Below, piece after piece: positions 1 to 64,000 of a stretch of DNA of 64,000 nucleotides (positions within the stretch are counted from its first letter, which is position 1; each line of letters begins with the position of its first letter). The stretch is from a virus (taxonomy: Duplodnaviria > Caudoviricetes), in the IMG/VR virus record IMGVR_UViG_3300032053_000004, positions 138,144 to 202,143 of that record, one strand, 5' to 3'. The notes below the pieces were generated by a model. The model did no database searches, was not told where the DNA came from, and worked only from the letters and a program-made list of their open reading frames with translations. Both the position numbers and the translations under genes were made by a program.

Positions 1-2
1 AA

Positions 3-992
3 AAATCTATTGAGTGGATGTTTGATCATTCTAAAAGTCAAACTATAAATACTCCCCGTGATCCAAACGGGGTTCCATTCACAATAGAAGTTGGCAACAT
101 TCTTCCGGATCCTCTAACAGGACAACTTGAAGGAAGGTCTACTTGGATTACCAATAGATTAACTCCTGGTTGCAGTCTTATAGATTTCGGTTGTATTGAC
201 GGATCTATGACAAACCGTTGGGGGATGTCAGGATTTAAAGTAACCGGTGTTGATCTGAGTATGAATTCAATATCTATAGCAAACAAGAAAGCTATTCAGT
301 TTAATACTGGAGCTAAGCATATATGCTCTTATTTTAAGAACATTCCGAACCATATCATACAAAATTCTTTTGATGTCGCTACCTGTAGTGATACATATGA
401 ACATCTTATCGACCCTATTGTTGATTTACTAGAACCGGCCAGAAAATGTCTTTCTGGCCATGGAAGAATGCTTTTAGTTACTCCTCATGGAGCCTGGTTT
501 CGTGGTAAATTTCTTTCTTGGGCCCATCCTTGGTCTTGGTATAAGAGTGGTTCTTCCTGGTTAAAACCAGAACCAAGAGCTCATTTAGTAGCGCCAACTG
601 TTTGGTCTGTTGCGGATCATTTTCGAAAATCTAAATGGTGGGTTAAATCCTCTGAGGTTGTTATACAGTCTTATGGGGACGTTCCTGGTCAAGGAAATGT
701 GTGTGTGGAAGCTTTCGTTAACCCTCCACCTGTTTGGCCGGGTTTAGATATTGTAGTTTTGGGGTCTAATTTTGAATTGGCTGAATCTTTAGCTCTTCTC
801 GGTAATAGAGTTCGCCATTTCGGACCTTGGGATGAAGAAAAGATATCGAATTTTGTTGATCATATATTTGACTCAAAACTATTTGATATCAAATGTGACG
901 TTCTAATTTCTGATACGAACGTTGATTCTGTCGTTTCTAATAAAATTTATCCAAGCTCTGCTTCAGCTTCTGACGTTATCAATGGTGTCTAA
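3..992 (+). CDS. Class I SAM-dependent methyltransferase, 5'-partial, with a degenerate glycosyltransferase-like C-terminal segment
   Basis: Frame is open from position 3 (KSIEW precede the ATG at 18), so the gene probably starts upstream. SAM-binding motif LIDFGCIDG, then VTGVD and FDVATCSDTYEHLIDP, typical of UbiG/Methyltransf_11-like enzymes. Confidence 0.8.
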   Translation, partial: KSIEWMFDHSKSQTINTPRDPNGVPFTIEVGNILPDPLTGQLEGRSTWITNRLTPGCSLIDFGCIDGSMTNRWGMSGFKVTGVDLSMNSISIANKKAIQFNTGAKHICSYFKNIPNHIIQNSFDVATCSDTYEHLIDPIVDLLEPARKCLSGHGRMLLVTPHGAWFRGKFLSWAHPWSWYKSGSSWLKPEPRAHLVAPTVWSVADHFRKSKWWVKSSEVVIQSYGDVPGQGNVCVEAFVNPPPVWPGLDIVVLGSNFELAESLALLGNRVRHFGPWDEEKISNFVDHIFDSKLFDIKCDVLISDTNVDSVVSNKIYPSSASASDVINGV

Positions 993-2140
993 TGAGAATT
1001 GCTTTCTTAAATCATCCTATTGGGGTCAGAGACCCTGTTAATCCTGTTGATGTTTGGACCTCTTCTAGAGGTTTAACAGGATCTGAGATTGCTTTTTTTA
1101 AATACGCAGAAGAACTAACCAAACTCGGTCATGACGTAAATTTATTTACCAAATTTACTACTTCCGACCCGTTGGGTGGAAACGGACCTTATTGCATTCC
1201 TTATGATCAATGGGAAAGCATTTATTCTAAACAGAGTTGGGACGCAGCTTGTTGTTGGACGGTTGCGGACCCTCTTTCTTTAGTTGGTCCTGGAATATTT
1301 AGATTTTTGAATCATCAATGCAACGGATTTAGCGTCAGTCTTTCTGGTTGGGAAAAATATGTTGATATAATAGCGCCTCTTTCTCATACTCACGCTAGAG
1401 CTTTATCTAAAGATACGTCATTTTCTAAGGATAAATGGAGAATTCTCTACAATGGCGTTGATTGTTCTAAATTTTATCCTGAAAATAAAGAGTCTGGAAA
1501 ATTGATTTGGGCTTCCTCTTTAGATAGAGGACTTCATTGGTTATTAGAATCTTTTCCTTATATCAAAAGAAAAGCTCCTAACACGGAACTTCACGTCTTC
1601 TATGATTTCCATTCAATAGAACACGCGGCTGAGGTCTATTATCCTGGCGGGCAGCCGTATTTCACGAATGAACACTTTGAACTTGGGAACCGGGCTCGTT
1701 ATATTTTGCGTGCTCTTCAAAAACTTGAAGGAAAAGGTGTTCATGTCCATAAATCAGTTAGTCGTTCCAGAATAGAACAAGAAATGAAAACTTCTTCTAT
1801 CTTGGCCTATCCTTTAGATTCTATTTATTTTACTGAAACTTTCGGTGTCGTTGTTTTAGAAGCGTGTGCTTCAGGGACTATTCCCGTTCTATGTCTTGGC
1901 GATGCGTTCGGTGAGCTTTGGGGAGAAGTTGCTGAATCAGTTCCTCCCCCGTTTAAAGATCATAAAAATGAATATTTAGAAAAATTAATCAAATGTTTGA
2001 CTGATGACGCATATAGGGACAATCTATCTAAAAAATGCGTTGATCATGCTAAGAAGTTTGAGTGGTCAGTTCTCGCTAAAGGATTGGAAAAGTGCCTCTT
2101 GACTAAGGGTCAAGAGGGCCTTCCTCTTGTTGATTGGTGA
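992..2140 (+). CDS. GT-B glycosyltransferase, family 4-like
   Basis: N-terminal RIAF...GLTGSE...KLGHDV; C-terminal ETFGVVVLEACASG (E-x7-E donor-binding motif); LIWASSLDRGL. Confidence 0.88.
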   Translation: MRIAFLNHPIGVRDPVNPVDVWTSSRGLTGSEIAFFKYAEELTKLGHDVNLFTKFTTSDPLGGNGPYCIPYDQWESIYSKQSWDAACCWTVADPLSLVGPGIFRFLNHQCNGFSVSLSGWEKYVDIIAPLSHTHARALSKDTSFSKDKWRILYNGVDCSKFYPENKESGKLIWASSLDRGLHWLLESFPYIKRKAPNTELHVFYDFHSIEHAAEVYYPGGQPYFTNEHFELGNRARYILRALQKLEGKGVHVHKSVSRSRIEQEMKTSSILAYPLDSIYFTETFGVVVLEACASGTIPVLCLGDAFGELWGEVAESVPPPFKDHKNEYLEKLIKCLTDDAYRDNLSKKCVDHAKKFEWSVLAKGLEKCLLTKGQEGLPLVDW

Positions 2141-2144
2141 CATA

Positions 2145-3272
2145 ATGAATTTAAAAATTGCTTTTATTTATGGAAACTGGTGTTTGGGGAATCGTCCCAT
2201 TAATGTCAATGAATTATTTACATCTAAACGGGGTCTTACTGGCTCGGAACTTTCTTGTTTTATGTTTGCAAAAGAAATGGCTAAGAAAGGTCATAACACT
2301 TCATTATTCATAGGCGGCGGGTCAGGAGAATGGGAAGGAGTTAAAATTCGCGATATATCGGAGATATCATCTATTGATCCAACTTGGGATGTCGCCTATT
2401 CTTGGAATGAACCAGATCTTCTTCGTCAAGTAAACGCTAATTTGCGGATGATGAATCAGCAACTTAATGATTTTGCTTATTGTCAACCTGGGTATGACGA
2501 ATCTGTTGATGTTTATACAAGTCCTTCACAAACTCATATGGAGTTTCTTAAACCTCAAACACCGTCGCCCAATAAATGGGCAGTTATTCCTAACGGTTGT
2601 GATCCGAGTCAATACTCAGCCGGGAAAAAAGTTCCTGGAAGAGTTATTTATGCCTCCTCTCCTGACAGAGGACTTCATCTTTTGATGCAGGCTTGGCCTC
2701 GTATTAAGAAAAATGCTCCCCATGCTCATTTGAAAATATTTTATAACATGGATTACTGGTTGTCTGTTTTTGTTGGTCAAGAACACTCTATATACCCTGA
2801 TTCAATGGAATATGGGTATAGAGCTAGGTATATAGATTTAGCTTTTAAAAGATTTGCTGATTTAGGCGTAGAAAGAGTTGGGTCAGTTAGTCGAGAAGAA
2901 ATAGCTCAAGAAATGTCAGAAGCTGAAGTTCTGGCATACCCATGTGATACTGCCCGTTTTACAGAAGGATTTTCTGTAACAACGATGGAGGCTTGCGCTG
3001 CTGGAGCTGTTCCAGTCATTTCTTCCGTTGATGCTTTAGGTCAAATATATGGATCATTTATACCAACTGTTGAAGCCCCGGTGAAGAATAGATTAAATGA
3101 ATTTGCTGATATAATATCTCGTTCTCTTAATGATGAAAAATTCCGGAATAGTGTCATATTTAAAGCAAAAAGTCTTGCCCATAAACATAAATGGGAAAAA
3201 CTTTCTTCTGATCTTGAGAGTTTGATTATGAATAAGTTAGAGTTAAAAAGATGTTCCCAGCCTCTCATTTAA
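2145..3272 (+). CDS. GT-B glycosyltransferase, family 4-like (paralogue of the previous gene)
   Basis: KIAF...RGLTGSE...KKGH, VIYASSPDRGL, EGFSVTTMEACAAG. ATG at 2145 is preferred over the TTG at 2127. Confidence 0.88.
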   Translation: MNLKIAFIYGNWCLGNRPINVNELFTSKRGLTGSELSCFMFAKEMAKKGHNTSLFIGGGSGEWEGVKIRDISEISSIDPTWDVAYSWNEPDLLRQVNANLRMMNQQLNDFAYCQPGYDESVDVYTSPSQTHMEFLKPQTPSPNKWAVIPNGCDPSQYSAGKKVPGRVIYASSPDRGLHLLMQAWPRIKKNAPHAHLKIFYNMDYWLSVFVGQEHSIYPDSMEYGYRARYIDLAFKRFADLGVERVGSVSREEIAQEMSEAEVLAYPCDTARFTEGFSVTTMEACAAGAVPVISSVDALGQIYGSFIPTVEAPVKNRLNEFADIISRSLNDEKFRNSVIFKAKSLAHKHKWEKLSSDLESLIMNKLELKRCSQPLI

Positions 3273-4789
3273 CCCGTCACGCCCGCTCTCAAATAGAAAA
3301 GATTCCGGTACTTCTTATAGTGCCGCCGTCTATTTTTTTACTTGATGAACGTGTATTCATATCTTTAGGAATTTTGAAAGTAGCCGCGAGTCTTGAAGCG
3401 GCCGGGCATTCTGTTGAAGTTTTAGATTTATCAGGGATTGATAATTTTGAAGAAGTTTCTGCGATTCAGGCTAAAAATTCTTCTTCAAACATAGCTTGTT
3501 TAACTATCACAACTCCTCAACTCCCTGCGGCCGTAAAAATAGTTAAGTCTATTCGCAACGCTCGTCCTGACATGAAAATTGTGGCAGGTGGTCCACATGT
3601 TACTCTAGTTCATTCTGCAGTTAAACTTGAGAGAAAAGCCGGTCGAATCGGTCGAGCTCACCGAGCCTTAACGAAACTTGAAGAAATTTTCAATGTTCTT
3701 GTGAGTGGTGATGGTGAAAATTCTATTTTTCAAGCTATTAGTGAAAATGCTTCTAAAGTAATTGATGCTGATGACCCTAAAAACGGTCTGTTTATGACGA
3801 ATGAAGTTTATGGATCTACTCCTTGGCCCGCTCGTCATTTGATTGATATAAAATCATATAAATACACAATTGAAGGTTTTCCAGCAACTAGTTTAATAGC
3901 TCAACTTGGGTGTCCGTTTGGTTGCACATTTTGCGGAGGAAGAAACAGTAATATGCTCCGGAGGATTCGTACGAGATCCACCGAAAGCATTGTTGGAGAA
4001 ATTGAGCATCTTCATAAAAATTACGGCTATACTGGGTTTATGCTTTATGACGACGAACTTAATGTATCAAAAACAATTATTGAGCTTATGAACTCTATTG
4101 CGGATTTACAAGAGAAACTTGGAGTTGAGTTTAGATTACGAGGTTTCATTAAGAGTCAGTTGTTTACTGACGAGCAGGCTCAAGCTATGCGAAGAGCTGG
4201 ATTTCGGTGGCTTCTTTGCGGATTTGAAGCTGCTAATGATCGGATACTTGAAAATATAAACAAACGAGCCGATTTAGCAGATAATAATCGAGTGATGGAG
4301 ATCGCAGCTCGTCACGATCTTAAAGTAAAAGCTTTGATGAGTGTTGGTCACGCTGGAGAGTCAGAAAAATCCATAATGGACGTGCGAGATTGGCTGCTTC
4401 AAGTTCATCCCGCAGATTTTGATGTAACGACTATCACAACTTATCCAGGCACTCCGTATTATGATGAAGCTTTAGAACATCCGGAGTTGCCTGATGTTTG
4501 GACATATACGGCCAAAAACGGAGATAAACTTCATAGTTATGATGTAGATTATACTGCTGTTGCTGATTATTATAAAGGAGACCCGAGTGGCGGATACCAT
4601 TCATATGTATTTACAGATTATTTATCTGGAGACGAAATAGTAAAACTTCGAGATCAAGTTGAAAACGAAGTTCGAGAAAAACTGAATATTCCATTTAATC
4701 CTGGGGCTCCAGGGGTTAAATATGAACATTCAATGGGTCAAGGACCTCTTCCATCAAATATTCTTAGACAATCTAAAATTAATAAATAA
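3251..4789 (+). CDS. Cobalamin-binding radical SAM protein (class B methyltransferase-like)
   Basis: N-terminal B12-binding fold (SLGILKVAASL...VAGGPHVT); CxxxCxxC motif CPFGCTFC; DDELN, GFEAAND and TYPGTPYY as seen in B12-radical SAM enzymes. Confidence 0.9.
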   Translation: MFPASHLTRHARSQIEKIPVLLIVPPSIFLLDERVFISLGILKVAASLEAAGHSVEVLDLSGIDNFEEVSAIQAKNSSSNIACLTITTPQLPAAVKIVKSIRNARPDMKIVAGGPHVTLVHSAVKLERKAGRIGRAHRALTKLEEIFNVLVSGDGENSIFQAISENASKVIDADDPKNGLFMTNEVYGSTPWPARHLIDIKSYKYTIEGFPATSLIAQLGCPFGCTFCGGRNSNMLRRIRTRSTESIVGEIEHLHKNYGYTGFMLYDDELNVSKTIIELMNSIADLQEKLGVEFRLRGFIKSQLFTDEQAQAMRRAGFRWLLCGFEAANDRILENINKRADLADNNRVMEIAARHDLKVKALMSVGHAGESEKSIMDVRDWLLQVHPADFDVTTITTYPGTPYYDEALEHPELPDVWTYTAKNGDKLHSYDVDYTAVADYYKGDPSGGYHSYVFTDYLSGDEIVKLRDQVENEVREKLNIPFNPGAPGVKYEHSMGQGPLPSNILRQSKINK

Positions 4790-5429
4790 TGCCTGACTCC
4801 ATATTCGGGAGTACTAGCTTAAGCCAGTCCGGGTGCTCTGTACTACGGGTCGCATGATCCCGTCTTGGAGATCCGAGACGCTTCAGGACCACTCCATGAA
4901 CAAATCCGGACCGAGTGCCGGTGACCGACCTATGTTCGACGGCTGATTTCTTGATGATTTCGAATCGTTCCTTGTTCATCGGGAACTGATCGACGACCGA
5001 GATATCTTCCGTACCAGGTCCGATGACACGGGAAAGTATTTCCCTTCGTTTTTCGATCGGGAGACGACCTAGACTAACTTCCCCGTCTCGAATGACGTCC
5101 CAAAGGGAAATGAGGCACTGGACGCCCTTATTGTGTCTCCAGCTCCCTCTCTTTGTCGGAGTCCAGATTTCCCCGTCCAGAACAGTTCCCTTCTTAAGGT
5201 TCAAAGCCTGAAGCTGGGAAACCAGATTATCCGGAATTTCAATCGGCTTCTTTTCTCGGGTCCAGAGTTTAACTGAACCATTAGCGATAATAATTACTCG
5301 GAAACCGTCTAATTTCGGCTCGAGGAGATATTTAGAATTGTCGATTTTGTCAAAGATAGATTCATCGACTCGAACGGGTTTAAAGGGGTAAACCCAAAAA
5401 CCTTCAGAATCAATTCCTGTCATTTGCAT
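4779..5429 (-). CDS. ATP-dependent DNA ligase adenylation domain, lacking an OB domain and with degenerate motifs
   Basis: Motif I EPKLDGFR, III VLDGEI, IIIa LWDVI, IV HGVVLK, V DWLKLV. Start placed at MQMTG (5429); the ORF track extends it to 5582. Confidence 0.75.
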   Translation of the reverse strand: MQMTGIDSEGFWVYPFKPVRVDESIFDKIDNSKYLLEPKLDGFRVIIIANGSVKLWTREKKPIEIPDNLVSQLQALNLKKGTVLDGEIWTPTKRGSWRHNKGVQCLISLWDVIRDGEVSLGRLPIEKRREILSRVIGPGTEDISVVDQFPMNKERFEIIKKSAVEHRSVTGTRSGFVHGVVLKRLGSPRRDHATRSTEHPDWLKLVLPNMESGIIY

Positions 5430-5557
5430 AAATATTGATATGAAGTCGGGTTTCAGATTTACGTTCTTAATGTTCAAGAGATTTAGGTAAACAAATTTCC
5501 ACCCCAAACCCTTCTCCAAGACCTGTCCTTTTAATCCGTCTGACCCACACGGGTCTG

Positions 5558-6772
5558 ATGGCGAATGGTCGCCCAAATACAAACAACGTTTTGATTAATG
5601 ATCTTGATGTAGGTTACGAGAATCAGCTTCGAAAAGTCCATTGCTATGTTCCGGTCGGTGGGTATATTGATATTCCAGGTTCGAGTCGATCGCTTCTTTC
5701 TTTCGATCAAGGAACGATTCGTAAATTTCATGACGCGGGCGTCATTGTCGCTCAAATGTTTTTTACTCCAGAGCAATTCACCACTCTGGTTCGACCAAGT
5801 GCAGCCCAATATCCGTCTGGAGGCATGATTTGGAACGAAACAGAGCACGCTCCGAATTGGGCAGACGGGGTGACCTGGATTTCGTTCGCTTCAGGCGGAC
5901 CCCCGGCTCCTCATGCTACTTCTCACCAGACAGGCGGAATAGATCCTTTAACTGTTGTCGGAACAACAGCAACGAACAATTCGGCTACGACCGGGCTTAC
6001 TGTTAACTTAGGCAATGCCGTTCCCTCAGTCACAGATCCTGGGCACATTCACGCCCTGACAGATCCGGGACACACCCACACAGCCGTTGCCACGACTGCC
6101 ACGAATAATGCGCTCACTCTCACTGGGTGGTACTCCCTGAACACCACCGAGGTTGATGGCACAAGCCAAGGGACCCTTGCACAGAATGCCGCCTCCGCTG
6201 CTCCGACTGCACAACCCGGTGTGCCACGTTGCATGGATGTCTCCTTCCCCGCTGGGTGGACAGGCGGAACGGTCACGGTTAACGGGACTGGTCGTGGGGG
6301 TGCCGTTATTTCAGAGACTTTCACCAAACCCGGTGGCGGGGGTACGGCAGTAGGGGTTAAGCCATTCTTCTCACTCACCAACTTCGTAAACAGCTTAGTC
6401 GTAGGAGCTGGGTTCTCAGCTACAATCGGACTAGGCAATGGTTTTGGTATCCCCGTAGAGGGTGTTACAGCGTTCCTCAAGGTCAGCGTAGATGGGGTCA
6501 ACGATAGTTTTGCTCTTGCGGACACCGTGAATGGGACTTTTGATGCCGTTAGTCCTCATCATGGTAACCATGGAGTAGATGTCTGGTACACCTACTCCCT
6601 GACTGTTGGGCAGGCGTCGCATACCCACACCATCAACTCGGCCACGACCGGAGCTTCCGCTACAAGTCACACGACTGGTATCAGCGTGTCGGACACAGGG
6701 CATACCCATGTGGTCACGGATCCAGCGCATAGTCATAGCCAGAACAACCACGCCCATAACTTGAGTGGTTAA
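5558..6772 (+). CDS. Virion fibre/decoration protein with HxH repeats
   Basis: PHATSHQTGGIDPL motif; repeated DPGHxH and HTH motifs on both sides of a central domain; Thr/Gly/Ala-rich; GC-rich codons. Confidence 0.6.
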   Translation: MANGRPNTNNVLINDLDVGYENQLRKVHCYVPVGGYIDIPGSSRSLLSFDQGTIRKFHDAGVIVAQMFFTPEQFTTLVRPSAAQYPSGGMIWNETEHAPNWADGVTWISFASGGPPAPHATSHQTGGIDPLTVVGTTATNNSATTGLTVNLGNAVPSVTDPGHIHALTDPGHTHTAVATTATNNALTLTGWYSLNTTEVDGTSQGTLAQNAASAAPTAQPGVPRCMDVSFPAGWTGGTVTVNGTGRGGAVISETFTKPGGGGTAVGVKPFFSLTNFVNSLVVGAGFSATIGLGNGFGIPVEGVTAFLKVSVDGVNDSFALADTVNGTFDAVSPHHGNHGVDVWYTYSLTVGQASHTHTINSATTGASATSHTTGISVSDTGHTHVVTDPAHSHSQNNHAHNLSG

Positions 6773-6798
6773 TATGTTTTTAATTATTTGAAATAATT

Positions 6799-7653
6799 AT
6801 GAATATTTTTTCTTTAGCATCCATAGCCATACGAATTGCCGGTTTTGAACATCAGGCATATATAAAGAAAACTCCTGGGAAGGGATATTGTGTTAAATCT
6901 CCAAAAAATCCTGATTGGTCAGGAGGATGCTATCCTACTAAAGGTGAAGCTCAAAAACGTCTTCAACAAGTTGAAATGTTTAAATCTCTGAAAGGTAAGA
7001 AGAAGAAAGCTTCTCAAAATAGAATAATTGAAAAACAACAAAATTTAATTTCTGATTCAGAAATGAATAATATAAATTCTGATCTTGGGAACGCTAAAAA
7101 TCCAGGTGACACTTTAAAAATTCTTGATAAACATAATTTAGAAATTTCAAAAACTAGTATGAAACGTTGGTATAGGCCAAATATTAGTTATCAGTTGAAA
7201 TATAAAGATATAAAACATCCTATACGAAACGCCGAATTTTATGTGGATTCTTCTGAAGGAAGTGGAGGAGGAATATTTTCTGAACTTAGAAAAACCAGTG
7301 TCATCCGTCCTTTAAAGGCAAACGAAGCTCGCGATTTAGATATACTTTTTCTTTCGTGGGATTTGATCGTTAAAAATCCAGGGTCTATAATACTTGATGT
7401 TTCAGATATTTCTAAAAATCCTGACGTAAGCCCGATTGATTTAGATATGTATCTAAAAACTAAAAGTAATAAATTCATAGATATCCCTAGTGCCATTTCT
7501 TTTATTGTTAACACTGGAAAACCTGGAGATTTAATCCGATTAAATGAAGGAAAACAACAAAAGAAATATGATTTTAAATCTTTTCGAAATGAATCAGAAA
7601 GTTTAAAGCATGGAGACTGGTTTCCAGATCCACAAGCATCTTTTGAATTTTGA
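6799..7653 (+). CDS. Hypothetical phage protein with N-terminal IAIRIAG motif and a YCVKS...GCYPTK.EA.KRLQQVEMFK module
   Basis: ORF of 284 aa with coherent composition; the basic Cys-containing module resembles ones I recall from uncultured phage proteins. Confidence 0.6.
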   Translation: MNIFSLASIAIRIAGFEHQAYIKKTPGKGYCVKSPKNPDWSGGCYPTKGEAQKRLQQVEMFKSLKGKKKKASQNRIIEKQQNLISDSEMNNINSDLGNAKNPGDTLKILDKHNLEISKTSMKRWYRPNISYQLKYKDIKHPIRNAEFYVDSSEGSGGGIFSELRKTSVIRPLKANEARDLDILFLSWDLIVKNPGSIILDVSDISKNPDVSPIDLDMYLKTKSNKFIDIPSAISFIVNTGKPGDLIRLNEGKQQKKYDFKSFRNESESLKHGDWFPDPQASFEF

Positions 7654-7694
7654 TTAACACCATGTGATGCAAGTTTATTAAGTAATATGTTTAA

Positions 7695-8594
7695 ATGGCA
7701 TCAGTTTTATTTAGAAGATATCAAGAGCTAGGAAGAAATGGTCTTGATTTATTTCTAAAAACGCGCGATGGTTCGCCTAAGAACGCGGCCGAGATTTCTT
7801 ATAGTATATATGATTTTACTACTTCAACTGAAGTGCTCCTTCAGCCTGCAAACAGGACTCCAATAAATCCTTCGATTGGCGAATACTACGCGAGTTTCAT
7901 TGTTCCTTCCGATGCTAATTTAGGACGTTATCGTATAAGGTGGTTTTTCCGCGAATTTATAAATTCTCCTCAAGTTCAAATTGTTCAAGAATTCAATATA
8001 GTTGATACTGCCACACAAATGTCAAATTTGCCAAGCGCAACTCCTATAGAAGTAGATTTGATCCGTGGGTTAAGAATCATGCTCCGGGACAATAATCCTG
8101 GGCGAAATTATCATTTTTCTCCTCCGACTGGAGAAGAAAGCATAAATCAGTTCAATCGGGTTTTTGGATTTCTTTGGGAAGACGCTGAACTCCTCGAGTT
8201 TTTAACTATATCTAATGATTCTGTAAATATGTATCCACCTCAAACATTTTATCAAACTCTAGATCAATTGATGACTCAACATCGGAATTGGAGAACGCTT
8301 CTTTTAACTGGAGCTATGGTACACGCTATTCAAGCTATTGCCTTAAATTGGGTCGCAGATGAATTTGATTATTCGATAGGCGGAGTGTCTCTTTCTATTG
8401 AAAGATCATCGAAATATCAATCAATGGCTAGTGACGCAAATGAACGATTTAAAGAATTCGTCGTAGCCGCGAAAAGTACTGTTTTGATAATGCGTGGGTT
8501 AAAACAGTCAAAGTTTGGTATCGGCATACGGAGCAGCTTTGGACCTTCAGTTGGTAGGGGTGCCCTAACTCCGCGCAGATTTATTGGTTTTTAA
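7695..8594 (+). CDS. Head-completion/neck (head-tail adaptor-like) protein
   Basis: C-terminal WVADEFDYSIGGVSLSIERSSKYQS pattern typical of large-myovirus adaptors; located at the start of the morphogenesis cluster. Confidence 0.55.
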   Translation: MASVLFRRYQELGRNGLDLFLKTRDGSPKNAAEISYSIYDFTTSTEVLLQPANRTPINPSIGEYYASFIVPSDANLGRYRIRWFFREFINSPQVQIVQEFNIVDTATQMSNLPSATPIEVDLIRGLRIMLRDNNPGRNYHFSPPTGEESINQFNRVFGFLWEDAELLEFLTISNDSVNMYPPQTFYQTLDQLMTQHRNWRTLLLTGAMVHAIQAIALNWVADEFDYSIGGVSLSIERSSKYQSMASDANERFKEFVVAAKSTVLIMRGLKQSKFGIGIRSSFGPSVGRGALTPRRFIGF

Positions 8595-8642
8595 GCCTCT
8601 CGAGGCTTCAAATTAAAACAGTGAAGCCTCGAGAGGCTTTTT
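8593..8642 (+). terminator. Intrinsic terminator-like hairpin (18-bp perfect arms, 11-nt loop, T-run)
   Basis: AAGCCTCTCGAGGCTTCA (8593-8610) is the exact reverse complement of TGAAGCCTCGAGAGGCTT (8622-8639), followed by TTT. Confidence 0.7.
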
Positions 8643-8730
8643 CGTTGAATTGTTTAGTTGAATTACTCCTGCTAAAACGAAGTTTGTCTATAAGCTGCGT
8701 GATTAAATTTTTTTTTGATTTTAATTTAAT

Positions 8731-9156
8731 ATGAAGCCTTCTCAAGTCGCCATAGCTCTACGTCGTATCGCTGCCGGAATTCAGGCTTCAAAAAATCCTG
8801 ACAAGAATCTAGTTGCTCGAGATCTAAAGAAAATTATATCTAAAATAGCAGGCATGAATAATATGGATGGGATTAAGTGTTTAAAAGTTAATATTAGAGA
8901 ACATAAACCGTTAACACGAGACACCCCTTACCCAGTTATCGATGGAGTTTTTCAATTTAGTACTCCAAACGGGCATATTATAGATTTTGATGGAAGATTT
9001 GATCCTAATGACGTTCGATTTGTTCTTCTTAAAGATGGGGAAGATGTTTCAGATCAAATTGAGCCAGATGCATATAATATGGGTCCTGTTGATGAAAATT
9101 TAGAGGGTTTCGATCTTGAAGAAATTCTTGAGCATTGTATGAATTCTCAAGTTTAG
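8731..9156 (+). CDS. MKPSQ-leader family protein 1 (conserved 40-aa leader plus acidic variable domain)
   Basis: Leader MKPSQVAIALRRIAAGIQASKNPDKNLVARDLKKIISKIA is shared with four other ORFs. Confidence 0.85.
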   Translation: MKPSQVAIALRRIAAGIQASKNPDKNLVARDLKKIISKIAGMNNMDGIKCLKVNIREHKPLTRDTPYPVIDGVFQFSTPNGHIIDFDGRFDPNDVRFVLLKDGEDVSDQIEPDAYNMGPVDENLEGFDLEEILEHCMNSQV

Positions 9157-9195
9157 ATTTTTTTTTTGATTTTTTTTTTTGATTTTTAATTTAAT

Positions 9196-9660
9196 ATGAA
9201 GCCTTCTCAAGTCGCCATAGCTCTACGTCGTATCGCTGTCGGAATTCAGGCTTCAAAGAAGCCTGACCGAAGGCTTGTAGTTCGAGATCTAAAGAAGATC
9301 ATAGCTAAAGTGGCTCTTCTTGGCCTTCTCAAACCTTATTTGTTATTTACATCCCACGCTGGAAGTGCAATATGGGAAATTTATGGACCAATTAATATCA
9401 ACGATTTTAAGAACGCTGTGAAAAATTATAATTCAGATGATTCATCTACAGAACGTGGTTCAGACGGAACAGCATATTTTTTTGAAAATTCTGAGGATTT
9501 AATGAATAGATGGTCTGAAACTGGATTTGATTCAGTCGAATCCATTGATGACGCGTTAAATTCAGTTGAAAATCACGGTGACATGAGTTCTGACGAATCT
9601 ATGAGAATGTTAACTGGTGAAATTGATGGTCTTACTGGAGTCGATTCTGAAGGCAACTAG
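9196..9660 (+). CDS. MKPSQ-leader family protein 2
   Basis: Same leader; first 43 nt identical to the 8731 copy; unrelated C-terminal domain. Confidence 0.85.
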   Translation: MKPSQVAIALRRIAVGIQASKKPDRRLVVRDLKKIIAKVALLGLLKPYLLFTSHAGSAIWEIYGPININDFKNAVKNYNSDDSSTERGSDGTAYFFENSEDLMNRWSETGFDSVESIDDALNSVENHGDMSSDESMRMLTGEIDGLTGVDSEGN

Positions 9661-9689
9661 TATATAGATAAAGTTTTTTTTAAATTGGC

Positions 9690-9707
9690 GTGAAGCCTTC
9701 TCAAGTT
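9690..9707 (+). pseudogene. Relic 5' end of an MKPSQ-leader cassette
   Basis: GTGAAGCCTTCTCAAGTT (VKPSQV) after a T-run, as in intact copies; similarity is lost after codon 6. Confidence 0.5.
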
Positions 9708-9790
9708 TCTATGACTTGGGAAGTTAATTGCTCCCCCCGAAGTTTTATGGAGGACCCCGTAAAGTTACATATGATGAGATTGAAAGAAAG

Positions 9791-9796
9791 TATAGT
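9791..9796 (+). promoter_or_regulatory. Sigma70-like -10 box 5 nt before the start codon (leaderless transcript candidate)
   Basis: TATAGT-cttta-ATG; no Shine-Dalgarno sequence. Confidence 0.45.
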
Positions 9797-9801
9797 CTTT
9801 A

Positions 9802-10311
9802 ATGGATAATCTAGATTCTGAAGCTTTAGCTGAACGTTATATAAATAGAATGTATATAGACCACCCGGCTGTTCGCTGGTGGGCACATCCTCGAATTTTA
9901 GTTGGTGGATCGATTAACAATTCTGATGATTTTGAAAATATGCAAAATAAATTCGGGGTTACATCAGTAATCTCCGTAGAATCCGAGCATTCGGATTCAG
10001 GCAAAGTTCCTGAAGCAATTTTATGTCATCTTCCAACACCAGATGATGGATCCGCACCGTCTGTCCAGCATTGGAAGACACTGATAGATTTCGCCCAAGT
10101 CGCACTGAAAGACCCTTCTTCTAAGGTCTATGTCCATTGCCAGATGGGCGGTAGCCGTTCTCCGGCTGCAGCTTATGCTATCTTGCGGACTGTATTTAAT
10201 TTCAGCCCGGAAGATGCCCTATCCAGTATCCAGCGTTTTAAAACTGAATATGGTGGGCATTGGTACCACCAAAATTATATTGGATCTGTTGAGACAGCTC
10301 TCACTTCTTGA
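9802..10311 (+). CDS. Dual-specificity protein phosphatase (PTP/DSP fold)
   Basis: Catalytic loop VYVHCQMGGSRS (HCxxGxxRS); general-acid loop LPTPDDGS; ILVGG and VISV upstream. Confidence 0.9.
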   Translation: MDNLDSEALAERYINRMYIDHPAVRWWAHPRILVGGSINNSDDFENMQNKFGVTSVISVESEHSDSGKVPEAILCHLPTPDDGSAPSVQHWKTLIDFAQVALKDPSSKVYVHCQMGGSRSPAAAYAILRTVFNFSPEDALSSIQRFKTEYGGHWYHQNYIGSVETALTS

Positions 10312-10897
10312 TAGTATATAACCCCTTTTTCGGACTACTGAACAATCTCTTATGATTGTAGAAAGCAGAAGAAAGCATCTTCTTCCAGTCCTTAGCGGAA
10401 GATTTAAACCCTGAAGCTTTAAGCTCCTTTATAATTTCTTCTGCATTCATAGGATTTACAGATTTGCTTAAAATCTTATGGATAAGGGTTTGAATCGGGG
10501 TTGAATTGATAATTCGACCGTTCGATAATTTTTTAAATGAATGCGCCGCGGCCCATGCCTGCTCGTAGATGGGGTTATCTGAAGATTTCTCTTCTTGCGG
10601 CGCAGTTTTCTTAGCAATTTTCTTAGTAATTTTCTTAGTAATTTTCTTAGCAGTTTTCTTAGCAGTTTTCGGTTTTTTCGATTCTTCTTGCTTTGTTCCG
10701 GACAAAGCAAGAATTTCTTCGGTTATTTTATTGAGTTCGGACTCCATAGACTGTCGCTTGGAAGATAGACTATGGAGTTTTAAATGTTTAGAATTTATTA
10801 TCTCCTGGAGTTGTTGGATTGACATACTATCGATCTTGGATTTCTTCATTTCGAGTTTCTCCTGTTTGGGTTTCTCTGCTTTTGGCAGATTTACCAT
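10301..10897 (-). CDS. Putative nucleoid-associated DNA-binding protein (coiled coil, Lys-rich linker, winged HTH)
   Basis: N-terminal heptad helix; AKKTAKKITKKITKKIAKKTA repeats; C-terminal wHTH-like PMNAEEIIKELKASGFKS...KGLYTIKK. Confidence 0.65.
   Translation of the reverse strand: MVNLPKAEKPKQEKLEMKKSKIDSMSIQQLQEIINSKHLKLHSLSSKRQSMESELNKITEEILALSGTKQEESKKPKTAKKTAKKITKKITKKIAKKTAPQEEKSSDNPIYEQAWAAAHSFKKLSNGRIINSTPIQTLIHKILSKSVNPMNAEEIIKELKASGFKSSAKDWKKMLSSAFYNHKRLFSSPKKGLYTIKK
10603..10668. repeat. 12-nt tandem repeat, about 5 copies (TTCTTAGYARTT), encoding Lys-rich tetrapeptides on the - strand
   Basis: ttcttagcaatt/ttcttagtaatt/ttcttagcagtt units read directly from the sequence. Confidence 0.85.
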
Positions 10898-10941
10898 TTT
10901 ACAATTGAAATAATAGGATTTTTTTTTTCTTTTAAGTTAAT

Positions 10942-11343
10942 ATGAAGCCTTCACAAGTTGCCATAGCCCTTCGTCGTATTGCTTCCGGAATTCAGGCTTC
11001 AAAGAATCCTGATAAGAGGCTCGTCGCGAGGGATTTAAAGAAAATTATTGCTGAAATAGCAGGAATGGATATGGATGAACTTCCATTCAAAGGTGACTCG
11101 GAATTTGAAGAAGTGATGATTGGAATCATGTTTGATCAAGAAATTGGACTTGATAACGCTATTAATAAAGCAAAAGAACTAATTGAAAGAGATGGGTTTA
11201 AAACTGGGAAATTTATGATCGACCATCATCGCCCTGGGACAATTGTTGGAAATATGGAAATTTCTCCCGGGTTTTATGATAAATTCTCTGATGGTTGGGA
11301 GTCAGAGGATGAAGGTGTAATTGTTACCCTGGAAGCTCCTTGA
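10942..11343 (+). CDS. MKPSQ-leader family protein 3
   Basis: Same leader; acidic, unrelated C-terminus. Confidence 0.85.
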   Translation: MKPSQVAIALRRIASGIQASKNPDKRLVARDLKKIIAEIAGMDMDELPFKGDSEFEEVMIGIMFDQEIGLDNAINKAKELIERDGFKTGKFMIDHHRPGTIVGNMEISPGFYDKFSDGWESEDEGVIVTLEAP

Positions 11344-11394
11344 TCATAATATTGTGTTTGGTTAAATCGTTCATTAAAAATAAACATTGAACCT

Positions 11395-11826
11395 ATGGAT
11401 ATGAATAATATTGCCATTCGGGTAGCTTCCATGAATCTGGAAGCGGCGAAGAAGAAAAAGAAAAAACCGAAGAAGACCGGTTTAAAATCTAAAAAACCAG
11501 CTCGGGTCTCCCAACCTAGAATTTTGGAGTCTATTACGGCTCCTGAGACTGAATATTCGTGCCGGGCTGAAATATCTTTCAGTGTTGATTTTGAAGGAAA
11601 TGTATCTAAAGACAAACTTACTCGGGCGCTTAAACGGGAAATAATGGCGTCCCTCGGTTCAGCCGTAACTTCCGTCTCAAGAAGTTTTCAGATTTCAGCT
11701 TCAAATGTTCTAGTGAAGCCGATTGCTTTTGAAATTGCTACTAGTGACCAATTCATGGTCGAAGATATGGACGAGCTTGGTGAAGCCGGGTCAGAAATTG
11801 ATGACCCTAATTACGAAGATACATAA
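11395..11826 (+). CDS. Hypothetical protein with N-terminal IAIRVAS motif and a basic tract
   Basis: 143-aa ORF; IA-x-R-[IV]-A motif shared with 6799, 29925 and 26416. Confidence 0.65.
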   Translation: MDMNNIAIRVASMNLEAAKKKKKKPKKTGLKSKKPARVSQPRILESITAPETEYSCRAEISFSVDFEGNVSKDKLTRALKREIMASLGSAVTSVSRSFQISASNVLVKPIAFEIATSDQFMVEDMDELGEAGSEIDDPNYEDT

Positions 11827-11850
11827 ATTTTTTTTTAGATCATAACTAAT

Positions 11851-12288
11851 ATGAAGCCTTCACAAGTTGCTATAGCTCTTCGTCGTATTGCATCAGCTAT
11901 TCAGGCTTCAAAAAATCCTGATAAGAATCTAGTTGCGAGGGATTTAAAGAAAATTATATCTAAAATAGCAGAAGGGCCTATTGATTGGGCTGACATCGAA
12001 AATACACTATTTAACGCTCTTAATAATTCAGATTCCGTTGAATCTGAAGTCTTTGATGAAATAAGTGGATTAGATAATCTTAATCAACAGTATGGTCTTG
12101 TATTTTCACAAGTAATAGATCTTGATCAAAATATTGGTATTCAGGTTTCTTACGAAGGAGATTTTGATTTGGTTTGGTTCGGACCGATTTCTTCTTTTGA
12201 TAAAACGGCAAAAGCAAAAGCAGCATCAGACGCTATTTTATCTGCTCAGAATTTCAGCTCGTTCCTCGAAGAAGATTTACTTCAATAA
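11851..12288 (+). CDS. MKPSQ-leader family protein 4
   Basis: Same leader; strongly acidic payload. Confidence 0.85.
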   Translation: MKPSQVAIALRRIASAIQASKNPDKNLVARDLKKIISKIAEGPIDWADIENTLFNALNNSDSVESEVFDEISGLDNLNQQYGLVFSQVIDLDQNIGIQVSYEGDFDLVWFGPISSFDKTAKAKAASDAILSAQNFSSFLEEDLLQ

Positions 12289-12300
12289 ATTCGCTTGGTA

Positions 12301-12630
12301 ATGTTTGGGATGGACCAAGCTCCCAACGTTGTCAAAATTCAGCTCAAGCCTGAGACTCTAGACCAAATCGCCCGTTTGGATAGCGCAATTGCGCAACATT
12401 CGGTTGAACACAGCCAGATAGTTCTTCGAGCCCAGACACTGCTCATGGAGCTCGATGGTTTTTATGAGGCTAAAAAATCTACGGTTTTAGCGGCAACCAA
12501 AGAATCTGGACTCAATCCAGACATGGTTGTCCAAATGAAAATAAATCAGGATGGGTCAGCCCTTGTTCAGGTAAAGGCTCCTCAACATTCGGTTGAAGAA
12601 CCGACTCCTCCGGCCCCAACCATACAATAA
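12301..12630 (+). CDS. Hypothetical helical protein
   Basis: ORF of about 109 aa filling the gap between genes; ATG at 12301. Confidence 0.55.
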   Translation: MFGMDQAPNVVKIQLKPETLDQIARLDSAIAQHSVEHSQIVLRAQTLLMELDGFYEAKKSTVLAATKESGLNPDMVVQMKINQDGSALVQVKAPQHSVEEPTPPAPTIQ

Positions 12631-12656
12631 GTTGTTGATTCCCATCCTGTTATAGG

Positions 12657-13982
12657 ATGCCCGCACCTCCTGATCGATACCCTGAAATTCTAGAACAAAT
12701 TTATCCGGCTATCCCGTTAGCGCCGTTGAACGTTCTAGCCTCTACGGGTTTCGAAAAAGGAGTCGTAGATATCCGCTGGACGAATCCGGCAGAAATTGCG
12801 GCTAATACCACATTTAATATTTTAGGGGTCAATGTTTATCGGAGTTTTGACTCGGCCTTTGGTCCATATTTTCGTTTAACCCAAGTTCCTATCGGGTCTA
12901 CATTTTATAGAGATAGATCTGACATACGGATGGCGGTTCAAGAAAACGTATCCGATTCTTTCATTTTAAGAGGACCAACTTCAGACCCTAGTTCTCGATA
13001 TGTATTTAGGACTATTCAACGTCCTATCCATTTAGACCAATTTCCGGGATTGTCTGACTGGACGAATTTAAATGTCCAGGTCACTATTAATGGAAAAAAG
13101 TCATTTGTTGAAAAAATTGATTCAACCTTAGGGGAGGTTTCTTTAGGTATCTATCCATCTTTTGATGTTGGTAATAAAGAACAAATTCAACCAGTTTTAC
13201 CTACGAATCCAAGCGATGTTGTTCTCGCTACCTACAAATACGTAAAATCATTTGTTCCAACAGATTTAGCCCAAAGGATATTCTATCGTTTAACCACTGT
13301 CGCATATGATCCTGAATGCAATCAACTCATAGAAACTCCTCTTGATCGAGCTTCGCAAACGAACAATCAAGAAGTTGAGAAGCTCGATTGGATTTGGAAA
13401 GAAGCAGTGCGTCGTAATCGTTGGATTCTCCAAATGGGAGGAGAACGAGTCAAATTATTTATTAGAAGAGTCGTAGGACCGAATTGTGGTTGTAACTCTT
13501 CCATATACAAACAACCTTCTTCTGATTGTGTTGTTTGTTATGGAACGGGGATTATTGGTGGATATTCTGGTCCTTATGATATAGTAATAGCTCCGGACGA
13601 CGCGGACAAATCCATAAAACAAGCAAATCGTGGAAGAAATTTAGATCACTCGTACGAGACTTGGACTAGTCCGAGTCCTCTTCTTTCTCAAAGGGATTTT
13701 GTAGTTAAACTGAATGGCGATCGTTATGGGATAGGTCCTGTTCGAATGCCGACAAATCGGGGTATGCAACTCCAACAATTTTTCACTATTTCTCACTTAG
13801 ATGAACAAGATATTAGATATAAAATTCCAGTTCTTGATACGACAGTTCTTGTTTTTCCACAAACTCGTTATACTATTCCTGGAAAAGGTAACGCAACTCC
13901 GATGGTCACGGAGTCTCAACGGATCCCGGATGAACATGAGATTCGAGGGGCCACCGTTACATTCCAAAATACTCAGTACTAG
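12657..13982 (+). CDS. Neck/head-closure-like virion protein with a Zn-finger insertion
   Basis: CGC...CVVCYGTGIIGGY motif followed by a beta-rich closure-type region (ETWTSPSPLLSQRDFVV...RYGI). Confidence 0.55.
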   Translation: MPAPPDRYPEILEQIYPAIPLAPLNVLASTGFEKGVVDIRWTNPAEIAANTTFNILGVNVYRSFDSAFGPYFRLTQVPIGSTFYRDRSDIRMAVQENVSDSFILRGPTSDPSSRYVFRTIQRPIHLDQFPGLSDWTNLNVQVTINGKKSFVEKIDSTLGEVSLGIYPSFDVGNKEQIQPVLPTNPSDVVLATYKYVKSFVPTDLAQRIFYRLTTVAYDPECNQLIETPLDRASQTNNQEVEKLDWIWKEAVRRNRWILQMGGERVKLFIRRVVGPNCGCNSSIYKQPSSDCVVCYGTGIIGGYSGPYDIVIAPDDADKSIKQANRGRNLDHSYETWTSPSPLLSQRDFVVKLNGDRYGIGPVRMPTNRGMQLQQFFTISHLDEQDIRYKIPVLDTTVLVFPQTRYTIPGKGNATPMVTESQRIPDEHEIRGATVTFQNTQY

Positions 13983-14035
13983 TTCCTTTATTTAAATCGG
14001 AAAATTATCCTATCTCATGAGCGTCGTTAAGGGCG

Positions 14036-14698
14036 ATGAGTATGCAAAAGAAAAAAAACGTAAATTATGCGACTCAATTAAATACGGTAGTCGATAGAAT
14101 ACTAGATAATATAGTAGATAATATAGCTAAAGATGGACTTGTTCTTTTAAAGAAAGTATTAGATTCATCCGGTTTTGCGGATTCTGAGTATCTTAAAGAT
14201 TATGAAGTATATGCTCATGTAACCGGACACTCCATAACTTTTGAAATTCTTCTCGACACATCAGCTATAGACGAAATTGAACAAGAAAAATCAGAAGAAG
14301 CAAAAGAAAAAGCTGAAAAAATAAAAGAAAAAAAGATTGAAAGAGCCTCTAGGTCTTACGGGATTGTAAAAACCGGGCCAGCCAGAGTTCTTGGAGTTCG
14401 AGACGCTCGTTCTCCAGCTATAGACGCGCGGACGGATAATAGAAAGAATTCGAAAGACCGATTAGTTGAACATGAGATAGCTTTAGTAGCTCCTCGTGGT
14501 CTTTCCGTAAAAAGGAATGGTAAAGTTTCTCTTAAATTAAAAAGAACAGCGAGAGAAACTGATACTGAATTCATTTATCCTAAACGAGACCCTGAAGGAA
14601 TAATAAAAGAGTTTCTTGATAAGTTAAGTGATATAACTAAGAAGAATTTTCTTCCAGAACTTGAAAAAGCGATATCTAAATATGCTTCTCAAAATTAA
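14036..14698 (+). CDS. Hypothetical protein (neck/tail-completion region)
   Basis: 220-aa ORF in operon context. Confidence 0.55.
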   Translation: MSMQKKKNVNYATQLNTVVDRILDNIVDNIAKDGLVLLKKVLDSSGFADSEYLKDYEVYAHVTGHSITFEILLDTSAIDEIEQEKSEEAKEKAEKIKEKKIERASRSYGIVKTGPARVLGVRDARSPAIDARTDNRKNSKDRLVEHEIALVAPRGLSVKRNGKVSLKLKRTARETDTEFIYPKRDPEGIIKEFLDKLSDITKKNFLPELEKAISKYASQN

Positions 14699-15242
14699 AT
14701 TGATAAATCAGATATCTTCAGATATAATTATTGAGGATATAGGAGTTAAATTGAGTGGGAAAGGTGATTCCCGTATAGTAGATTTTGACATTGCCTCAAA
14801 GTCTAAAGATTTGGTTCGTATGGCTGGAATAGTTAGACAAGAGCAAATTCCTGTGCTTAAAATTTGGCCATTCACATCCACCCCGGATATTCCGGTTCCA
14901 AAATCTATAATTCCCCCTCAAAAGCCGAACCCCGTCAAAATCATAATTCACGATGATCAATCAAAAGCCATTTCAGAACTTTCTTCAAAAATGGATATGA
15001 TTCTTCAAATGCTTTCGGAAAAATCTAATACTCCGACAACTATCGTAAATCAAATAATGCCTTCATCTGGACAGATTGCTCAGTCTCCGATGAAAAAATC
15101 GGATGATCCGGTATTCATACCTAGTAAGATAGTCCCGGATGGAGTTGAATCAAATATGAATATTAAATCTAATGAAATTCAGAAAGAAGATATTGAAGAT
15201 GTGAGTAGAAAACTTGGTTCTTTGTTAAGATCTAAGAAGTAA
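14682..15242 (+). CDS. Hypothetical protein, Pro-rich middle, directly upstream of the actin-like gene
   Basis: ATG at 14682 overlaps the end of the previous gene; preferred over TTG at 14661. Confidence 0.55.
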   Translation: MLLKIKLINQISSDIIIEDIGVKLSGKGDSRIVDFDIASKSKDLVRMAGIVRQEQIPVLKIWPFTSTPDIPVPKSIIPPQKPNPVKIIIHDDQSKAISELSSKMDMILQMLSEKSNTPTTIVNQIMPSSGQIAQSPMKKSDDPVFIPSKIVPDGVESNMNIKSNEIQKEDIEDVSRKLGSLLRSKK

Positions 15243-15254
15243 TGTTATACTGGA

Positions 15255-16283
15255 ATGGCTAGGAAAGAAACACATATGGAAAAGTCTGAAATCGTTCCAG
15301 GTTGCTCTATAGACGTTGGCACCATGAACTTGGTGGCCGCTCGTCGATCTGGGAAAAAAGTATCCACTAATCGAATTCGAAATGCTTTTATAGATTTAGA
15401 ACCTGATAAGAAGAGAATGCTTAAGTTGAGTAACACGAGTTTCGTAGAACTCGGGGATCGTCTTTTAGTCTTGGGCGACGAAGCTTTAGAAACCGCTAAT
15501 TTGTTTAATCGTGAAGCTCGCCGCCCAATGTCTGGAGGATTGATGGCTTCAGGAGAACTTGATTCTCAACAAATTATCAGTTTGATGATGAAAAAAATAT
15601 TAGGAGATCCTACAGTCCCTAATGAAAAATGTGCTTATTCAGTCCCTGCCCCGGCTGTTGATGTTAATGATTCTGATATCACATATCATAAAGCAGTTTT
15701 AAAGAAAATTTTGACTGAGCTTGGATACGATGCCATAGATGTTAATGAAGCTTTAGCCATCATATTTTCAGAGTGTGGTAATGAAAATTTTTCTGGCCTT
15801 GGGATAAGCTATGGTTCTGGTATGACTAATGTTTGTCTTGCCTATAACGCCATGAGTGCCATGGAGTTCTCTTTAGGGAGAGGCGGGGATTACATAGATC
15901 GTGGAGCCGCTAAAGCTGTTGGCACTACAGCTGCTCGAATTTGTTCTATTAAAGAAGGTAAGTCTAAATCTGTAGACATAACTAAACCTGAAACTCGGGA
16001 AGAAGAAGCTATAGCTTTGTTCGTTCAAACTCTCATAGATTATACTATAGATAATATCATTACTCATTTTCATAATGTAAAAAGTGAGCTTTTCATACCG
16101 AAACCAGTTCCTATAATAGTTTCCGGCGGGACTTCATTGGCTAATGGATTTTTGGAGAAATTTAAGGAACGATTTAAACTTCATTCAGGAAAGTTCCCGT
16201 TTCAAGTTTCAGATATAAGGGCTGCTGCTGACCCTATGACAGCTGTGTCTACCGGACTGTTATTATTGAGTCAGATGGATTGA
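15255..16283 (+). CDS. Actin-fold ATPase, volactin-like family
   Basis: Phosphate-1 IDVGTMN, phosphate-2 GISYGSGMTNVCLAY, RGGDYID, adenosine motif IIVSGGTS, C-terminal connect-2 DPMTAVSTG. Confidence 0.85.
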   Translation: MARKETHMEKSEIVPGCSIDVGTMNLVAARRSGKKVSTNRIRNAFIDLEPDKKRMLKLSNTSFVELGDRLLVLGDEALETANLFNREARRPMSGGLMASGELDSQQIISLMMKKILGDPTVPNEKCAYSVPAPAVDVNDSDITYHKAVLKKILTELGYDAIDVNEALAIIFSECGNENFSGLGISYGSGMTNVCLAYNAMSAMEFSLGRGGDYIDRGAAKAVGTTAARICSIKEGKSKSVDITKPETREEEAIALFVQTLIDYTIDNIITHFHNVKSELFIPKPVPIIVSGGTSLANGFLEKFKERFKLHSGKFPFQVSDIRAAADPMTAVSTGLLLLSQMD

Positions 16284-16313
16284 TTGATACCTGTTTAATG
16301 CGGAATACTTAAT

Positions 16314-16595
16314 ATGGATAATTATTTTCGTGGCGTTCCTGTTGGAAAGATAATCACGACTGTTGAAGACGTTATATCTCATAACGCTTCTGTTGGTATA
16401 CTTTCTCCCTCAGGTCAACCGACTAATCAAGTCGATCCTCCTTCGCTCCCTTTAGCCCCAGAGCCTCCCCAAAATACTGGGGGTTCTCAGGAAGAAATTC
16501 CTGCTGTGGAAGCTTCTGAACCTGTGGAAGCTTCTGAACCTGTGGAAGCTTCTGAATCTGATGCATCAGATTCTCCAAAGCGTCGTCGTCGATAA
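16314..16595 (+). CDS. Small disordered acidic/Pro-rich protein
   Basis: 93-aa ORF with VEASEP repeats and a C-terminal KRRRR. Confidence 0.55.
   Translation: MDNYFRGVPVGKIITTVEDVISHNASVGILSPSGQPTNQVDPPSLPLAPEPPQNTGGSQEEIPAVEASEPVEASEPVEASESDASDSPKRRRR
16504..16556. repeat. 18-nt tandem repeat x3 (CCTGTGGAAGCTTCTGAA)
   Basis: Read directly; encodes VEASEP. Confidence 0.9.
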
Positions 16596-16607
16596 CGAAG
16601 GCGTGAT

Positions 16608-17819
16608 GTGCAATATTCTTGGCTCAGTTCACCTATTAAGAAGAAGCTCATACATGAGCTTCGTTCAATATTAGAGAGTCACCCCAGATACCGGGGTGAC
16701 GCTCAAAACGTTCAAAATAAATTCGCCTTTACCGAAAGGCCTCAACGTGGGATTATACTAAATAATACTTCTGCAGATCGAGTTAGACTATCTGCAGATA
16801 ACTATATCGGTTGTCTTTCTTCATTTTGTATGCTTGCTTATTACACGGATTTTCCTGGGACTACTATTGAGTGGGTTCGGGAAAATTCGGATTTGCTTTA
16901 TAAGATTTCCCCAAAAAGGAACATTTTTCCTAGTCATCCTGGCGTATATAATATATCAATAACTGAAGTTCCGGATGAAGCTCATAATATTCCTGGGAAA
17001 TTTGTTATAACTCCTCTTTTGACCATTACTAATGAACCACTGATTGTTTTTTCTAGTTCAGGTGATTTTGATGCCCAGCTTTCTCATGAAAATATCTATC
17101 CAGGGTCCGTTAGGCTTTGGTTAGATCAAAGAATAGCTCTTCTAGAAGGTGTAGACTTTATTGTTGAAAATACGACCGGATATGTAACGTTTTTAAAACC
17201 AACTCCTACTGGGTATTCAGTTTCTGCTGATTATCGATTCATAATCCCGGATCAAGGTCCACTTGATTTTAAATCAGAAGAATTTGATGCTACTTCAATT
17301 CCTGGAGTCGTTATAGCATTTGGTGATCGGGCTCAAAAAGGAGACCGGTTATCTATTGTTGTGACTGACGAAAGAGTTGATACTGCCTCAATTTATGGCG
17401 GGAAATTTGAAATCAATACTGAACTTATAGTTTTTACTCGGGACGCTGAAGACCGAGAAAAAATGAGCGATTATGTGATAATTAAAATGCTTGAGCGCCA
17501 AAATGATCTCGGATTTTTAGGCATAGAACTTCTCGATATTTCCCCAGGGGGTGAGAGCGAAGAAGTTTACAATGAAGCCACTGACGATTATTTTTATGAT
17601 AGCACAATCTCGCTTTCTCTTCGGGTAGACTGGGAGTCATACATTCCTCTCCCGATCGAAGTCGAAGCTATCCGTATGACATCTAAATCAGCAGAACAAG
17701 AAACTGGTTATTTGGATGGAACATTCCCATACGATTTATTGAAAATCGGTTCTCCTGTGGAAGTTGCAGGGGTGAATACTATTATCGGTCGGAATATCGG
17801 ATATGAGCGAACTCGTTAG
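16608..17819 (+). CDS. Tail terminator/tail-completion-like protein
   Basis: Position just before the sheath; C-terminal segment resembling a terminator fold (EINTELIVFTRDAEDREKMSDYV...YFYDSTISLSLRVDW). Confidence 0.5.
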   Translation: MQYSWLSSPIKKKLIHELRSILESHPRYRGDAQNVQNKFAFTERPQRGIILNNTSADRVRLSADNYIGCLSSFCMLAYYTDFPGTTIEWVRENSDLLYKISPKRNIFPSHPGVYNISITEVPDEAHNIPGKFVITPLLTITNEPLIVFSSSGDFDAQLSHENIYPGSVRLWLDQRIALLEGVDFIVENTTGYVTFLKPTPTGYSVSADYRFIIPDQGPLDFKSEEFDATSIPGVVIAFGDRAQKGDRLSIVVTDERVDTASIYGGKFEINTELIVFTRDAEDREKMSDYVIIKMLERQNDLGFLGIELLDISPGGESEEVYNEATDDYFYDSTISLSLRVDWESYIPLPIEVEAIRMTSKSAEQETGYLDGTFPYDLLKIGSPVEVAGVNTIIGRNIGYERTR

Positions 17820-17859
17820 AAATTTTGTGACATAGTTCGATTCCATTAGATCTCTTTAG

Positions 17860-17865
17860 TATAGT
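17860..17865 (+). promoter_or_regulatory. -10 box 5 nt before GTG (leaderless candidate)
   Basis: TATAGT-ttatc-GTG. Confidence 0.45.
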
Positions 17866-17870
17866 TTATC

Positions 17871-18284
17871 GTGCCTGTATTTGAATACACATGCAAAAAT
17901 TGCGATGTTGGTTTCGAAGAAATTTTAGTTAATTCAGAAGATATTAAAAATTTTTTCGAAAAGCATAAATGTCCTGTTTGCAATAAATGGGCGAAAAGAC
18001 AACCAGTTTCCGCAGTGAATTTTACTTTTAAGTCCTCTACACCTGGAAACTCAGGGTCTCATGATTTGGATTATCCGACCTTAGATAAGGCTGTCGGAAG
18101 ATCTTCTGAGAAAAAATGGGGAAAAATTAATGATAGAAAAGCTGCCCGAGACAAAGTAAGAAAAGAATCTGGTACCAATTCTATAACTCAAATCGGTAAT
18201 AAAATGATGCCGACTTCTCCTGAAAAATTGGCAGTACGTCAAAAAGCTTTCGAAACTTTAAGAGAAGTTTCGAAAAAGTCTTAG
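17871..18284 (+). CDS. FmdB-family zinc-ribbon protein
   Basis: MPVFEYTCKNC...FEE...CPVC, the characteristic FmdB N-terminus. Confidence 0.8.
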   Translation: MPVFEYTCKNCDVGFEEILVNSEDIKNFFEKHKCPVCNKWAKRQPVSAVNFTFKSSTPGNSGSHDLDYPTLDKAVGRSSEKKWGKINDRKAARDKVRKESGTNSITQIGNKMMPTSPEKLAVRQKAFETLREVSKKS

Positions 18285-18329
18285 ATATTAATAAATCAGC
18301 CTAGTCTCATTGTTGAGGCTTCTATGATT

Positions 18330-18365
18330 TGAGTTTCTTGAGCCCTTCCGGTCTCAAGAAACTCA
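18330..18365 (+). terminator. Hairpin (13-bp arms, 10-nt loop) upstream of the sheath gene
   Basis: TGAGTTTCTTGAG / CTCAAGAAACTCA perfect inverted repeat; no clear T-tail. Confidence 0.5.
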
Positions 18366-18443
18366 TACATAGATTTGTTTTGCGGATTTTTTAGTACATA
18401 GACCAAGACGTAGACCTTCTAGATTAGGAAGGGAATCAGGAAA

Positions 18444-21400
18444 ATGGGAATCGGACCTTTCACCACATACGCACCTCCTGGAGTTTACACGAGCACCTTA
18501 GTTGAACCGGCCGTCGGTCAACTTTTAGGTGGTCTTCGTATACCTGTACTAATTGGCACAGGCCAAGAATCTATGTCTCAGGACAATTATGAAATTGTCC
18601 GTGGGTCTAGCAGCGTATCCGATACTCCGATCTTCGGAGAAGACGTCGCTGCCCGCTGGGTTGTTAGTGGTACTAACACCAACCCGGTCCTTGGTAACCA
18701 AACCGGGGATCTTTTCAAGTTCCGAGTTCGGAACTATCCGATCGTAGATGGGACTGGCATCGGGCGGACTGCCTTTGACGCTAACCGCGTTGCAGTTTCT
18801 GTCAATGGCCAACCTGTATCTGTTTCTGGTGTTGATGGCACTAACGGCATCGTCTCTCTTTTAATTGCTCCTGAGCCTACTGATATTGTTACAGTTAATT
18901 ATTATTTCCACCGTAAAGATACCAGAATCACCGATGACGTCTCGATTCAGGTGACGCTCGGATCTGCCGTTCTGATTGTTCCGAGAGTAGAGACATATGT
19001 CATAGTTACTGGTGTTAACGACACATTAATCGTTAATGTCAATGATTCGGCCAGTTCTTCGACGATCGTTTTCCCGGCGGCTACATATACCGCTGCTTCA
19101 GCGGCTAATGCTATTAATATAGCGGCCATTCCGGGTCTCACAGCCTCGGTCCATGTTGATAATCAGGCCTTGAATCACGTTCAGCTCGTTGCTCAAGGAA
19201 ACGTTCTGATTGGTTCAGGAAACGCCAACGGAACCTTCGGACTCAATCCGGGCGCATATACGAATAGAAATCGTAGTTTCCGAGTATTCAACGGTCCGAT
19301 CGTTGACGGGTCTGATGGTGGCATTACGACCACTGATCCTTCGAAGGTCGTGGTTATGGTTAATGGCACTCAGGTTCTCGCTTCGGCGGTGGACGGTGCC
19401 AATCGTTTAGTGACTCTTTCGTCTGCTCCTTTTAATGCAGCGATAGTTACTATTCAATACTACTTCAACACATACCAAGATACTTTCGATTATCTCCCGA
19501 ATTCAAATATCGTTTCGACCGGGAATGTCGGCATATCCCCTGGCCGTCGGGACTATCTGAACGGCCCCGATTTCATCGTCATAAACCAAGGCGATCAGTC
19601 CATAATTCAGTGGGGTACCGCCTTCCAGGTTCAGCCGGGAACGAGAACCGGAACCACGTTTTTCGATGGAACCCAAGTTCTTGGGTTACTTGTCGATGAT
19701 CGCATATTTGCGATAGAGTGTGCTCGATTTACTAATCCGACTACAAATTCGATCGAGACGAATGTTTGGACGCTTCCGCTCCAGCCTACGACCGGAAATG
19801 GGCGTGATACGCCTCTTTCAACTTCTGTATTCAATGCCATAACGAATGGCAGAATTGATCTTCCAACCGATCAGCCTGAACTGGTTACTGCTTATGTTGG
19901 AAAAACGGTCCGCGACGCTCTCGGGCGTCCTCCGGTCACCGTTCTTGCGGTTGATTCTGTGACCAATAATATAACTCTTAAAGATCCGGTTCCAGCGGAT
20001 TATAGAGTTTACGCAACATTCTGGTACAATCGTATTCAGGATGACACTTATACCCTGACGGTCATCAACGCTGGTTCTACTGGTGTTGGTACGTATAACG
20101 TCGCATCCCAAGCTCAGGGTCGTAATCTTCTGAGTATGAGATTCGGAACGAAGACGGCTCTTCCCCAATCGGTTAATTTCCCGAGTGGTTCAGAACTCAA
20201 TCCCGACGCGATTCAATTCGGTGGGAACCCGGTTTCTGAAACTGCGACTATTACTTTCACGTTGCAACCGGCGACTCACGCTTCGTTCACCAATGCGAAC
20301 GCGGAGCCGTACGATCTGTTTGCCCCAGGGTCGAACATTTTCGGGAGCGTCATTATTGACGGTGTTCCGATCAGCGTGAACATGTCTACGGCTTATCCGG
20401 CAACTCTCGCCGGTCAGCCGGTGTTTACTCCGGCAACTCTCGTTTTCGCGGCGACGGATCGTCTCGTTCTTGAAGTTGATGGTGTTTCGCTCAGCCCAAT
20501 CGATGTGAGCGCTCTCACTACGCTCTCGGCTGTTGCGAACTCGGTCAATGAACAGACTGTTATCGATCTCGCAAATGAGCTGAAGGCGGATTATAACTCT
20601 CATATTGCATCTACGACATATCATCTTGCAGCGGACGTCGCTAACCCGGTTACATCTCCTGATGCAACCTCACTTGCATCTGCTATTACTCTCATAAACG
20701 AGATGCAGGGTGACTACAACGCCCACAGAGTCAGCGTAGTTTTCCATCCAAACGCTGATATAATTAACGTATCGGCGGCGGCTGCAGCTGTCGATCTTCC
20801 GACTGCCGTCACACTCGCTAATGAACTGAAGACCGTATTTAACTCTCATCGCGTTCAGTTCAATACAACGAACGGAAACGTTCATGTTATTGATGATACA
20901 GTGAACGTTGTTTCCACTCCCAATTCTGGTGGAGTGGCAACAGTTATCACTTACGGAACCGAACAGGTTCTGGGTCTTCAGAGCACGAAGACTCCAGCAG
21001 CAGCACCTTCTGGATTGAATGATCTTTCTAGAACCAAGGTTTTGATCCCGGTTCTTTCGGGCCAAACTGACGCGGCGTCTAAAATCGGCCTCCAGTCCAA
21101 TTTGGAAGCCACTGGGTCTTACAACTCGATCAATCAGCCTGGATTCCAAGTTAGTGGAAACGCCGGACCATTCAATATTTCAGCATCGGTTACTGATCAG
21201 TTTAGGTTCAATATTGACGGAACTGATTTTACTTCAATTCTTCCGTCAGGATCAACGACTTCAACTACAGCAGTCGCCAACGCCATCAACGGAACCATAG
21301 CTTCAGCGGCCGACATAGCAACCGCTACAGCTACGCTCGTTACTCTTGCAAACGATATCAAGACTCAGTTTAACCTTCACATACCGTCTGTTGTTTTCCA

Positions 21401-23489
21401 CACGATTGCTGACGTCGTTAATACCATAACGTCTCCTGCTGCAACAGATCTCACGACGTCCATAACGCTTTTGAATGAAGCAAGACTGCGCCATAACGCT
21501 CATCGGGTTACTGGCGCTTTCCATCCAGCTCCGGATACGATAAACGCTGTTCTTGCGTCTAACGCAACGAATCTTGGAACAGCGATTACTCTCGCCAATG
21601 AGATTAAGGCTGAGTTTAATCGTCATCGGCTTCAGACTATCGGTGCTGTCAATGTTCACGTGGCTGATGACGCCGTAAACGTTGTTGCGGCAGTGGATGT
21701 GCTTTTTGCAAATCCTGCGGCCTTCGCAGGAACGTTGACCGGTCAGTATGCAGGTAAGCTCCTCCTCCGTTCCTTCGTCAATACTGTTCAGTCGGTTGTG
21801 ACTACTCAGGACGGAACGGCAAACTCAGTTCTTGGATTCTCGAGTTTTGTAGACGCTTTCCGTGACCAGCCTACGGCTTCGGATATCGCGTCGGCTTTGG
21901 ATGCGAATACGACATTCTTCGGAGCAGTACCGGTTCTCCCTGCGGTTCTTCGGACTAGTTCCAAGAGCATTGCATGGGCGATATCCGTAGCTGGTCTTGG
22001 AATGTTCCTCCAGATTAACTCGGATACTGCCGGTTCGACGTCAACGATTTCGTTTGCTTCTGTTGCAAACACGGCGTTCATTCCGGATACTGGGATCGGA
22101 ATTACTCCAGGAATCTCCGGAGATACTGGAGAAGCCACTCACTCGGGCTTCACGGTCACTTCGTCGGACTTGATTAACGGTTCTAGTGGAACTGGTTTCC
22201 CAGGCCAGACTTACACGGACGCCCGTACCGGTCTTCGATTCACCATTCTTCCTGCTACGAGCGGAGATTACGCGATCGGTGGGAGTTTCACTCTCCTCAT
22301 AGGATCGACTTTCACCTGCGACGCGTCAATTCCGACTCGCCAAGTTCCGGGTATTGAGACTACGGTTCTGAATACGAACGGTATGGCCGCTGGTACTACG
22401 GCGTTCTTGTCCACATACCTCAGGACTGGCAATGAGCCTAGGAACGGGGATGTTTACTACATCTCATATCAGTTCGCGAAGACTGATATTTCTACGGCTC
22501 TTTTCCGGGATCTCAAGAGGATTCAACAGAACTTCGGACCTCCGACGCCTGAATTCCCTCTGAGTTTGGCTGCTCGTTTGGCTCTTTTGAACGGTGCCGT
22601 TCTCGTTGGAATTCGTCAGGTTCTTCGGGCTCCGAATTCTTCCCAGGCTTCTCTGCAATCATATGTCGAAGCGATTGATGATCAGCAGAAACCGATTGCT
22701 GGGAACATTAAACCGGATGTGATTACTCCTCTCACGTCTGACCCCCAGGTATTTGCTTACCTGAACCAACACTGTGCTTTCATGGGTTCACCTCGTCAAG
22801 AAGGTGAGCGTATCGGAGTTGTTGGTGTTGCGGTTGGAACCAACCCTCTCGGGGTTCAAGCTATCGCTAAGGGCTTGGCTTCTGAGCTCATGATTGTGGT
22901 TTATCCTGATTCATACGTGGTTACAATCACGGATACGGCGTCAGGTGGAAACCTCGATCTTTTGATTGATGGGACTTATTGTGCTGCGGCCTTGGCCGGA
23001 ACGGCATGCGCTCCTTCAATCGACGTGGCTACTCCTTGGACTCGTAGACAAATCCAAGGGCTCAAGCGCGTGGGTCGTATTCTTGATCCAACGGATGCCA
23101 ACCAGACGGCTGTTGCTGGTGTTACCGTCATTGAGCAAGTTGAGTCGGGTCTTCGGGTTCGTCACGGTCTCACGACAAACCTGGCCTCAGTCATTACGCG
23201 TACTCCTTCTGTCATATTGACCATTCAATATGTTCAACAGACCATGCGTAAGGTCCTGGATCCGTTCATCGGCCAGAAGTTCAATGGTCAAATTCTCAAG
23301 TCAATTGAGAGTGCCATGGTCGGAGCTTTCTCGACTCTGATCGATAATCAGATCGTGGCCAAGGTTTCGGGCATATCGGCAACTGTCGATGATCAGGATC
23401 CGACGATTGCTCGAACGGAAGCCATTTACGTTCCTGTCTTCCCGCTAGAATATATAGTATCTATACTTTCTATTCGTATTAGATTATAA
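18444..23489 (+). CDS. Contractile tail sheath protein with large insertions (1681 aa)
   Basis: N-terminal YAPPGVYT; C-terminal sheath core (ERIGVVG...GVTVIEQ...RVRHGLTT...FIGQK...YVPVFPLEYI); purine-rich SD-like leader. Confidence 0.9.
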   Translation: MGIGPFTTYAPPGVYTSTLVEPAVGQLLGGLRIPVLIGTGQESMSQDNYEIVRGSSSVSDTPIFGEDVAARWVVSGTNTNPVLGNQTGDLFKFRVRNYPIVDGTGIGRTAFDANRVAVSVNGQPVSVSGVDGTNGIVSLLIAPEPTDIVTVNYYFHRKDTRITDDVSIQVTLGSAVLIVPRVETYVIVTGVNDTLIVNVNDSASSSTIVFPAATYTAASAANAINIAAIPGLTASVHVDNQALNHVQLVAQGNVLIGSGNANGTFGLNPGAYTNRNRSFRVFNGPIVDGSDGGITTTDPSKVVVMVNGTQVLASAVDGANRLVTLSSAPFNAAIVTIQYYFNTYQDTFDYLPNSNIVSTGNVGISPGRRDYLNGPDFIVINQGDQSIIQWGTAFQVQPGTRTGTTFFDGTQVLGLLVDDRIFAIECARFTNPTTNSIETNVWTLPLQPTTGNGRDTPLSTSVFNAITNGRIDLPTDQPELVTAYVGKTVRDALGRPPVTVLAVDSVTNNITLKDPVPADYRVYATFWYNRIQDDTYTLTVINAGSTGVGTYNVASQAQGRNLLSMRFGTKTALPQSVNFPSGSELNPDAIQFGGNPVSETATITFTLQPATHASFTNANAEPYDLFAPGSNIFGSVIIDGVPISVNMSTAYPATLAGQPVFTPATLVFAATDRLVLEVDGVSLSPIDVSALTTLSAVANSVNEQTVIDLANELKADYNSHIASTTYHLAADVANPVTSPDATSLASAITLINEMQGDYNAHRVSVVFHPNADIINVSAAAAAVDLPTAVTLANELKTVFNSHRVQFNTTNGNVHVIDDTVNVVSTPNSGGVATVITYGTEQVLGLQSTKTPAAAPSGLNDLSRTKVLIPVLSGQTDAASKIGLQSNLEATGSYNSINQPGFQVSGNAGPFNISASVTDQFRFNIDGTDFTSILPSGSTTSTTAVANAINGTIASAADIATATATLVTLANDIKTQFNLHIPSVVFHTIADVVNTITSPAATDLTTSITLLNEARLRHNAHRVTGAFHPAPDTINAVLASNATNLGTAITLANEIKAEFNRHRLQTIGAVNVHVADDAVNVVAAVDVLFANPAAFAGTLTGQYAGKLLLRSFVNTVQSVVTTQDGTANSVLGFSSFVDAFRDQPTASDIASALDANTTFFGAVPVLPAVLRTSSKSIAWAISVAGLGMFLQINSDTAGSTSTISFASVANTAFIPDTGIGITPGISGDTGEATHSGFTVTSSDLINGSSGTGFPGQTYTDARTGLRFTILPATSGDYAIGGSFTLLIGSTFTCDASIPTRQVPGIETTVLNTNGMAAGTTAFLSTYLRTGNEPRNGDVYYISYQFAKTDISTALFRDLKRIQQNFGPPTPEFPLSLAARLALLNGAVLVGIRQVLRAPNSSQASLQSYVEAIDDQQKPIAGNIKPDVITPLTSDPQVFAYLNQHCAFMGSPRQEGERIGVVGVAVGTNPLGVQAIAKGLASELMIVVYPDSYVVTITDTASGGNLDLLIDGTYCAAALAGTACAPSIDVATPWTRRQIQGLKRVGRILDPTDANQTAVAGVTVIEQVESGLRVRHGLTTNLASVITRTPSVILTIQYVQQTMRKVLDPFIGQKFNGQILKSIESAMVGAFSTLIDNQIVAKVSGISATVDDQDPTIARTEAIYVPVFPLEYIVSILSIRIRL

Positions 23490-23510
23490 ACGTTTGTTCA
23501 GTATTCAATA

Positions 23511-23547
23511 TTGGAAGACATCCGAATTTAATCCGGATGTCTTCCAA
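23511..23547 (+). terminator. Hairpin after the sheath gene (14-bp arms, 9-nt loop)
   Basis: TTGGAAGACATCCG / CGGATGTCTTCCAA perfect inverted repeat. Confidence 0.6.
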
Positions 23548-23621
23548 TTGAATTCTTATTAGTTCAATATTTCCCGCTTGGAGGACCATCTGTGTTTGGT
23601 TTTTAGTTAATTTATATTAAT

Positions 23622-23957
23622 ATGAAGCCTTCTCAGATCGCTCAAGCTTTAAATCATATTGCTTCTAAAATTCAGGCTTCAAAGAATCCTGATAAAAATC
23701 TAGTTGCGAGGGATTTAAAGAAAATTATTGCTCAAATTGACGAAGATGGCTCTATGACTGAAGACGACTTCATTAAAATGATTGAGAAACATTTGCCAGA
23801 ATTAAAAGAATGTATGGGAAAAGGGACTTCTGAAGAAAATCAAGAATTAGAAAAATATATGAAAAAACATTTAGGTTTGGATAATTGGGATGAAATAATA
23901 TCCAGAGCAGGAAAAGTTCTGAAAACCATGATTAACTGGGTTGAATCAAAGAAATAG
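23622..23957 (+). CDS. MKPSQ-leader family protein 5
   Basis: MKPSQIAQALNHIASKIQASKNPDKNLVARDLKKIIAQI leader plus a short helical payload. Confidence 0.85.
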   Translation: MKPSQIAQALNHIASKIQASKNPDKNLVARDLKKIIAQIDEDGSMTEDDFIKMIEKHLPELKECMGKGTSEENQELEKYMKKHLGLDNWDEIISRAGKVLKTMINWVESKK

Positions 23958-23958
23958 T

Positions 23959-24273
23959 TTAGTTTAAAAGTTCAGAGGAAATTTCTCTAAAAATTTTACT
24001 TACATTAGTTTGATTAAACTCAAGAGTTTTCTCAGAAAACATTGGAGATATCAGTGTTATGTTTGGTTCCTTTTCATCGAGCCAAACTCTAACCGAAATA
24101 GGGCTTTGAAAGTTTCCTATTTGAACTCCTCCTTTAGCTAAGTATATATTATCGCTTTGGATTTCTTTCAAATCTATAAAAGGAAAGCTTTCTGTCATTT
24201 CTTTAAGATCATCGGATAATTTCATCCGATAGAATTTTGAAATTATCTTGGACCATTTTAAATCATACTTCAT
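23959..24273 (-). CDS. Hypothetical protein
   Basis: 104-aa ORF filling an otherwise empty interval, divergent from the AAA+ gene. Confidence 0.55.
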   Translation of the reverse strand: MKYDLKWSKIISKFYRMKLSDDLKEMTESFPFIDLKEIQSDNIYLAKGGVQIGNFQSPISVRVWLDEKEPNITLISPMFSEKTLEFNQTNVSKIFREISSELLN

Positions 24274-24315
24274 ATACTCTTATACATGATAAGGTTTCAA
24301 ATTTTCGGCTCTTAG

Positions 24316-24324
24316 TGGTATGAT
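24316..24324 (+). promoter_or_regulatory. Extended -10 (TGnTATGAT) 6 nt before ATG (leaderless candidate)
   Basis: TGG-TATGAT-atttat-ATG. Confidence 0.5.
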
Positions 24325-24330
24325 ATTTAT

Positions 24331-25857
24331 ATGAGCGGTTCTACCCGTAAGGCTATCAATCAGGTGTCTAAAGATCCTGGTTTTTCTATAGTCAAGTCTA
24401 CTCGTGAGGCTTCCTATTTACCTGCTCTCCAAGACCCTGATTATCAAATAAACCCACAAATTGCTGGGATTATAAATTACACATTAGATAGTTTCTTTTC
24501 AAAGCAAGACGAACGGAATCGTTTTTATAATCAAAATCTCCCAAATATACCGGCTGATCCTTCCGCAGCCTTGAAAGAGGCTTGGCTTGGATGTGAAATT
24601 CATAAATGTGTTCGTATTCATCAAGCTTATCCTCCCTTTTTAAGAAATTTACATGCTTGGGCTTTTTCCAAGATGTTTGAAGGTGGGAAATATGAAATCA
24701 TCCCGGTTCTAGATACATATGAATGGAAAGATTTCATTAAAGGGAACGCTGAATTTAAAATAGAACTTTCTCAGTTAAATATTGATTTTGGGAACGCCAT
24801 AACGCTTCCTGTCCACGGTCTTTTCTTTGTTTTAAACAAGACAAATAGTACTCATTTATTAGTCAATTTTGATTTTTGTTTTTATGATCCGACTTGTTCT
24901 ATCTCAGTTAATTCTTCGCCTGAGAATAAAGCTGATGCAGAACAATTTCTTCGAGATTTTGAAACTTCTGTTCTTCAAAATGATATATACTACAAGAAGT
25001 GTTTATCATACAATCGGGGGACTCTTGATTTCATACAAATCACACCAACATCTTGGTCAGACATAATTTTAAAGCAAGAAATTATAGATTCAATCCATAA
25101 TAATACGGTCGGAGTTTTAGAAAATATAGACGCGCTTCAAAGTGTAGGTATGTGCCCCAACCGAAATATTATTCTAATATCTCCGCCAGGAATGGCAAAA
25201 ACTACCATTTTCCGTGCAACTGCTATGGAAGCAGTTGGTAAATTTACTTGTATTTGGTGCACCGGAAAATCAATAAGTTATCCGGAAGATGTTACTTCAC
25301 TTTTTCAGGCAGCTAGGACTCTGGCTCCATGCATAATTTTTATTGAAGATATGGATTTATTTGGACGAACTCGAGGAGATTTACATGGTCAAGAGAGCCA
25401 TGTTCTAAACGAATTCTTAGCCTGTCTTGATGGTGTTCAAGAAAATATGGGTGTTGTCGTCATGGCTTCTACCAATGATATTAATTCTATGGACGAAGCT
25501 CTCATAAATCGCCCTGGGCGATTTGATGTTAAAATAGAAATACCTTTGCCCGACGAAAACGACCGGGCTCGCATGCTTTCTGAATTTTTAAAGAAATTTC
25601 ATGCAAAGCCAGATAAATCGATTACTAATGAAGCATGGACTAATGCTATTAGAATGACTGATGGTTTGACCGGCGCATATATGAAAGATCTGGCAAAATC
25701 TGTAGTTATACGATCAGTGGCTGCTGGTCGGTGCCAGAATAATTCCATCCAATTTAGTTCAGATGATCTCATAGGGTCAGCTGAACAAATACTGAAGAAC
25801 TTCTCAATAGGTAAAAAAGCCGTTTATGGGGATGGGTCAGACAACTCTAATCAATAG
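24331..25857 (+). CDS. AAA+ ATPase (classical clade, FtsH/Cdc48-like module)
   Basis: Walker A SPPGMAKTT, Walker B IIFIEDMD, second region of homology ASTN...ALINRPGRFD. Confidence 0.9.
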   Translation: MSGSTRKAINQVSKDPGFSIVKSTREASYLPALQDPDYQINPQIAGIINYTLDSFFSKQDERNRFYNQNLPNIPADPSAALKEAWLGCEIHKCVRIHQAYPPFLRNLHAWAFSKMFEGGKYEIIPVLDTYEWKDFIKGNAEFKIELSQLNIDFGNAITLPVHGLFFVLNKTNSTHLLVNFDFCFYDPTCSISVNSSPENKADAEQFLRDFETSVLQNDIYYKKCLSYNRGTLDFIQITPTSWSDIILKQEIIDSIHNNTVGVLENIDALQSVGMCPNRNIILISPPGMAKTTIFRATAMEAVGKFTCIWCTGKSISYPEDVTSLFQAARTLAPCIIFIEDMDLFGRTRGDLHGQESHVLNEFLACLDGVQENMGVVVMASTNDINSMDEALINRPGRFDVKIEIPLPDENDRARMLSEFLKKFHAKPDKSITNEAWTNAIRMTDGLTGAYMKDLAKSVVIRSVAAGRCQNNSIQFSSDDLIGSAEQILKNFSIGKKAVYGDGSDNSNQ

Positions 25858-25896
25858 ACCCTTCATAAAACTTAACTAGAGAGGACTGAAGAACCA

Positions 25897-26409
25897 ATGA
25901 ACCATAGCGAAGTTGTTAGCCGTCTGGTTGATCTTTCTGGCCGTCTTGCGGGCATGGACCCTCAGGATGATGCGGTTCAAAGGACCATTCAGGGCCTTCA
26001 GGCCAACGCGGAGCTTCTCCGAAGCAAGGCTGCGGACGCCCAACCGGGGGGTTTTCCTAAAGATTCTATGAAGAACGATATTGACTTTATAAGTCAACAG
26101 ATCTCCCGCCTCAAAGCAGCGGCTATGGTTCCCGCTTCCAATTGGCGTCGAGTTCTTTCAATCCTCGAAGGTCTAAATAACGCCGCTGTCGCAGCTTCTC
26201 GTCCCGCCAACGCTGCACTCCGTCCTAAGATTGCTAACATAGTTACGAAGGTTGCTGGCGTTTTTGCAGAAGTTGATACGGTTGAAGATCTCGACAAGCC
26301 TCTTGAGACTATTGAGAAGGCCGTCCACGGTCTCTATGGTGATCAATCAGCCAATAAGACATACTATTTTGATCGTCGCGGAAAAGGTCATCACTCAGAA
26401 CCTACGTGA
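25897..26409 (+). CDS. Helical Ala-rich protein, possibly an abundant internal head/scaffold-like protein
   Basis: GAGGA SD; GC-rich codons; internal segment ASRPANAALRPKIANIVTKVAG resembles the MKPSQ leader. Confidence 0.5.
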   Translation: MNHSEVVSRLVDLSGRLAGMDPQDDAVQRTIQGLQANAELLRSKAADAQPGGFPKDSMKNDIDFISQQISRLKAAAMVPASNWRRVLSILEGLNNAAVAASRPANAALRPKIANIVTKVAGVFAEVDTVEDLDKPLETIEKAVHGLYGDQSANKTYYFDRRGKGHHSEPT

Positions 26410-26415
26410 TGGTAT

Positions 26416-27411
26416 ATGTTGTTTCTAAAACGGGCTTCTAAAAGATTTTCTTATCCAAAAGGTTGGAAAAAAGATATATCTAAACCAAAGACATATACTA
26501 AACCTGAAATACCTAAACAGATCATTAGATATTTTATTCGGTCAGATTTAAATTCTTCGAAGATCCAAGAAACTATGGATCTTTTAAATGGAAATTTAAA
26601 AGATGAATTAAATGAAGTGCTACGCCAAAAATTTGGCGATAGTTGTCAAGTTATGAATTGGGGTAAAGATGGTTTTGGCATAGAATGTAAAAGTAAACGC
26701 AAAGAATGTAAAGATTTCATTCAATTTATAGCAGACAAATTTATTAAAAAAGGATCTTCAGATTTACAAAAACTTCTTACTAATACTGAAGAAATTTCCA
26801 AAAAACGGAAATATAATGGAACACCTAGATTTTCTCCTCTAGATGAAAATCCTATGGAAGAAAAAATTTCTTCCATAGCATCACGAATAGCTCAAAATCC
26901 AAAGCTTTCTCCAGGTGTTGCCTTTCATCTTGATGAAGATGGGACTTGGAAAGCTAAACCAGTTCCTCCTGAAGTTCGAAGAGAAGCTGAATATAGCGGA
27001 ACACTAACTATTTATGGTTATAAATCAGTGGTGTTTGAAACTCCCAATGGACAATCTTGGGCGCAGAGACTTGATTTGAGTTCTGAATCTGAAGAAAAAG
27101 AACCAGAGGAAGAACCCGAAGAACAAGAGTCTGAACCTGAGCCGGATGAGCCAGAAGAATCTGAGCCAGAAGAATCTGAGCCAGAAGAATCTGAGCCAGA
27201 AGAATCTGAGCCAGAAGAATCTGAGCCAGAACCCGAGTCCGAAGACGGGCTTGAGCCTGAAGAAGAATCTGAGTCGGAAGAAGCAACCCAGTTATCTTTC
27301 ACTTTAAAGAAATTATCTTCCGAGGTTTTTGCTTCTAAAAATCCAAATCCAGAGTTAATTTCTCGTGATTTGAGAAAAATCATTTCGATACTTTTAACCA
27401 AAAAAAGATAA
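26416..27411 (+). CDS. Modular protein with an acidic EPEES repeat and a C-terminal MKPSQ-leader-like domain
   Basis: Internal IASRIAQ motif; C-terminal LKKLSSEVFASKNPNPELISRDLRKIIS matches the leader consensus. Confidence 0.7.
   Translation: MLFLKRASKRFSYPKGWKKDISKPKTYTKPEIPKQIIRYFIRSDLNSSKIQETMDLLNGNLKDELNEVLRQKFGDSCQVMNWGKDGFGIECKSKRKECKDFIQFIADKFIKKGSSDLQKLLTNTEEISKKRKYNGTPRFSPLDENPMEEKISSIASRIAQNPKLSPGVAFHLDEDGTWKAKPVPPEVRREAEYSGTLTIYGYKSVVFETPNGQSWAQRLDLSSESEEKEPEEEPEEQESEPEPDEPEESEPEESEPEESEPEESEPEESEPEPESEDGLEPEEESESEEATQLSFTLKKLSSEVFASKNPNPELISRDLRKIISILLTKKR
27148..27231. repeat. 15-nt perfect tandem repeat x5.6 (GAGCCAGAAGAATCT)
   Basis: Read directly; encodes EPEES. Confidence 0.95.
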
Positions 27412-27488
27412 AACTAACTGATGATATTCAGAGAATTCTATATATAATATATAGAAGTATTAAGCTTTCTTTTGTTTTATATATATGA

Positions 27489-28073
27489 ATGGCGACGATT
27501 CAGATCGATCAGGAAGCTATAGCTTCCAATTCTCAATACTCTTTAGTTCTGTCTGTGAGTGGACTTAACGTTTCAATATCTTCTTTTTCATATATTTTAA
27601 ATGGAACGAATAGTACGTACGCTGGAATCGCATCTGTTGCTTTAACTGATAACGTAACAAATTACATATCAATAGATTCTGGTGGGTTATTGCAGATTAG
27701 CACTGTAGAATATCCGACATATGATCAAAATATTTTCATAGCAAGAGTTACTACGGGCGGCGGTGTGGTAGGCAATATAATTGCTGATAGAGTAACATTT
27801 TCACCATATGTGAAGGAAATTGAAATCGACTTTGGAACCATCCCAAAACCAGATGCTTTATTTACAATAACAGACGATATTTCAACCACTTCAGCAAAAA
27901 TCATCCCGACTTTGAGTGGGAAAACTGCTACTGGAAGAGCGGACGGTGATTCTCAATGGGACCATATACAATTTACTGCTAATCCTGGAAATGGAAGTTT
28001 TATTTTATACGCTATTTGCACAACTGGATCTGTCGCTGGAAAACGTGTAGTTCAATATACCATAAGTAGATAA
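27489..28073 (+). CDS. Putative virion structural protein (beta-rich)
   Basis: Ser/Thr/Ile-rich, predicted beta composition; heads a four-gene unit. Confidence 0.5.
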   Translation: MATIQIDQEAIASNSQYSLVLSVSGLNVSISSFSYILNGTNSTYAGIASVALTDNVTNYISIDSGGLLQISTVEYPTYDQNIFIARVTTGGGVVGNIIADRVTFSPYVKEIEIDFGTIPKPDALFTITDDISTTSAKIIPTLSGKTATGRADGDSQWDHIQFTANPGNGSFILYAICTTGSVAGKRVVQYTISR

Positions 28074-28083
28074 GGAAAAGAAC

Positions 28084-29544
28084 ATGGCTGTTATTGAAAC
28101 TGGTAATGATCAAGTCGGGAAAGTTAACGTAAATAGTAATTTCCAGCTTGAAGTTCATCAACCGAGTACGGAATCTCAAGCTGGATTTGGTCTAGTCACT
28201 ACTAGTCTTGATACCGGAGCCATGACCGGTACTCGATATAATATTTCTCCTGAAGCTGACACTGATCATAGGCTTCGTGTTGGTCAAGATCAGCTTCTTG
28301 ATGTTGAATTATTTAACTATGCAGCACAAAATACCGGTAAGCATTTCTTCGCATTCACAACTCTTACTGCTACAGTCAGTGCTAACGGTTTACTTTTAAA
28401 TTCCGGCGCTATTACGACCGCATCAACAGGATGCACGTTCGGTACACAAGCGCAGTTTTTATTCGTTGGAACAGCCCCATTATTCTGTGAAATGAGCGTT
28501 TCATTTAACGCACAGCCTGTATCAAACGTCACTTTCGATTTTGGACTATTTCAACGTGGTGCCGCAAACCCATTCGCTCCACTTGATGGTGTTTATTTTC
28601 GTTTAGACAGCGGAGGACTTCAAGGAATTGTCAACAATAACGGAATAGAAACTACGACTTCCGTTTTTCCTCTTTCTGGAGGAACGGGAACATTTGTTTA
28701 TGCCAATGATTCCGTTAATCGTTATTCAATACAAATTTCAAATATGATCACTACTTTTTGGATCAACGATGTTTTAGCTGGCTCTATTATAAATCCTGTT
28801 GCTCAATCGCAACCGTTCCGTTCCGCAGCCGTTCCGTTCTCAGTTCGATATGCTATTTCTGCTGGTGGAGCTGGAGCTGGTCTTCAAGCAAGACTTTGGG
28901 ATTATCGGGTTGGTTTCCGTGGTCCGGCTGTTGCGGAAAATTTGGGCGCGGTGGGTAACCGTGTTTTTGGTTCTTATCAAGGTTTATCTGGAAATACTGT
29001 AGGTACACTTGGTCAGTACACAAACAACACAAACCCAGCAGCTGCAGTCCCAACCAATACTACGGCTGCTCTTGGAGCCGGTCTTGGCGGGAACTTCTTG
29101 GAGACGTTTTCTCTTGCACTAACTGTTGATGGGATCATCAGTTCATTTCAGGTTCCAGCTGGAAGCACAACCGTCCAAGGTCGAAGACTCCGTGTTCACG
29201 GGGTTCGTATCAAGTCATTCGTTTCAACAGTTTTAGCGGGTGGTCCATCAAATGCCATATGGACTTTGAATTTTGGTCATACAGCAGTTTCTTTGGCTAC
29301 AGCAGAAAGTGCAAGCTTTGCAACTGGTACTACAAAAGCGCCAAGGCGTATTGCAATTGGTGTCCAGTCCATAGTCGCAAATCAAGCTGTAAATACTACA
29401 ATGGAAACTATTGATGCGAATTTCATTGAGCCTATTTATGTGAATCCTGGTGAATTTATTGCGACAGCCAAAAAATATGTTGGGACTGTTGGAACAAGCG
29501 GAGTCATCACGCACGTTATTCATTTCGATTTTGGATGGGAGTGA
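28084..29544 (+). CDS. Putative virion protein (fibre/lectin-like beta-sandwich)
   Basis: AAGGA SD; Gly/Thr/Ala-rich; FDFGLF...GVYFRL and similar patterns seen in phage structural proteins. Confidence 0.55.
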   Translation: MAVIETGNDQVGKVNVNSNFQLEVHQPSTESQAGFGLVTTSLDTGAMTGTRYNISPEADTDHRLRVGQDQLLDVELFNYAAQNTGKHFFAFTTLTATVSANGLLLNSGAITTASTGCTFGTQAQFLFVGTAPLFCEMSVSFNAQPVSNVTFDFGLFQRGAANPFAPLDGVYFRLDSGGLQGIVNNNGIETTTSVFPLSGGTGTFVYANDSVNRYSIQISNMITTFWINDVLAGSIINPVAQSQPFRSAAVPFSVRYAISAGGAGAGLQARLWDYRVGFRGPAVAENLGAVGNRVFGSYQGLSGNTVGTLGQYTNNTNPAAAVPTNTTAALGAGLGGNFLETFSLALTVDGIISSFQVPAGSTTVQGRRLRVHGVRIKSFVSTVLAGGPSNAIWTLNFGHTAVSLATAESASFATGTTKAPRRIAIGVQSIVANQAVNTTMETIDANFIEPIYVNPGEFIATAKKYVGTVGTSGVITHVIHFDFGWE

Positions 29545-29547
29545 ATA

Positions 29548-29928
29548 ATGCCATATGTTATCACGACACCTGAGACTAAAAGTATTACTCAAACGCTTCG
29601 CATAAATAATGCTTGGGTTGATGTTACATCAACTCGAACTATTGATCATGTAACTATTGATAATGTTATTTTAACTATGCCACTCAACAATCCGACTGGT
29701 ATTTCAATAGAAGTTTCTTGGTCAATTGGATATATGGAGAGTTCTGTGTTTTTCCCTGTAGAACAAAAACAAACAAAAATTGATTCATCTACAGGCGGTT
29801 CCAATGCATTATTCAGTGCAATGATGTCAAAAGTAACTTCCGATATTTCACACTATGCCGATTTTAAGAATGCTCTTTATGGATTACTTGATACATTAGA
29901 TATGATCCCAAATGGAACGGTTATATGA
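29548..29928 (+). CDS. Hypothetical protein (possible fibre assembly factor)
   Basis: 126-aa ORF coupled to the previous gene. Confidence 0.5.
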   Translation: MPYVITTPETKSITQTLRINNAWVDVTSTRTIDHVTIDNVILTMPLNNPTGISIEVSWSIGYMESSVFFPVEQKQTKIDSSTGGSNALFSAMMSKVTSDISHYADFKNALYGLLDTLDMIPNGTVI

Positions 29929-30167
29929 ATAGGATAGCTTTTAGAATAGCATCCTTAGATGTTTCTGTTGAAATAAACGGCGATAATATATCATTAACTA
30001 GAAGTGACGGAAAAATCATAAAGGGAACTTACGTAGAGCAAGACGATGAGGCGACGTTACAGGAGAATACTACGGAATTGGCTCCGGATCAGGCTTTATG
30101 GATCCTGGAACAAGCTTCGAATTTTGGTCCCACTACTACCTGGGATGAATTAATATCTATTCTCTAA
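29925..30167 (+). CDS. Small acidic protein with N-terminal IAFRIAS motif
   Basis: ATGA overlap with the upstream gene; motif shared with 6799 and 11395. Confidence 0.6.
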   Translation: MNRIAFRIASLDVSVEINGDNISLTRSDGKIIKGTYVEQDDEATLQENTTELAPDQALWILEQASNFGPTTTWDELISIL

Positions 30168-31913
30168 TACCCAACGTTTTTTCCCCAAATCCCAAATTCT
30201 AATAAATCCCTGAGCTTCTCTGAGCTGATACTCAGTTAAATTTGTTTCTTTTTCTAGTTTCTTTTTTCTTAAACCGGATTTATGAAACCTCTTATTTTCT
30301 TTTATCCAATAATAATCAGGAGGGATTTCCCCGTCATGTTTAAACCCTATTTTTGAATAAACGTTACCTTCAAAAAGACGATTATCAGAAAAAGAAACTA
30401 TAGACTTAGGAGAGTACTCTGAAATAAATTGTTTCAAAATTTTAGACCAGATCCCATGAACTCTATATTCAGGATCTGCAACCATACGGACCAGTTCCCA
30501 ATCATGGGAAGACTGTCTTGTCGGGTGTTTAAATGAAGAACATGAAATTAATTTGTTTTCAAAGAAAACTCCATAACTTATCCTAGGTTTGCAAGCTCCT
30601 ATATAATGATTTGTGTTGTAGAACTCATCAGCTTCTTTAAAGTTTATTAATTTTATTTCACATTGTTTTGGTCTTAAATTAAAACTTGGTTTTTTAAAAT
30701 TTATTTTATTCAATATTAAACTAATAACAAAATCCTTTTTATTTTTCCATTCATCTTCAAAAATTGCTAGATACTGAAAATTCGAAGAAATTGCTGATTT
30801 GTATTTTATTAAGTCTCGTTTTCTTGAATGAGTTAAACTATGATATTTAAAACCATAAAATTCAATTAATAAATTTGAGTCTGGTAAATAAATATCATAT
30901 ACACAACCGTTTATTTTATGATTTAAAGAAATATTCATCCCAAGTGATTTTAAAGATTCAAGTACTTCTTGCTGTCCGACTTCTTGCTGTCCTAAATGGT
31001 TTTTTTTCAAAAATGTTCTTATTCTATGACAATTAACACAAACAAGTTCACATTTAGAAGTTTCTTCTAAAACTTTCTCCACACTTCCATTATGAAGAAT
31101 ATTTATATTCCCAATTTTCTCCCCTTTTATATGATCGAAATCAAGCGTCCAATACCTAAAAACGTGTTTACAATCTGCACATTTCTGGTTATCTTTAATT
31201 GATATTATGTTTTTTCGAGCAAGCCTCTTATCAGTTCTTTTTTGGTTGGCTTCGTGGTTTACTTTTCTCATACATTTTTTACAGTATGAATGGGTTTTTC
31301 TTGTTTTCAACAATGTGAAATTTTCAGTATTTTTTAAAATTTCACATTTCATACATTTTTTTGTTTCACATCCTTCTGTTATTCCTATGTCCATTATTTT
31401 TGGGAAAAAATTTCTATTTTTTAAGGTTGGAATCGTATGTTCGTTATCATGAGTTTCATTTCTATGACAATTTGCACACAAAAGGATACATTTTTTTATT
31501 TCTGCATCAACTTTTTCTTGTTTTTTACCATAAAGTTTTGATATCGATGAGATTTTTTCTTCAATATGATGGAAATCAAGAACATGTGGAGGATAGGGTA
31601 TCATACAAAATGAACAAGATTTATTTTCTTTGAAAGATTTTATATACTCAGCGGATCTTTTAAAATATTTTTTTCTTATATTTTTTTCTATTTCTGGATT
31701 TTCATTCCTCCAAGATTTTATTTTTTTACCATGGCAAATTTTACATATATTTTTAAAATTGCGATTCGATATGAATCTAGATAGTGGTTTTTGATTTTTA
31801 CATTTTTTACAAATGTTTATTATTGTTTGATTCTTTAAATAATACTCTTCATATTCTTTATCTAGAATTAAGTTCTTTTCTTTTCTTCTCTTTTTTTCTT
31901 CTTCATTCCTCAT
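30150..31913 (-). CDS. Tandem (Zn-finger plus HNH) x2, Vsr/DUF559-like nuclease and Mom-like GNAT domain (Hef-like homing endonuclease type)
   Basis: LDFHH...CILLCANCHR and LDFDH...CELVCVNCHR; YDIYLP...IEFYG..YHS...FEDEW; WELVRM...SFSDNRLFEGNVY..IGF...RIWDLGKKRW. Very AT-rich. Confidence 0.75.
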   Translation of the reverse strand: MRNEEEKKRRKEKNLILDKEYEEYYLKNQTIINICKKCKNQKPLSRFISNRNFKNICKICHGKKIKSWRNENPEIEKNIRKKYFKRSAEYIKSFKENKSCSFCMIPYPPHVLDFHHIEEKISSISKLYGKKQEKVDAEIKKCILLCANCHRNETHDNEHTIPTLKNRNFFPKIMDIGITEGCETKKCMKCEILKNTENFTLLKTRKTHSYCKKCMRKVNHEANQKRTDKRLARKNIISIKDNQKCADCKHVFRYWTLDFDHIKGEKIGNINILHNGSVEKVLEETSKCELVCVNCHRIRTFLKKNHLGQQEVGQQEVLESLKSLGMNISLNHKINGCVYDIYLPDSNLLIEFYGFKYHSLTHSRKRDLIKYKSAISSNFQYLAIFEDEWKNKKDFVISLILNKINFKKPSFNLRPKQCEIKLINFKEADEFYNTNHYIGACKPRISYGVFFENKLISCSSFKHPTRQSSHDWELVRMVADPEYRVHGIWSKILKQFISEYSPKSIVSFSDNRLFEGNVYSKIGFKHDGEIPPDYYWIKENKRFHKSGLRKKKLEKETNLTEYQLREAQGFIRIWDLGKKRWVLENRY

Positions 31914-31947
31914 CCTAATATAATGATTATATCATATCCTAATACCT

Positions 31948-32022
31948 TAAACAATCATGACAAAACAAAACAATTTTAATTTATAATTAGTTAAAATTGT
32001 TTTGTTTTGTCATGATTGTTTA
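31948..32022. repeat. Perfect 32-bp inverted repeat, 11-nt spacer
   Basis: TAAACAATCATGACAAAACAAAACAATTTTAA (31948-31979) pairs exactly with 31991-32022. Confidence 0.95.
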
Positions 32023-32032
32023 TATGACAAGG

Positions 32033-32084
32033 ATTAATGAACTCACGAAATGGCTTCGGAGAGCCATTTCGTGAGTTCATTAAT
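32033..32084. repeat. Perfect 23-bp inverted repeat, 6-nt loop
   Basis: ATTAATGAACTCACGAAATGGCT / AGCCATTTCGTGAGTTCATTAAT. Confidence 0.95.
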
Positions 32085-32113
32085 TGAATTTTTATTGTCT
32101 TATTTAAGTTAAG

Positions 32114-32818
32114 ATGGCAAGAGATACAGCGGAAAGCTACATCTATCGCAGAGGCTCTAGCCCAAATACGCGCGTTGCGATAAGTCAAAAAAACCGAGTA
32201 TATTCTAGACCGTATACTAATGGTTCTCCGACTGATAAACAAATCGGAGTTCTTTCTACATTTGATTACAGTGAATCTCGGGCAATAGATCCAGTCAGAG
32301 GTGTCGGGTTCGGAGACAAGATTCAAGAACTTGTCCCAGGCGTGACTGAGCCTATGTCTATTACTCTGAACCGGACTTTGCTCTATACTGCCAGTATCGT
32401 GCAAGAACTCGGCTATCGGGGAGGAGTTGACGGTTTAGTTCGTTCACTTCGCCAGCACAAATGGCCTTTCGATCTTCGTTCCGAGCTTGTTTTCAGTGAG
32501 CTCGTGACCAACAAAGATATTGGTGCCATTTCTCCTGGTGTTCAGGGTAAAGGCGTTACGGTTGTTGATAACGTCAATCTAGCCCTAATCACATTCTTCG
32601 AAGCTTGCTGGCTTGAGAGTTATAGCGTGAGTTTCCCGTCAGACTCGGCTATAGTTATGGAAGACGCAGCCGGTAAGTGTACAGACGTCACTGATGGCGC
32701 TAGCACATATGCTCAGCCTGGATCTGCTGGAAGCCCTGACGAATACGGTGACCTCCTTGAGGCTGGTAACAACCCCATCACCAAGCCCGGGTCAGGCTCT
32801 AGGCTTTTTGGTGGATAG
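32114..32818 (+). CDS. Tail tube protein
   Basis: IGVLSTFDYSESR.IDPVRGVGFGDKIQELVPG...ITLNRTLLY...FEACWLESYSVSF...IVMED pattern of myovirus tube proteins; lies between the sheath and the chaperones/TMP. Confidence 0.85.
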   Translation: MARDTAESYIYRRGSSPNTRVAISQKNRVYSRPYTNGSPTDKQIGVLSTFDYSESRAIDPVRGVGFGDKIQELVPGVTEPMSITLNRTLLYTASIVQELGYRGGVDGLVRSLRQHKWPFDLRSELVFSELVTNKDIGAISPGVQGKGVTVVDNVNLALITFFEACWLESYSVSFPSDSAIVMEDAAGKCTDVTDGASTYAQPGSAGSPDEYGDLLEAGNNPITKPGSGSRLFGG

Positions 32819-32844
32819 TCAGACAATCTAGAAAATTTTTGAGC

Positions 32845-32882
32845 TTTTCGGGAGCTACCAAACGTTTGGTAGCTCCCGAAAA
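32845..32882 (+). terminator. Perfect 38-bp palindrome after the tube gene (probable terminator)
   Basis: TTTTCGGGAGCTACCAAAC|GTTTGGTAGCTCCCGAAAA, followed by TGTTTTTG. Confidence 0.7.
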
Positions 32883-32942
32883 TGTTTTTGGAGTGTACTG
32901 TTCTACAAGAAGACTTAAGTTTTTATTCTTTTTGCGTTTTTG

Positions 32943-34730
32943 ATGACAATTATATCTTCAGATCATTGGAAAAATACCATATATGGGAGACTTCATATGA
33001 AGTCTCCCATATATGTTGAAGAATTTTCTCATAAAAAAGTTGTTTGGATCTGTAGTTGTGGAAATGAATCAAAAATTGGAGTTTATAGTGTTACAACTGG
33101 AAACACTAAAACATGTGGAAAATGTGATGTTTTAAGTGCTGATGAATTAAGAAAAATTAAGTATGGAAAACTTTCCATTGAGTTTCCTTTAGATACTCAA
33201 AGAGGTTCTGGTTCTAAAGTATCTTGGATTTGTGATTGTGGAAAAAAGAAATTCATTAAATTCTATGATGTTATCAGAGGTCATGTTAAAACCTGTGGAA
33301 GTTGTAATAAATTAACAAATAAAGACTTTGAGGGAATTAAGTATGGAAAATTGATTATGATTAAACCTGGTGATTTTCATCCTGGGTCAAATAAGATAGT
33401 CGAATGGGCGTGTGATTGTGGAAAAGTAGCTCTTAAATCAGTTAAAACAGTTACGTCAGGAAACACAAAATCCTGTGGCTCATGCAGTGTTCTTTTTTCT
33501 AACTATTGGGAGAAAGCCGAATTTGGTTATTTAAGAATGAAAACTCCAATTAATATTTCTCCTGGATCAAATAAAAAAGTTGAATGGGCGTGTAAATGTG
33601 GAGGAGTTACAACTTCTGATGTTTATTCAGTTACAAATGGAAAAATTGTTCGATGCAATTTTTGTCGTTCTCGAGCAACAGACTGGTATGAAGAAAATAA
33701 AGAAAACCTTCGTTCTCTCAAAACCCCGATTCAAATATATACAGTCCCTTTAGGGTGGATAACCCCATTAGAATTAATATATGGATATGATAAGCCTTTT
33801 CAAGCTTTATGTGGAGCTTGTAATTCAGTATATTTTCCGATTTGGGGTAATATAGTTAAAGGGTCATCTTTAACTTGCGGATGTGTTTCTAATCATATAA
33901 GTTCAGCGCAAAGAAATATCGCTAAATTTTTGGAATCTCTTAATCTTTGTGTATCTTTAGAATTTAAAATTAGCGCCTTAAAGTATGATATTTTTGTCCC
34001 GTCTAAAAATTTTTTGATTGAGTATAATGGTCTTAAATGGCATAGTAACCCTGAATCTAAACGTCGTGATTTAGAAAAATATGAATTAGCAATATCTAAA
34101 AGATATGAGTTTGTTTCAATATTTGAAGATGAATGGTTACTCAATAAATCTAAAGTTGAAAATTTGCTCAAAAATAAATTAATTAAAACTAATTCAAAGA
34201 AACTTCGTCCTTCTCAGTGTGAAATTCGAAAGATTGGTTCAGAAGTTAATGGATTTTATGAAAAATATCATTATATTGGTAAGTGTAAAGCAAAAATTCA
34301 CTATGGGGTTTATTTTGAGAATGAATTAGTGTCAGCTATCTCTTTTGGGATACCAACCCGCCAAACTTCAAAATACCCTTGGGAACTCATTAGAATGGCT
34401 TCAAATCCTGAGTATAGGATTCATGGCATATGGTCAAAACTGTTGAAACAATTTATTTCTGAGTATTCCCCGAAATCAATAGTAAGTTTTTCAGATAATA
34501 GATTATTTTCCGGGAAAGTTTATGAAAAAATAGGATTTAAATATGATGGAAATCTTTCTCAAGATTATTATTGGGTAAAAAATGGCAAAAGATTTCATAA
34601 ATCAGGACTTAGGAAAAAAGGAAAAGAAAAAATTTCAGGATTCACTGAGTACCAACTTCGAGAAGCCCAAGGATATTCTAGAATTTGGGATCTCGGGAAG
34701 AAACGTTGGGTCCTTGATCTGGTAGTGTAA
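32943..34730 (+). CDS. Repeated Zn-finger (W.C.CG...T..CG.C) array, Vsr/DUF559-like nuclease and Mom-like GNAT domain
   Basis: About five WxCxCG repeats; YDIFVP...IEYNG.KWHS...FEDEW; C-terminal domain highly similar to that of 30150-31913. ATG at 32943. Confidence 0.75.
   Translation: MTIISSDHWKNTIYGRLHMKSPIYVEEFSHKKVVWICSCGNESKIGVYSVTTGNTKTCGKCDVLSADELRKIKYGKLSIEFPLDTQRGSGSKVSWICDCGKKKFIKFYDVIRGHVKTCGSCNKLTNKDFEGIKYGKLIMIKPGDFHPGSNKIVEWACDCGKVALKSVKTVTSGNTKSCGSCSVLFSNYWEKAEFGYLRMKTPINISPGSNKKVEWACKCGGVTTSDVYSVTNGKIVRCNFCRSRATDWYEENKENLRSLKTPIQIYTVPLGWITPLELIYGYDKPFQALCGACNSVYFPIWGNIVKGSSLTCGCVSNHISSAQRNIAKFLESLNLCVSLEFKISALKYDIFVPSKNFLIEYNGLKWHSNPESKRRDLEKYELAISKRYEFVSIFEDEWLLNKSKVENLLKNKLIKTNSKKLRPSQCEIRKIGSEVNGFYEKYHYIGKCKAKIHYGVYFENELVSAISFGIPTRQTSKYPWELIRMASNPEYRIHGIWSKLLKQFISEYSPKSIVSFSDNRLFSGKVYEKIGFKYDGNLSQDYYWVKNGKRFHKSGLRKKGKEKISGFTEYQLREAQGYSRIWDLGKKRWVLDLVV
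34720..34728 (+). promoter_or_regulatory. Extended -10 (TGnTAGTGT) 5 nt before ATG (leaderless candidate)
   Basis: TGG-TAGTGT-aattc-ATG. Confidence 0.4.
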
Positions 34731-34733
34731 TTC

Positions 34734-35672
34734 ATGGATTCAGATATATTACAAGAACTCGACGCAAAACTTTCAAATATTGGTCATGACCAAATTTGGA
34801 AAAGATCCATAGGTGGAAGAATCATATGGTTTATTTCTCCTTCTCAAACTGAAAATATGCGTATAAATGAGATCATGTCTGATGAAACTTTAGGTATACA
34901 TGTTCTCTCGGAAGTTAAAAGAGTTACTTTAGCTTTCGCAATAGTTGGAATTGATGATATTGATTTAAGAGAATACAAGGTTTTCGGTCCAATTTATGAT
35001 TCGAAAACTGATAAATCAATTAAAGTAACTAAAGATAAATATTTATATATAAAAATGGGGGCTTGGGGTGCTCAATTCATGGATGACGCTTTCCGGGTGT
35101 TTTCTGACGTCATGTCATCATATGAAAAAGAAAATCTTAAAGAAGTTAAATTTGAAAACTCTAAAGATCCTCGAGAAGAGCTGATTGAGCTTGAAAGTCG
35201 AACAACCGAAATTCGATTGCAACTAGGTATGGCACCTTTAGTTGAGGCTAAAGAACTAACTGTTTCTCCTGAAGAAATAGAGGAGGCGGAAGAGAAAGAA
35301 CAAGAGGAAGCCTCAAGGGAGCAGGAGAAGGTTGAATCTGCCTCTCCCCCGTTCGACCCGTTTAAGACCGTCCGAAGGCCCGTTTCGGCCCGAGAAGAGG
35401 TTGCTCCAGAACCTGTTTTCGTCCAGCCATCTAGAACCCAATCAGTTCCATCTAATATAAATCCTAGTATACTCCAGAGAGCTTCAGAATTTGCAGAAAT
35501 AGAAGGTCTCGGGAAAATCAATGTCCCAGCAGGGGTTATTCCTCACATAGCTAATCCCTCAAACATAAATGAAATATTGGACAAACCTTCTTCCATACCA
35601 AATACAGATCCAGTTATAATAGACCCTGTTAGATTCGCTAAAAATCCAAGATTCAATCCACCGGGGATTTGA
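34734..35672 (+). CDS. Tail assembly chaperone-like protein
   Basis: Position between tube and TMP; acidic N-terminal domain and Pro-rich tail. Confidence 0.55.
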   Translation: MDSDILQELDAKLSNIGHDQIWKRSIGGRIIWFISPSQTENMRINEIMSDETLGIHVLSEVKRVTLAFAIVGIDDIDLREYKVFGPIYDSKTDKSIKVTKDKYLYIKMGAWGAQFMDDAFRVFSDVMSSYEKENLKEVKFENSKDPREELIELESRTTEIRLQLGMAPLVEAKELTVSPEEIEEAEEKEQEEASREQEKVESASPPFDPFKTVRRPVSAREEVAPEPVFVQPSRTQSVPSNINPSILQRASEFAEIEGLGKINVPAGVIPHIANPSNINEILDKPSSIPNTDPVIIDPVRFAKNPRFNPPGI

Positions 35673-35684
35673 AAGGAGGATTAG

Positions 35685-36863
35685 ATGGACGAAATGTCTG
35701 CTGAGGAAACCCCTCCGGCAGAAGAGTCGAATCATAAGATTCGGATAGAAGTACCAGAGGCCTTTAAGAAAGTAAATGAGGAAGTCTGGGAAGAGTTAGA
35801 AAACTATCTTTTTACTGGATTTTTATCTAGTTCAGCTTCAATTTTAAAAGAAACTTTCATATTTAAAACATTAAATCATACGGAAATTCGAAATATAGAA
35901 TTCATGAAACCTTTCCGGAGTTCTGTTCCGGAGGCGAAAGACCGGTTTCGAACGGCTTTCATAGCTCACTCTGTTTTTATGATTGACGGGGAAAATTTTC
36001 TCCATGATCGTCCCCGTCATTTCAGAAAATTGATGAAACTTATTAGTAGAATACCTACAAATCTTCAACAGAAAATAATTAATAATCTAGCTTCATTAAA
36101 TTCTAAAGCTTCCAGACTTTATCCTTTAACTGAAGTTTATGTCCATGAAAATCGCTCTAGATTCAAATGGATGCAGTACTCGAATCTTGCAATAAATTCT
36201 CAATCAGTCACAGGCATACCTGGAACGGATGAAATAGGGATTAGTCATTGCCAATCCGCTTGGGTAGCGATGAATAAAATAATTGATCGTCGAGATCAAA
36301 TTGAACGGGATTGGGGAAATGCTAAATTTATAGGTTCTTGCTTTGCTGGAAAAGGCGTCAGGAGCATAGACGAGCGGGATAAAACCCGTTTAGAGCGGGA
36401 AAGACAAGAACTCGACGATCTTAAAATAAAAGTCCTTTACAATTATTTAAATAAGACAGAAGGACAAAAAGATGCCCCTCAAATCACAGTTCTTCCCGAT
36501 GGACGTCGTGTTGTTGTTGAAAAACGTTTTCGGGCAGATTCTGTTGAAGATTTGGCAGATCAATTGTCCGCTGCTCTTTCCGGCGAAAAAGATCATCATG
36601 ATTTAGTAGTTGAATCTCAACAAAGGAAAGTCCAAGAAAGATCCCAAGCTATCCATGACTACCATAGGTCTTTGTATGCTCAAACCCCACAGTTTAGAGA
36701 ACCTGGATCTAGAATTTTAGGTGGGAAATTGGAAGCTGATGCCTATTTGGCTAGGATCCAAGCTCTTCGATTAGAAAGTATAGAAAAGGGTAGGAATATG
36801 ATTCCAGCCATGGAGGGAAATAATGAAAGCTATGATGAGACCCAACAGGGTAAGGAATCATAA
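35685..36863 (+). CDS. Second tail assembly chaperone-like protein
   Basis: Strong SD (AAAGGAGG); immediately precedes the TMP with a TAATG overlap. Confidence 0.55.
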   Translation: MDEMSAEETPPAEESNHKIRIEVPEAFKKVNEEVWEELENYLFTGFLSSSASILKETFIFKTLNHTEIRNIEFMKPFRSSVPEAKDRFRTAFIAHSVFMIDGENFLHDRPRHFRKLMKLISRIPTNLQQKIINNLASLNSKASRLYPLTEVYVHENRSRFKWMQYSNLAINSQSVTGIPGTDEIGISHCQSAWVAMNKIIDRRDQIERDWGNAKFIGSCFAGKGVRSIDERDKTRLERERQELDDLKIKVLYNYLNKTEGQKDAPQITVLPDGRRVVVEKRFRADSVEDLADQLSAALSGEKDHHDLVVESQQRKVQERSQAIHDYHRSLYAQTPQFREPGSRILGGKLEADAYLARIQALRLESIEKGRNMIPAMEGNNESYDETQQGKES

Positions 36864-39800
36864 TGGCTAATAAAACCTCATTTGATACTACAATTGATAT
36901 CGGGGCCAAAGGCGTAGACGAAGCAGTTAAAAAGCTAAAACACCTATATAAAGAAGCAAATAAAGTATCCCAGGGTTGGAAACAAGCTTCTAAATTTTCC
37001 CAGGTCCATATTGATGAAATAGATAATTTAAGCACTGTCATGGGGAAATTCACTGGAAAACTATCTAGTGAAGCTAAGAAGAGTGTTGAAGGATTGAAAA
37101 ATCTTTCTGACCAATTAAAGGATGCTAAATCCGACGCCGAGGCTTTATCGCAAATCGCGGCTTCAGCTGGTAAAAAAGGAGATACAGGGATACAGGCGGA
37201 AGCTCAATCTAAATTAAATGAAGTCATAAAATCAATTGGTGGCTTAAACTCTCAAATTAAAAAACAACTCGCAGACCAAAAAGCTTATGGGAAAGAAATA
37301 TATAAAACAACAGAAGCTCAAAAGAATATGAGAGAAGGGTTTGAAAAATTCCATAAAGTCAAGCCCGGGGAAGCTGCTAAAGACTTTTTTGAGAATTTAA
37401 AATCGGGAAGAAAAGGAATTGGAGGGGCTGTTTCGGCTGCTGGTAGAGGTATAGCTGGCGGGATATCCCGTAAAGGTCTTGGACAGATGGAAGCGGGGAA
37501 AGGTTTAAGTTTTCTACCGAATATTCTTGGGAAAATTACTGTTGCTATGGGAGCGCTTACTGGAGCGTTTGCCGGAATAAGTGCCGTATTCAAATTAATA
37601 TCTGCAGCTTCAGACCATATGACTGGTTTAAATAAAACACTAATGGACGGTCAAGGGTTTGCTCAGGATTTTACTTCTTCTGCTAAAGACTATATGGGGG
37701 CGGTTGATGATATTAGAGGTGCTTCCATCAATGCTGCCAAGTCTCTTTTACCTCTTGGAGTAAATTCAAAACAAACTTTAGAAATAATCAGTGAATATTC
37801 GAAAAATGCGACCGGTTCTTTAATGAAAACGAGAGACCAACTCGCAAATTTAGGAGGCGGAGATCTTGACGTTGGGGCTGCAACTTTTGCTAAAAATGCT
37901 ACGATCTATGGAAAAGCCCTTGGTATGGAGGCTAAAGATGTAGCCGCAACTATGGGCAAATTTACAAGTGAAATGGGATATGGAGCTGGACAAACTCAAG
38001 AACTCATGAGCAACGTTGTTCAAGCTGCTAGAACAGCTAATATGCCCATGAGCAAATTTATGGGCATATTTAGTGCTGTCATACCAGATGTTGAGCTCTA
38101 TCAAAATAGATTAGAAGAATTAACAGGAACAATAAAAATGCTTTCTTCTACTATGGATCCTAAACATGTCCAAAAATTCATGGAATCTTTCGGCAAAGGA
38201 TTTGGTGACCAAGATTTTGATAGTCGAATTAGAACCATGTTAATTGTCGGAGAAGAAAAAATGGGCAGCATGCTGTCGGCTGATTTTGAGTCAAAAATTG
38301 ACTCAATGGCTGATGGTCTTAAAGAGGTAGGTCTTGGGGACGATTTAAGGGATGCCTTTAAATCCAACGATCTTAAAAAATTTCAAGATGTTATGATACA
38401 AGCTAGAGCTAGCAATAAAGTTACTGCAGCTCAAATAGGTGATATGAGTCAGTTATTTTCAAGTTCTCAAGATTTGAAATCTGGGGATAAAACTCGAATG
38501 GCCTCAGCTATGAAATCTGGTGGTATGTCTGTACAACTTGATTCTTTTGTTGAAGAAATAAAAAATTTAGATAAAACAGGTAAAGCTTTTTCTGAGACGG
38601 GTGAAATAACTGGAATAGGAGAAGCAATTGCAAGAAAAATGCCGGGGATGGATGACAGTAAATTAAAATTAATGAATGAATACTTAAGAAATATTAGCAT
38701 GTATCAAACGAGTCTCAGTAAATATGGAACAACTGGTAGCAAAACTTCAGACGCTGCTCTTCGTAAATTAATAGCTAAGGATTTAAAGAACCCGGATGGA
38801 ACGAGCAAAGACCCTTCTTTAGTAACTTTAAAAGAAATGGCTGGAGCAAGCCAGACACAGATAAAAAAATCAATGGAAGATTCTAATAAGGATAAAGAAT
38901 CCGCACAAACTATGGAAGATCACGCTGTTGCATCTACTAACGCCACATTATCTATCGGTGATAGAATTGAAAATTATATCGGTTATTTGCTTGAAAAAAT
39001 ATACGACGTTGTTTTTAAAATTTTCGGCTCTTTAGATGCGATATGGAATTGGACTATTGGTGGTCAAGATCAAAAAGCTACAATAAAATCTATTAATAGT
39101 ATGTCGTCTAAACTTCAAAGTGACTATGGTGGAAGTCCAGAATTGGTAGCGCAGTTTCAGTTATCTTCAGAAGCTATAACAAAAGCTGTTTCGGCAGGGA
39201 AAACAAAAGAAGACTTAGCAAAATCATTTTTAAGGTCTAATGCAGTCGATATAAATCCTGATTCTGCAAAAAACATGGGTGAAGCTTTTGCTAGTTTGGT
39301 GAAACAAAATGGAGGAGCATTCGGTCTTACTGATAGTGCTAAAGAAGCTAATTTAGCTACAGCACAGAAACAGTTTGAAGACGCTGCCTCTTCAGGTAAT
39401 AAAGACAAAATGGCAAGTATGATTTATAATTTGGAAGGATCTATTCATCAATTTACGAATGATTTATCTCCCGAAGCTCTGAGCAAAAATTTAATGCAAT
39501 TTTCTCAAAATCTCGCTACCAAGAAAGATGCCGCCGGTAATTTAACTGGCATATCTAAAGCTGCTAGTGAATCAAGAAAATATGAAAGAAGTGCAAAACT
39601 TAAAGATACACATTTTACTCCAGATCAAATGCCTTCTAAAGAAGGGGAAGACAGGGTTAGTAATCTAAACGAAAGACGAAAAGCTATGGAGTCTGGAGGG
39701 GAATCTATGGCTGAAAAATTTGAAGATGCTGCAAGTGGAGCTTCAGATAAAATCGTCGCGGTGGCGGCGCGGGCGGAGGGCGGGCGGGCGGCTGCTGCTA

Positions 39801-40483
39801 GTCCTGCCAGCGTCGCGGCGGCTGCTAGTCCTGCTAGTCCTGTCAGCGCGGCAGCTGCTGCCAGTCCTACTGTCAAAGCTATTTCAGATCAATCCGATGT
39901 GTTAGGTGATTCCTTAACTAGTGTGGGAAAACTGATCTTTGGTTCTTTAGCGGACAAGGAAGCAGTGTCAGAAGATGGAGCTAATTGGGTAAAAACTAAA
40001 CTCGCAAAAACTGAAGAAAACGCGTTTGCAGATGCTTTAAATGGGAACGAATTTAAAAACACACTAAAGTCAGCAACTTTAGACTCTTTTAGAACGGCTT
40101 TACTTGAATTCGCTGTGATCCAAGCAAAAATGGAGACTAACTCCTCGTACAAACAATCTCTCGCCACCAGCGGGTCTAGTATTCAAGCAAGCGGTGGAAC
40201 TTTATCTGATTTTAGTAAACTTAGTTCTGCAGAATTAGAAAAATGGAAATCAGATAATGTATTAGGAAGTTTTCAATCAGGAGGTGATATAGATCAAACT
40301 GGGTTATATAATCTTCATCAAGGAGAACGTGTTATCCCCCCAGGTGGAAGTGGAGGGACTACCGGCGGCGGTGGTCCCATGAATGTCACCATAAATATTA
40401 ATGGAACGAGTTTGGATGAAAGTCAATTGAAACGCGCCACACTTTTTGCTATGGATGAATATCATAGGAAACACACCCATTGA
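36863..40483 (+). CDS. Tape measure protein
   Basis: 1206 aa, helical, Ala/Gly/Lys/Ser-rich; C-terminal FQSGG.I.QTGLYNLHQGERVIP motif typical of TMP ends. Confidence 0.85.
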   Translation: MANKTSFDTTIDIGAKGVDEAVKKLKHLYKEANKVSQGWKQASKFSQVHIDEIDNLSTVMGKFTGKLSSEAKKSVEGLKNLSDQLKDAKSDAEALSQIAASAGKKGDTGIQAEAQSKLNEVIKSIGGLNSQIKKQLADQKAYGKEIYKTTEAQKNMREGFEKFHKVKPGEAAKDFFENLKSGRKGIGGAVSAAGRGIAGGISRKGLGQMEAGKGLSFLPNILGKITVAMGALTGAFAGISAVFKLISAASDHMTGLNKTLMDGQGFAQDFTSSAKDYMGAVDDIRGASINAAKSLLPLGVNSKQTLEIISEYSKNATGSLMKTRDQLANLGGGDLDVGAATFAKNATIYGKALGMEAKDVAATMGKFTSEMGYGAGQTQELMSNVVQAARTANMPMSKFMGIFSAVIPDVELYQNRLEELTGTIKMLSSTMDPKHVQKFMESFGKGFGDQDFDSRIRTMLIVGEEKMGSMLSADFESKIDSMADGLKEVGLGDDLRDAFKSNDLKKFQDVMIQARASNKVTAAQIGDMSQLFSSSQDLKSGDKTRMASAMKSGGMSVQLDSFVEEIKNLDKTGKAFSETGEITGIGEAIARKMPGMDDSKLKLMNEYLRNISMYQTSLSKYGTTGSKTSDAALRKLIAKDLKNPDGTSKDPSLVTLKEMAGASQTQIKKSMEDSNKDKESAQTMEDHAVASTNATLSIGDRIENYIGYLLEKIYDVVFKIFGSLDAIWNWTIGGQDQKATIKSINSMSSKLQSDYGGSPELVAQFQLSSEAITKAVSAGKTKEDLAKSFLRSNAVDINPDSAKNMGEAFASLVKQNGGAFGLTDSAKEANLATAQKQFEDAASSGNKDKMASMIYNLEGSIHQFTNDLSPEALSKNLMQFSQNLATKKDAAGNLTGISKAASESRKYERSAKLKDTHFTPDQMPSKEGEDRVSNLNERRKAMESGGESMAEKFEDAASGASDKIVAVAARAEGGRAAAASPASVAAAASPASPVSAAAAASPTVKAISDQSDVLGDSLTSVGKLIFGSLADKEAVSEDGANWVKTKLAKTEENAFADALNGNEFKNTLKSATLDSFRTALLEFAVIQAKMETNSSYKQSLATSGSSIQASGGTLSDFSKLSSAELEKWKSDNVLGSFQSGGDIDQTGLYNLHQGERVIPPGGSGGTTGGGGPMNVTININGTSLDESQLKRATLFAMDEYHRKHTH

Positions 40484-40490
40484 GTAAGTT

Positions 40491-41417
40491 ATGGCAAACG
40501 TAACGATCCCATATAATCCAAATCCTAAGAAGGACGAGTTTGGGCTTTGGTCTCAAAAACGTGGTCGTCCGTTTTTGTTTCAGATCAATAGTCCTAATGG
40601 ACACCCATTATTTAATAATCTTCTAGCTTTGCATACGAATCCGGCTAGCATTACAGAAAGTATGACTAAAAGCAAAAATGTAGTCATGACTTACGGAGGA
40701 TTTGTTGAATTTATGTGGCCTGATGAGTTGGATTCAGTTTCAGCCAATCATTCTACTGGTGCATTTTTAGGGCCTGATGGTCTTGTTAGAGGAAGTGACG
40801 GTCTTTCGTCCCCAGACCAATCGTCTCCAGACGCTAAGAAAACAATAGCTTGGGAACGTTATCAGGATCTACTTGATTTATTCCATAACAATGGAAATGT
40901 TTATGATGGTTCCGGAAAACCTGTTTTACGCGGACAGGTTTTAATGACTTATGACAGGGGTGTATTTCAAGGATATTTTACTACTTTTACTGTTTCAGAA
41001 ACTGATGAAATGCCGTTTACTATGAATTTAAGTTGGGAATTCAAAATAGAAAAAGTTATTTATAAATTCCCATCTTCAAGCATTCTCAATAAGGCCTCCA
41101 GTACAAACGTTCCCATTGATAAAATTCCGAGGCCAATTGCTAAAGCTCAGAGCCAAACTACACAGACAGAAAGAGATGTAAAACAAGCTACATCCGGTGG
41201 TGGGGGGAATGCACAAACTGGAGGAGGACAGATTGCTGCTGTAGAAACACCTGCATCAAAACCGGTTTCCCCTAACGGATCTTCCACGTCTGGAGGTGGT
41301 GGAGGAGCTCCTGGCGGAAGTCCTGCTCCATCTGCCAATCCACGAAGTTTGGCTTCTGGTGTTATAACTTTGCCAAATGGACAAGTTGTTGACTCCGAAA
41401 CTGGACAACCAATCTAA
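40491..41417 (+). CDS. Tail tube initiator/baseplate-tube junction protein (gp48/gp54-like)
   Basis: LHTNPASITES.TK...TYGGFVEF.W.DELDS...FQGYFTTFTVSE..EMPF.MNLSWEFKI pattern; follows the TMP. Confidence 0.65.
   Translation: MANVTIPYNPNPKKDEFGLWSQKRGRPFLFQINSPNGHPLFNNLLALHTNPASITESMTKSKNVVMTYGGFVEFMWPDELDSVSANHSTGAFLGPDGLVRGSDGLSSPDQSSPDAKKTIAWERYQDLLDLFHNNGNVYDGSGKPVLRGQVLMTYDRGVFQGYFTTFTVSETDEMPFTMNLSWEFKIEKVIYKFPSSSILNKASSTNVPIDKIPRPIAKAQSQTTQTERDVKQATSGGGGNAQTGGGQIAAVETPASKPVSPNGSSTSGGGGGAPGGSPAPSANPRSLASGVITLPNGQVVDSETGQPI
41340..41415 (+). repeat. 76-nt direct repeat, copy 1
   Basis: 74/76 identical to 43370-43445. Confidence 0.95.
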
Positions 41418-43456
41418 TGGCAACTTCCGGTATTTTTGCTAAACTTCAGAAAGCTATGGAATCAATAATTCCACAACTTTCTCAAGTCGATAGTCAAACG
41501 AATTTGAATTACACCTCTGATAATTCAGAACTGTTCGGTTCAATATCAGGAGCAAAAACACCGTCAAAACCATTTATAATTGGATTTCTTCCTCCTGATT
41601 TGAATTTATTGAATTTCATACCCACAGAAAAAGCTGAATCGATTGTAGTTCCCACTCCTCCACAAAATCCTCCTACCACTCCCGCGTCTCCGTCTTTAAC
41701 TACCCCACCCCCGGTTCCGGTTTCCAATCCAACCAAAATTGGAACCAATAAACTAACTTTAGGTCCTCCTGAAGAAATCACAAAAGCACATAAAACTGTT
41801 ACTGCAGCTGATATGAGACAAGCTCTATATGAATCATATAAAAAAATGACAGATCCGCCACAAGAACCTAGTGAAGAAACTTTAGCTTTAATGTGGTCTC
41901 AAGTCGGGTGCGAAACAGGATTTACTCCTAAGAATAAAAGGGGCCCGGCTCGATTTTTAGTTCCTAATTACAATATAGGAGAACTTCTTGCTTCTACAAA
42001 ACAAGGGAAATTAAATAACCCGTGTGGTTCAGGTCCTTTCGGGCAAACACAACCACCTTTAAATGGTAATATAGGAACTCCTCCTACTCCTCCTAAAGCT
42101 GGAAAGTATTTCATTACCGCTGGTGCTTACGTAAGCACCAGCGGTAAATGCAGAGGAGCTAATGGGGATGTTGAGTGTGGCGACGCCGGAAAACAACATA
42201 GTTGTTGGGAACCCATATATAATCAAGGTTTTTCTAATATTAATGAAGGCACCGATTTCTTTATTAAAAGAGTTTTAAACAAATGGCCTGGAGTAGCTAC
42301 AGCTAAAACTCCAGAAGAATATAACGCGGCTATCATGCCCGGTTATCCCCCTGGGTCTTATCATGATCCTAAAATAAATGCAAAATATATAAGAAGATTG
42401 AAAGAGAAGTTAGGAGCATATCAAAATTTATTTGGAAATCTTCCTGTCGGAGACCCAAAAGCTCCTACAGGGAATCCGAATACAACAGCAGGCAAAGAGC
42501 CGGTTGTTGAAAATGTTATAGCAAGTTTTTCTGGCGGTTTGACTGTTGAAAATGATACAGATCCGAACATTAATTTTGGAAGAAATTTAGTAGCTTCAGA
42601 AAAAAGAAAGCCTGTAGTAGACGCACAGGTTAGAGCTCTTAGAGAGCAACTTAAATTATACCGCGACATGCCACCTTTAATTCTTCTCATAAACCCGAAA
42701 GAATTTAACAGAACTTATGAGAAATCAGTAGATGACGGGAATAAAGGTAGGCAGAGAAATATTGCTCATCTTTGGTTAGAAAGACCGTTATCGATTTCGA
42801 GTAGTGGAGTTACAGCAGCTCAATATGTCGTCAATCCTTCGAATGGAAATGGAGGTCTTAACCACCACAATAGAATATTCAGTTTAAGTTATCAAAATTT
42901 AATGTCGTTGGTTCTTACTTATAGAAATAATGGTTTATCTTTCACAGGAGCTGAGAGTTCCAGTTATAATCAAGGTATACCAACTGTTCCGATGAGTCTT
43001 TACATATATTATGATCAACATATGTATATAGGATCTTTCGATAATTTTGAAGTAACAGACAGCGGAGATAAACCTTTTAATCTAGAATATTCATTTAAAT
43101 TTACTGTTCGTTATGATTTTCCAGTTTTATCTGATGATGGATCTGGAAGCATCCCTAGTGTTATTAGTTCTATCTCTCAACGTCCTCCCAAAGTATCTAA
43201 CGTTGACTTAACTCCAGATTTTGTTCGAGTTCCTCCTGAAGATTCTCAAGAACTTCCTACTTCAACTGAACAAGTTCAAGCTGAAGTTCATTCTGATGTC
43301 CCAGGTAAAACAGTTTTACTCCCCCCATCAACTTCTGGTGGATCGCCAACAGTTGCGAAATCGGTAAACCCACGAAGTTTGGCTTCTGGTGTTATAACTT
43401 TGCCAAATGGACAAGTTGTTGATTCTGAAACTGGACAACCAATCTCAGGTTTATAA
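41417..43456 (+). CDS. Second tube-initiator-like protein with an inserted lysozyme-like (GH73-type) domain
   Basis: C-terminal LLINPKEFNRTYEK...YIGSFDNFEVTDSGDKPFNLEYSFKF parallels the previous gene; internal ALMWSQVGCETG...NYNIG...GY...HDPK...Y. Confidence 0.6.
   Translation: MATSGIFAKLQKAMESIIPQLSQVDSQTNLNYTSDNSELFGSISGAKTPSKPFIIGFLPPDLNLLNFIPTEKAESIVVPTPPQNPPTTPASPSLTTPPPVPVSNPTKIGTNKLTLGPPEEITKAHKTVTAADMRQALYESYKKMTDPPQEPSEETLALMWSQVGCETGFTPKNKRGPARFLVPNYNIGELLASTKQGKLNNPCGSGPFGQTQPPLNGNIGTPPTPPKAGKYFITAGAYVSTSGKCRGANGDVECGDAGKQHSCWEPIYNQGFSNINEGTDFFIKRVLNKWPGVATAKTPEEYNAAIMPGYPPGSYHDPKINAKYIRRLKEKLGAYQNLFGNLPVGDPKAPTGNPNTTAGKEPVVENVIASFSGGLTVENDTDPNINFGRNLVASEKRKPVVDAQVRALREQLKLYRDMPPLILLINPKEFNRTYEKSVDDGNKGRQRNIAHLWLERPLSISSSGVTAAQYVVNPSNGNGGLNHHNRIFSLSYQNLMSLVLTYRNNGLSFTGAESSSYNQGIPTVPMSLYIYYDQHMYIGSFDNFEVTDSGDKPFNLEYSFKFTVRYDFPVLSDDGSGSIPSVISSISQRPPKVSNVDLTPDFVRVPPEDSQELPTSTEQVQAEVHSDVPGKTVLLPPSTSGGSPTVAKSVNPRSLASGVITLPNGQVVDSETGQPISGL
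43370..43445 (+). repeat. 76-nt direct repeat, copy 2
   Basis: Differs from copy 1 only at two synonymous positions (GAC/GAT, TCC/TCT). Confidence 0.95.
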
Positions 43457-43458
43457 AA

Positions 43459-46400
43459 ATGCCTAGAGTTTCTGCATTTCGTGGTAATTTCATTCCCAAT
43501 GCTCGTCCATTCGTGACGCTAGCTCCTGACGCATTTGTTTCTATTCAAGGAGAAACTACAGTTATTGGGTGTGGTGAGTGTCGTCGTGAAATCAATATAA
43601 ATCAATATTTAACAGGTGTTTCAACTGAAGCTTCGGTTGATTCTCCTCCTGGAAGTGCCAGTTTCAATCTTTCTATTCCTGATACTGACATAAATAATTT
43701 TTATGTAGACGATCAACTTCTCATCATTCCAATGATGGAAGTTGAGATTTATGCGAAAGGTTATTATACGATCGGCGGTTTCCCTCAGTATTACAGAATT
43801 TTTTGGGGTTTAGTTTCTACTGTTACAAAATCGTGGAGCAATGGAGTAACAACTGTATCTATTTCTTGTAAAGACATACTTCGTTGGTGGGAATTAACAC
43901 AGGTAAATATAAACGCAGCTTGGATGAACCCTTTTGGTAGTTCTACTGGCCAAATATCATTTTGGGGGAATCAGTTTGCTGGAGCAAATCCAACAACTGT
44001 CATAATTGCCTTAGCTCGTGATGCGATGGGAGATTTTTCCCATCAAACCGGGTCTTTTCAACAGTTTTTACCAGAACAAGGACCTGAAGGAGCGGTTCTC
44101 GCTGGCTACGGAAAAGACATAATGGCCTACTGGCAATTAAAATTTGCCAATATATGGAATAATTTAGTTGTGTATGGAACTTCAGGGAAAGCCTACACCT
44201 TTACTTCTGATCCGTCTCAAGTTTCTCCGTATGATGTATCACAAAAAATATTTGAACAAGAGTCTGATATCCTTCATTTCAATAAAGCTACTGAAATGTT
44301 TAAGACTCAACCAAGCGAAGTGGCAGTAGCTAAATTTGATTTAAGTAAAGCTCCGGATTTCGTTTTGTTTGAAGCAGAACAAAGAAGTAAATTATCGATA
44401 GCAACTGATGCTCGAGATCAAGTCGGGTTTGAATTTTATTGTGATACAACAGGAGATATCATTTTTAAACCTCCATTTTATAATTTAAACGTTATCCCGA
44501 ATAAACCTGTTTCTTGGATCAATGATTTTGAAATAATGGAGGATAGTATAACTGATTCTGAAGCTGAAGTTTATACTCACATAACGTCGAGTGGAAATGC
44601 TTTTGGTGGACTAATGGACGTTGGAGCTAGTGATGAAATCACTACTCAAAGAACTGGTGCCATTGACTACCATTTACTTCGTCGTTATGGTTGGAGAAGG
44701 CTTGATAAACAAGTTGAATGGGCCGCTAATGCTAAAAAATTATATTTTTTCTTACTCGATTTCTTAGACCGTACAAACGCAAAACGTCAAAATGGGACTG
44801 TAACTATCCCAATGCGACCGGAAATCCGTATGGGTTTTCCTGTTTGGATCCCGAAGTATGACTCCTTTTTCTATGTTCAAGCGGTTTCCCATAACTTTTC
44901 AATAGGTGGGCAAGCCACGACCACTCTTACTCTTACAGCTAAAAGAAGTAAGTTCATAGCTCCGAAGAACATAGGAAAAATCACAAGGTCAGCTGGAACC
45001 GGTGTTTTAGAACAAGAAGCGGTTGATGGAAAAGTTAGACAAACAACTGTTGATACTTATATTGTAGAATTTCCCGATAATGCAGGAAATTCTTCGGGCA
45101 TCGTAAATGACCCTGACCCTCAAAAAGCTCAATTTAGTGAAGGAGCAATCATTCGTAATCCTAAGACAGGAAAAATTTTAGGTTTTCCTAATGCGGTAAT
45201 GGTTTTTCGTGCTGCGTTAGACGGCCAGCTGCTTACCAACGTTCAAACTCAAGCAGGTTATTCTTCGTCTCATCAAGGAGCAGAAAAAGCCACAAAAACA
45301 GCAATGAATCAAAAATATGATCATGATAATATGATCAAAGATAATTTAACTATAACTCAACTGGCAAGAAAACAAGAAGTTATAAATCGTCTTCGATCAC
45401 ACAGGTATGAAGCTGCCATAAGTAATGCTGGGGCTTATGATTATGCTTGGGATACAAAAGGAGATTTTAAAGAAATTACGATAATTCCGACAAATTCCAT
45501 CAAATGGGGGCCGGGAACGATTCCTCCTAAAGGAACCGTTGATAGTGGTTCTGAACAAGATGTAAAAAATAAACAACAGGCAATAGATGAACAAATTTCA
45601 ATCACTATTGCAAAACTAAAAACAGCACAAGACGCTTTCGTTGCAGCTAACGAAGTTCTTAAAGCTGCTCAAGAAAAACTATCTAAGGAGCCTAACTCAG
45701 AATCCAGCCAAGCTCTTGAAGCTGCTCAAAAAACCGTTACAATAGCAAGTCAAAATTTAGATGATACTAAAACAGAATTGTCCTCTATACAAAAAGGTTC
45801 TGGTAGTCCTCAGTCGCTTACAGATCTTAATGTAATGATAAGACCAGTATCCGATGAATTTGGATTTGAAGTTATCGGTCATTCTCGGTACGGACGTGGA
45901 GCTTATATAGATCTTGGGAAAGTTCAAGTTAAAGATAAGAGTGGTCTCATAGCAAATCAACTTGGTATTCAGTTCTCCCAAACTGGTGGTTTTCTTCAAG
46001 ATTCGATGAATATGACTGCTGGTGTTCAAGGACCGGTGCTTCAGTTTCTTTCTGAAACTTTTGATAGAATGAGACCTGATGATTTTCAAACCGGAGCTTC
46101 TTTTTCCGGTTCAAGGACCGGAGATAAAGCTACTATTGATGAAGTAAATATTACAAGTCAACAAACTTATACCGAAAATATGAAACAAAATAAAGGAAAA
46201 CTTGTTTTTATTGAAGCCGATGCTACTCGTAAAGCCTTGACTTTGGCAGAATTAAGCCCGACATTAGATCTCGGGGCTCTTTCTGAAGCGACTGTCAATT
46301 GTAACTGCGTTCTTAATAAAACAAATTGGCTCTCTATATTCCCTCAATCCGTATTGTCTAAAATAATTCAAGGAAATAATCCTCAAGTTTTTAAAGATTC

Positions 46401-47172
46401 GGCTGGATTTTTTGAAACTTTAAATAATTATTTAACTAATAATATTATTTCTAAAAATTACGAAATAAATGCAAAGAGAGAAATGCGTGATGTCAGTGGG
46501 ACTACCCCAGTCATTGCTCCTTCCAGGTCTATAACACCACGACCATTACAAGCTCCTGCATTGCAACCGAATTTACGAGCTATTGAATTTTATGATGTTC
46601 CTCCTATATCAGGTAGTTCAAATAATATTTTCCCTGATTCTGCCAACCCAATTTTTGCCCGAGCTTCTCAGGGTGACCCGGAAGCTTTAAAGATTTTACA
46701 AAATGATGTTAACCTTAATTTTGGTTTAACTAAAAAGGGTCTTCAAGATTTCAATAATAGTTTGTCTGAAGCAAAAATCAAGCTTAATTCATCATTGAGC
46801 GATATAACAGGAAGTGGAACAAAATCATCAATTAACGTAACTACTGATAGTCCTTCAAAACAAGCTTTGAAAGATGCTCAAACTCAGCTTAGTGGAGCTA
46901 CGTCTCAACTTAATAGAGCAAATCAACTTTTAGCTTCAAATCCAGGCTCTGCTTTTGCACGCAACGCTGTTAATAAAGCAAAAAATAACGTTTCTTCTAT
47001 TCAAACTCAGATGGTTATTTTACAAAATAACGTAAATACAGGAACAACCCCTCCACAGGTGCAACCGACTGGGAATCCTCCAATGGTCGGAGATCTTTTA
47101 AATTCAACCAAATTCAGTGCAGCAACTGGCGACGTTTTTGTTCCTAAAATTGGAGAAAATGGTCCATTTTAG
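43459..47172 (+). CDS. Baseplate hub protein (gp27/gp44-like) with a long C-terminal extension
   Basis: IFWGLVSTV...VSISCKDILRWW; GFEFYCDTTGDIIFKPPFYN; GTVTIPMRPEIRMGFPV...FYVQAVSHNFSIGG...TTLTLTAKR. Confidence 0.75.
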   Translation: MPRVSAFRGNFIPNARPFVTLAPDAFVSIQGETTVIGCGECRREININQYLTGVSTEASVDSPPGSASFNLSIPDTDINNFYVDDQLLIIPMMEVEIYAKGYYTIGGFPQYYRIFWGLVSTVTKSWSNGVTTVSISCKDILRWWELTQVNINAAWMNPFGSSTGQISFWGNQFAGANPTTVIIALARDAMGDFSHQTGSFQQFLPEQGPEGAVLAGYGKDIMAYWQLKFANIWNNLVVYGTSGKAYTFTSDPSQVSPYDVSQKIFEQESDILHFNKATEMFKTQPSEVAVAKFDLSKAPDFVLFEAEQRSKLSIATDARDQVGFEFYCDTTGDIIFKPPFYNLNVIPNKPVSWINDFEIMEDSITDSEAEVYTHITSSGNAFGGLMDVGASDEITTQRTGAIDYHLLRRYGWRRLDKQVEWAANAKKLYFFLLDFLDRTNAKRQNGTVTIPMRPEIRMGFPVWIPKYDSFFYVQAVSHNFSIGGQATTTLTLTAKRSKFIAPKNIGKITRSAGTGVLEQEAVDGKVRQTTVDTYIVEFPDNAGNSSGIVNDPDPQKAQFSEGAIIRNPKTGKILGFPNAVMVFRAALDGQLLTNVQTQAGYSSSHQGAEKATKTAMNQKYDHDNMIKDNLTITQLARKQEVINRLRSHRYEAAISNAGAYDYAWDTKGDFKEITIIPTNSIKWGPGTIPPKGTVDSGSEQDVKNKQQAIDEQISITIAKLKTAQDAFVAANEVLKAAQEKLSKEPNSESSQALEAAQKTVTIASQNLDDTKTELSSIQKGSGSPQSLTDLNVMIRPVSDEFGFEVIGHSRYGRGAYIDLGKVQVKDKSGLIANQLGIQFSQTGGFLQDSMNMTAGVQGPVLQFLSETFDRMRPDDFQTGASFSGSRTGDKATIDEVNITSQQTYTENMKQNKGKLVFIEADATRKALTLAELSPTLDLGALSEATVNCNCVLNKTNWLSIFPQSVLSKIIQGNNPQVFKDSAGFFETLNNYLTNNIISKNYEINAKREMRDVSGTTPVIAPSRSITPRPLQAPALQPNLRAIEFYDVPPISGSSNNIFPDSANPIFARASQGDPEALKILQNDVNLNFGLTKKGLQDFNNSLSEAKIKLNSSLSDITGSGTKSSINVTTDSPSKQALKDAQTQLSGATSQLNRANQLLASNPGSAFARNAVNKAKNNVSSIQTQMVILQNNVNTGTTPPQVQPTGNPPMVGDLLNSTKFSAATGDVFVPKIGENGPF

Positions 47173-47200
47173 ATTTTAGTCTTTTTCCTTGAAAACAAAA

Positions 47201-47578
47201 CTAAAGATTTGTAACAAGTTTGATGAATTTCGGGTCGCATTTTTTCGGATCTAAAATATAGAGCATAACGCTTTCGACCACCCTATTCGATGGAATGATT
47301 ATTATCATAGTTTCCATATTTCCACTTTGAGTGTTTAACATATGCTTTATGTTTTTAACTAAACAATTTAAAACTACTGTATATATCTTTTCTTCTTTAT
47401 CAATATTGCAATCTGTTGATTTCAAATTTGAAATATAAGATATTAATTTTTCGTCGGATATTGGAAATTCTAAGTATATTCCGTGTCCTTCCCGGATTAA
47501 AGATTGGTCTTTAATCTCCCATCTAGCTTTATCTATTATTGTTCCGCCTATAGTCGTCGTCTGAATTATAGAAGGCAC
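47201..47578 (-). CDS. Hypothetical protein
   Basis: 125-aa ORF filling the gap between hub and spike; extended -10 box 5 nt upstream of its GTG. Confidence 0.55.
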   Translation of the reverse strand: MPSIIQTTTIGGTIIDKARWEIKDQSLIREGHGIYLEFPISDEKLISYISNLKSTDCNIDKEEKIYTVVLNCLVKNIKHMLNTQSGNMETMIIIIPSNRVVESVMLYILDPKKCDPKFIKLVTNL

Positions 47579-47583
47579 GATTC

Positions 47584-47604
47584 ACGTTACCAAAATCGTA
47601 TGGT
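47584..47604. promoter_or_regulatory. Divergent -10 boxes, each 5-6 nt before a start codon
   Basis: Minus strand TGG-TAACGT-gaatc-GTG (start 47578); plus strand TATGGT-attgat-ATG (start 47611). Confidence 0.4.
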
Positions 47605-47610
47605 ATTGAT

Positions 47611-49785
47611 ATGGCTGGACCTAAATGGAATCCTCCAAGAATCCCTGACCCAAATTATCTTGGTGGAGCTAGACAAGAATCTGAGGGTACTAGTGAATCC
47701 AAGTCATTCTTGGGGGCTGGTCGAATAATCCATGTTGATACCGCAAGCATGGTTTGTTCGGTTGTAGGAGAAACTGGAACTTGGTCTAGAAACGATGTTC
47801 TTCTCCCATCCCCGGCTGGTTCTGGTCCGAGATCATGGGCCGGATCGATCCCAGAACCTGGAACTAGAGTTTTAGTTGGTTGGTCTAAAGTTGGATCTCG
47901 CGGGTTTAAACCTCAAATTGTTCAATTTCTAACTTCTGGGACTTATTTAAGTAGAGATTACGCACCATTTCAATCAGTTTCTCCAGATCAAGCTAGAATA
48001 GCTTTAGATGCTGACCCATCATTAGCTGATGATCCTGCCATAAATCTTAAAGCAATACGTCTTAAATCTCCTAAAGGTTATCCTGGTGATTACGTTGTTT
48101 CTTCGTCTAGCGGAGCGGATTCCGTTATGGATCGCGACGTTTGGTTTACCAATCGGGCTGGGAATGAGATTAGGCTTCGAGATTCAGATCAGTCATATAT
48201 TCTTCAAACAATAAATGAATTCGTTTCAAATTCGGCCGGTTATTACCGAAGAGGTCTCATTAAAAGGAACGCTTTTAATTTTCTTCCGGATATACCTGTT
48301 GATGATAAAGGAAATGTAAAAAAAGATAGTCCAGCATTTACGACAATGCTGAAACTCGGTTTAATTAATAAAGATGGGACTAAGATATTAGCTGATGATC
48401 CAAATAACTTATTTTATCCATATGATGTTCTTTCTGATGGTCAAAGAGCAAGTTTCATAGTTCGTGATGAAAGAAATTTTAGATTTTCTGAAACTAATGA
48501 ATGTTATGTAGAAGATCGAGCTGATATACGCCATACGTCAGATGGTGTTATGTCTGTAACTGCTGAAGGAGACGGAGTACAAATAGAAAGTTTCGCCCCA
48601 TATATTGAAGATGTGAAAGGAACTATTGTTGGAAATGATCCGAAATTTCCAGATGAATATAAACAAGTGCTTACGATGCAGTTGTTTGATGATGCAGAAC
48701 CTGGGTATACGACTGGAATAATCCCGAAATATTCGACTGCTGATACCTTAGAAAAAAATACTGATGATACCGATAGTCGAGCTTTAGCTAGGCTTTTTAC
48801 AATTCAATGCCCAGTAAATTCAAATAAATATACGTTCGGAGTTTCAAAAGAAGGTCGTGTTTTTCTTCATGTCCCAGCTAGCAGTGGAAAAATTTCTCCT
48901 GAAGACAAAGGGAAATCAATTGATTTAAACACTGCTGGGAAAGTTCGAGCTGTTTTAGGGGCAGATCCGGCGGATTCAGTTAGTCTATTTTTTAATATGG
49001 CTGGTGGTATTAAAGGAACCATCGGTCGAATGAATAATGACGGTCAGGGTCAGGCTGATGGTAATTCTATCGACATGACTCTTAAGGGCGGGATATTTTT
49101 AAGATATGAAGGAAATGATAGCAACGGTCTTGCTCGTGGAGCTACTGTTGGCGGATCTTCTTTTGATTCAGTATCAGCTAACGCATTTCAAAATGTAGGT
49201 GGTAGTTCTTCTGAACTTGTTGGTGGAGCGAAAACGGTTGAAGCTACGTCAATAAATGAAAATTGCGGGCCTGGTGGAAGGAGGATGAAATCCTCCGGAG
49301 ATGTTTTCGAGATAGTAGCTGGAAAGACTTCTCGAGCTTACGCTCTTCCTAGAATATCAACTTTTGCACTTAATGATACAAAAGTTGTTATTGCAGGTGC
49401 TGATAGCGAAACTGTTTTAGTTGGGTCCAAATTAAGAACGGTTACTGCCGGGGCTGGAATCGTAGATACTGTTGGAGCTGGAAATTATGTTGGATCTGTG
49501 GGCGCTGGAAGTTATTCAATATCTGTGGGCGCTGGGTCTCTTTCCATTGCTGTTGGGGCTGGTGCTATCAGTTTAGCAACAGCAGCTGGGGCTGCTACAT
49601 TTGCATCGTCGTTGACCACGACAATAGCCGGTGGGGTCGCGACTGTCGTCACGGCTCCATTAGTTACGATAGGGGCAGTTCCAGTCGGAGGAGCCGTCTC
49701 GGGCATTCCAGGCCCTCCTGGACCCCATATTGATTATGTAACAGGCATCCCTATTCGTGGGTCTGCCTTAGTATTGATGGGCTAA
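47611..49785 (+). CDS. Baseplate central spike (gp5/gpV/VgrG C-terminal-like)
   Basis: N-terminal OB-fold (GRIIHVD...CSV...PEPGTRVLVGW); C-terminal beta-helix repeats VGAG/VGAG; tip segment PHIDYVTGIP. Confidence 0.75.
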   Translation: MAGPKWNPPRIPDPNYLGGARQESEGTSESKSFLGAGRIIHVDTASMVCSVVGETGTWSRNDVLLPSPAGSGPRSWAGSIPEPGTRVLVGWSKVGSRGFKPQIVQFLTSGTYLSRDYAPFQSVSPDQARIALDADPSLADDPAINLKAIRLKSPKGYPGDYVVSSSSGADSVMDRDVWFTNRAGNEIRLRDSDQSYILQTINEFVSNSAGYYRRGLIKRNAFNFLPDIPVDDKGNVKKDSPAFTTMLKLGLINKDGTKILADDPNNLFYPYDVLSDGQRASFIVRDERNFRFSETNECYVEDRADIRHTSDGVMSVTAEGDGVQIESFAPYIEDVKGTIVGNDPKFPDEYKQVLTMQLFDDAEPGYTTGIIPKYSTADTLEKNTDDTDSRALARLFTIQCPVNSNKYTFGVSKEGRVFLHVPASSGKISPEDKGKSIDLNTAGKVRAVLGADPADSVSLFFNMAGGIKGTIGRMNNDGQGQADGNSIDMTLKGGIFLRYEGNDSNGLARGATVGGSSFDSVSANAFQNVGGSSSELVGGAKTVEATSINENCGPGGRRMKSSGDVFEIVAGKTSRAYALPRISTFALNDTKVVIAGADSETVLVGSKLRTVTAGAGIVDTVGAGNYVGSVGAGSYSISVGAGSLSIAVGAGAISLATAAGAATFASSLTTTIAGGVATVVTAPLVTIGAVPVGGAVSGIPGPPGPHIDYVTGIPIRGSALVLMG

Positions 49786-49787
49786 TC

Positions 49788-50369
49788 ATGGCTATAAATC
49801 AAGGGACTGCTTTACCAATATTTTTATCTACGCTTACTGCAAATGCATTTTTAGGCATATCTTCTCCACAACTTGCTAGTGGTTTAGCAAATGCCATATC
49901 TACTTACGCTTTAAGCGGCATAATTGCAACATCTGTTGATACCGGGGTTTTCGGGGTCGGGGCTGGGATTGGATTTGGTATTATTTTGCCTTCTTCTACT
50001 TTAGCTGCTGCTTTTATTGGAACTTTTCCTGCTAATTTAATAGCTGGCCCTATGTCCTTACCATTAATAAATGCAATATCTTTAGGACTTATGCAAGTTT
50101 TTGCTATAGCGAATATAATCACTGTTAGCCCAACCGTTGGGATTGGCGCAGGAATAGTTTCCTTAGTCCCGAACCCTGCCATATCCATACCTGCATTTAT
50201 TGGTGGTTTTTCTGCTGCTGGGATTGTTGGGGTTGCTTCTCAAAATCTGGCTCGAGCTGTTGCAATCGGACTTGATTCTGTGCTCACATCGGCTGTCGGA
50301 GCTGTTGTTATAGCCGGATCACCATCCGTGATACCATCGGCTGGAGTGGGAGTTGGGAAAGTTTTTTAG
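49788..50369 (+). CDS. Hydrophobic Gly/Ala-rich spike-associated protein
   Basis: 193 aa, very few charged residues, directly after the spike. Confidence 0.55.
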   Translation: MAINQGTALPIFLSTLTANAFLGISSPQLASGLANAISTYALSGIIATSVDTGVFGVGAGIGFGIILPSSTLAAAFIGTFPANLIAGPMSLPLINAISLGLMQVFAIANIITVSPTVGIGAGIVSLVPNPAISIPAFIGGFSAAGIVGVASQNLARAVAIGLDSVLTSAVGAVVIAGSPSVIPSAGVGVGKVF

Positions 50370-50425
50370 AATCTTTGTGGATTAGAAATAAATTAGTATT
50401 ATTATGGGTACCGTATTGATGAGAT

Positions 50426-53400
50426 ATGACGCTTAATACTACAGGGTTTTTCTTAGAAAATACCAGAGTTTCAACTGGTAACAGCGTTTATACGTTCCCC
50501 CCGACAGTCGGGGTGACTGATTCTACTTCTTTCAATTCATCTACAGGACGGGTTGAATATTTAGTAACTTCTGATAGTTTAAGTTCTAGTACTTATGGTT
50601 TAGAAATTGCCGATCCAGATCTTCGTTTTCTATGGACAAAAAATGAAACTCCAAACAATATAGCCATAAACAGGTTTGATTATGATAACTTTGGGAGAAG
50701 ATGGTCACCTCTTCCCGGATCTTCCCCAACAAATTTAGGGCCTATAGCGAATGGTTTAATTGTTCAAGTTCCGGATTTAATATCAACTGATTCTCCATTT
50801 GATATTTATATCGGTTCTCCAATCAGAGTTGTTACTTTCATCCCTCAAATAGTTGATTCTTTTGGATCCCCACCTATTGGGACTGTTGAAATTAAAAGTA
50901 ACACCGGTGAATTGAATTTCAATTCAATCGATATAGGTCAATATTCAGGTCAGTCTATCTTATACACAAGACAGAGTTTTTTTGATCGTCAAAAGAATAA
51001 AGGAATAATAGGGAGTTTTCCTTCTTCCGCTTTTTTAACTTTCTCCCTTTTTCTCAATCCAAGACCTGGAAGTGGTCAAATACCGAAAATTAGAATTGGA
51101 TATCAAAGTTATTTGAACGGGGTTCAAGTCCCGAGTAAAACTTCTTTCACTTCTCAACTGTCTGGAAATTTTCAGTGGGCTTTAGATACTGGTGAATTAA
51201 ATTTCTCTTTAACTGATATAACTAACAATCTTTCTGAAGTCATATATTATGATGGCGTTTATATTAGTTCTTTCCAATTATTAAGAACTCTTGCTGGAAC
51301 AATATCCGGATCTACTTCTTCCTTTCCTTCTTCTACTTTCAATACTTCAAATTTTGTCAGTCTTGTTGATCCGGTTAAGTATGTGTTGGTAGCAGAAAAA
51401 ACAAATAAACCGAGAATTTATTTTTCCATAATAATTGTTAAAACAACTGTTGGCTTAAGTCCTCCTCCTTCTGGGTCAGTTTATATTGATAGTATAACTG
51501 GCTCCGTTTATTTTAATTCTACCGATATTTCTACATATGATGGATATTCAATTTCATATATAAACACAATCGCTTTGGTTGAAAGAGGAGTTTCAGTACA
51601 GTTTTTTAGGAGTGGTGCTAACTCTACAAAAACTGCACAAGTAAGTGACTTTCAAATTAGATATGAAATCCCTGATCCTCCGGCAACTCAAGGACAGCTA
51701 ATACAAAACGGGATTTTACAAACTCCATTTGTAATGCTCCCGACAATTCCGATTGTAAATAGTAATCTTAAATATGAAGTTGTAGCAGGATCCGGAACAT
51801 TCACTGGAATTTTAAAGGATGGGAAAGATCCGACGAAACTTGGTATCGGTTATTTTCTTGATTTAGACAACAAGCAATTAAATTTTACTCAACGAAAAAA
51901 TATAGTATTTACTCTCCCAAAATCAACATCTATGGTGAAGATTCCGGATTCATCAGTTATAAGTGCCGGGTTGTCGATTGAGAAAAACGATGTATCGATA
52001 ACTCCTGGAGTTGATTTTAGTTTTAATCAAGTTTCCGGTATTTTGGAGTTTACTCAACCCATTGGAATAAATGATCCAAACAACATAAACAACATTGTAG
52101 GTTCTGTAACTCTTTCAAATATTTATATAGCAAGCCAGGACACTTTTTCTGGATCTAATGTTGGAAAGTTTCTTCTTATTGAAAATGGCCCAAATGTTGG
52201 AATCTACACGATTACGAGTTTTGACTCTCCAACAACAATTCGGGTTTCTCCTGATTTCATTTCTTCCGGTGCTACGATAGCAAGTGTTGTTCAATCAGAA
52301 GAAACAATAGCAGACAGATTTTTCATAAATTTTCTTCCTCCTTTCAAAAAATTTAAACTTGAGAGAGCAGAAAATTCTACTAGTTCGTTTGTTACACTAG
52401 AAAATACTGAATACTCAGTTCAACCTGATGCTGGAATTGTCAGTATTTTGACTCCAGCTTTACCTGGAAATGTTTATAGAATAAATTATATCCATTTAGC
52501 TCCAGATTCTCAAGGACTTTCAACAGTTCCAACAGATATTATTGAAATCGGATCGAGTAAGATTCGTCTTGAAAAAGCCACAACAACTGTTGGATCTAGA
52601 ACCATAGCATTTAACCCTGATAATCGACCCATTGATACTACTAGACCAATAGTTGCTTATATTGACGGAGTAACTCAAGAAGAAAACGCCTTTGTTTTTA
52701 CACCCCCGAATAGGATTGATTTAATCGTTCCTATTACTTCTAATACTGAAATTGTTAAAGTTGATTATTATGTGAATGAATGCTTAGGAGGTGAAACGTC
52801 ATTTAATACTTTGTATACTCCGATTGATATAGATAAACCAACGTTTGTTTCAAATTCAAACACAACGACTTTTAACGGAAATCAAACGAATTATTTTTCT
52901 CCAGGTTCTCCTATACGAATAATAAGTACAAGTGAAATAGTTTTAGTACAATCTTCATCTTATGATTCTGTAAACGACGTTACAAATGTTGTTCTCGAAA
53001 AACCGTTATCCAGCAATTTTTTTGGAGAAGGAATACTTCTTAGTGAATCTGTCACGCAATCGTATAGAATAATAGAAACTTCAATCGTTAGTGCTGTTGC
53101 CTTTAATACGAACTTCATTTCCATTAATGAAGATAAATCTGCAGTCTATCAAAACGGAACCATAATCACTCTTGATGATGACCCATATTTAGTAGTTTCT
53201 TCATCTTATGATTCGAACATAAATAGAACTAAAGTTAATTTTGGTTCTTCTGCAATCAGAAATTATATTCTTCCGGTAGTCACAAGAACCGTAAGGCCGG
53301 TTTTTCTTCCGAGTTCTAAATTTAATACACTGAACTTTGCCGATGTTACAAGTTTCCCATTTACACTCATAAAAATGGGTCAAACTCGAAAAATTCTAAT

Positions 53401-55768
53401 TCGTGATGTTGACTATTCAGTTTCTGAAGGTGGAAATATAACTTTAACTACAAAAATCATCTATGGAGACTCACTTCATGCTTTATATGTAGCTCGTGTC
53501 GATCAACCAGCTGGAACAAAGTTTAAGATAAATTATGCACATCAAATAGCTCCAAATGAATCTAATGGAATATCTGGTCAAAAGCTATATGCGAATTATG
53601 ATTTATATGCACCTGATGCTTTCTTCTATCGTATAGAAACATTTCAAACTTTCCTCCCAGAAGTTCAAGAAGATATTAAAAGAGGTACTCAATCAGCTGG
53701 AGTGTCTGGCCCCAATACTTCTGATTCTACGTCTTTGCAAAATAAAGATCAGGGTTCTCCTAGCCCAGGTTATGATGAGACTCATCTTTTTAATTTAGAC
53801 GTTGTTATAATTCGTCTTCTTCAGTATTATAACGATCTTGTAAATCAATATGAGGATATTCTTTCTAATCTGGATGGTCGAGTTGTTGGTGGTAGATACG
53901 GACGTTTTAGATTCGATGGAATCGTAAATAACCCTCCGAGAAATGATTTTTCTGATATAACTAATGACATTGATGATAAGGTCATTCTTTATTACAAAAT
54001 AACAATAAATGACTCTTTTACTTTTGTAAAAACTCCTGTTTATGGGTTCATGTATAACCCGAATTCCATATCTAGAATTTATCCGACAAAACGAATTGTT
54101 ACTGCTGCGTTAAACGCAGTAGCACCGGTAACTCCCATTGGAGAAGCTTTCGGGAGTTTGGATATCACTAATATAACTTCCGCAAGCACGTTTACTTCTT
54201 CAAAAGCCAGATCAACCATAAAGGCTATAAACGTAGTCTCCACTTTTGCTATTCCCGCTGGTCAAATAATTCAAATAGAAAAGAATGGGGACCCTGATAA
54301 TTTAGTTCCCGCTTTTGTTGTCGGACAACAGATAAACGCTTATGATCAAAATGGAAATATTTTAACTAATCCTAGTAATCCGTTATTGATATCAGCAATA
54401 ACGGGTATAGGTCCATTCAATCTAGTTGTAGATAAACCGATTTTTGTTCAAAACGGATCTGTTTTAGCTGATACTTCTGATGCAGCTATATTATCAAATC
54501 ATTTCTATACACCAGGGAGGGATATTGGTGTTGACAACAATAACGGCCAAATAATTAACATAACTATTCAGTTGCCGCCTCCGTTCGACAATTCTCAAGT
54601 CCCAATAGTTGGAAATGAATTAATCGACACAACCATTGTATTCCAAAATATCGATACTGCTCCGAATAGAGTTCCGGCTTTGGATGGTTCAGAACTTGGT
54701 GATGATAAACGAGTTTCCGAACCTATAATGAAAAGAACCTCAGAAAGTGATGATGCTACATATTTTGGTCTTTTAAGACAAGAATCATTCGCTATATCAA
54801 ATATAAAAATTGGTACTCTTCAACCTGATTTAACAACTGTGTTTACTAATATTTTCTTACCTGTAGGGGCAACGTTTCTGTTTACTGAAGGTCCTAACGC
54901 TGGTTTAACAAGAATAGTTATTTCGGTTACCGGTTTGTCGTTTGTTTTAAATTCTTCTTTGGTTACTCCTGATCTAAACCCGAGGAGTTTTGCTTATTCA
55001 ATTTCAAATTTTGGGTATGAAAACATATATCAAATTTTAAGTGAAGAAGTAGGTGTAATAAGAGATAATAACGCTTCTCTTAATATTGTCGGACCCCCGC
55101 CGATTGTTCCGACTATCGGTTCTGTCGCCTCCGAAATTAAGAGTATCCAGTCAATTATTGGAAACTATGGGAGTATCGTAGCTTCTGGAACTGGTACGGC
55201 GGCTCCAGGAACTTTTACTGACATAGGACAGAATTTCGGCTTGTTGATAGGAAACTCGATTGCTCTACTATATATAGACAGTGGTCCAAATGAAGGATTG
55301 TATAGTGTCGCGTCTGCTACCGGATCAGTAATAATTATTGATACATCTAATCCGTTTGTTGACTTTCCTTCTTCTGGTTCCACTCCTTATTCTCTCATAT
55401 TAACATGGTCGTTTTTGATTCCTGACCAATATGGGGTAGTATCTGAATTTTATAGAAAGACTCTTCAGTTTTTGAATGACACGTTAATTTGGTCTGCAAA
55501 TGTGGCTGTTTTAAATGCACCAAATCGTTTATCACAGATCAGTAATAGACTTAACGATATCAATAATTTCATACAAAGTATAGGTAGTGTTCTTGGAGAT
55601 AGTGGGACGCTTTACGAAACAAGGTATTTATGGATATTACAGAGAACGGACAAGAAGATAGGGACCTTAATAAGGAAATCTCAAGCGGAGAAACTAAGAA
55701 TAGAGAAAATTCTGAATCTGATAGCGAGTCAAAAGATGTTATTGATAACTCAGAACCTGAGCGCGTAG
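50426..55768 (+). CDS. Large baseplate/virion structural protein (1780 aa)
   Basis: Beta-rich repeated modules (e.g. GVDFSFN..SG.LEF, RDVDYSVSEGG.I); baseplate context. Confidence 0.7.
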   Translation: MTLNTTGFFLENTRVSTGNSVYTFPPTVGVTDSTSFNSSTGRVEYLVTSDSLSSSTYGLEIADPDLRFLWTKNETPNNIAINRFDYDNFGRRWSPLPGSSPTNLGPIANGLIVQVPDLISTDSPFDIYIGSPIRVVTFIPQIVDSFGSPPIGTVEIKSNTGELNFNSIDIGQYSGQSILYTRQSFFDRQKNKGIIGSFPSSAFLTFSLFLNPRPGSGQIPKIRIGYQSYLNGVQVPSKTSFTSQLSGNFQWALDTGELNFSLTDITNNLSEVIYYDGVYISSFQLLRTLAGTISGSTSSFPSSTFNTSNFVSLVDPVKYVLVAEKTNKPRIYFSIIIVKTTVGLSPPPSGSVYIDSITGSVYFNSTDISTYDGYSISYINTIALVERGVSVQFFRSGANSTKTAQVSDFQIRYEIPDPPATQGQLIQNGILQTPFVMLPTIPIVNSNLKYEVVAGSGTFTGILKDGKDPTKLGIGYFLDLDNKQLNFTQRKNIVFTLPKSTSMVKIPDSSVISAGLSIEKNDVSITPGVDFSFNQVSGILEFTQPIGINDPNNINNIVGSVTLSNIYIASQDTFSGSNVGKFLLIENGPNVGIYTITSFDSPTTIRVSPDFISSGATIASVVQSEETIADRFFINFLPPFKKFKLERAENSTSSFVTLENTEYSVQPDAGIVSILTPALPGNVYRINYIHLAPDSQGLSTVPTDIIEIGSSKIRLEKATTTVGSRTIAFNPDNRPIDTTRPIVAYIDGVTQEENAFVFTPPNRIDLIVPITSNTEIVKVDYYVNECLGGETSFNTLYTPIDIDKPTFVSNSNTTTFNGNQTNYFSPGSPIRIISTSEIVLVQSSSYDSVNDVTNVVLEKPLSSNFFGEGILLSESVTQSYRIIETSIVSAVAFNTNFISINEDKSAVYQNGTIITLDDDPYLVVSSSYDSNINRTKVNFGSSAIRNYILPVVTRTVRPVFLPSSKFNTLNFADVTSFPFTLIKMGQTRKILIRDVDYSVSEGGNITLTTKIIYGDSLHALYVARVDQPAGTKFKINYAHQIAPNESNGISGQKLYANYDLYAPDAFFYRIETFQTFLPEVQEDIKRGTQSAGVSGPNTSDSTSLQNKDQGSPSPGYDETHLFNLDVVIIRLLQYYNDLVNQYEDILSNLDGRVVGGRYGRFRFDGIVNNPPRNDFSDITNDIDDKVILYYKITINDSFTFVKTPVYGFMYNPNSISRIYPTKRIVTAALNAVAPVTPIGEAFGSLDITNITSASTFTSSKARSTIKAINVVSTFAIPAGQIIQIEKNGDPDNLVPAFVVGQQINAYDQNGNILTNPSNPLLISAITGIGPFNLVVDKPIFVQNGSVLADTSDAAILSNHFYTPGRDIGVDNNNGQIINITIQLPPPFDNSQVPIVGNELIDTTIVFQNIDTAPNRVPALDGSELGDDKRVSEPIMKRTSESDDATYFGLLRQESFAISNIKIGTLQPDLTTVFTNIFLPVGATFLFTEGPNAGLTRIVISVTGLSFVLNSSLVTPDLNPRSFAYSISNFGYENIYQILSEEVGVIRDNNASLNIVGPPPIVPTIGSVASEIKSIQSIIGNYGSIVASGTGTAAPGTFTDIGQNFGLLIGNSIALLYIDSGPNEGLYSVASATGSVIIIDTSNPFVDFPSSGSTPYSLILTWSFLIPDQYGVVSEFYRKTLQFLNDTLIWSANVAVLNAPNRLSQISNRLNDINNFIQSIGSVLGDSGTLYETRYLWILQRTDKKIGTLIRKSQAEKLRIEKILNLIASQKMLLITQNLSA

Positions 55769-55919
55769 GGCCTACTTGGGAACATGGCAGAAATTTAAGT
55801 AACGAGAACTTAAGATCAGCTCTTGAAAATCTTAAAGATATTGTGGGAGCTGCTTTATCCAAAGAACAAGAGAAACTTGATACTTATCTAAAAATAAGTA
55901 ACAACTACGGTAAAAAGTA

Positions 55920-58115
55920 ATGGCTGCGTGGAATTCAATCACTTTAAAGTTCGATCCTTTTGAGGACTTAAAACCTCCTCTTAAATCCATATTATCCGCG
56001 TTAGAAGCCGTAGAAGCCGTACTTGAAGCTCTTTTGGCTCTCATACAGCCATTCTTACTTGATTTATTGAATCCGATTAAAGCCCTCATTCAATTACTTT
56101 TAGCGGCCATACGAGCAATCATAAATCAAATAAGATCTTCAGGCTTTTCTTTTTTGCTTGTTCATCCAGATTTTTCTCTTTCTGATTTTTCCGCTGTCAT
56201 TTATTCAGTAAATGGAGCCTATCCTAAATTTGAAAATAAAGTAATAGGGAAATTTTTTGATACAAGTGATATATTTCGTCCTCAATATCCGCCCGGTTCT
56301 TCTGTTGCTATGCTTGTTTTTTATATTGGAGCAGATTCACCTGGCGATTTACTCGGCCAGCTTTTAGCTCTGATTGCGTTCATAAATGGTCCTTCTCCAA
56401 TCCCGGGTCTTCCAGCTCCTGTAAATCTTAAAGTTTCTCCTGTTACTAAAGGAGGGGATTCTATAGCTCAATTCAAGAATTTGTTTGATTCAGAGTTAAG
56501 TAAATCTCTTTCTGTTGAATGGTCTATGCCGACAGGAGCTTCTGCTCGAAATGCTCCCGGTTTTATAAATCAAATCATGTCAGTTTATGATAGTTTTGTT
56601 TTTCCAAATTTCATTGTTGAAAGAAGCCAAAAACCAGGTGGAGTTCCTGTAACTAAAAAAGTTAACACTGAGTCTATAGGTAAAGCTATAGACAATAGAC
56701 AAGCCGCTCTTTTTGGCATACAAGTTAATAATCAAACATCTGTTAAAGAATCATCTGGGACTTTATATAAACATTTTTCAAAACGAATCCCCGTGTCCGG
56801 GTCTGATTTAGTTCGTGGTGGATTGACTGGAACTTACAAATTCCTAGATGATGGAGAAGATTTAGTTCCAGGAGAAACTTGGTATTATAGGGTTCGTGCC
56901 TATTTTGGTACTCCTACTGAATACTTGAACCCGAGCAACGATTTTCCTCAAGTTATAGCTGAAAATACTAGTTTAATAAAACAAGACAGATCTCAGTGGA
57001 TCATAAATTATGGCAGTGGCGTTACCATGGGTCGTCCCAGTGGTGTCGTAAAAGCATTTGTTCCATTGGATGCTGATACTGATGATGCCAAGTTTAATGT
57101 TTATGAAGCAGCTCAAAATTCGATCATGGCCGGTATCCTTTTAAATTTTGACTTTCCGGTAGCTAATGCGTTAGATACTAAAGAAAGAATAAATCAAAAA
57201 ACAGGATGGGGAACGTTATCTCGTCTTTCTGCTCAGTTAGCGTCATTTAAATCCGGATCTGTAACAGATATTCCAGTCATAGGTCCTGTTCTGGAAACTG
57301 GTTCTAATTCTACTGAGTTGAAAAATAATTTTCTCGTTAAGGCAGCAATTAGGAGAGTAGCCAATTCTACTTTAACGGAAATTTATTCAAAACCTGAATT
57401 AAAACATATTTTGAGAATTAAATATAATGAAGGCGCCCATAATATCATATCAAAGGTTTTGAACGCTAAACTTACTTGGAGTTTCATAGGAATATTTTCT
57501 GGAATAAATAGTGATTCTAATGAAGAAATAAATAGTTATTTGTCGAAAGAAGAGTCTTATCCGTCTGGAATAAACGCTTCCACACCTTTGATGGTCGCCG
57601 GGCCTTCCCCTCTTTCAGCCTTCAGCGTAGATGATAGGAAAATTCTGGCTGAATTTATAAATACGCTTTTGATTCCAATTGGAGATATCGGGTATTTATC
57701 CTGGTATTCTGTAACTGTTGGTGATTTATTTCCTTCATTTGTACCTTATATTTTTGATTTTGAAAATTGGATAAAGGGTCTTTTAAAAGCTGTGGAGGGG
57801 GCTTTAAAAGAACTTAAAGATGTGATTCAAGCTATTCTTCAAAGAATAAGAATTCTTGAACAAGCAATTAAAACTATTTTAGCGATAATTGATCTTTTAA
57901 ATATTAGCGTTCGAGTTAGTGTTTTAACTACTTCTTCAACAAACGGTAGCGCTGCTTCTTTAGTTCAGGAGTTACAATCTTCAACAGATAAACCGGCCGC
58001 TTCCCCATTTGGTTTACACTCTGGAATGGTTTTAACAGCCGGGGGTCCAGGTCAGGGTTTTGTTGCCGCAATCAATGCCATAAAATTCATAGTTGGACTT
58101 CCCTTTTCTGGTTAA
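55920..58115 (+). CDS. Baseplate-region protein with amphipathic N- and C-terminal helices and an FN3-like core
   Basis: LPAPVNLKV...SVEWSMP...LVPGETWYYRVRAY (FN3-like); Leu/Ile-rich helical ends. Confidence 0.6.
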   Translation: MAAWNSITLKFDPFEDLKPPLKSILSALEAVEAVLEALLALIQPFLLDLLNPIKALIQLLLAAIRAIINQIRSSGFSFLLVHPDFSLSDFSAVIYSVNGAYPKFENKVIGKFFDTSDIFRPQYPPGSSVAMLVFYIGADSPGDLLGQLLALIAFINGPSPIPGLPAPVNLKVSPVTKGGDSIAQFKNLFDSELSKSLSVEWSMPTGASARNAPGFINQIMSVYDSFVFPNFIVERSQKPGGVPVTKKVNTESIGKAIDNRQAALFGIQVNNQTSVKESSGTLYKHFSKRIPVSGSDLVRGGLTGTYKFLDDGEDLVPGETWYYRVRAYFGTPTEYLNPSNDFPQVIAENTSLIKQDRSQWIINYGSGVTMGRPSGVVKAFVPLDADTDDAKFNVYEAAQNSIMAGILLNFDFPVANALDTKERINQKTGWGTLSRLSAQLASFKSGSVTDIPVIGPVLETGSNSTELKNNFLVKAAIRRVANSTLTEIYSKPELKHILRIKYNEGAHNIISKVLNAKLTWSFIGIFSGINSDSNEEINSYLSKEESYPSGINASTPLMVAGPSPLSAFSVDDRKILAEFINTLLIPIGDIGYLSWYSVTVGDLFPSFVPYIFDFENWIKGLLKAVEGALKELKDVIQAILQRIRILEQAIKTILAIIDLLNISVRVSVLTTSSTNGSAASLVQELQSSTDKPAASPFGLHSGMVLTAGGPGQGFVAAINAIKFIVGLPFSG

Positions 58116-58206
58116 AACAATCCAAATATGTGTTGGAACTGTAATTATTCAAAGTTTTTGGGTAGAGGCTTTTGCATCCACCCAAGAAAGGACAAGGTGG
58201 CCTAAT

Positions 58207-58942
58207 ATGGCATTCAATTTCTTTCGGAACATTCACTGAAGGCCAATTTGAAGCGTTTAAGTCCTTTTCTTTAATTCAGAAAACTGATTTAGAGAAAAGG
58301 AAAAATTGGCTTAAAGCTGAATTAAATAAAACAGGAATATTTTCAACCCAATATGATAATAATCATCAGCCTGTTTCATATTCTTGTTTACCCGTAACTA
58401 GTTATGGGGCCAAACTTCTTGAAGCCTATAGAATTCTTGGTGGTATTCCTGAAAATGATTTCCTTCTTAGAACTATAGATAAACCTGTTTATTTAACAGA
58501 AGGTCCTCCAATAACTAAAGACAGGGATGGGAGTATCTCTGGAGGGTTCTCTGAACAATTTTCAGATGGTCGCCTTTATAGGGGTTCAATCAGATTTGAC
58601 AAAGATATGGGACTGAAAGTTGAAAGACTCAGAAGTTGGCAGTTAGAACAGATTAAATTTAAGAGAGAACATCTTGAATTTAAAATTAAAAGATGTCTAG
58701 ATTATTCAGATCAAATAGCCGATGAAATTTCTCAGCTCACTATTTTGTCTGGGAATGGTCTCAAATCAGTTAGTGATTTAATCATCACTATAGAACAAGC
58801 AATCGCTTCTCCAAAACAAATGAATGTTGTACGAGGAAGTATTGATGACACTCATGGTTTGAAGATAGGAATGATCGGATCTGTTGATAGGGATGGTTCT
58901 ATTGAGACTGGAAAAGCTGCACATCAAAGAGGCATTGTATGA
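58207..58942 (+). CDS. Baseplate-region protein, apparently frameshifted (+1) at codon 6
   Basis: AGGTGG SD plus TAAT-ATG at 58207 reads MAFNFF-RNIH-stop; the long frame continues FGTFTEGQFEAF one base over. The ORF track instead starts it at TTG 58172. Confidence 0.55.
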
Positions 58943-60081
58943 GTTACGATTTTGCTTTACAAAGAATTTGCAGTCACGAAGCGTTGTTTCAAACTTCTTC
59001 TTTGGATCAATCTACTTATGATACTATTCGCTTTGCAAAACCTCCTTCTAGTAGTCAAGTAAATCTTTTTGTCGATGGGTTGCAAATTCCAAGTTCTGGA
59101 TTCATATCTATCCCGAAGTTACCGTTTTCAAGATCTGGCCCATATACAATTCGTAAAGATCAAAGTGATCTTCTCTGCATAAAAATAGGAGACGGAGCAA
59201 TAAGATTTATACAAGTCATAAGTGGATTTTCTGTTAGTGCAAAAGATTTAGCTAAAGATATCAGTAATAAAATTCCTGAATTAAACGTTGGAGTTGAAAA
59301 CGATCATGTTATTTTCACAGCTAAAAACCCTACTATAAGAGTAGCTTTTTCTTTTCCTGATCCGAGATGGATTGATAGAACCGAATCCCTTCCAGAAACC
59401 GCAAGAATTTTAGGATTTTTTAAACAAGTTGGGATCATTCCTGGTCGATCAGTCGTAGGTTACAGATTATTCCCAGGTTGGAGTCTGGTTCAAGATCCGA
59501 GCGTAAACTTCGGGGAAGAAACAATTATTAAACTAAATTACCCCATACCAAATGAAAATCCGGTCATACTGTTAAGTTATGTGACATCCGCGGCAGATTG
59601 TAGAAGATGCGGCGGAATAAGAATCGAATTTGATTATAACGTTGTCAGCAATACATATGAAATAGTGCAAAATACTGATCTTCTCGCCCAAGAAGCTGAT
59701 AAATTCATATTTACAAAATTAGGATCTCATTTTAAGTGGAACTGGCTTGGATCTAATCTCATAGACAGGATTGGATCTAAAAACACCGGACCAGGAGCCT
59801 CAGCGTCTATTACTACCGATATAACTCAGGCTTTTAGAACTTATCAAAATATAAAATCTCAACAAGATTCTCTCGTATCCCAACAAATTTCTGACGCTGA
59901 GTTCCCATATGCTCTGACAAATATTGATGTAACTATTCCGGATGACGATCCGACAGTAGCCATAGTAAATTTCGAAATAACTAGTAGGTCTCGTTCACCT
60001 ATAGAGCTGACTAGAGTCGTTGGTAATCCGAGTCCATTCACCTTATCAGGAAACCCTATTGAATTTCTCTTGAGGGGTTGA
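58939..60081 (+). CDS. Baseplate wedge/sheath-initiator protein (gp25-like C-terminal domain)
   Basis: C-terminal DLLAQEADKFIFTKLGSH..W.WLGS.L...IDV...DDPTVAIVNFEI; CRRCGG Zn-knuckle. Confidence 0.65.
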   Translation: MSYDFALQRICSHEALFQTSSLDQSTYDTIRFAKPPSSSQVNLFVDGLQIPSSGFISIPKLPFSRSGPYTIRKDQSDLLCIKIGDGAIRFIQVISGFSVSAKDLAKDISNKIPELNVGVENDHVIFTAKNPTIRVAFSFPDPRWIDRTESLPETARILGFFKQVGIIPGRSVVGYRLFPGWSLVQDPSVNFGEETIIKLNYPIPNENPVILLSYVTSAADCRRCGGIRIEFDYNVVSNTYEIVQNTDLLAQEADKFIFTKLGSHFKWNWLGSNLIDRIGSKNTGPGASASITTDITQAFRTYQNIKSQQDSLVSQQISDAEFPYALTNIDVTIPDDDPTVAIVNFEITSRSRSPIELTRVVGNPSPFTLSGNPIEFLLRG

Positions 60082-60133
60082 GGAGTTTATAATATATTAG
60101 TCCCGAAAGTTTAATTGCGTAACGTAGGGTAGA

Positions 60134-63100
60134 ATGCCTACGGCACCTCAGTTCAACTATTTTGATGGGTCCGGGACCACCACGGATCTTACTATTACCA
60201 CTAACCTATTCGGGTTAATCTTAACCGGAGTAGTTGATTCGAATATCATTGATGTTCAAATCAACATAAACGGTGCTGGATTTACTTCAGACCCTAGTTT
60301 AGTTGGTCTGGTCGTTCCGAATTTTACAATCCCGAATTTATTGAGCTATCCTCAAGGGCTTCAACTTGAGAAAGGTTTAAATATTATCCAGGTAAGGGCC
60401 ATAGATATAAGTGGATCAGTAAGTTCTCCATCAATTGCCAGCATTAATGTTGTTTCATTCAATGATTTATTTTCAGTACCTAGTCAACCGACTGGAATAA
60501 ATTTAGAAAGAAAAGCAAAATCTGTTGATATAAACTGGTCTGATACCATTTCAAATGGTTCTTTTACTGGACAAAGTGATAGCCCGGTTAGTGGATATAA
60601 TATTTACGCTTCAACTGGTCCAGGAGGAACTGGTTCCGGATATCTTCGTATCAATAGTAGTATGATCCCGGCTTCTTCTCCTAAAACAACCGTTGTAACA
60701 AAAAATGTTATTTTCTCCGCATCCATCAGTGGTGTTGATATCGGTAATGGAGAAAATAATCTTCAGGTCATAACAAACATTATTGACCCCACGACAGGTG
60801 CGGTTTTAAAACGAATAAGCCAAAGTGAGATCCCATTAGTATCTACTCCTTTGTTTAGTAACGATATTACTATGTCTGGACTCTATGAGCAAAAAAATTA
60901 TACTTTCAGTCATGATAGAACAGCTTCAGTTGCTTTCGGAATACTAAATAGCGATGTTTTTTCTACTGTCTCTGACGAAAATCCCCTTTATTATGTCATA
61001 ACATCTCTGATTTTCGATAAAACTAGCGGATCATTTATTGAGAGTAGGTATTCCCAGGAGCTTTCCGGGGGTCCTCTTGCGCTTGATAGGACTACCCGCG
61101 GTATCAATATTAGAGATAGACGTCAAGTAACTCAGGACTATATCGCTGAAGTTCAAAGAGCCCAACCTACTCTCTCGTTAATACCTGGTTCTACAATCCG
61201 AGAGCTTCATATAGAGCCTTTTGCTAACGAGAGTCAAAAAATGTATTTCCTGATGGATTTCGTCCATCGGTCACAGTCCTTCACAGCTTTACTTCAAATA
61301 GATGACCCTGGTCTAACCGGGAAAAGCATATCTGTAGCAAATTCTCCGTATAAACAAGCTTTAAGATTATCTTTAAGCCTTGAGGATGACGCTTCTGTCC
61401 AAACTCTAGTCGATGCTGCTTTTGATTCCTTAGCCGCTAATTATAATGTTCAACGACTTGGTAGACGCCCTGCCGTAGTCAATCAAACTTTCTATACTAC
61501 TTCTAAACCCACGAAAGATTTGTATATAGCTCAAAATGCCATTATTGGTTCCACCAATAATGGCCTTGCTCCTCGATTTAGAACTCAAAGTCAGTATACT
61601 CTTCCAGCAGCTAGCGCTCAAGCTTTCTTTAATCAAGAAACAAGACGATATGAAATTAAAGCTCAGATGGTGGCAGACACCCCTGGGACGTCTGGGAACG
61701 TCCCGGCCGGGACTCTAAACTCTGTAATATCCGGAGCCAGTGGGTTTCAAACTATAAATGAAATAGCTGCTGATTTTGGTCGAGATATTCAGAGTAATTT
61801 AGAGTTGGCAGAAGACGGGATGCGTGCTCTTTCTTCTCTCGATACAGGGACTGAAGGAGGATATAGAAGAACATCCATATCTGTTCCTGGAGTTCTTGAA
61901 ACTCAAATAATTAAATCTGGCGATCAATATATGATGAGAGATTACGATGATGTCCGTATGAAGCATATTGGAGGGAAAGTTGATATTTATATTAAGGGTC
62001 TTAGTGAAAGAACTATAACCGAAACGTTTGCGTTTCAGTTTTCAATAGCTAAAAATATCCGGTTTGATGTTATCGACCCGATTAACCTTGTTTTCCGAGC
62101 GCGGGACTCTCGTCTTACCGTTGATAATCCAATATCTGAAATGTTATATAACCCGGCTCAAGGGCTTGGACTTAGAAATCATTCAAATCTTCCTACGACT
62201 CCTTATGACCTGACTGGGGTTTCTATTCTTGATTATAATACTATTCGTGTAAATACTTCGATACCACAACCTCCAACTTCACTCGATGATTTCGTAGAAG
62301 GTGACTATAGATTCCGATCGAATAACAAATTTACAGCTGCTCTTCAACCGATACGAAGAATTGTATCTGTTACTGGAGAAATTTCCGGCCCGCTCGATTC
62401 AACTTCAGGTTTTACTTTATTTAAACTAGAAGATCCTCTTCTTACAGGTGATAGCACCATAGCTACTGATTATGTAGAAATAAATCAAGTTGGAAACATA
62501 CCAAATGGTCAATTAATACCAATAAATGATGAACAACATGTTATGATTGGAGAATTTGAAGAACAATTGGACTCAGTTGGAATCAATATTTTTACTATTG
62601 TCGTATATAGTCAAGATAGATCTCATCAATTTAATGGCCCGTCATCAACAAGTCCGGATTATTTAGTTGTTGGAGGATCACAAACAACACCAGTTCGTTT
62701 AATTAGAACTAACGCTTCAGCTATTGTTAGCGGGTCAACAGTCTCAGTCGATTATGAACATGATGAGAATTTCAAGATTGATTACGTCGTAAACGATGTT
62801 TTACAACAAGTGAATGTTAAAGTTCAACAAATGCGTCATATTACTGCTGACGTCATAATCAAGCAAGCTGTTGAAAACCCGATGGAGATTGAAGCCACTG
62901 TTCAACTTAATCCGAATGCTGATCAGGCAACGGTAGACAGTGAAATCAGAACTTCTTATACAGTTCTTACTGACAATAAAGGAATTGGAGGAGACATTCA
63001 CGTTTCTGATGTTATTTCAGTCATTGATAATTCAAATGGAGTGAACTTTGTTGTTCAGCCATTTTCCAGGATGACACTTCAAGACGGAGCTATGAGAATT

Positions 63101-63595
63101 CGTGATGGAATCCCATCGAACTCAGTTTTTCTTCCGTCATTAAGTATGTTTACGAATGCAGTATATATCTTAATACAACCTCTTCCATTCAATACCATTG
63201 ATGGTGGTGGTCCTTTAAATACGTTCCATGGTGTGTTTAAAGACGATTTGATAATGTCGGGAGCTACAATTCTAGAGTCTATTGGGACTATTGTAAATAA
63301 TTCGTTCATAATTGGAGCTTCAGGAGCTTCAATTCCGGGTTATTCAGACGATGCAACTTTATCTTTGACTTACACGACTCCTGAAGATATAGCAAATGCT
63401 CGTCTTCAATTAACCGCAAATCATATTGTTGTTTCCTTGAATTCAGGTTCGAGTCCGCCAGATGAACCGTCTTTGCATACATTCTCAGCAACTTACGTGG
63501 TTGAGAATGACTCCGGAGACAAAGATATTGTTATTTCTAGTGTTGAATACCTGACCCCTGGGGATCTCACGTTGACCTTTAGGAGGGCTCAATGA
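60134..63595 (+). CDS. Baseplate wedge protein (gp6/P2 J-like) with an N-terminal FN3-like extension
   Basis: D.LAANYNVQR...A.V...FYT; GTSGNVPAG.LN...NE.AA.FG.DIQSN.ELA...DTGTEGGY...VPGV...GGKVDIYI, the baseplate-J signature. Confidence 0.85.
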   Translation: MPTAPQFNYFDGSGTTTDLTITTNLFGLILTGVVDSNIIDVQININGAGFTSDPSLVGLVVPNFTIPNLLSYPQGLQLEKGLNIIQVRAIDISGSVSSPSIASINVVSFNDLFSVPSQPTGINLERKAKSVDINWSDTISNGSFTGQSDSPVSGYNIYASTGPGGTGSGYLRINSSMIPASSPKTTVVTKNVIFSASISGVDIGNGENNLQVITNIIDPTTGAVLKRISQSEIPLVSTPLFSNDITMSGLYEQKNYTFSHDRTASVAFGILNSDVFSTVSDENPLYYVITSLIFDKTSGSFIESRYSQELSGGPLALDRTTRGINIRDRRQVTQDYIAEVQRAQPTLSLIPGSTIRELHIEPFANESQKMYFLMDFVHRSQSFTALLQIDDPGLTGKSISVANSPYKQALRLSLSLEDDASVQTLVDAAFDSLAANYNVQRLGRRPAVVNQTFYTTSKPTKDLYIAQNAIIGSTNNGLAPRFRTQSQYTLPAASAQAFFNQETRRYEIKAQMVADTPGTSGNVPAGTLNSVISGASGFQTINEIAADFGRDIQSNLELAEDGMRALSSLDTGTEGGYRRTSISVPGVLETQIIKSGDQYMMRDYDDVRMKHIGGKVDIYIKGLSERTITETFAFQFSIAKNIRFDVIDPINLVFRARDSRLTVDNPISEMLYNPAQGLGLRNHSNLPTTPYDLTGVSILDYNTIRVNTSIPQPPTSLDDFVEGDYRFRSNNKFTAALQPIRRIVSVTGEISGPLDSTSGFTLFKLEDPLLTGDSTIATDYVEINQVGNIPNGQLIPINDEQHVMIGEFEEQLDSVGINIFTIVVYSQDRSHQFNGPSSTSPDYLVVGGSQTTPVRLIRTNASAIVSGSTVSVDYEHDENFKIDYVVNDVLQQVNVKVQQMRHITADVIIKQAVENPMEIEATVQLNPNADQATVDSEIRTSYTVLTDNKGIGGDIHVSDVISVIDNSNGVNFVVQPFSRMTLQDGAMRIRDGIPSNSVFLPSLSMFTNAVYILIQPLPFNTIDGGGPLNTFHGVFKDDLIMSGATILESIGTIVNNSFIIGASGASIPGYSDDATLSLTYTTPEDIANARLQLTANHIVVSLNSGSSPPDEPSLHTFSATYVVENDSGDKDIVISSVEYLTPGDLTLTFRRAQ

Positions 63596-64000
63596 GCATC
63601 GTCAGAGTTAATTTCAATGAATATAACTCCGGAGAACAGTATGAAAATCTTTTAAACGATGAAGCAAATAGAAACTTTCAGATTTTACTTCTTCTTCTTT
63701 CTAGTTATTATTTATCCAAAATAGATGGGCCTTCATACGCGCGCGAACTTAAAGCGATAGCTATAGAACTTGCTCGAGTTCGTTTGTCTCTTGATCAAAT
63801 ACAGACTGACGCATATTTCAAATCCACTCGTGGGGAATTTTTATATCAAACAGTTACAGAGCTTCTTTTCCCCGGGGAAATTCCGGACCCGAACTTTGGT
63901 GATTTAGATTTTCGTGATTTTTTGGTTAATGTCGTCGCCATTTATTTTAAAGGAAGCGTTCCTTCCTCAATAAAATCTGCTGTGGAGCTCTTGACTAGCG
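63592..64000 (+). CDS. Baseplate wedge protein (gp7/P2 I-like), 3'-partial
   Basis: ATGA overlap with the previous stop, AGGAGG SD; open to the window end: MSIVRVNFNEY...DLDFRDFLVNVVAIYFKGSVPSSIKSAVELLT. Confidence 0.6.
   Translation, partial: MSIVRVNFNEYNSGEQYENLLNDEANRNFQILLLLLSSYYLSKIDGPSYARELKAIAIELARVRLSLDQIQTDAYFKSTRGEFLYQTVTELLFPGEIPDPNFGDLDFRDFLVNVVAIYFKGSVPSSIKSAVELLTS

Follow-up and report, generated by a model that had tools for sequence, protein, structure and literature searches.

A conserved helical hairpin on variable acidic proteins of a phage-G-like megaphage co-varies with an AAA+ block in the tail gene cluster

Otherwise unrelated small proteins of a phage-G-like megaphage share a conserved leader, modelled as a basic helix–loop–helix hairpin of about 40 residues (38–40), and this leader co-varies with an AAA+ block in the tail gene cluster, being unlinked to the head module. 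The 202-kb record in which they occur (IMGVR_UViG_3300032053_000004) represents about half of a giant phage genome related to that of Bacillus phage G, and the window analysed here is its 64,000-nucleotide stretch from position 138,144 to position 202,143 (Table 1). Because the leader travels with the AAA+ block, the tag probably directs a varying cargo to one shared machine; the capsid could not be demonstrated to be the destination. Our preferred reading, to which we assign a probability of roughly 0.4, is that the hairpin would act as a docking tag passing small acidic effectors to the AAA+ machine for loading into the virion, akin to eCIS signal peptides and Pvc15.

Five ORFs of the window, all on the + strand, carry the leader at their N-terminus. 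As the first-pass annotation had described, they share it and then diverge completely: 27 residues are invariant within the first 36 positions, and beyond the leader the proteins are unalignable. In the whole record the leader HMM retrieved ten N-terminal copies at E 3e-27 to 2e-21, far beyond chance, the next match (E 0.46) being due to chance; the other five, missed by the first-pass annotation, lie upstream of the window at genome 37416, 39302, 68905, 85010 and 113390. Also missed by it were one C-terminal copy, in the hub protein, and the relic start at 9690. Over leader codons 1–39, mean pairwise pS is 0.60 as compared with a pN of 0.22 (0.02–0.15 among the core copies). The leader is conserved as a peptide under purifying selection, with synonymous sites near saturation. 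Its conserved polar residues Q5, S20, K21, D24, D31 and K34 suggest a specific partner.

Table 1. Features of the window that bear on the leader family and the AAA+ block (window positions)
Feature	Position	Strand	Remarks
Upstream element, example	8701–8730	+	T-run plus GATTTTAATTTAAT abutting ATG; copied with cassette
Leader protein 1, 141 aa	8731–9156	+	Hairpin 8731–8850; payload 101 aa, pI 4.25; leader-bearing orthologues P0005, P0011
Leader protein 2, 154 aa	9196–9660	+	Payload 114 aa, pI 4.05; orthologues P0014, P0008
Relic leader start	9690–9806	+	T-run, GTG, first six leader codons, then unrelated short frame ending at start of DSP phosphatase gene
Leader protein 3, 133 aa	10942–11343	+	Payload 93 aa, pI 4.20
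Leader protein 4, 145 aa	11851–12288	+	Payload 105 aa, pI 4.05; orthologue P0003, 50% identity over 89% of length
Tail sheath, 1681 aa	18444–23489	+	Left flank of accessory block; tblastn matches: Tunturi_5 tail sheath (E 4e-47), phage G gp178
Leader protein 5, 111 aa	23622–23957	+	Directly 3′ of tail sheath terminator hairpin, upstream of AAA+ block
104-aa protein	23959–24273	-	Same position beside AAA+ gene in contig G004, 34% identity, E 7e-10
AAA+ ATPase, classical clade, Cdc48/VCP-like	24331–25857	+	Pfam AAA E 2.7e-23; NCBIfam FtsH/CDC48/PAN; PDB VCP-like E 5e-54
p170, 170-aa all-helical protein	25897–26409	+	Always 3′ of AAA+ gene; C-terminal tail very conserved
Hub protein, 331 aa	26416–27411	+	Conserved beta-domain of ~57 residues (162–218); acidic PEESE repeat linker; C-terminal hairpin encoded at 27286–27408
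Putative tail tube gene	32114–32818	+	Right flank of accessory block; homologue in LR745208.1

The T-rich spacer and TAAT-ATG reported ahead of each gene are indeed present, elements equivalent to that of the first gene preceding 9196, 10942 and 11851 and a weaker form preceding 23622. In the 202-kb record, the pattern of at least six T, 3–16 nt and TAATATG gives 26 overlapping matches that collapse to six distinct start sites, every one of them a leader gene on the + strand, and none was found on the - strand. A search for sigma-70-like promoters at the upstream elements produced no call above chance.

The predicted hairpin consists of a first helix of about 17 residues, a loop of the K-N-P-D type and a second helix of about 16 residues, with a pI of 10–12. 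It appears to be a self-folding domain, more than an N-terminal signal: among 156 members analysed, 131 carry a single N-terminal copy, 18 carry several, and in 7 a single copy is C-terminal or internal. The family is undescribed, as had been suspected, since the leader matches no Pfam, PHROG or PDB family, known DNA-binding families included. It is also large, a profile search of metagenomes having retrieved 845 protein clusters at E<=1e-3 (261 of them at E<=1e-10) with variable payloads. Tandem hairpin–linker–hairpin mini-proteins (88–103 aa) and hairpin-X-hairpin proteins occur in the family. The proteins made of two hairpins only are not obviously cargo, a point against loading by the AAA+ machine.

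The existence of such proteins may hint that hairpins of different members pair into four-helix bundles and form hetero-oligomers around the hub, whether or not this is coupled to export or loading. This would recall type VII secretion, with its WXG100/LXG proteins, and polymorphic toxins in general, where a helical trafficking domain is likewise conserved at the N-terminus, the payload at the C-terminus is hypervariable, small partner proteins consist of the hairpin only, and the machine is coupled to an ATPase. Indeed, AlphaFold2 modelled a tandem protein as four helices (pLDDT 74, pTM 0.56), and hairpins are more alike within one genome than across genomes. The Foldseek neighbours of this model with the top TM-scores are generic four-helix bundles (TM 0.55–0.65), and the lowest E-values belong to EsxB hairpins, all with E >0.1 and none significant. 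However, such packing is what AlphaFold gives for any pair of amphipathic hairpins, and the similarity within genomes is equally expected from one shared, co-evolving receptor. Moreover, the phage hairpin has no WXG or LXG motif, its payloads are not toxin domains, and in this phage context the ATPase belongs to the AAA class, not to FtsK/SpoIIIE. Homotypic pairing is, in our estimation, distinctly unlikely to be the explanation.

The first-pass annotation had also viewed the payloads as exchangeable, small and mostly acidic, and this is borne out in the wider family. Payloads have a median length of 100 aa (IQR 80–114) and a median pI of 4.30, 87% of them being below pI 5 as compared with 23% of the other small proteins of the phage; a hand count for the payload of the 11851 ORF, of about 20 D/E against 3 K, agrees with the computed values (D+E 20, K+R 3). 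They are diverse in sequence: 126 payloads yielded at least 97 BLAST families, with a Pfam domain of any kind in just 2 of 113 members. When the payloads of the record were compared with each other by BLASTP in a ten-sequence database, no mutual similarity was seen (best E 0.013). Their size would suit passage through a tail channel.

The AAA+ block lies between the sheath and tube genes, and the leader gene at 23622 stands directly upstream of its AAA+ gene. At the syntenic site in LR745208.1 the tube homologue comes straight after the sheath, at a distance of about 0.75 kb, whereas 8.6 kb is inserted here. The order AAA+, p170, hub/leader is kept in five of six lineages (G000, G004, G005/G007, G008 and L045) at about 50% AAA identity; in the hub homologues of the last four the leader is fused or adjacent, and all four additional AAA-positive records have leaders. 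Conversely, LR745208.1, phage G and Tunturi_5 are without leader, p170 and AAA+ orthologue, the only AAA+ trace in leader-negative relatives being an AAA-domain match in LR745208.1 (21 bits, 80 residues). Against the preferred reading, the AAA+ gene was not seen in the leader-positive fragments G001–G003, although these are just 17–45% complete, and the complete AAA-positive genome G006 encodes a hub in which no hairpin is detectable. The ATPase has a single AAA domain (residues ~235–470) behind a novel 230-residue N-domain. In alignment, its Walker A lysine and arginine-finger motif are intact and an aromatic pore-loop-like residue is conserved; its Walker B reads E-D, not D-E, which also speaks against loading by this enzyme. 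It is a candidate handler of hairpin-tagged proteins.

If the hairpin serves for docking or addressing, it would be joined through a short flexible linker to the acidic hypervariable payload (~80–115 aa), and its partner would be the accessory block of the contractile-tail cluster, that is, the Cdc48-like ATPase, p170, which may be an adaptor, and the hairpin-bearing beta-domain hub. We infer that this ATPase module may recognise the tagged proteins and load them into the virion, either in the tail-tube lumen or in the head via the neck, and that they may then enter the host along with the DNA. It is tempting to speculate that the payloads are fast-evolving, early-acting proteins for host takeover or anti-defence. 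A phage tail tube is normally filled by the tape-measure protein, which counts against the lumen as the site of loading, and that no cultured relative carries the leader family counts against ATPase-dependent loading as a whole.

Extracellular contractile injection systems (eCIS) offer a parallel. PVC payloads reach the tube by means of N-terminal signal peptides and the AAA ATPase Pvc15 (PMC11495950, PMC9054023). The tags of eCIS such as PVC and Afp likewise comprise a few tens of residues at the N-terminus of unrelated payloads and are transferable in principle (PMC11495950, PMC9054023, PMC10097599); a classical AAA ATPase gene (Pvc15/Afp15) is similarly placed inside the contractile-tail cluster, adjoined by payload genes. 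The eCIS signal peptide is described as a loosely conserved, unfolded N-terminal motif, whereas the phage tag is a highly conserved, predicted stable hairpin that is also found C-terminally and in tandem. Whereas the phage enzyme combines a single AAA domain with an N-domain of unrelated type, Pvc15 is built of three domains, tandem D1 and D2 among them; both differences weigh against the preferred reading. Furthermore, the tail here is that of a full megaphage that also encodes a head, and its payloads are all small and acidic, without recognisable toxin domains.

Alternatively, the ATPase might use the hairpin as a degron-like handle, removing or recycling tagged proteins rather than loading them. 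The enzyme is of the classical-clade unfoldase type, and the small conserved protein encoded beside it might serve as its adaptor, in the way of SspB or ClpS. However, the block encodes no protease partner, the upkeep of hundreds of payload families merely for degradation seems unlikely, and the tail-cluster location would be left unexplained; we regard turnover as highly improbable.

The first-pass annotation had taken the leader for a portable head-packaging tag. A portable, strongly constrained module in the role of an address tag fits the data; capsid targeting does not fare as well. T4 internal proteins (IPI–III, Alt), among them the anti-restriction factor IPI*, are otherwise unrelated small proteins that share an N-terminal address and are delivered with the DNA; Mullaney and Black reportedly described this capsid targeting sequence in 1996. 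By analogy, the leader would attach, as the prohead assembles, to the core of the scaffold or to the inner face of the capsid and be cut off by the prohead protease, the payloads being head-internal proteins ejected with the DNA. The mostly N-terminal copies and the small payloads are consistent with this route, as is the leader gene at genome 113390, some 7 kb away from the head module (genome 96.8–107 kb; MCP homologous to phage G gp27). An IASRIA-type motif, which leader helix 1 resembles, is enriched in the phage's proteins (15 observed, 1.7 expected) and occurs near putative processing sites of protease-like and scaffold-like proteins. The outline of the hub is also scaffold-like, an acidic repeat tract being followed by a basic C-terminal helix-turn-helix; in P22-type scaffolding protein such an element, of about 40 residues, is the coat-binding domain that docks a repeated structural partner. 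The hub gene, however, belongs to the tail cluster, and the MCP gene has a separate scaffold-like neighbour of its own; the hairpin matches no PDB chain by sequence, and the same module heads at least ten non-scaffold proteins. The leader HMM did not support the leader-like stretches that had been picked by eye among the head proteins.

The T4 tag comprises about 10 residues cut at a defined site, and the internal proteins are basic; the phage tag is a whole domain, which is not only N-terminal, on acidic payloads. No conserved residue or cleavage motif follows leader position 39 ([ILVF]xE is found near the junction in 44 of 127 members, [SAG]xE in 38). Leader genes show no synteny with head genes, and LR745208.1 has the head module (MCP 75% identical) and no leader at all, the family co-varying instead with the tail-cluster block. 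This co-variation favours an eCIS-like, ATPase-assisted route over one through a T4-like scaffold core; the capsid reading is the weaker of the two and, taken by itself, very unlikely. Encapsulin cargo-loading peptides, which are short, linear, usually C-terminal tags binding an HK97-fold shell protein directly, resemble the leader in being portable among diverse cargo, but the phage tag is unlinked to the HK97-fold MCP.

Finally, the tagged proteins might be unpackaged intracellular effectors, the basic hairpin tethering every acidic payload to the same target of host or phage, for example DNA, the nucleoid or a host complex, and the AAA+ block encoding a related but separate remodelling factor. 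This seems to us unlikely: it does not explain why the tag should co-vary so tightly, and keep synteny, with the AAA+/p170/hub block of the tail cluster, nor does it offer an obvious reason for the narrow range of payload sizes, and no DNA-binding family is matched by the hairpin. On the other hand, the high pI of the hairpin would be in keeping with such anchoring, small phage inhibitors are typically acidic, like the payloads, and tandem two-hairpin proteins would make sense as bivalent binders. The leader genes are dispersed, each with its own upstream element, and four of the ten lie far from structural genes, amid small accessory genes at genome 37–85 kb, which counts against the preferred AAA+-loading reading; in contig L044, three leader genes stand beside an HU-like gene.

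The five leader ORFs of the first-pass annotation stand as claimed: their products share 27 invariant residues in the first 36 positions and cannot be aligned beyond them. A leader HMM scored ten N-terminal copies in the record at E values from 3e-27 to 2e-21, the next chance match being E 0.46, and the payloads, that is the protein parts joined to the leader, vary across the family. An additional, C-terminal copy (E 1e-8) lies in the 331-aa hub protein. The leader codons differ at synonymous positions by a pairwise mean of 0.60 per site, as against 0.02–0.15 at non-synonymous positions among core copies, and the conservation of the leader is therefore due to selection on the peptide. It does not stem from recent duplication, nor from a signal in the RNA or DNA. 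About 25 nt of upstream sequence travel with the cassette, and the T-run/TAATATG element was found at leader genes alone in the record; as a promoter of the sigma-70 type this T-rich element was rejected, since no sigma-70-like site above chance was present. The four-gene leader cluster also encloses the gene for a dual-specificity phosphatase at 9802–10311 (Pfam DSPc, E 9e-9), which starts where the relic leader frame ends, and at 10301–10897 (-) that for a lysine-rich protein weakly matching HARE-HTH.

Residues 1–40 of the five leader proteins gave no Pfam or PHROG match at E<=0.1, and the best E of the leader profile against PDB sequences was 0.4. None of the sequence families in Pfam, PHROG or PDB, DNA-binding ones included, matches the leader. 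Searched with a 21-row profile, 1.84 billion representatives yielded 845 clusters at E<=1e-3, of which 261 reach E<=1e-10. A single hairpin at residues 1–40 characterizes 131 of the 156 members analysed, at least two hairpins are present in 18, and seven have one C-terminal or internal hairpin. Some members consist of a hairpin, a Pro/Ala-rich linker and a second hairpin alone (88–103 aa), and in others two hairpins flank LRV repeats or another domain. The AlphaFold2 model of a tandem member has helices at residues 3–19, 25–40, 52–68 and 74–89 (pLDDT 74, pTM 0.56), and a Foldseek comparison with the PDB returned no significant structural match. Given the C-terminal, internal and tandem copies and the helical model, the leader is a helix-loop-helix domain, small and autonomous. 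The P-S-Q conserved at the hairpin start is found again in internal copies, which suggests that it caps the helix and is not tied to the protein N-terminus. That the hairpin is a strongly constrained docking domain is well supported; that its partner is another hairpin, so that it would serve for homotypic pairing, seems quite improbable. Leader-like stretches seen by eye in 878-aa, 328-aa and 176-aa head-module proteins and at the N-terminus of p170, a 170-aa helical protein, were supported neither by the HMM nor by hhalign (probability 0.7%).

The first-pass annotation had proposed that the leader is a T4-like head-packaging tag, a reading that comparison weakened. Whereas the T4 capsid targeting sequence is a peptide of about 10 residues found at the extreme N-terminus only, the tag described here is a helix-loop-helix of 38–40 residues that also occurs in C-terminal, internal and tandem copies, independently of position in the protein. 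The T4 system has a conserved prohead-protease site at the tag–cargo junction, whereas none is shared here: conservation drops to background beyond leader position 39, a short Gly/Ser/Ala/Pro/Asp-rich tract follows, and candidate cleavage-type motifs occur at the junction in only about one-third of 127 members, with none common to them. Moreover, the leader genes show no link to head genes, and the family is missing from LR745208.1, a relative whose major capsid protein (MCP) is 75% identical. A T4-like capsid route is accordingly the weaker explanation.

The payloads, for their part, are unrelated to one another, as the first reading had it: no significant pairwise similarity was found in the record, 126 payloads fall into 97 BLAST families, and a Pfam domain (LRV, within the payload) was detected in only two of 113 family members. 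Those in this record have leader-bearing orthologues in other metagenomes and are therefore real genes. A search of limited reach with the 8731 payload alone retrieved leader-bearing proteins only and no leaderless homologue. In 127 single-hairpin members, the median payload length is 100 aa (IQR 80–114), the median net charge -10 and the median pI 4.30, with 97% below pI 6 and 87% below pI 5; for the remaining 70–200-aa proteins of the phage the median pI is 6.7, and only 23% of them lie below pI 5. The pI of the leader hairpin itself is 10–12. The rule throughout the family is a basic hairpin coupled to a payload that is small, strongly acidic and hypervariable, and it is well supported that the hairpin carries interchangeable cargo.

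The window is the final 64 kb of a 202,143-bp record (completeness 47% by CheckV) from a distant relative of Bacillus phage G. Its MCP is 37% identical to the phage G major head protein gp27, 45% to the Tunturi_5 head protein and 74.6% to that of LR745208.1, an uncultured 485-kb phage; the head module is located upstream of the window, at a distance of about 31 kb. LR745208.1 encodes, in this order, a 441-aa protein, actin, a 403-aa protein, a Zn-ribbon protein, the sheath and a putative tube homologue, the last two about 0.75 kb apart. In the present phage that gap holds an insertion, in which lie a leader gene, the AAA+ block, three fibre-like genes and a nuclease-GNAT gene of low GC (28%). 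The two sheaths can be aligned only over the N-terminal ~660 aa and the C-terminal ~550 aa, the middle being an insertion of higher GC (0.46–0.50). Most of the neighbouring genes have no match in Pfam, PHROGs or NCBIfam.

Coordinates of the principal features (window, positions in the 64-kb stretch; genome, positions in the whole record)
Feature	Coordinates	Size	Remarks
Leader ORFs (+)	window 8731, 9196, 10942, 11851, 23622		
Relic leader start	window 9690		T-run, GTG, six leader codons, then unrelated sequence
Actin homologue	window 15255–16283		within tail gene cluster
Tail sheath	window 18444–23489	1681 aa	
Insertion between sheath and putative tube gene	window 23490–32113	8.6 kb	relative to LR745208.1
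AAA+ ATPase	window 24331–25857		
p170	window 25897–26409	170 aa	
Hub	window 26416–27411	331 aa	carries C-terminal hairpin
Jelly-roll protein	window 28084–29544	486 aa	
Head module	genome 96.8–107 kb		
MCP	genome 105824–106708	294 aa	

The jelly-roll protein contains two ConA-like domains (pLDDT 74.5) and has about 2000 metagenomic homologues at least 50% identical to it, an unusual conservation for a lectin-like phage protein; the ESM Atlas yielded neither a name for it nor a match for the leader protein. Its fold and the placement of the real MCP rule it out as a capsid protein, and with the MCP placed, the idea that the 331-aa protein is its scaffold also fell. The actin homologue belongs to the Volactin family (Pfam PF25216, E 9e-72), and is kept at 51–72% identity in LR745208.1 and two related records (G006 and G008); neither phage G nor Tunturi_5 has it. 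A leader–actin link, suggested by the WH2-like look of helix 1 and by an LKK motif, was discarded: actin is also present in the leader-negative LR745208.1, its presence does not co-vary with the leader, and Pfam gave no WH2 or SAP match to the leader.

Within the insertion, the leader gene at 23622 is followed by a conserved 104-aa minus-strand gene, the AAA+ gene, p170 and the hub. The ATPase belongs to the classical clade, with a single AAA domain at residues 280–406 (Pfam AAA, E 2.7e-23). Its closest solved relatives are VCP/Cdc48 (E 5e-54), the PDB match being limited to residues 217–460; its first ~230 residues are novel. Conserved in the alignment are the Walker A lysine, the arginine-finger motif NRPGRFD and an aromatic motif, W-C-T-G, that resembles a pore loop; Walker B reads I-E-D-M-D, with E-D where D-E is usual, invariantly in five orthologues. 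The hub comprises a conserved beta-domain, whose profile has no significant match in the PDB, an acidic repeat linker and the hairpin.

AAA+ orthologues of 49–54% identity were located on one JGI contig and five further contigs of viral origin. The ATPase is followed by p170 in G004, the near-identical G005 and G007, G008 and L045, and there the hairpin is fused to the beta-domain protein or lies directly beside it, so that the ATPase/p170/hairpin-hub order is kept in five of six lineages. The exception is G006, a complete genome whose hub shows no hairpin and whose three leader genes lie elsewhere. Leaders were present in four of four additional AAA-positive records. Conversely, the leader, p170 and an AAA+ orthologue are all missing from the complete genomes of LR745208.1, phage G and Tunturi_5, a weak 80-residue AAA-domain match in LR745208.1 being the sole AAA+ trace among them. 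This pattern of co-occurrence gives good support to the AAA+/p170/hub block of the tail cluster as the evolutionary companion of the leader. HNH or GIY-YIG homing-endonuclease-like genes repeatedly lie between the genes of this block (L037 in G004, L038/L041 in G005/G007, and L045). A co-fold of the AAA+ N-domain (residues 1–245), p170 and the leader scored 0.02 against a mark of 0.32, with poorly folded chains (pLDDT 47–65), and so speaks neither for nor against an interaction. That the hairpin is a recognition tag for an unfoldase appears very unlikely.

We favour, with a probability of roughly 0.4, a reading in which the AAA+ ATPase would help to load the virion with small acidic effectors, in either the tail lumen or the head. 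The nearest functional precedent is payload loading in PVC-type contractile injection systems, where signal peptides at the N-terminus, together with the AAA ATPase Pvc15, bring effectors into the tube lumen (PMC11495950, PMC9054023, PMC10097599). Here too an AAA ATPase gene sits in a contractile tail cluster, between the sheath and the putative tube homologue, and is flanked by payload-side genes, namely a leader gene upstream and the hairpin-bearing hub downstream; in 131 of the 156 members, the tag is likewise N-terminal on sequence-unrelated payloads. In contrast to Pvc15-type proteins, which have an N-domain and tandem D1 and D2 AAA domains, the ATPase has a single AAA domain. Payloads of so restricted a size range and so uniformly negative a charge would fit passage through a narrow DNA-conducting channel. 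A P22-type scaffold helix-turn-helix is encoded beside the coat gene and binds coat, whereas the leader genes and the hub lie away from the head module and LR745208.1, for all the similarity of its MCP, is without the hairpin module. Phage G, for which a virion proteome exists (PMC12484599), lacks the leader family.

It is a doubtful proposition that some phage-G-like megaphages possess a dedicated AAA+-driven loading system, in which a universal 38-residue hairpin tag would direct hundreds of interchangeable small acidic proteins into the tail or virion, to be injected before the genome or together with it; this would amount to eCIS-like protein delivery inside a replicating phage, with a portable packaging tag at hand. 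Address tags on variable cargo are, as a principle, already known. In the literature and family libraries searched, we found no description of the leader family, the payload rule or the coupling to a phage Cdc48-like ATPase. Were the tag to address the virion, it would define a rich and as yet unexplored store of effectors that phages inject (at least 845 clusters, hardly any of them with a known domain), offer a short portable means of loading chosen proteins into phage particles, and tie phage tails to eCIS in ATPase-assisted cargo loading, beyond structure. Alternatively, the hairpin may be an intracellular anchor for effectors that are not packaged, which we consider unlikely; even then, both the coupling to the ATPase and the joining of a basic hairpin to a payload of ~100 residues and pI ~4 would need a physical explanation.

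Other tag-like motifs occur in the record. A second tag family, at genome 2.5–51 kb and 109–110 kb (G000:C1) and thus outside the window, comprises 21 of the 233 called proteins. These terminate in [VILMF][VILM][DENG][SAGC], in most cases behind an acidic helix, and nearly all are small proteins of the accessory region. The motif [IVL]A.[RK][IVLF]A ('IASRIA') was observed 15 times, where shuffled sequences would give 1.7, and seven of these occurrences lie within the first 20 residues of a protein. Its sites include the N-termini of window ORFs 6799, 11395 and 29925, residue 154 of 26416 and, among others, genome positions 33907, 34627, 35302, 71225, 86758, 101021 and 116795. It could be a processing or targeting motif, and helix 1 of the leader resembles it.

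Follow-up and report, generated by a model that had tools for sequence, protein, structure and literature searches.

Organization of the neck–tail gene block

The window analysed here is a stretch of 64,000 nt, the final part of a 202 kb huge-phage fragment from sediment metagenomes. Its actin gene and a small gene just upstream lie in a block of genes for virion structure (Table 1), and the pair is closely packed, with surrounding intergenic gaps of 12–53 nt and all genes on the same strand. A scan for promoter and terminator consensus sequences gave signals that were not clearly above those of shuffled sequence, and no transcription unit was defined. Starts lacking a Shine–Dalgarno sequence hint at a host whose translation does not depend on this signal.

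Table 1. Genes and motifs of the block around the phage actin gene, in window coordinates
Feature	Position	Strand	Basis or remark
441-aa conserved module gene, possible neck/head-completion protein, CxxC...CxxC knuckle	12657..13982	+	Weak leads
220-aa conserved module gene	14036..14698	+	Syntenic; 32–44% identity in nearer loci
186-aa soluble adaptor candidate 'g193'	14682..15242	+	Longest frame from TTG 14661; 21-homologue alignment
Adaptor N-terminal small domain, ~65 aa (ITN..IEDLGV.L.G.GSS..S.DL)	14682..14879	+	Conserved block in alignment A4
Adaptor C-terminal tail, residues 141–186	15102..15239	+	DPxFIPSxIxP, alternating strand, basic ..L(K/R)KL(R/K)K helix
Volactin-family actin-fold ATPase, 342 aa	15255..16283	+	PF25216, Foldseek to D4GU28, AF2
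Phosphate-1 motif DVGTMN, residues 20–25	15312..15329	+	D20, G22 invariant; T23 nearly invariant
Phosphate-2 motif GISYGSGMTN, residues 183–192	15801..15830	+	G187, G189 invariant; intein hotspot in relatives
Adenosine motif SGGTS, residues 290–294	16122..16136	+	G291, G292 invariant; T293 nearly invariant
93-aa variable small ORF, EASEPV x3	16314..16595	+	18-nt in-frame tandem repeat at 16504–16560
403-aa tail terminator, inserted Ig-like domain at residues ~138–212	16608..17819	+	VIA-align, Foldseek
137-aa Zn-ribbon protein, position conserved	17871..18284	+	Zn_ribbon_8, E 3e-6, under family cut-off
1681-aa giant tail sheath candidate	18444..23489	+	C-terminal 450 aa sheath-like; syntenic in related loci

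The original prediction had placed the actin between neck and tail-terminator genes. On the downstream side this is borne out by the terminator fold of the 403-aa protein and the sheath features of the 1681-aa protein, while on the neck side the 441-aa protein offers weak leads only. The 403-aa protein aligned in VIA-align with neck, gateway and terminator chains of phages 812, E217, Pa193, Sf14, Bxb1 and R4C and of diffocin at Z scores of 13.2–10.1, led by the phage 812 neck chain (Z 13.2, rmsd 3.0, 153 aligned; Foldseek probability 1.00 to the phage 812 neck) and the gateway chains of E217 (Z 13.1) and Pa193 (Z 13.0), with the R4C stopper–terminator complex at Z 10.3 and an Atlas lead to SP10_terminator at 0.90. 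The 1681-aa protein had no Pfam or PHROG match, and its C-terminal 450 aa resembled the DUF2586 and Phage_sheath_1/1C clusters at 0.90–0.94 by language-model features only; it shares no detectable sequence similarity with the 403-aa protein, and Baseplate_J follows further downstream (60134–63595). The 441-aa gene is syntenic in nearly all related loci, and its weak leads are phrog_2806 (E 4.6e-7) and phrog_1004, ‘virion structural protein’ (E 0.0056), among profiles and the T4 neck-protein and Phage_HCP clusters among structures (Atlas rows, TM by row 0.58–0.59). The 220-aa product matched no family in Pfam or PHROGs.

Fold and family of the phage actin

Family, fold and profile searches identify the product of the actin gene as a volactin-family ATPase with a full-length actin fold and intact nucleotide-binding motifs. 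The Pfam Volactin family PF25216 aligned over profile positions 4–318 of 321 at E 9e-72 and 242.7 bits, where the gathering cut-off is 35 bits, and the assignment had the same outcome when repeated in the genome search. The AF2 model is a complete actin fold (mean pLDDT 95, pTM 0.91), for which the top match by Foldseek in AFDB/Swiss-Prot was H. volcanii volactin D4GU28 (E 4e-38, TM 0.89/0.88, rmsd 2.0 Å, 330 columns, 36% identity), followed by salactin (TM 0.73), MamK (0.67) and MreB (∼0.6). The closest solved structures are MamK, BeeR and MreB, which were the best PDB profile matches (E 5e-14, 1.4e-9 and 5e-7, respectively) and gave PDB fold matches at TM 0.54–0.68, but these are separate families with only 14–19% identity to the phage actin. 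All three polymerise. Besides these three, the PDB fold and profile matches include crenactin, actin and FtsA, and nearly all of the nearest solved relatives are filament formers; the exception is EutJ, a weak match.

ParM was not among the PDB profile matches or the listed fold matches, and the Pfam scan of the product found no ParM/StbA family; a missing fold match would not disprove kinship. PHROGs yielded no family for the phage actin, and PDB chains searched with the single sequence gave no relevant match, although the profile search did. The PF25216 score, Foldseek and the PDB profile search agree with the original assignment to volactin rather than to MreB, FtsA or ParM, and the motifs that it had read, DVGTMN, RNAF, GDEAL..ANLFNRE.RRPM, PNEK..YSVPA, RGGDYID and LGYDA...NFSGLGISYGSGMTNVCLAY, are all present in the translation.

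The active-site residues D20, G22, E165, G187, G189, G291 and G292 are invariant among 45 diverse family members. The phage motifs NFSG-LGISYGSGM and VPIIVSGGTS match the phosphate-2 (NFTG-LGVDFGAG) and adenosine (VPVVVTGGTS, also VVTGGTSS) motifs that the supplement of the volactin paper gives for volactin. The phosphate-2 motif is also the site of intein insertion in 17 representative clusters.

An upstream adaptor candidate and its predicted contact with actin

The original prediction had taken both flanking small genes for adaptors. Both ORFs are present, each with Pro-rich stretches, and the idea holds for the upstream gene, whose reading as an adaptor is made credible by a conserved tail, a successful co-fold and the occurrence of this tail on proteins encoded beside volactin in bacteria. 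Its product has no transmembrane segment and, in an alignment of 21 homologues (A4), is laid out as an N-terminal domain, a WPF motif, a Pro-rich linker, a helix and the C-terminal tail, in which P143, F145, P147, I150, P152 and L178 are nearly invariant. The N-terminal domain had no PDB or Pfam match, and its HMM matched no second gene of the 202 kb record, where the tail was likewise found on no other ORF. Among 58 distinct phage loci, the tail stands upstream of the actin in 49 by HMM and in 2 more by pattern, and so in at least 51.

For the downstream gene the idea fails. Homologues of the 93-aa ORF were found by tblastn at only two other loci, its slot is absent (gap ≤60 nt) in 17/64 distinct loci and holds unrelated ORFs in the others, and the product has no similarity to the adaptor N-terminal domain. 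We therefore rejected it as an adaptor or conserved partner and regard it as variable filler.

Co-folding with neighbours had been suggested alongside the original prediction, and the upstream adaptor with actin passed, scoring 0.74 against 0.38 for the best of three controls. The pass mark was reached by 58/80 solved complexes and 2/110 mismatched pairs, counts that apply only approximately here, since the alignments were our own. At least 60% of contacts are shared between the runs, the partner pLDDT is at least 57, and the interface lies in the conserved tail (residues 144–183). In the predicted complex, the tail would wind around the actin at subdomains IA and IB as far as the cleft between IA and IIA.

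The co-fold shows an extended peptide that adds a strand to the ATPase, which would also suit an assembly chaperone, a non-polymerising ATPase of the Hsp70 or EutJ type that holds the adaptor tail and assists the folding or joining of neck and tail components. The position among morphogenesis genes and the presence of EutJ among the weaker fold and profile matches fit such a role. However, the strongest relatives are all filament formers, volactin itself polymerises in vivo, and the phage gene encodes a bare 342-aa actin core that lacks the Hsp70 substrate-binding domain, and we consider a chaperone improbable.

Conservation of the actin at the neck–terminator site

A synteny survey in related phages, as the original prediction had proposed, placed the actin directly upstream of the terminator in 64 of the 67 distinct related terminator loci for which upstream DNA was available, across terminator identities down to ∼31%. 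Actin identity to the window copy tracks terminator identity (Spearman 0.83, n = 62), the actin was more conserved than the terminator in all 62 comparisons, and it shows the strongest conservation in the gene block. These surveys show that nearly every member of a large clade of huge phages carries the actin gene in its neck–tail block and that the gene is inherited vertically. No homologue was found in cultured phages. Single-protein pattern scans recovered a single locus among viruses and none among genomes, and alignment A1 proved too diverse for scans of this kind.

In the related records L071 and L080, the 220-aa gene is followed by the terminator; actin and adaptor are absent at the site, with a remnant of the adaptor gene in L080 only, and no actin gene was found anywhere in the available DNA of these two fragmentary records. 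In the record of L125, the actin gene is located elsewhere. The actin gene is therefore not strictly needed at the neck–terminator site, and the clean absence of the pair in two records and relocation in a third could mean that it is a passenger, a long-resident accessory cassette at a permissive site whose function is unrelated to its neighbours. Such a cassette would also suit the slot just downstream, which is a hotspot of variable ORFs, and the inteins and other mobile elements that frequent the actin gene. Against it stand the constancy of the pair's place across the 64 loci with their widely diverged terminators, the correlated divergence and the rank of the actin as the most conserved gene of the block, and we think a passenger quite improbable.

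Bacterial relatives and a shared C-terminal tail

Volactin was reportedly described in a 2024 study as a haloarchaeal shape protein. Our searches make it a member of a large family that extends beyond that protein: more than 1000 clusters at 50% identity match at E ≤ 0.001, with members in Pseudomonadota (22/401 sampled genomes), Planctomycetota and huge phages. In the literature searched, volactin-like proteins were not reported from either phages or bacteria, and the chromosomal volactin operons of Pseudomonadota were not described. The phage actins form one clade of the family tree with a moderate local support of 86–87 (FastTree only, archaeal sequences and most family representatives unlabelled and the former unplaced), and in this tree the Pseudomonadota actin clade is its sister. 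Ranking the sequences by acidity did not set the haloarchaeal volactins apart.

The Pseudomonadota operons comprise a membrane protein with a FimV_N domain, a 132–136-aa TM protein and volactin. They resemble the phage pair in their sister actin clade and in the tail, and differ in that the partners are membrane proteins and the setting is a cellular one, in which GGDEF/EAL and ABC transporter genes are found. In seven Pseudomonadota genomes, the TM proteins encoded just upstream of the chromosomal volactin genes have the same C-terminal tail layout as the phage adaptor, ending like it in F[IV]P[ST]..(∼25 aa)..KKL. The adaptor-tail HMM matched bacterial ORFs only at E > 1, below significance, and the case for this likeness is therefore one of pattern, position and layout. 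The KD19 values of the Pseudomonadota partners are 2.2–2.6 versus 0.64–1.84 for the phage adaptors, of which only 1/21 exceeds 1.6, in a stretch with charged residues.

In H. volcanii, the volactin gene adjoins one whose CdpA-like membrane product combines a disordered linker with a small C-terminal domain (PMC12126565). In the same species volactin–msfGFP forms dynamic filaments in vivo, the tips of the filaments touch the membrane, and volactin affects cell shape (PMC10869688). With this volactin (VolA, HVO_2015, D4GU28), the phage actin shares the Pfam family, a full-length fold (TM 0.89, 36% identity) and the same types of motif, and both genes adjoin one for a protein that may be built alike, from an anchor, a disordered linker and a small C-terminal module, as judged for HVO_2016 by adjacency and published domain layout. 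Unlike volactin, the phage copy is viral and lies in a neck–tail gene block, and its neighbour has a soluble N-terminal domain where HVO_2016 has four transmembrane segments.

The bacterial tails open the way to a host-directed function, in which the phage filaments dock on tail-bearing anchors of the host volactin system or envelope, or the adaptor competes with those anchors, causing late cell reshaping or a division block rather than virion building. The tail layout on membrane proteins beside bacterial chromosomal volactin genes, the sister relationship of the phage and Pseudomonadota copies, and the effect of volactin on Haloferax cell shape would all suit this. Yet a volactin gene is present in only the small minority of sampled Pseudomonadota genomes given above, and the fixed neck–terminator place together with co-divergence fits a morphogenetic role better, so that we regard a host-directed function as unlikely.

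Actin-fold NTPases paired with small adaptors are also found in ParM/ParR, Alp7A/Alp7R and prophage AlpC, which work in a replication or partition context. By this likeness, the pair might partition a plasmid-like phage genome in the manner of ParMRC, the actin pushing copies apart and the upstream protein binding a centromere as ParR does, and apart from the two-gene layout of actin and tail-bearing adaptor, some Planctomycetota members of the volactin family carry a fused ParB HTH domain. However, the phage actin belongs to another family, with ParM absent from its sequence matches and its listed fold matches, its adaptor gene lies upstream of the actin where those of the ParM and Alp systems lie downstream, and the site is inside a virion structural block and not with replication genes. 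Nor is there a centromere repeat at the pair: positions 13900–16700 contain no intergenic repeats, the sole tandem repeat being in frame within the 93-aa ORF, and given this and the short gaps there is no repeat array or non-coding space beside the pair. We hold partition to be very unlikely.

A proposed role in virion assembly

The presence of a well-conserved actin and of a partner with a tail predicted to grip it suggests that, late in infection, these phages assemble actin filaments of their own. Taking the fold, the adaptor and the genomic site together, the reading that we favour is that the volactin-type actin and its adaptor form a late cytoskeletal cassette that serves the positioning of heads, necks and tails, to which we give an even chance of being right. 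Expression of the two genes would coincide with that of the late structural genes; the actin, like volactin in Haloferax, would polymerise into dynamic filaments with the help of ATP, and the adaptor would hold the filament by its tail and a phage target by its N-terminal domain. Because the phage protein has a soluble domain in place of the membrane anchor of its cellular relatives, the filament probably attaches to a particle or an intermediate of assembly and not to the membrane, and its most likely job would be to position heads, necks and tails, or bring them together, in a large host cell.

A more specific version, which we put forward tentatively and as the less probable outcome, is that late volactin filaments, tethered through the adaptor to an intermediate of the neck, tail or capsid, move or align particles for head–tail joining, and that the FIPS...KKL tail is a general volactin-docking peptide in phages and bacteria, and perhaps in archaea. 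If this were true, the tail would define the means of coupling to cargo or membrane across an entire actin family that is mostly unstudied. The pair is a concrete two-protein system that is open to testing, with the docking tail as a testable handle on the anchoring of filaments in cells.

Known phage cytoskeletons are the tubulin PhuZ and a few ParM-like proteins tied to DNA. The PhuZ spindle of the nucleus-forming jumbo phages (Chimalliviridae) is thought to organise replication and particle assembly, and it resembles the cassette proposed here in function only, as a phage-encoded cytomotive filament; PhuZ has a tubulin and not an actin fold, its genes lie outside the tail module, and a search of the 202 kb fragment turned up no tubulin gene. 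A near-universal actin in the morphogenesis block of a clade of 200–500 kb phages would differ from the uses made of PhuZ and ParM-like proteins. Apart from the copies in this block, LR756511.1 carries a 30%-identical actin in an unrelated context, which falls on the other main branch of the family.

A volactin-family actin with an intact active site

The original prediction had placed the 342-aa actin in the volactin family on the strength of motifs that are all present in its translation. In a Pfam search the protein matches Volactin (PF25216), the family of Haloferax volcanii volactin (D4GU28), with 242.7 bits (E 9e-72) over profile positions 4–318 of 321, and FtsA appears as a non-significant trace. 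An AlphaFold2 model built from 45 diverse relatives (mean pLDDT 95, pTM 0.91) has D4GU28 as its top match in AlphaFold DB/Swiss-Prot (E 4e-38, TM 0.89, rmsd 2.0 Å, 330 columns, 36% identity), with salactin (TM 0.73), MamK (0.67) and MreB (about 0.6) as distant runners-up at 14–19% identity. The nucleotide-binding residues D20, G22, E165, G187, G189, G291 and G292 are invariant across the 45-member alignment, and the phosphate-2 and adenosine blocks resemble the volactin ones printed in the supplement of PMC10869688. Since Pfam score, fold match and conserved motifs agree, the family call was correct, and the protein is a volactin-family member with an intact active site.

Solved structures matched by the actin are MamK, MreB, BeeR, crenactin, actin and FtsA, and weakly EutJ, an ethanolamine-utilisation protein whose assembly state is not stated in the match listing; ParM is not among the solved-structure matches listed. 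The family profile gives MamK at 5e-14, BeeR at 1.4e-9 and MreB at 5e-7. Neither fold nor profile matches group the protein with non-polymerising actin-fold enzymes, the outcome that had been named as counting against a filament. We consider a role as a non-polymerising chaperone rather improbable.

Seventeen of the 150 best representative clusters carry an intein of 143–452 aa inside the phosphate-2 motif (window 15801–15830), with Hint, Intein_splicing and often LAGLIDADG domains (P0121, P0122, P0124, P0126, P0127, P0131, P0141, P0154, P0161, P0163, P0185, P0189, P0209, P0210, P0253, P0264, P0267; also locus L052). The inteins enter at no fewer than three or four different points, which in window protein numbering follow S185, G187, M190 and N192. 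Such recurrent invasion of one ATP-binding loop is consistent with a highly constrained gene.

The actin gene holds a near-universal place in the neck-tail block

Among 5.8 billion proteins, 1190 actin homologues were found, the best 120 of them at 62–100% identity, on contigs reaching 439 kb; among 50%-identity representatives, 1027 clusters matched at E ≤ 0.001. GenBank holds copies from huge phages (LR745208.1, 50% identity; LR756511.1, 30%), with no cultured phage among the records that carry one. The window covers bases 138144–202143 of its 202,143-base IMG/VR source record, which is 47% complete by CheckV, and near-identical DNA occurs in many sediment metagenomes. Phage cytoskeletal proteins as such are already known; in the literature searched we came across no account of a volactin-family protein from a phage or a bacterium.

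Loci were retrieved from IMG/VR in two independent ways, by the actin and by the terminator (237 relatives, of which 80 were kept), and both sets repeat the gene order 441-220-adaptor-actin-(variable slot)-terminator-Zn ribbon-sheath, where numbers are protein lengths.

Genes of the neck-tail block in the window
Feature	Coordinates	Strand	Length	Remark
441-aa ORF	12657-13982	+	441 aa	
220-aa ORF	14036-14698	+	220 aa	
Adaptor ORF	14682-15242	+	186 aa from ATG	193 aa from TTG 14661
Actin ORF	15255-16283	+	342 aa	
Variable small ORF	16314-16595	+	93 aa	
Terminator ORF	16608-17819	+	403 aa	
137-aa ORF	17871-18284	+	137 aa	Zn ribbon
Sheath candidate	18444-23489		1681 aa	begins 159 nt beyond the 137-aa ORF

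For 67 distinct terminator sequences the available DNA extends 1.3 kb or more upstream; in 64 of them the actin gene is the immediate upstream neighbour, on the same strand, and in 17 of the 64 the two genes are no more than 60 nt apart. One exception, L125, has its actin gene elsewhere in its record. In the other two, L071 (5756–9209) and L080 (5234–9161), the 220-aa gene abuts the terminator gene; L071 has lost the adaptor gene and L080 retains just a 56-aa remnant of it, and no actin gene was found in the available DNA of these records, both fragments. They are natural deletion variants, usable as a comparison. These two loci are what favours a long-resident passenger cassette, an explanation to which we give little credence. 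In identity to the window copies, actin and terminator vary together (Spearman 0.83, n=62), the actin being the better conserved in all 62 comparisons; the gene thus holds a near-universal, co-diverging place in the block.

In a FastTree phylogeny of 200 sequences, with two MreB proteins as the root, every block-linked phage copy falls in one 80-row clade (local support 86–87), adjoined by a 21-row clade (support 99) with chromosomal Pseudomonadota copies. The LR756511.1 copy, without block synteny, sits in the other main branch. Metagenomic volactin-domain variants (P0125, P0140, and P0151 and P0169, named Planctomycetota) include fusions to a ParB HTH domain and to a Wzz/GNVR/ParA-like tyrosine-kinase module, and an actin duplicated in tandem (about 730 aa).

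The terminator (15 homologues, pLDDT 76.6) was modelled with its last ~50 residues poorly resolved, and the model aligns to neck, gateway and terminator chains of phages 812, E217, Pa193, Sf14, Bxb1 and R4C and of diffocin (Z 13.2 to 10.1; Foldseek prob 1.00). An Ig-like domain inserted at about residues 138–212 brings it to roughly double the normal size; tail fibres, baseplates and T9SS substrates have domains that match this insert (Z 7–9). The 441-aa protein gives weak leads only, to neck or head-completion proteins, so the predicted position of the actin, with a neck gene on one side and the tail terminator on the other, is sound for the terminator and plausible for the neck. Further on, the C-terminal 450 residues of the sheath candidate resemble sheath clusters (0.90–0.94), and a Baseplate_J protein lies at 60134–63595. 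The sheath candidate (1557–1939 aa in relatives) is several times the usual sheath size; both it and the terminator show weak DUF2460-like matches.

The upstream gene encodes a conserved candidate partner

Both flanking Pro-rich genes had been proposed as adaptors. The downstream one was rejected: tblastn recovered it from just two further loci, 17 of 64 distinct loci have nothing in this slot and the others have unrelated ORFs or extra genes there, and the ORF shows no likeness to the upstream adaptor. It contains an 18-nt in-frame tandem repeat in three copies (EASEPV) at 16504–16560. A ParMRC-like partition role is weakened because the seven plus-strand ORFs from 12657 to 18284 are packed at spacings of only 12–53 nt and the sole tandem repeat found is this in-frame one; the structural gene context also speaks against it, and we regard it as very improbable.

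The upstream gene fared better. Its alignment (21 members, 23–34% identity) shows a conserved N-domain of ~65 aa, WPF, a Pro-rich linker, a helix with a variable stretch and a conserved tail in which DPxFIPSxIxP is followed by an alternating segment and a basic ..LKKLRK terminus; the protein has no transmembrane segment. Of 58 distinct phage loci, 49 have a tail-HMM match on an ORF whose end lies no more than 1.6 kb upstream of the actin, and a pattern search adds two more. When actin and adaptor were co-folded in three runs, both as alignments, the score was 0.74 versus 0.38 for the best of three controls, with at least 60% of contacts agreeing between runs and adaptor pLDDT of at least 57. 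The co-fold mark was attained by 58/80 solved complexes and 2/110 mismatched pairs, counts that are only rough because the co-fold used self-made alignments. The predicted interface is exactly the conserved tail (residues 144–183) on the adaptor and, on the actin, strands 33–41 and 62–76, helices 99–115 and 143–156, residues 171–179 and the C-terminal helix 326–342. In the AlphaFold2 model the actin side of this interface maps to subdomains IA and IB and probably, judging from general actin-fold architecture, to the elements lining the IA/IIA cleft. The co-fold supports, at the level of a prediction, binding of actin by the tail, which makes the adaptor a conserved candidate partner.

Cellular volactins and a proposed role in particle assembly

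Among 401 sampled Pseudomonadota genomes, 22 have a PF25216 match above cut-off. The contig carrying one copy is 2.3 Mb long, and neighbours at the other loci examined are cellular (GGDEF/EAL, ABC transporter). The actin gene is preceded by a FimV_N-domain membrane protein and/or a 132–136-aa membrane protein (loci L134/L143, L135/L144, L141/L145, L138, L139, L140 and L142), an operon of which we found no description in the literature searched. In seven genomes the last ~50 residues of these proteins read F[IV]P[ST][IM]x, ~25 residues and ..KKL.., the same layout as the phage adaptor's tail, after a clear transmembrane segment. The tail HMM alone reaches no significance on the short Pseudomonadota tails; the likeness is one of pattern, position and layout. 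In H. volcanii, volactin filaments contact the membrane by their tips (PMC10869688), and the neighbouring HVO_2016 is CdpA-like, with four membrane segments, a disordered linker and a small C-terminal domain (PMC12126565). Where cellular partners have a membrane anchor, the phage adaptor has a soluble N-domain instead.

We propose that actin and adaptor would be co-expressed late, that the volactin-type actin would polymerise, driven by ATP, that the adaptor N-domain may tether the filament to a phage target, and that the system would organise particle assembly; for this composite as a whole we put the chances at about even. The tail that the adaptor shares with bacterial anchors suggests a host-directed role of actin or adaptor, which we judge unlikely.

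Other features of the window

Upstream of the block, 18–4789 encodes a methyltransferase, two group-1 glycosyltransferases and a B12-binding radical SAM enzyme, and 9802–10311 a dual-specificity phosphatase-like protein. Small ORFs starting at 8731, 9196, 10942, 11851 and 23622 have one N-terminal leader in common (MKPSQVAIALRRIAS...); the three queried (10942, 11851, 23622) each match homologues of the others in related loci L021, L037 and L045. Most gene starts in 10900–28100 lack a Shine-Dalgarno sequence, several being preceded by an A/T-rich stretch ending in TAAT, which may hint at a host not reliant on such pairing; one relative was binned in a Methylobacter MAG, weak host evidence. Paralogous proteins at 30150–31913 (−) and 32940–34730 (+), each with a REase_MTES_1575-like and a Mom/GNAT-like domain and one additionally with treble-clef zinc fingers, are candidate DNA-modification enzymes, and Mom-like genes also border the block in relatives L005 and L006.
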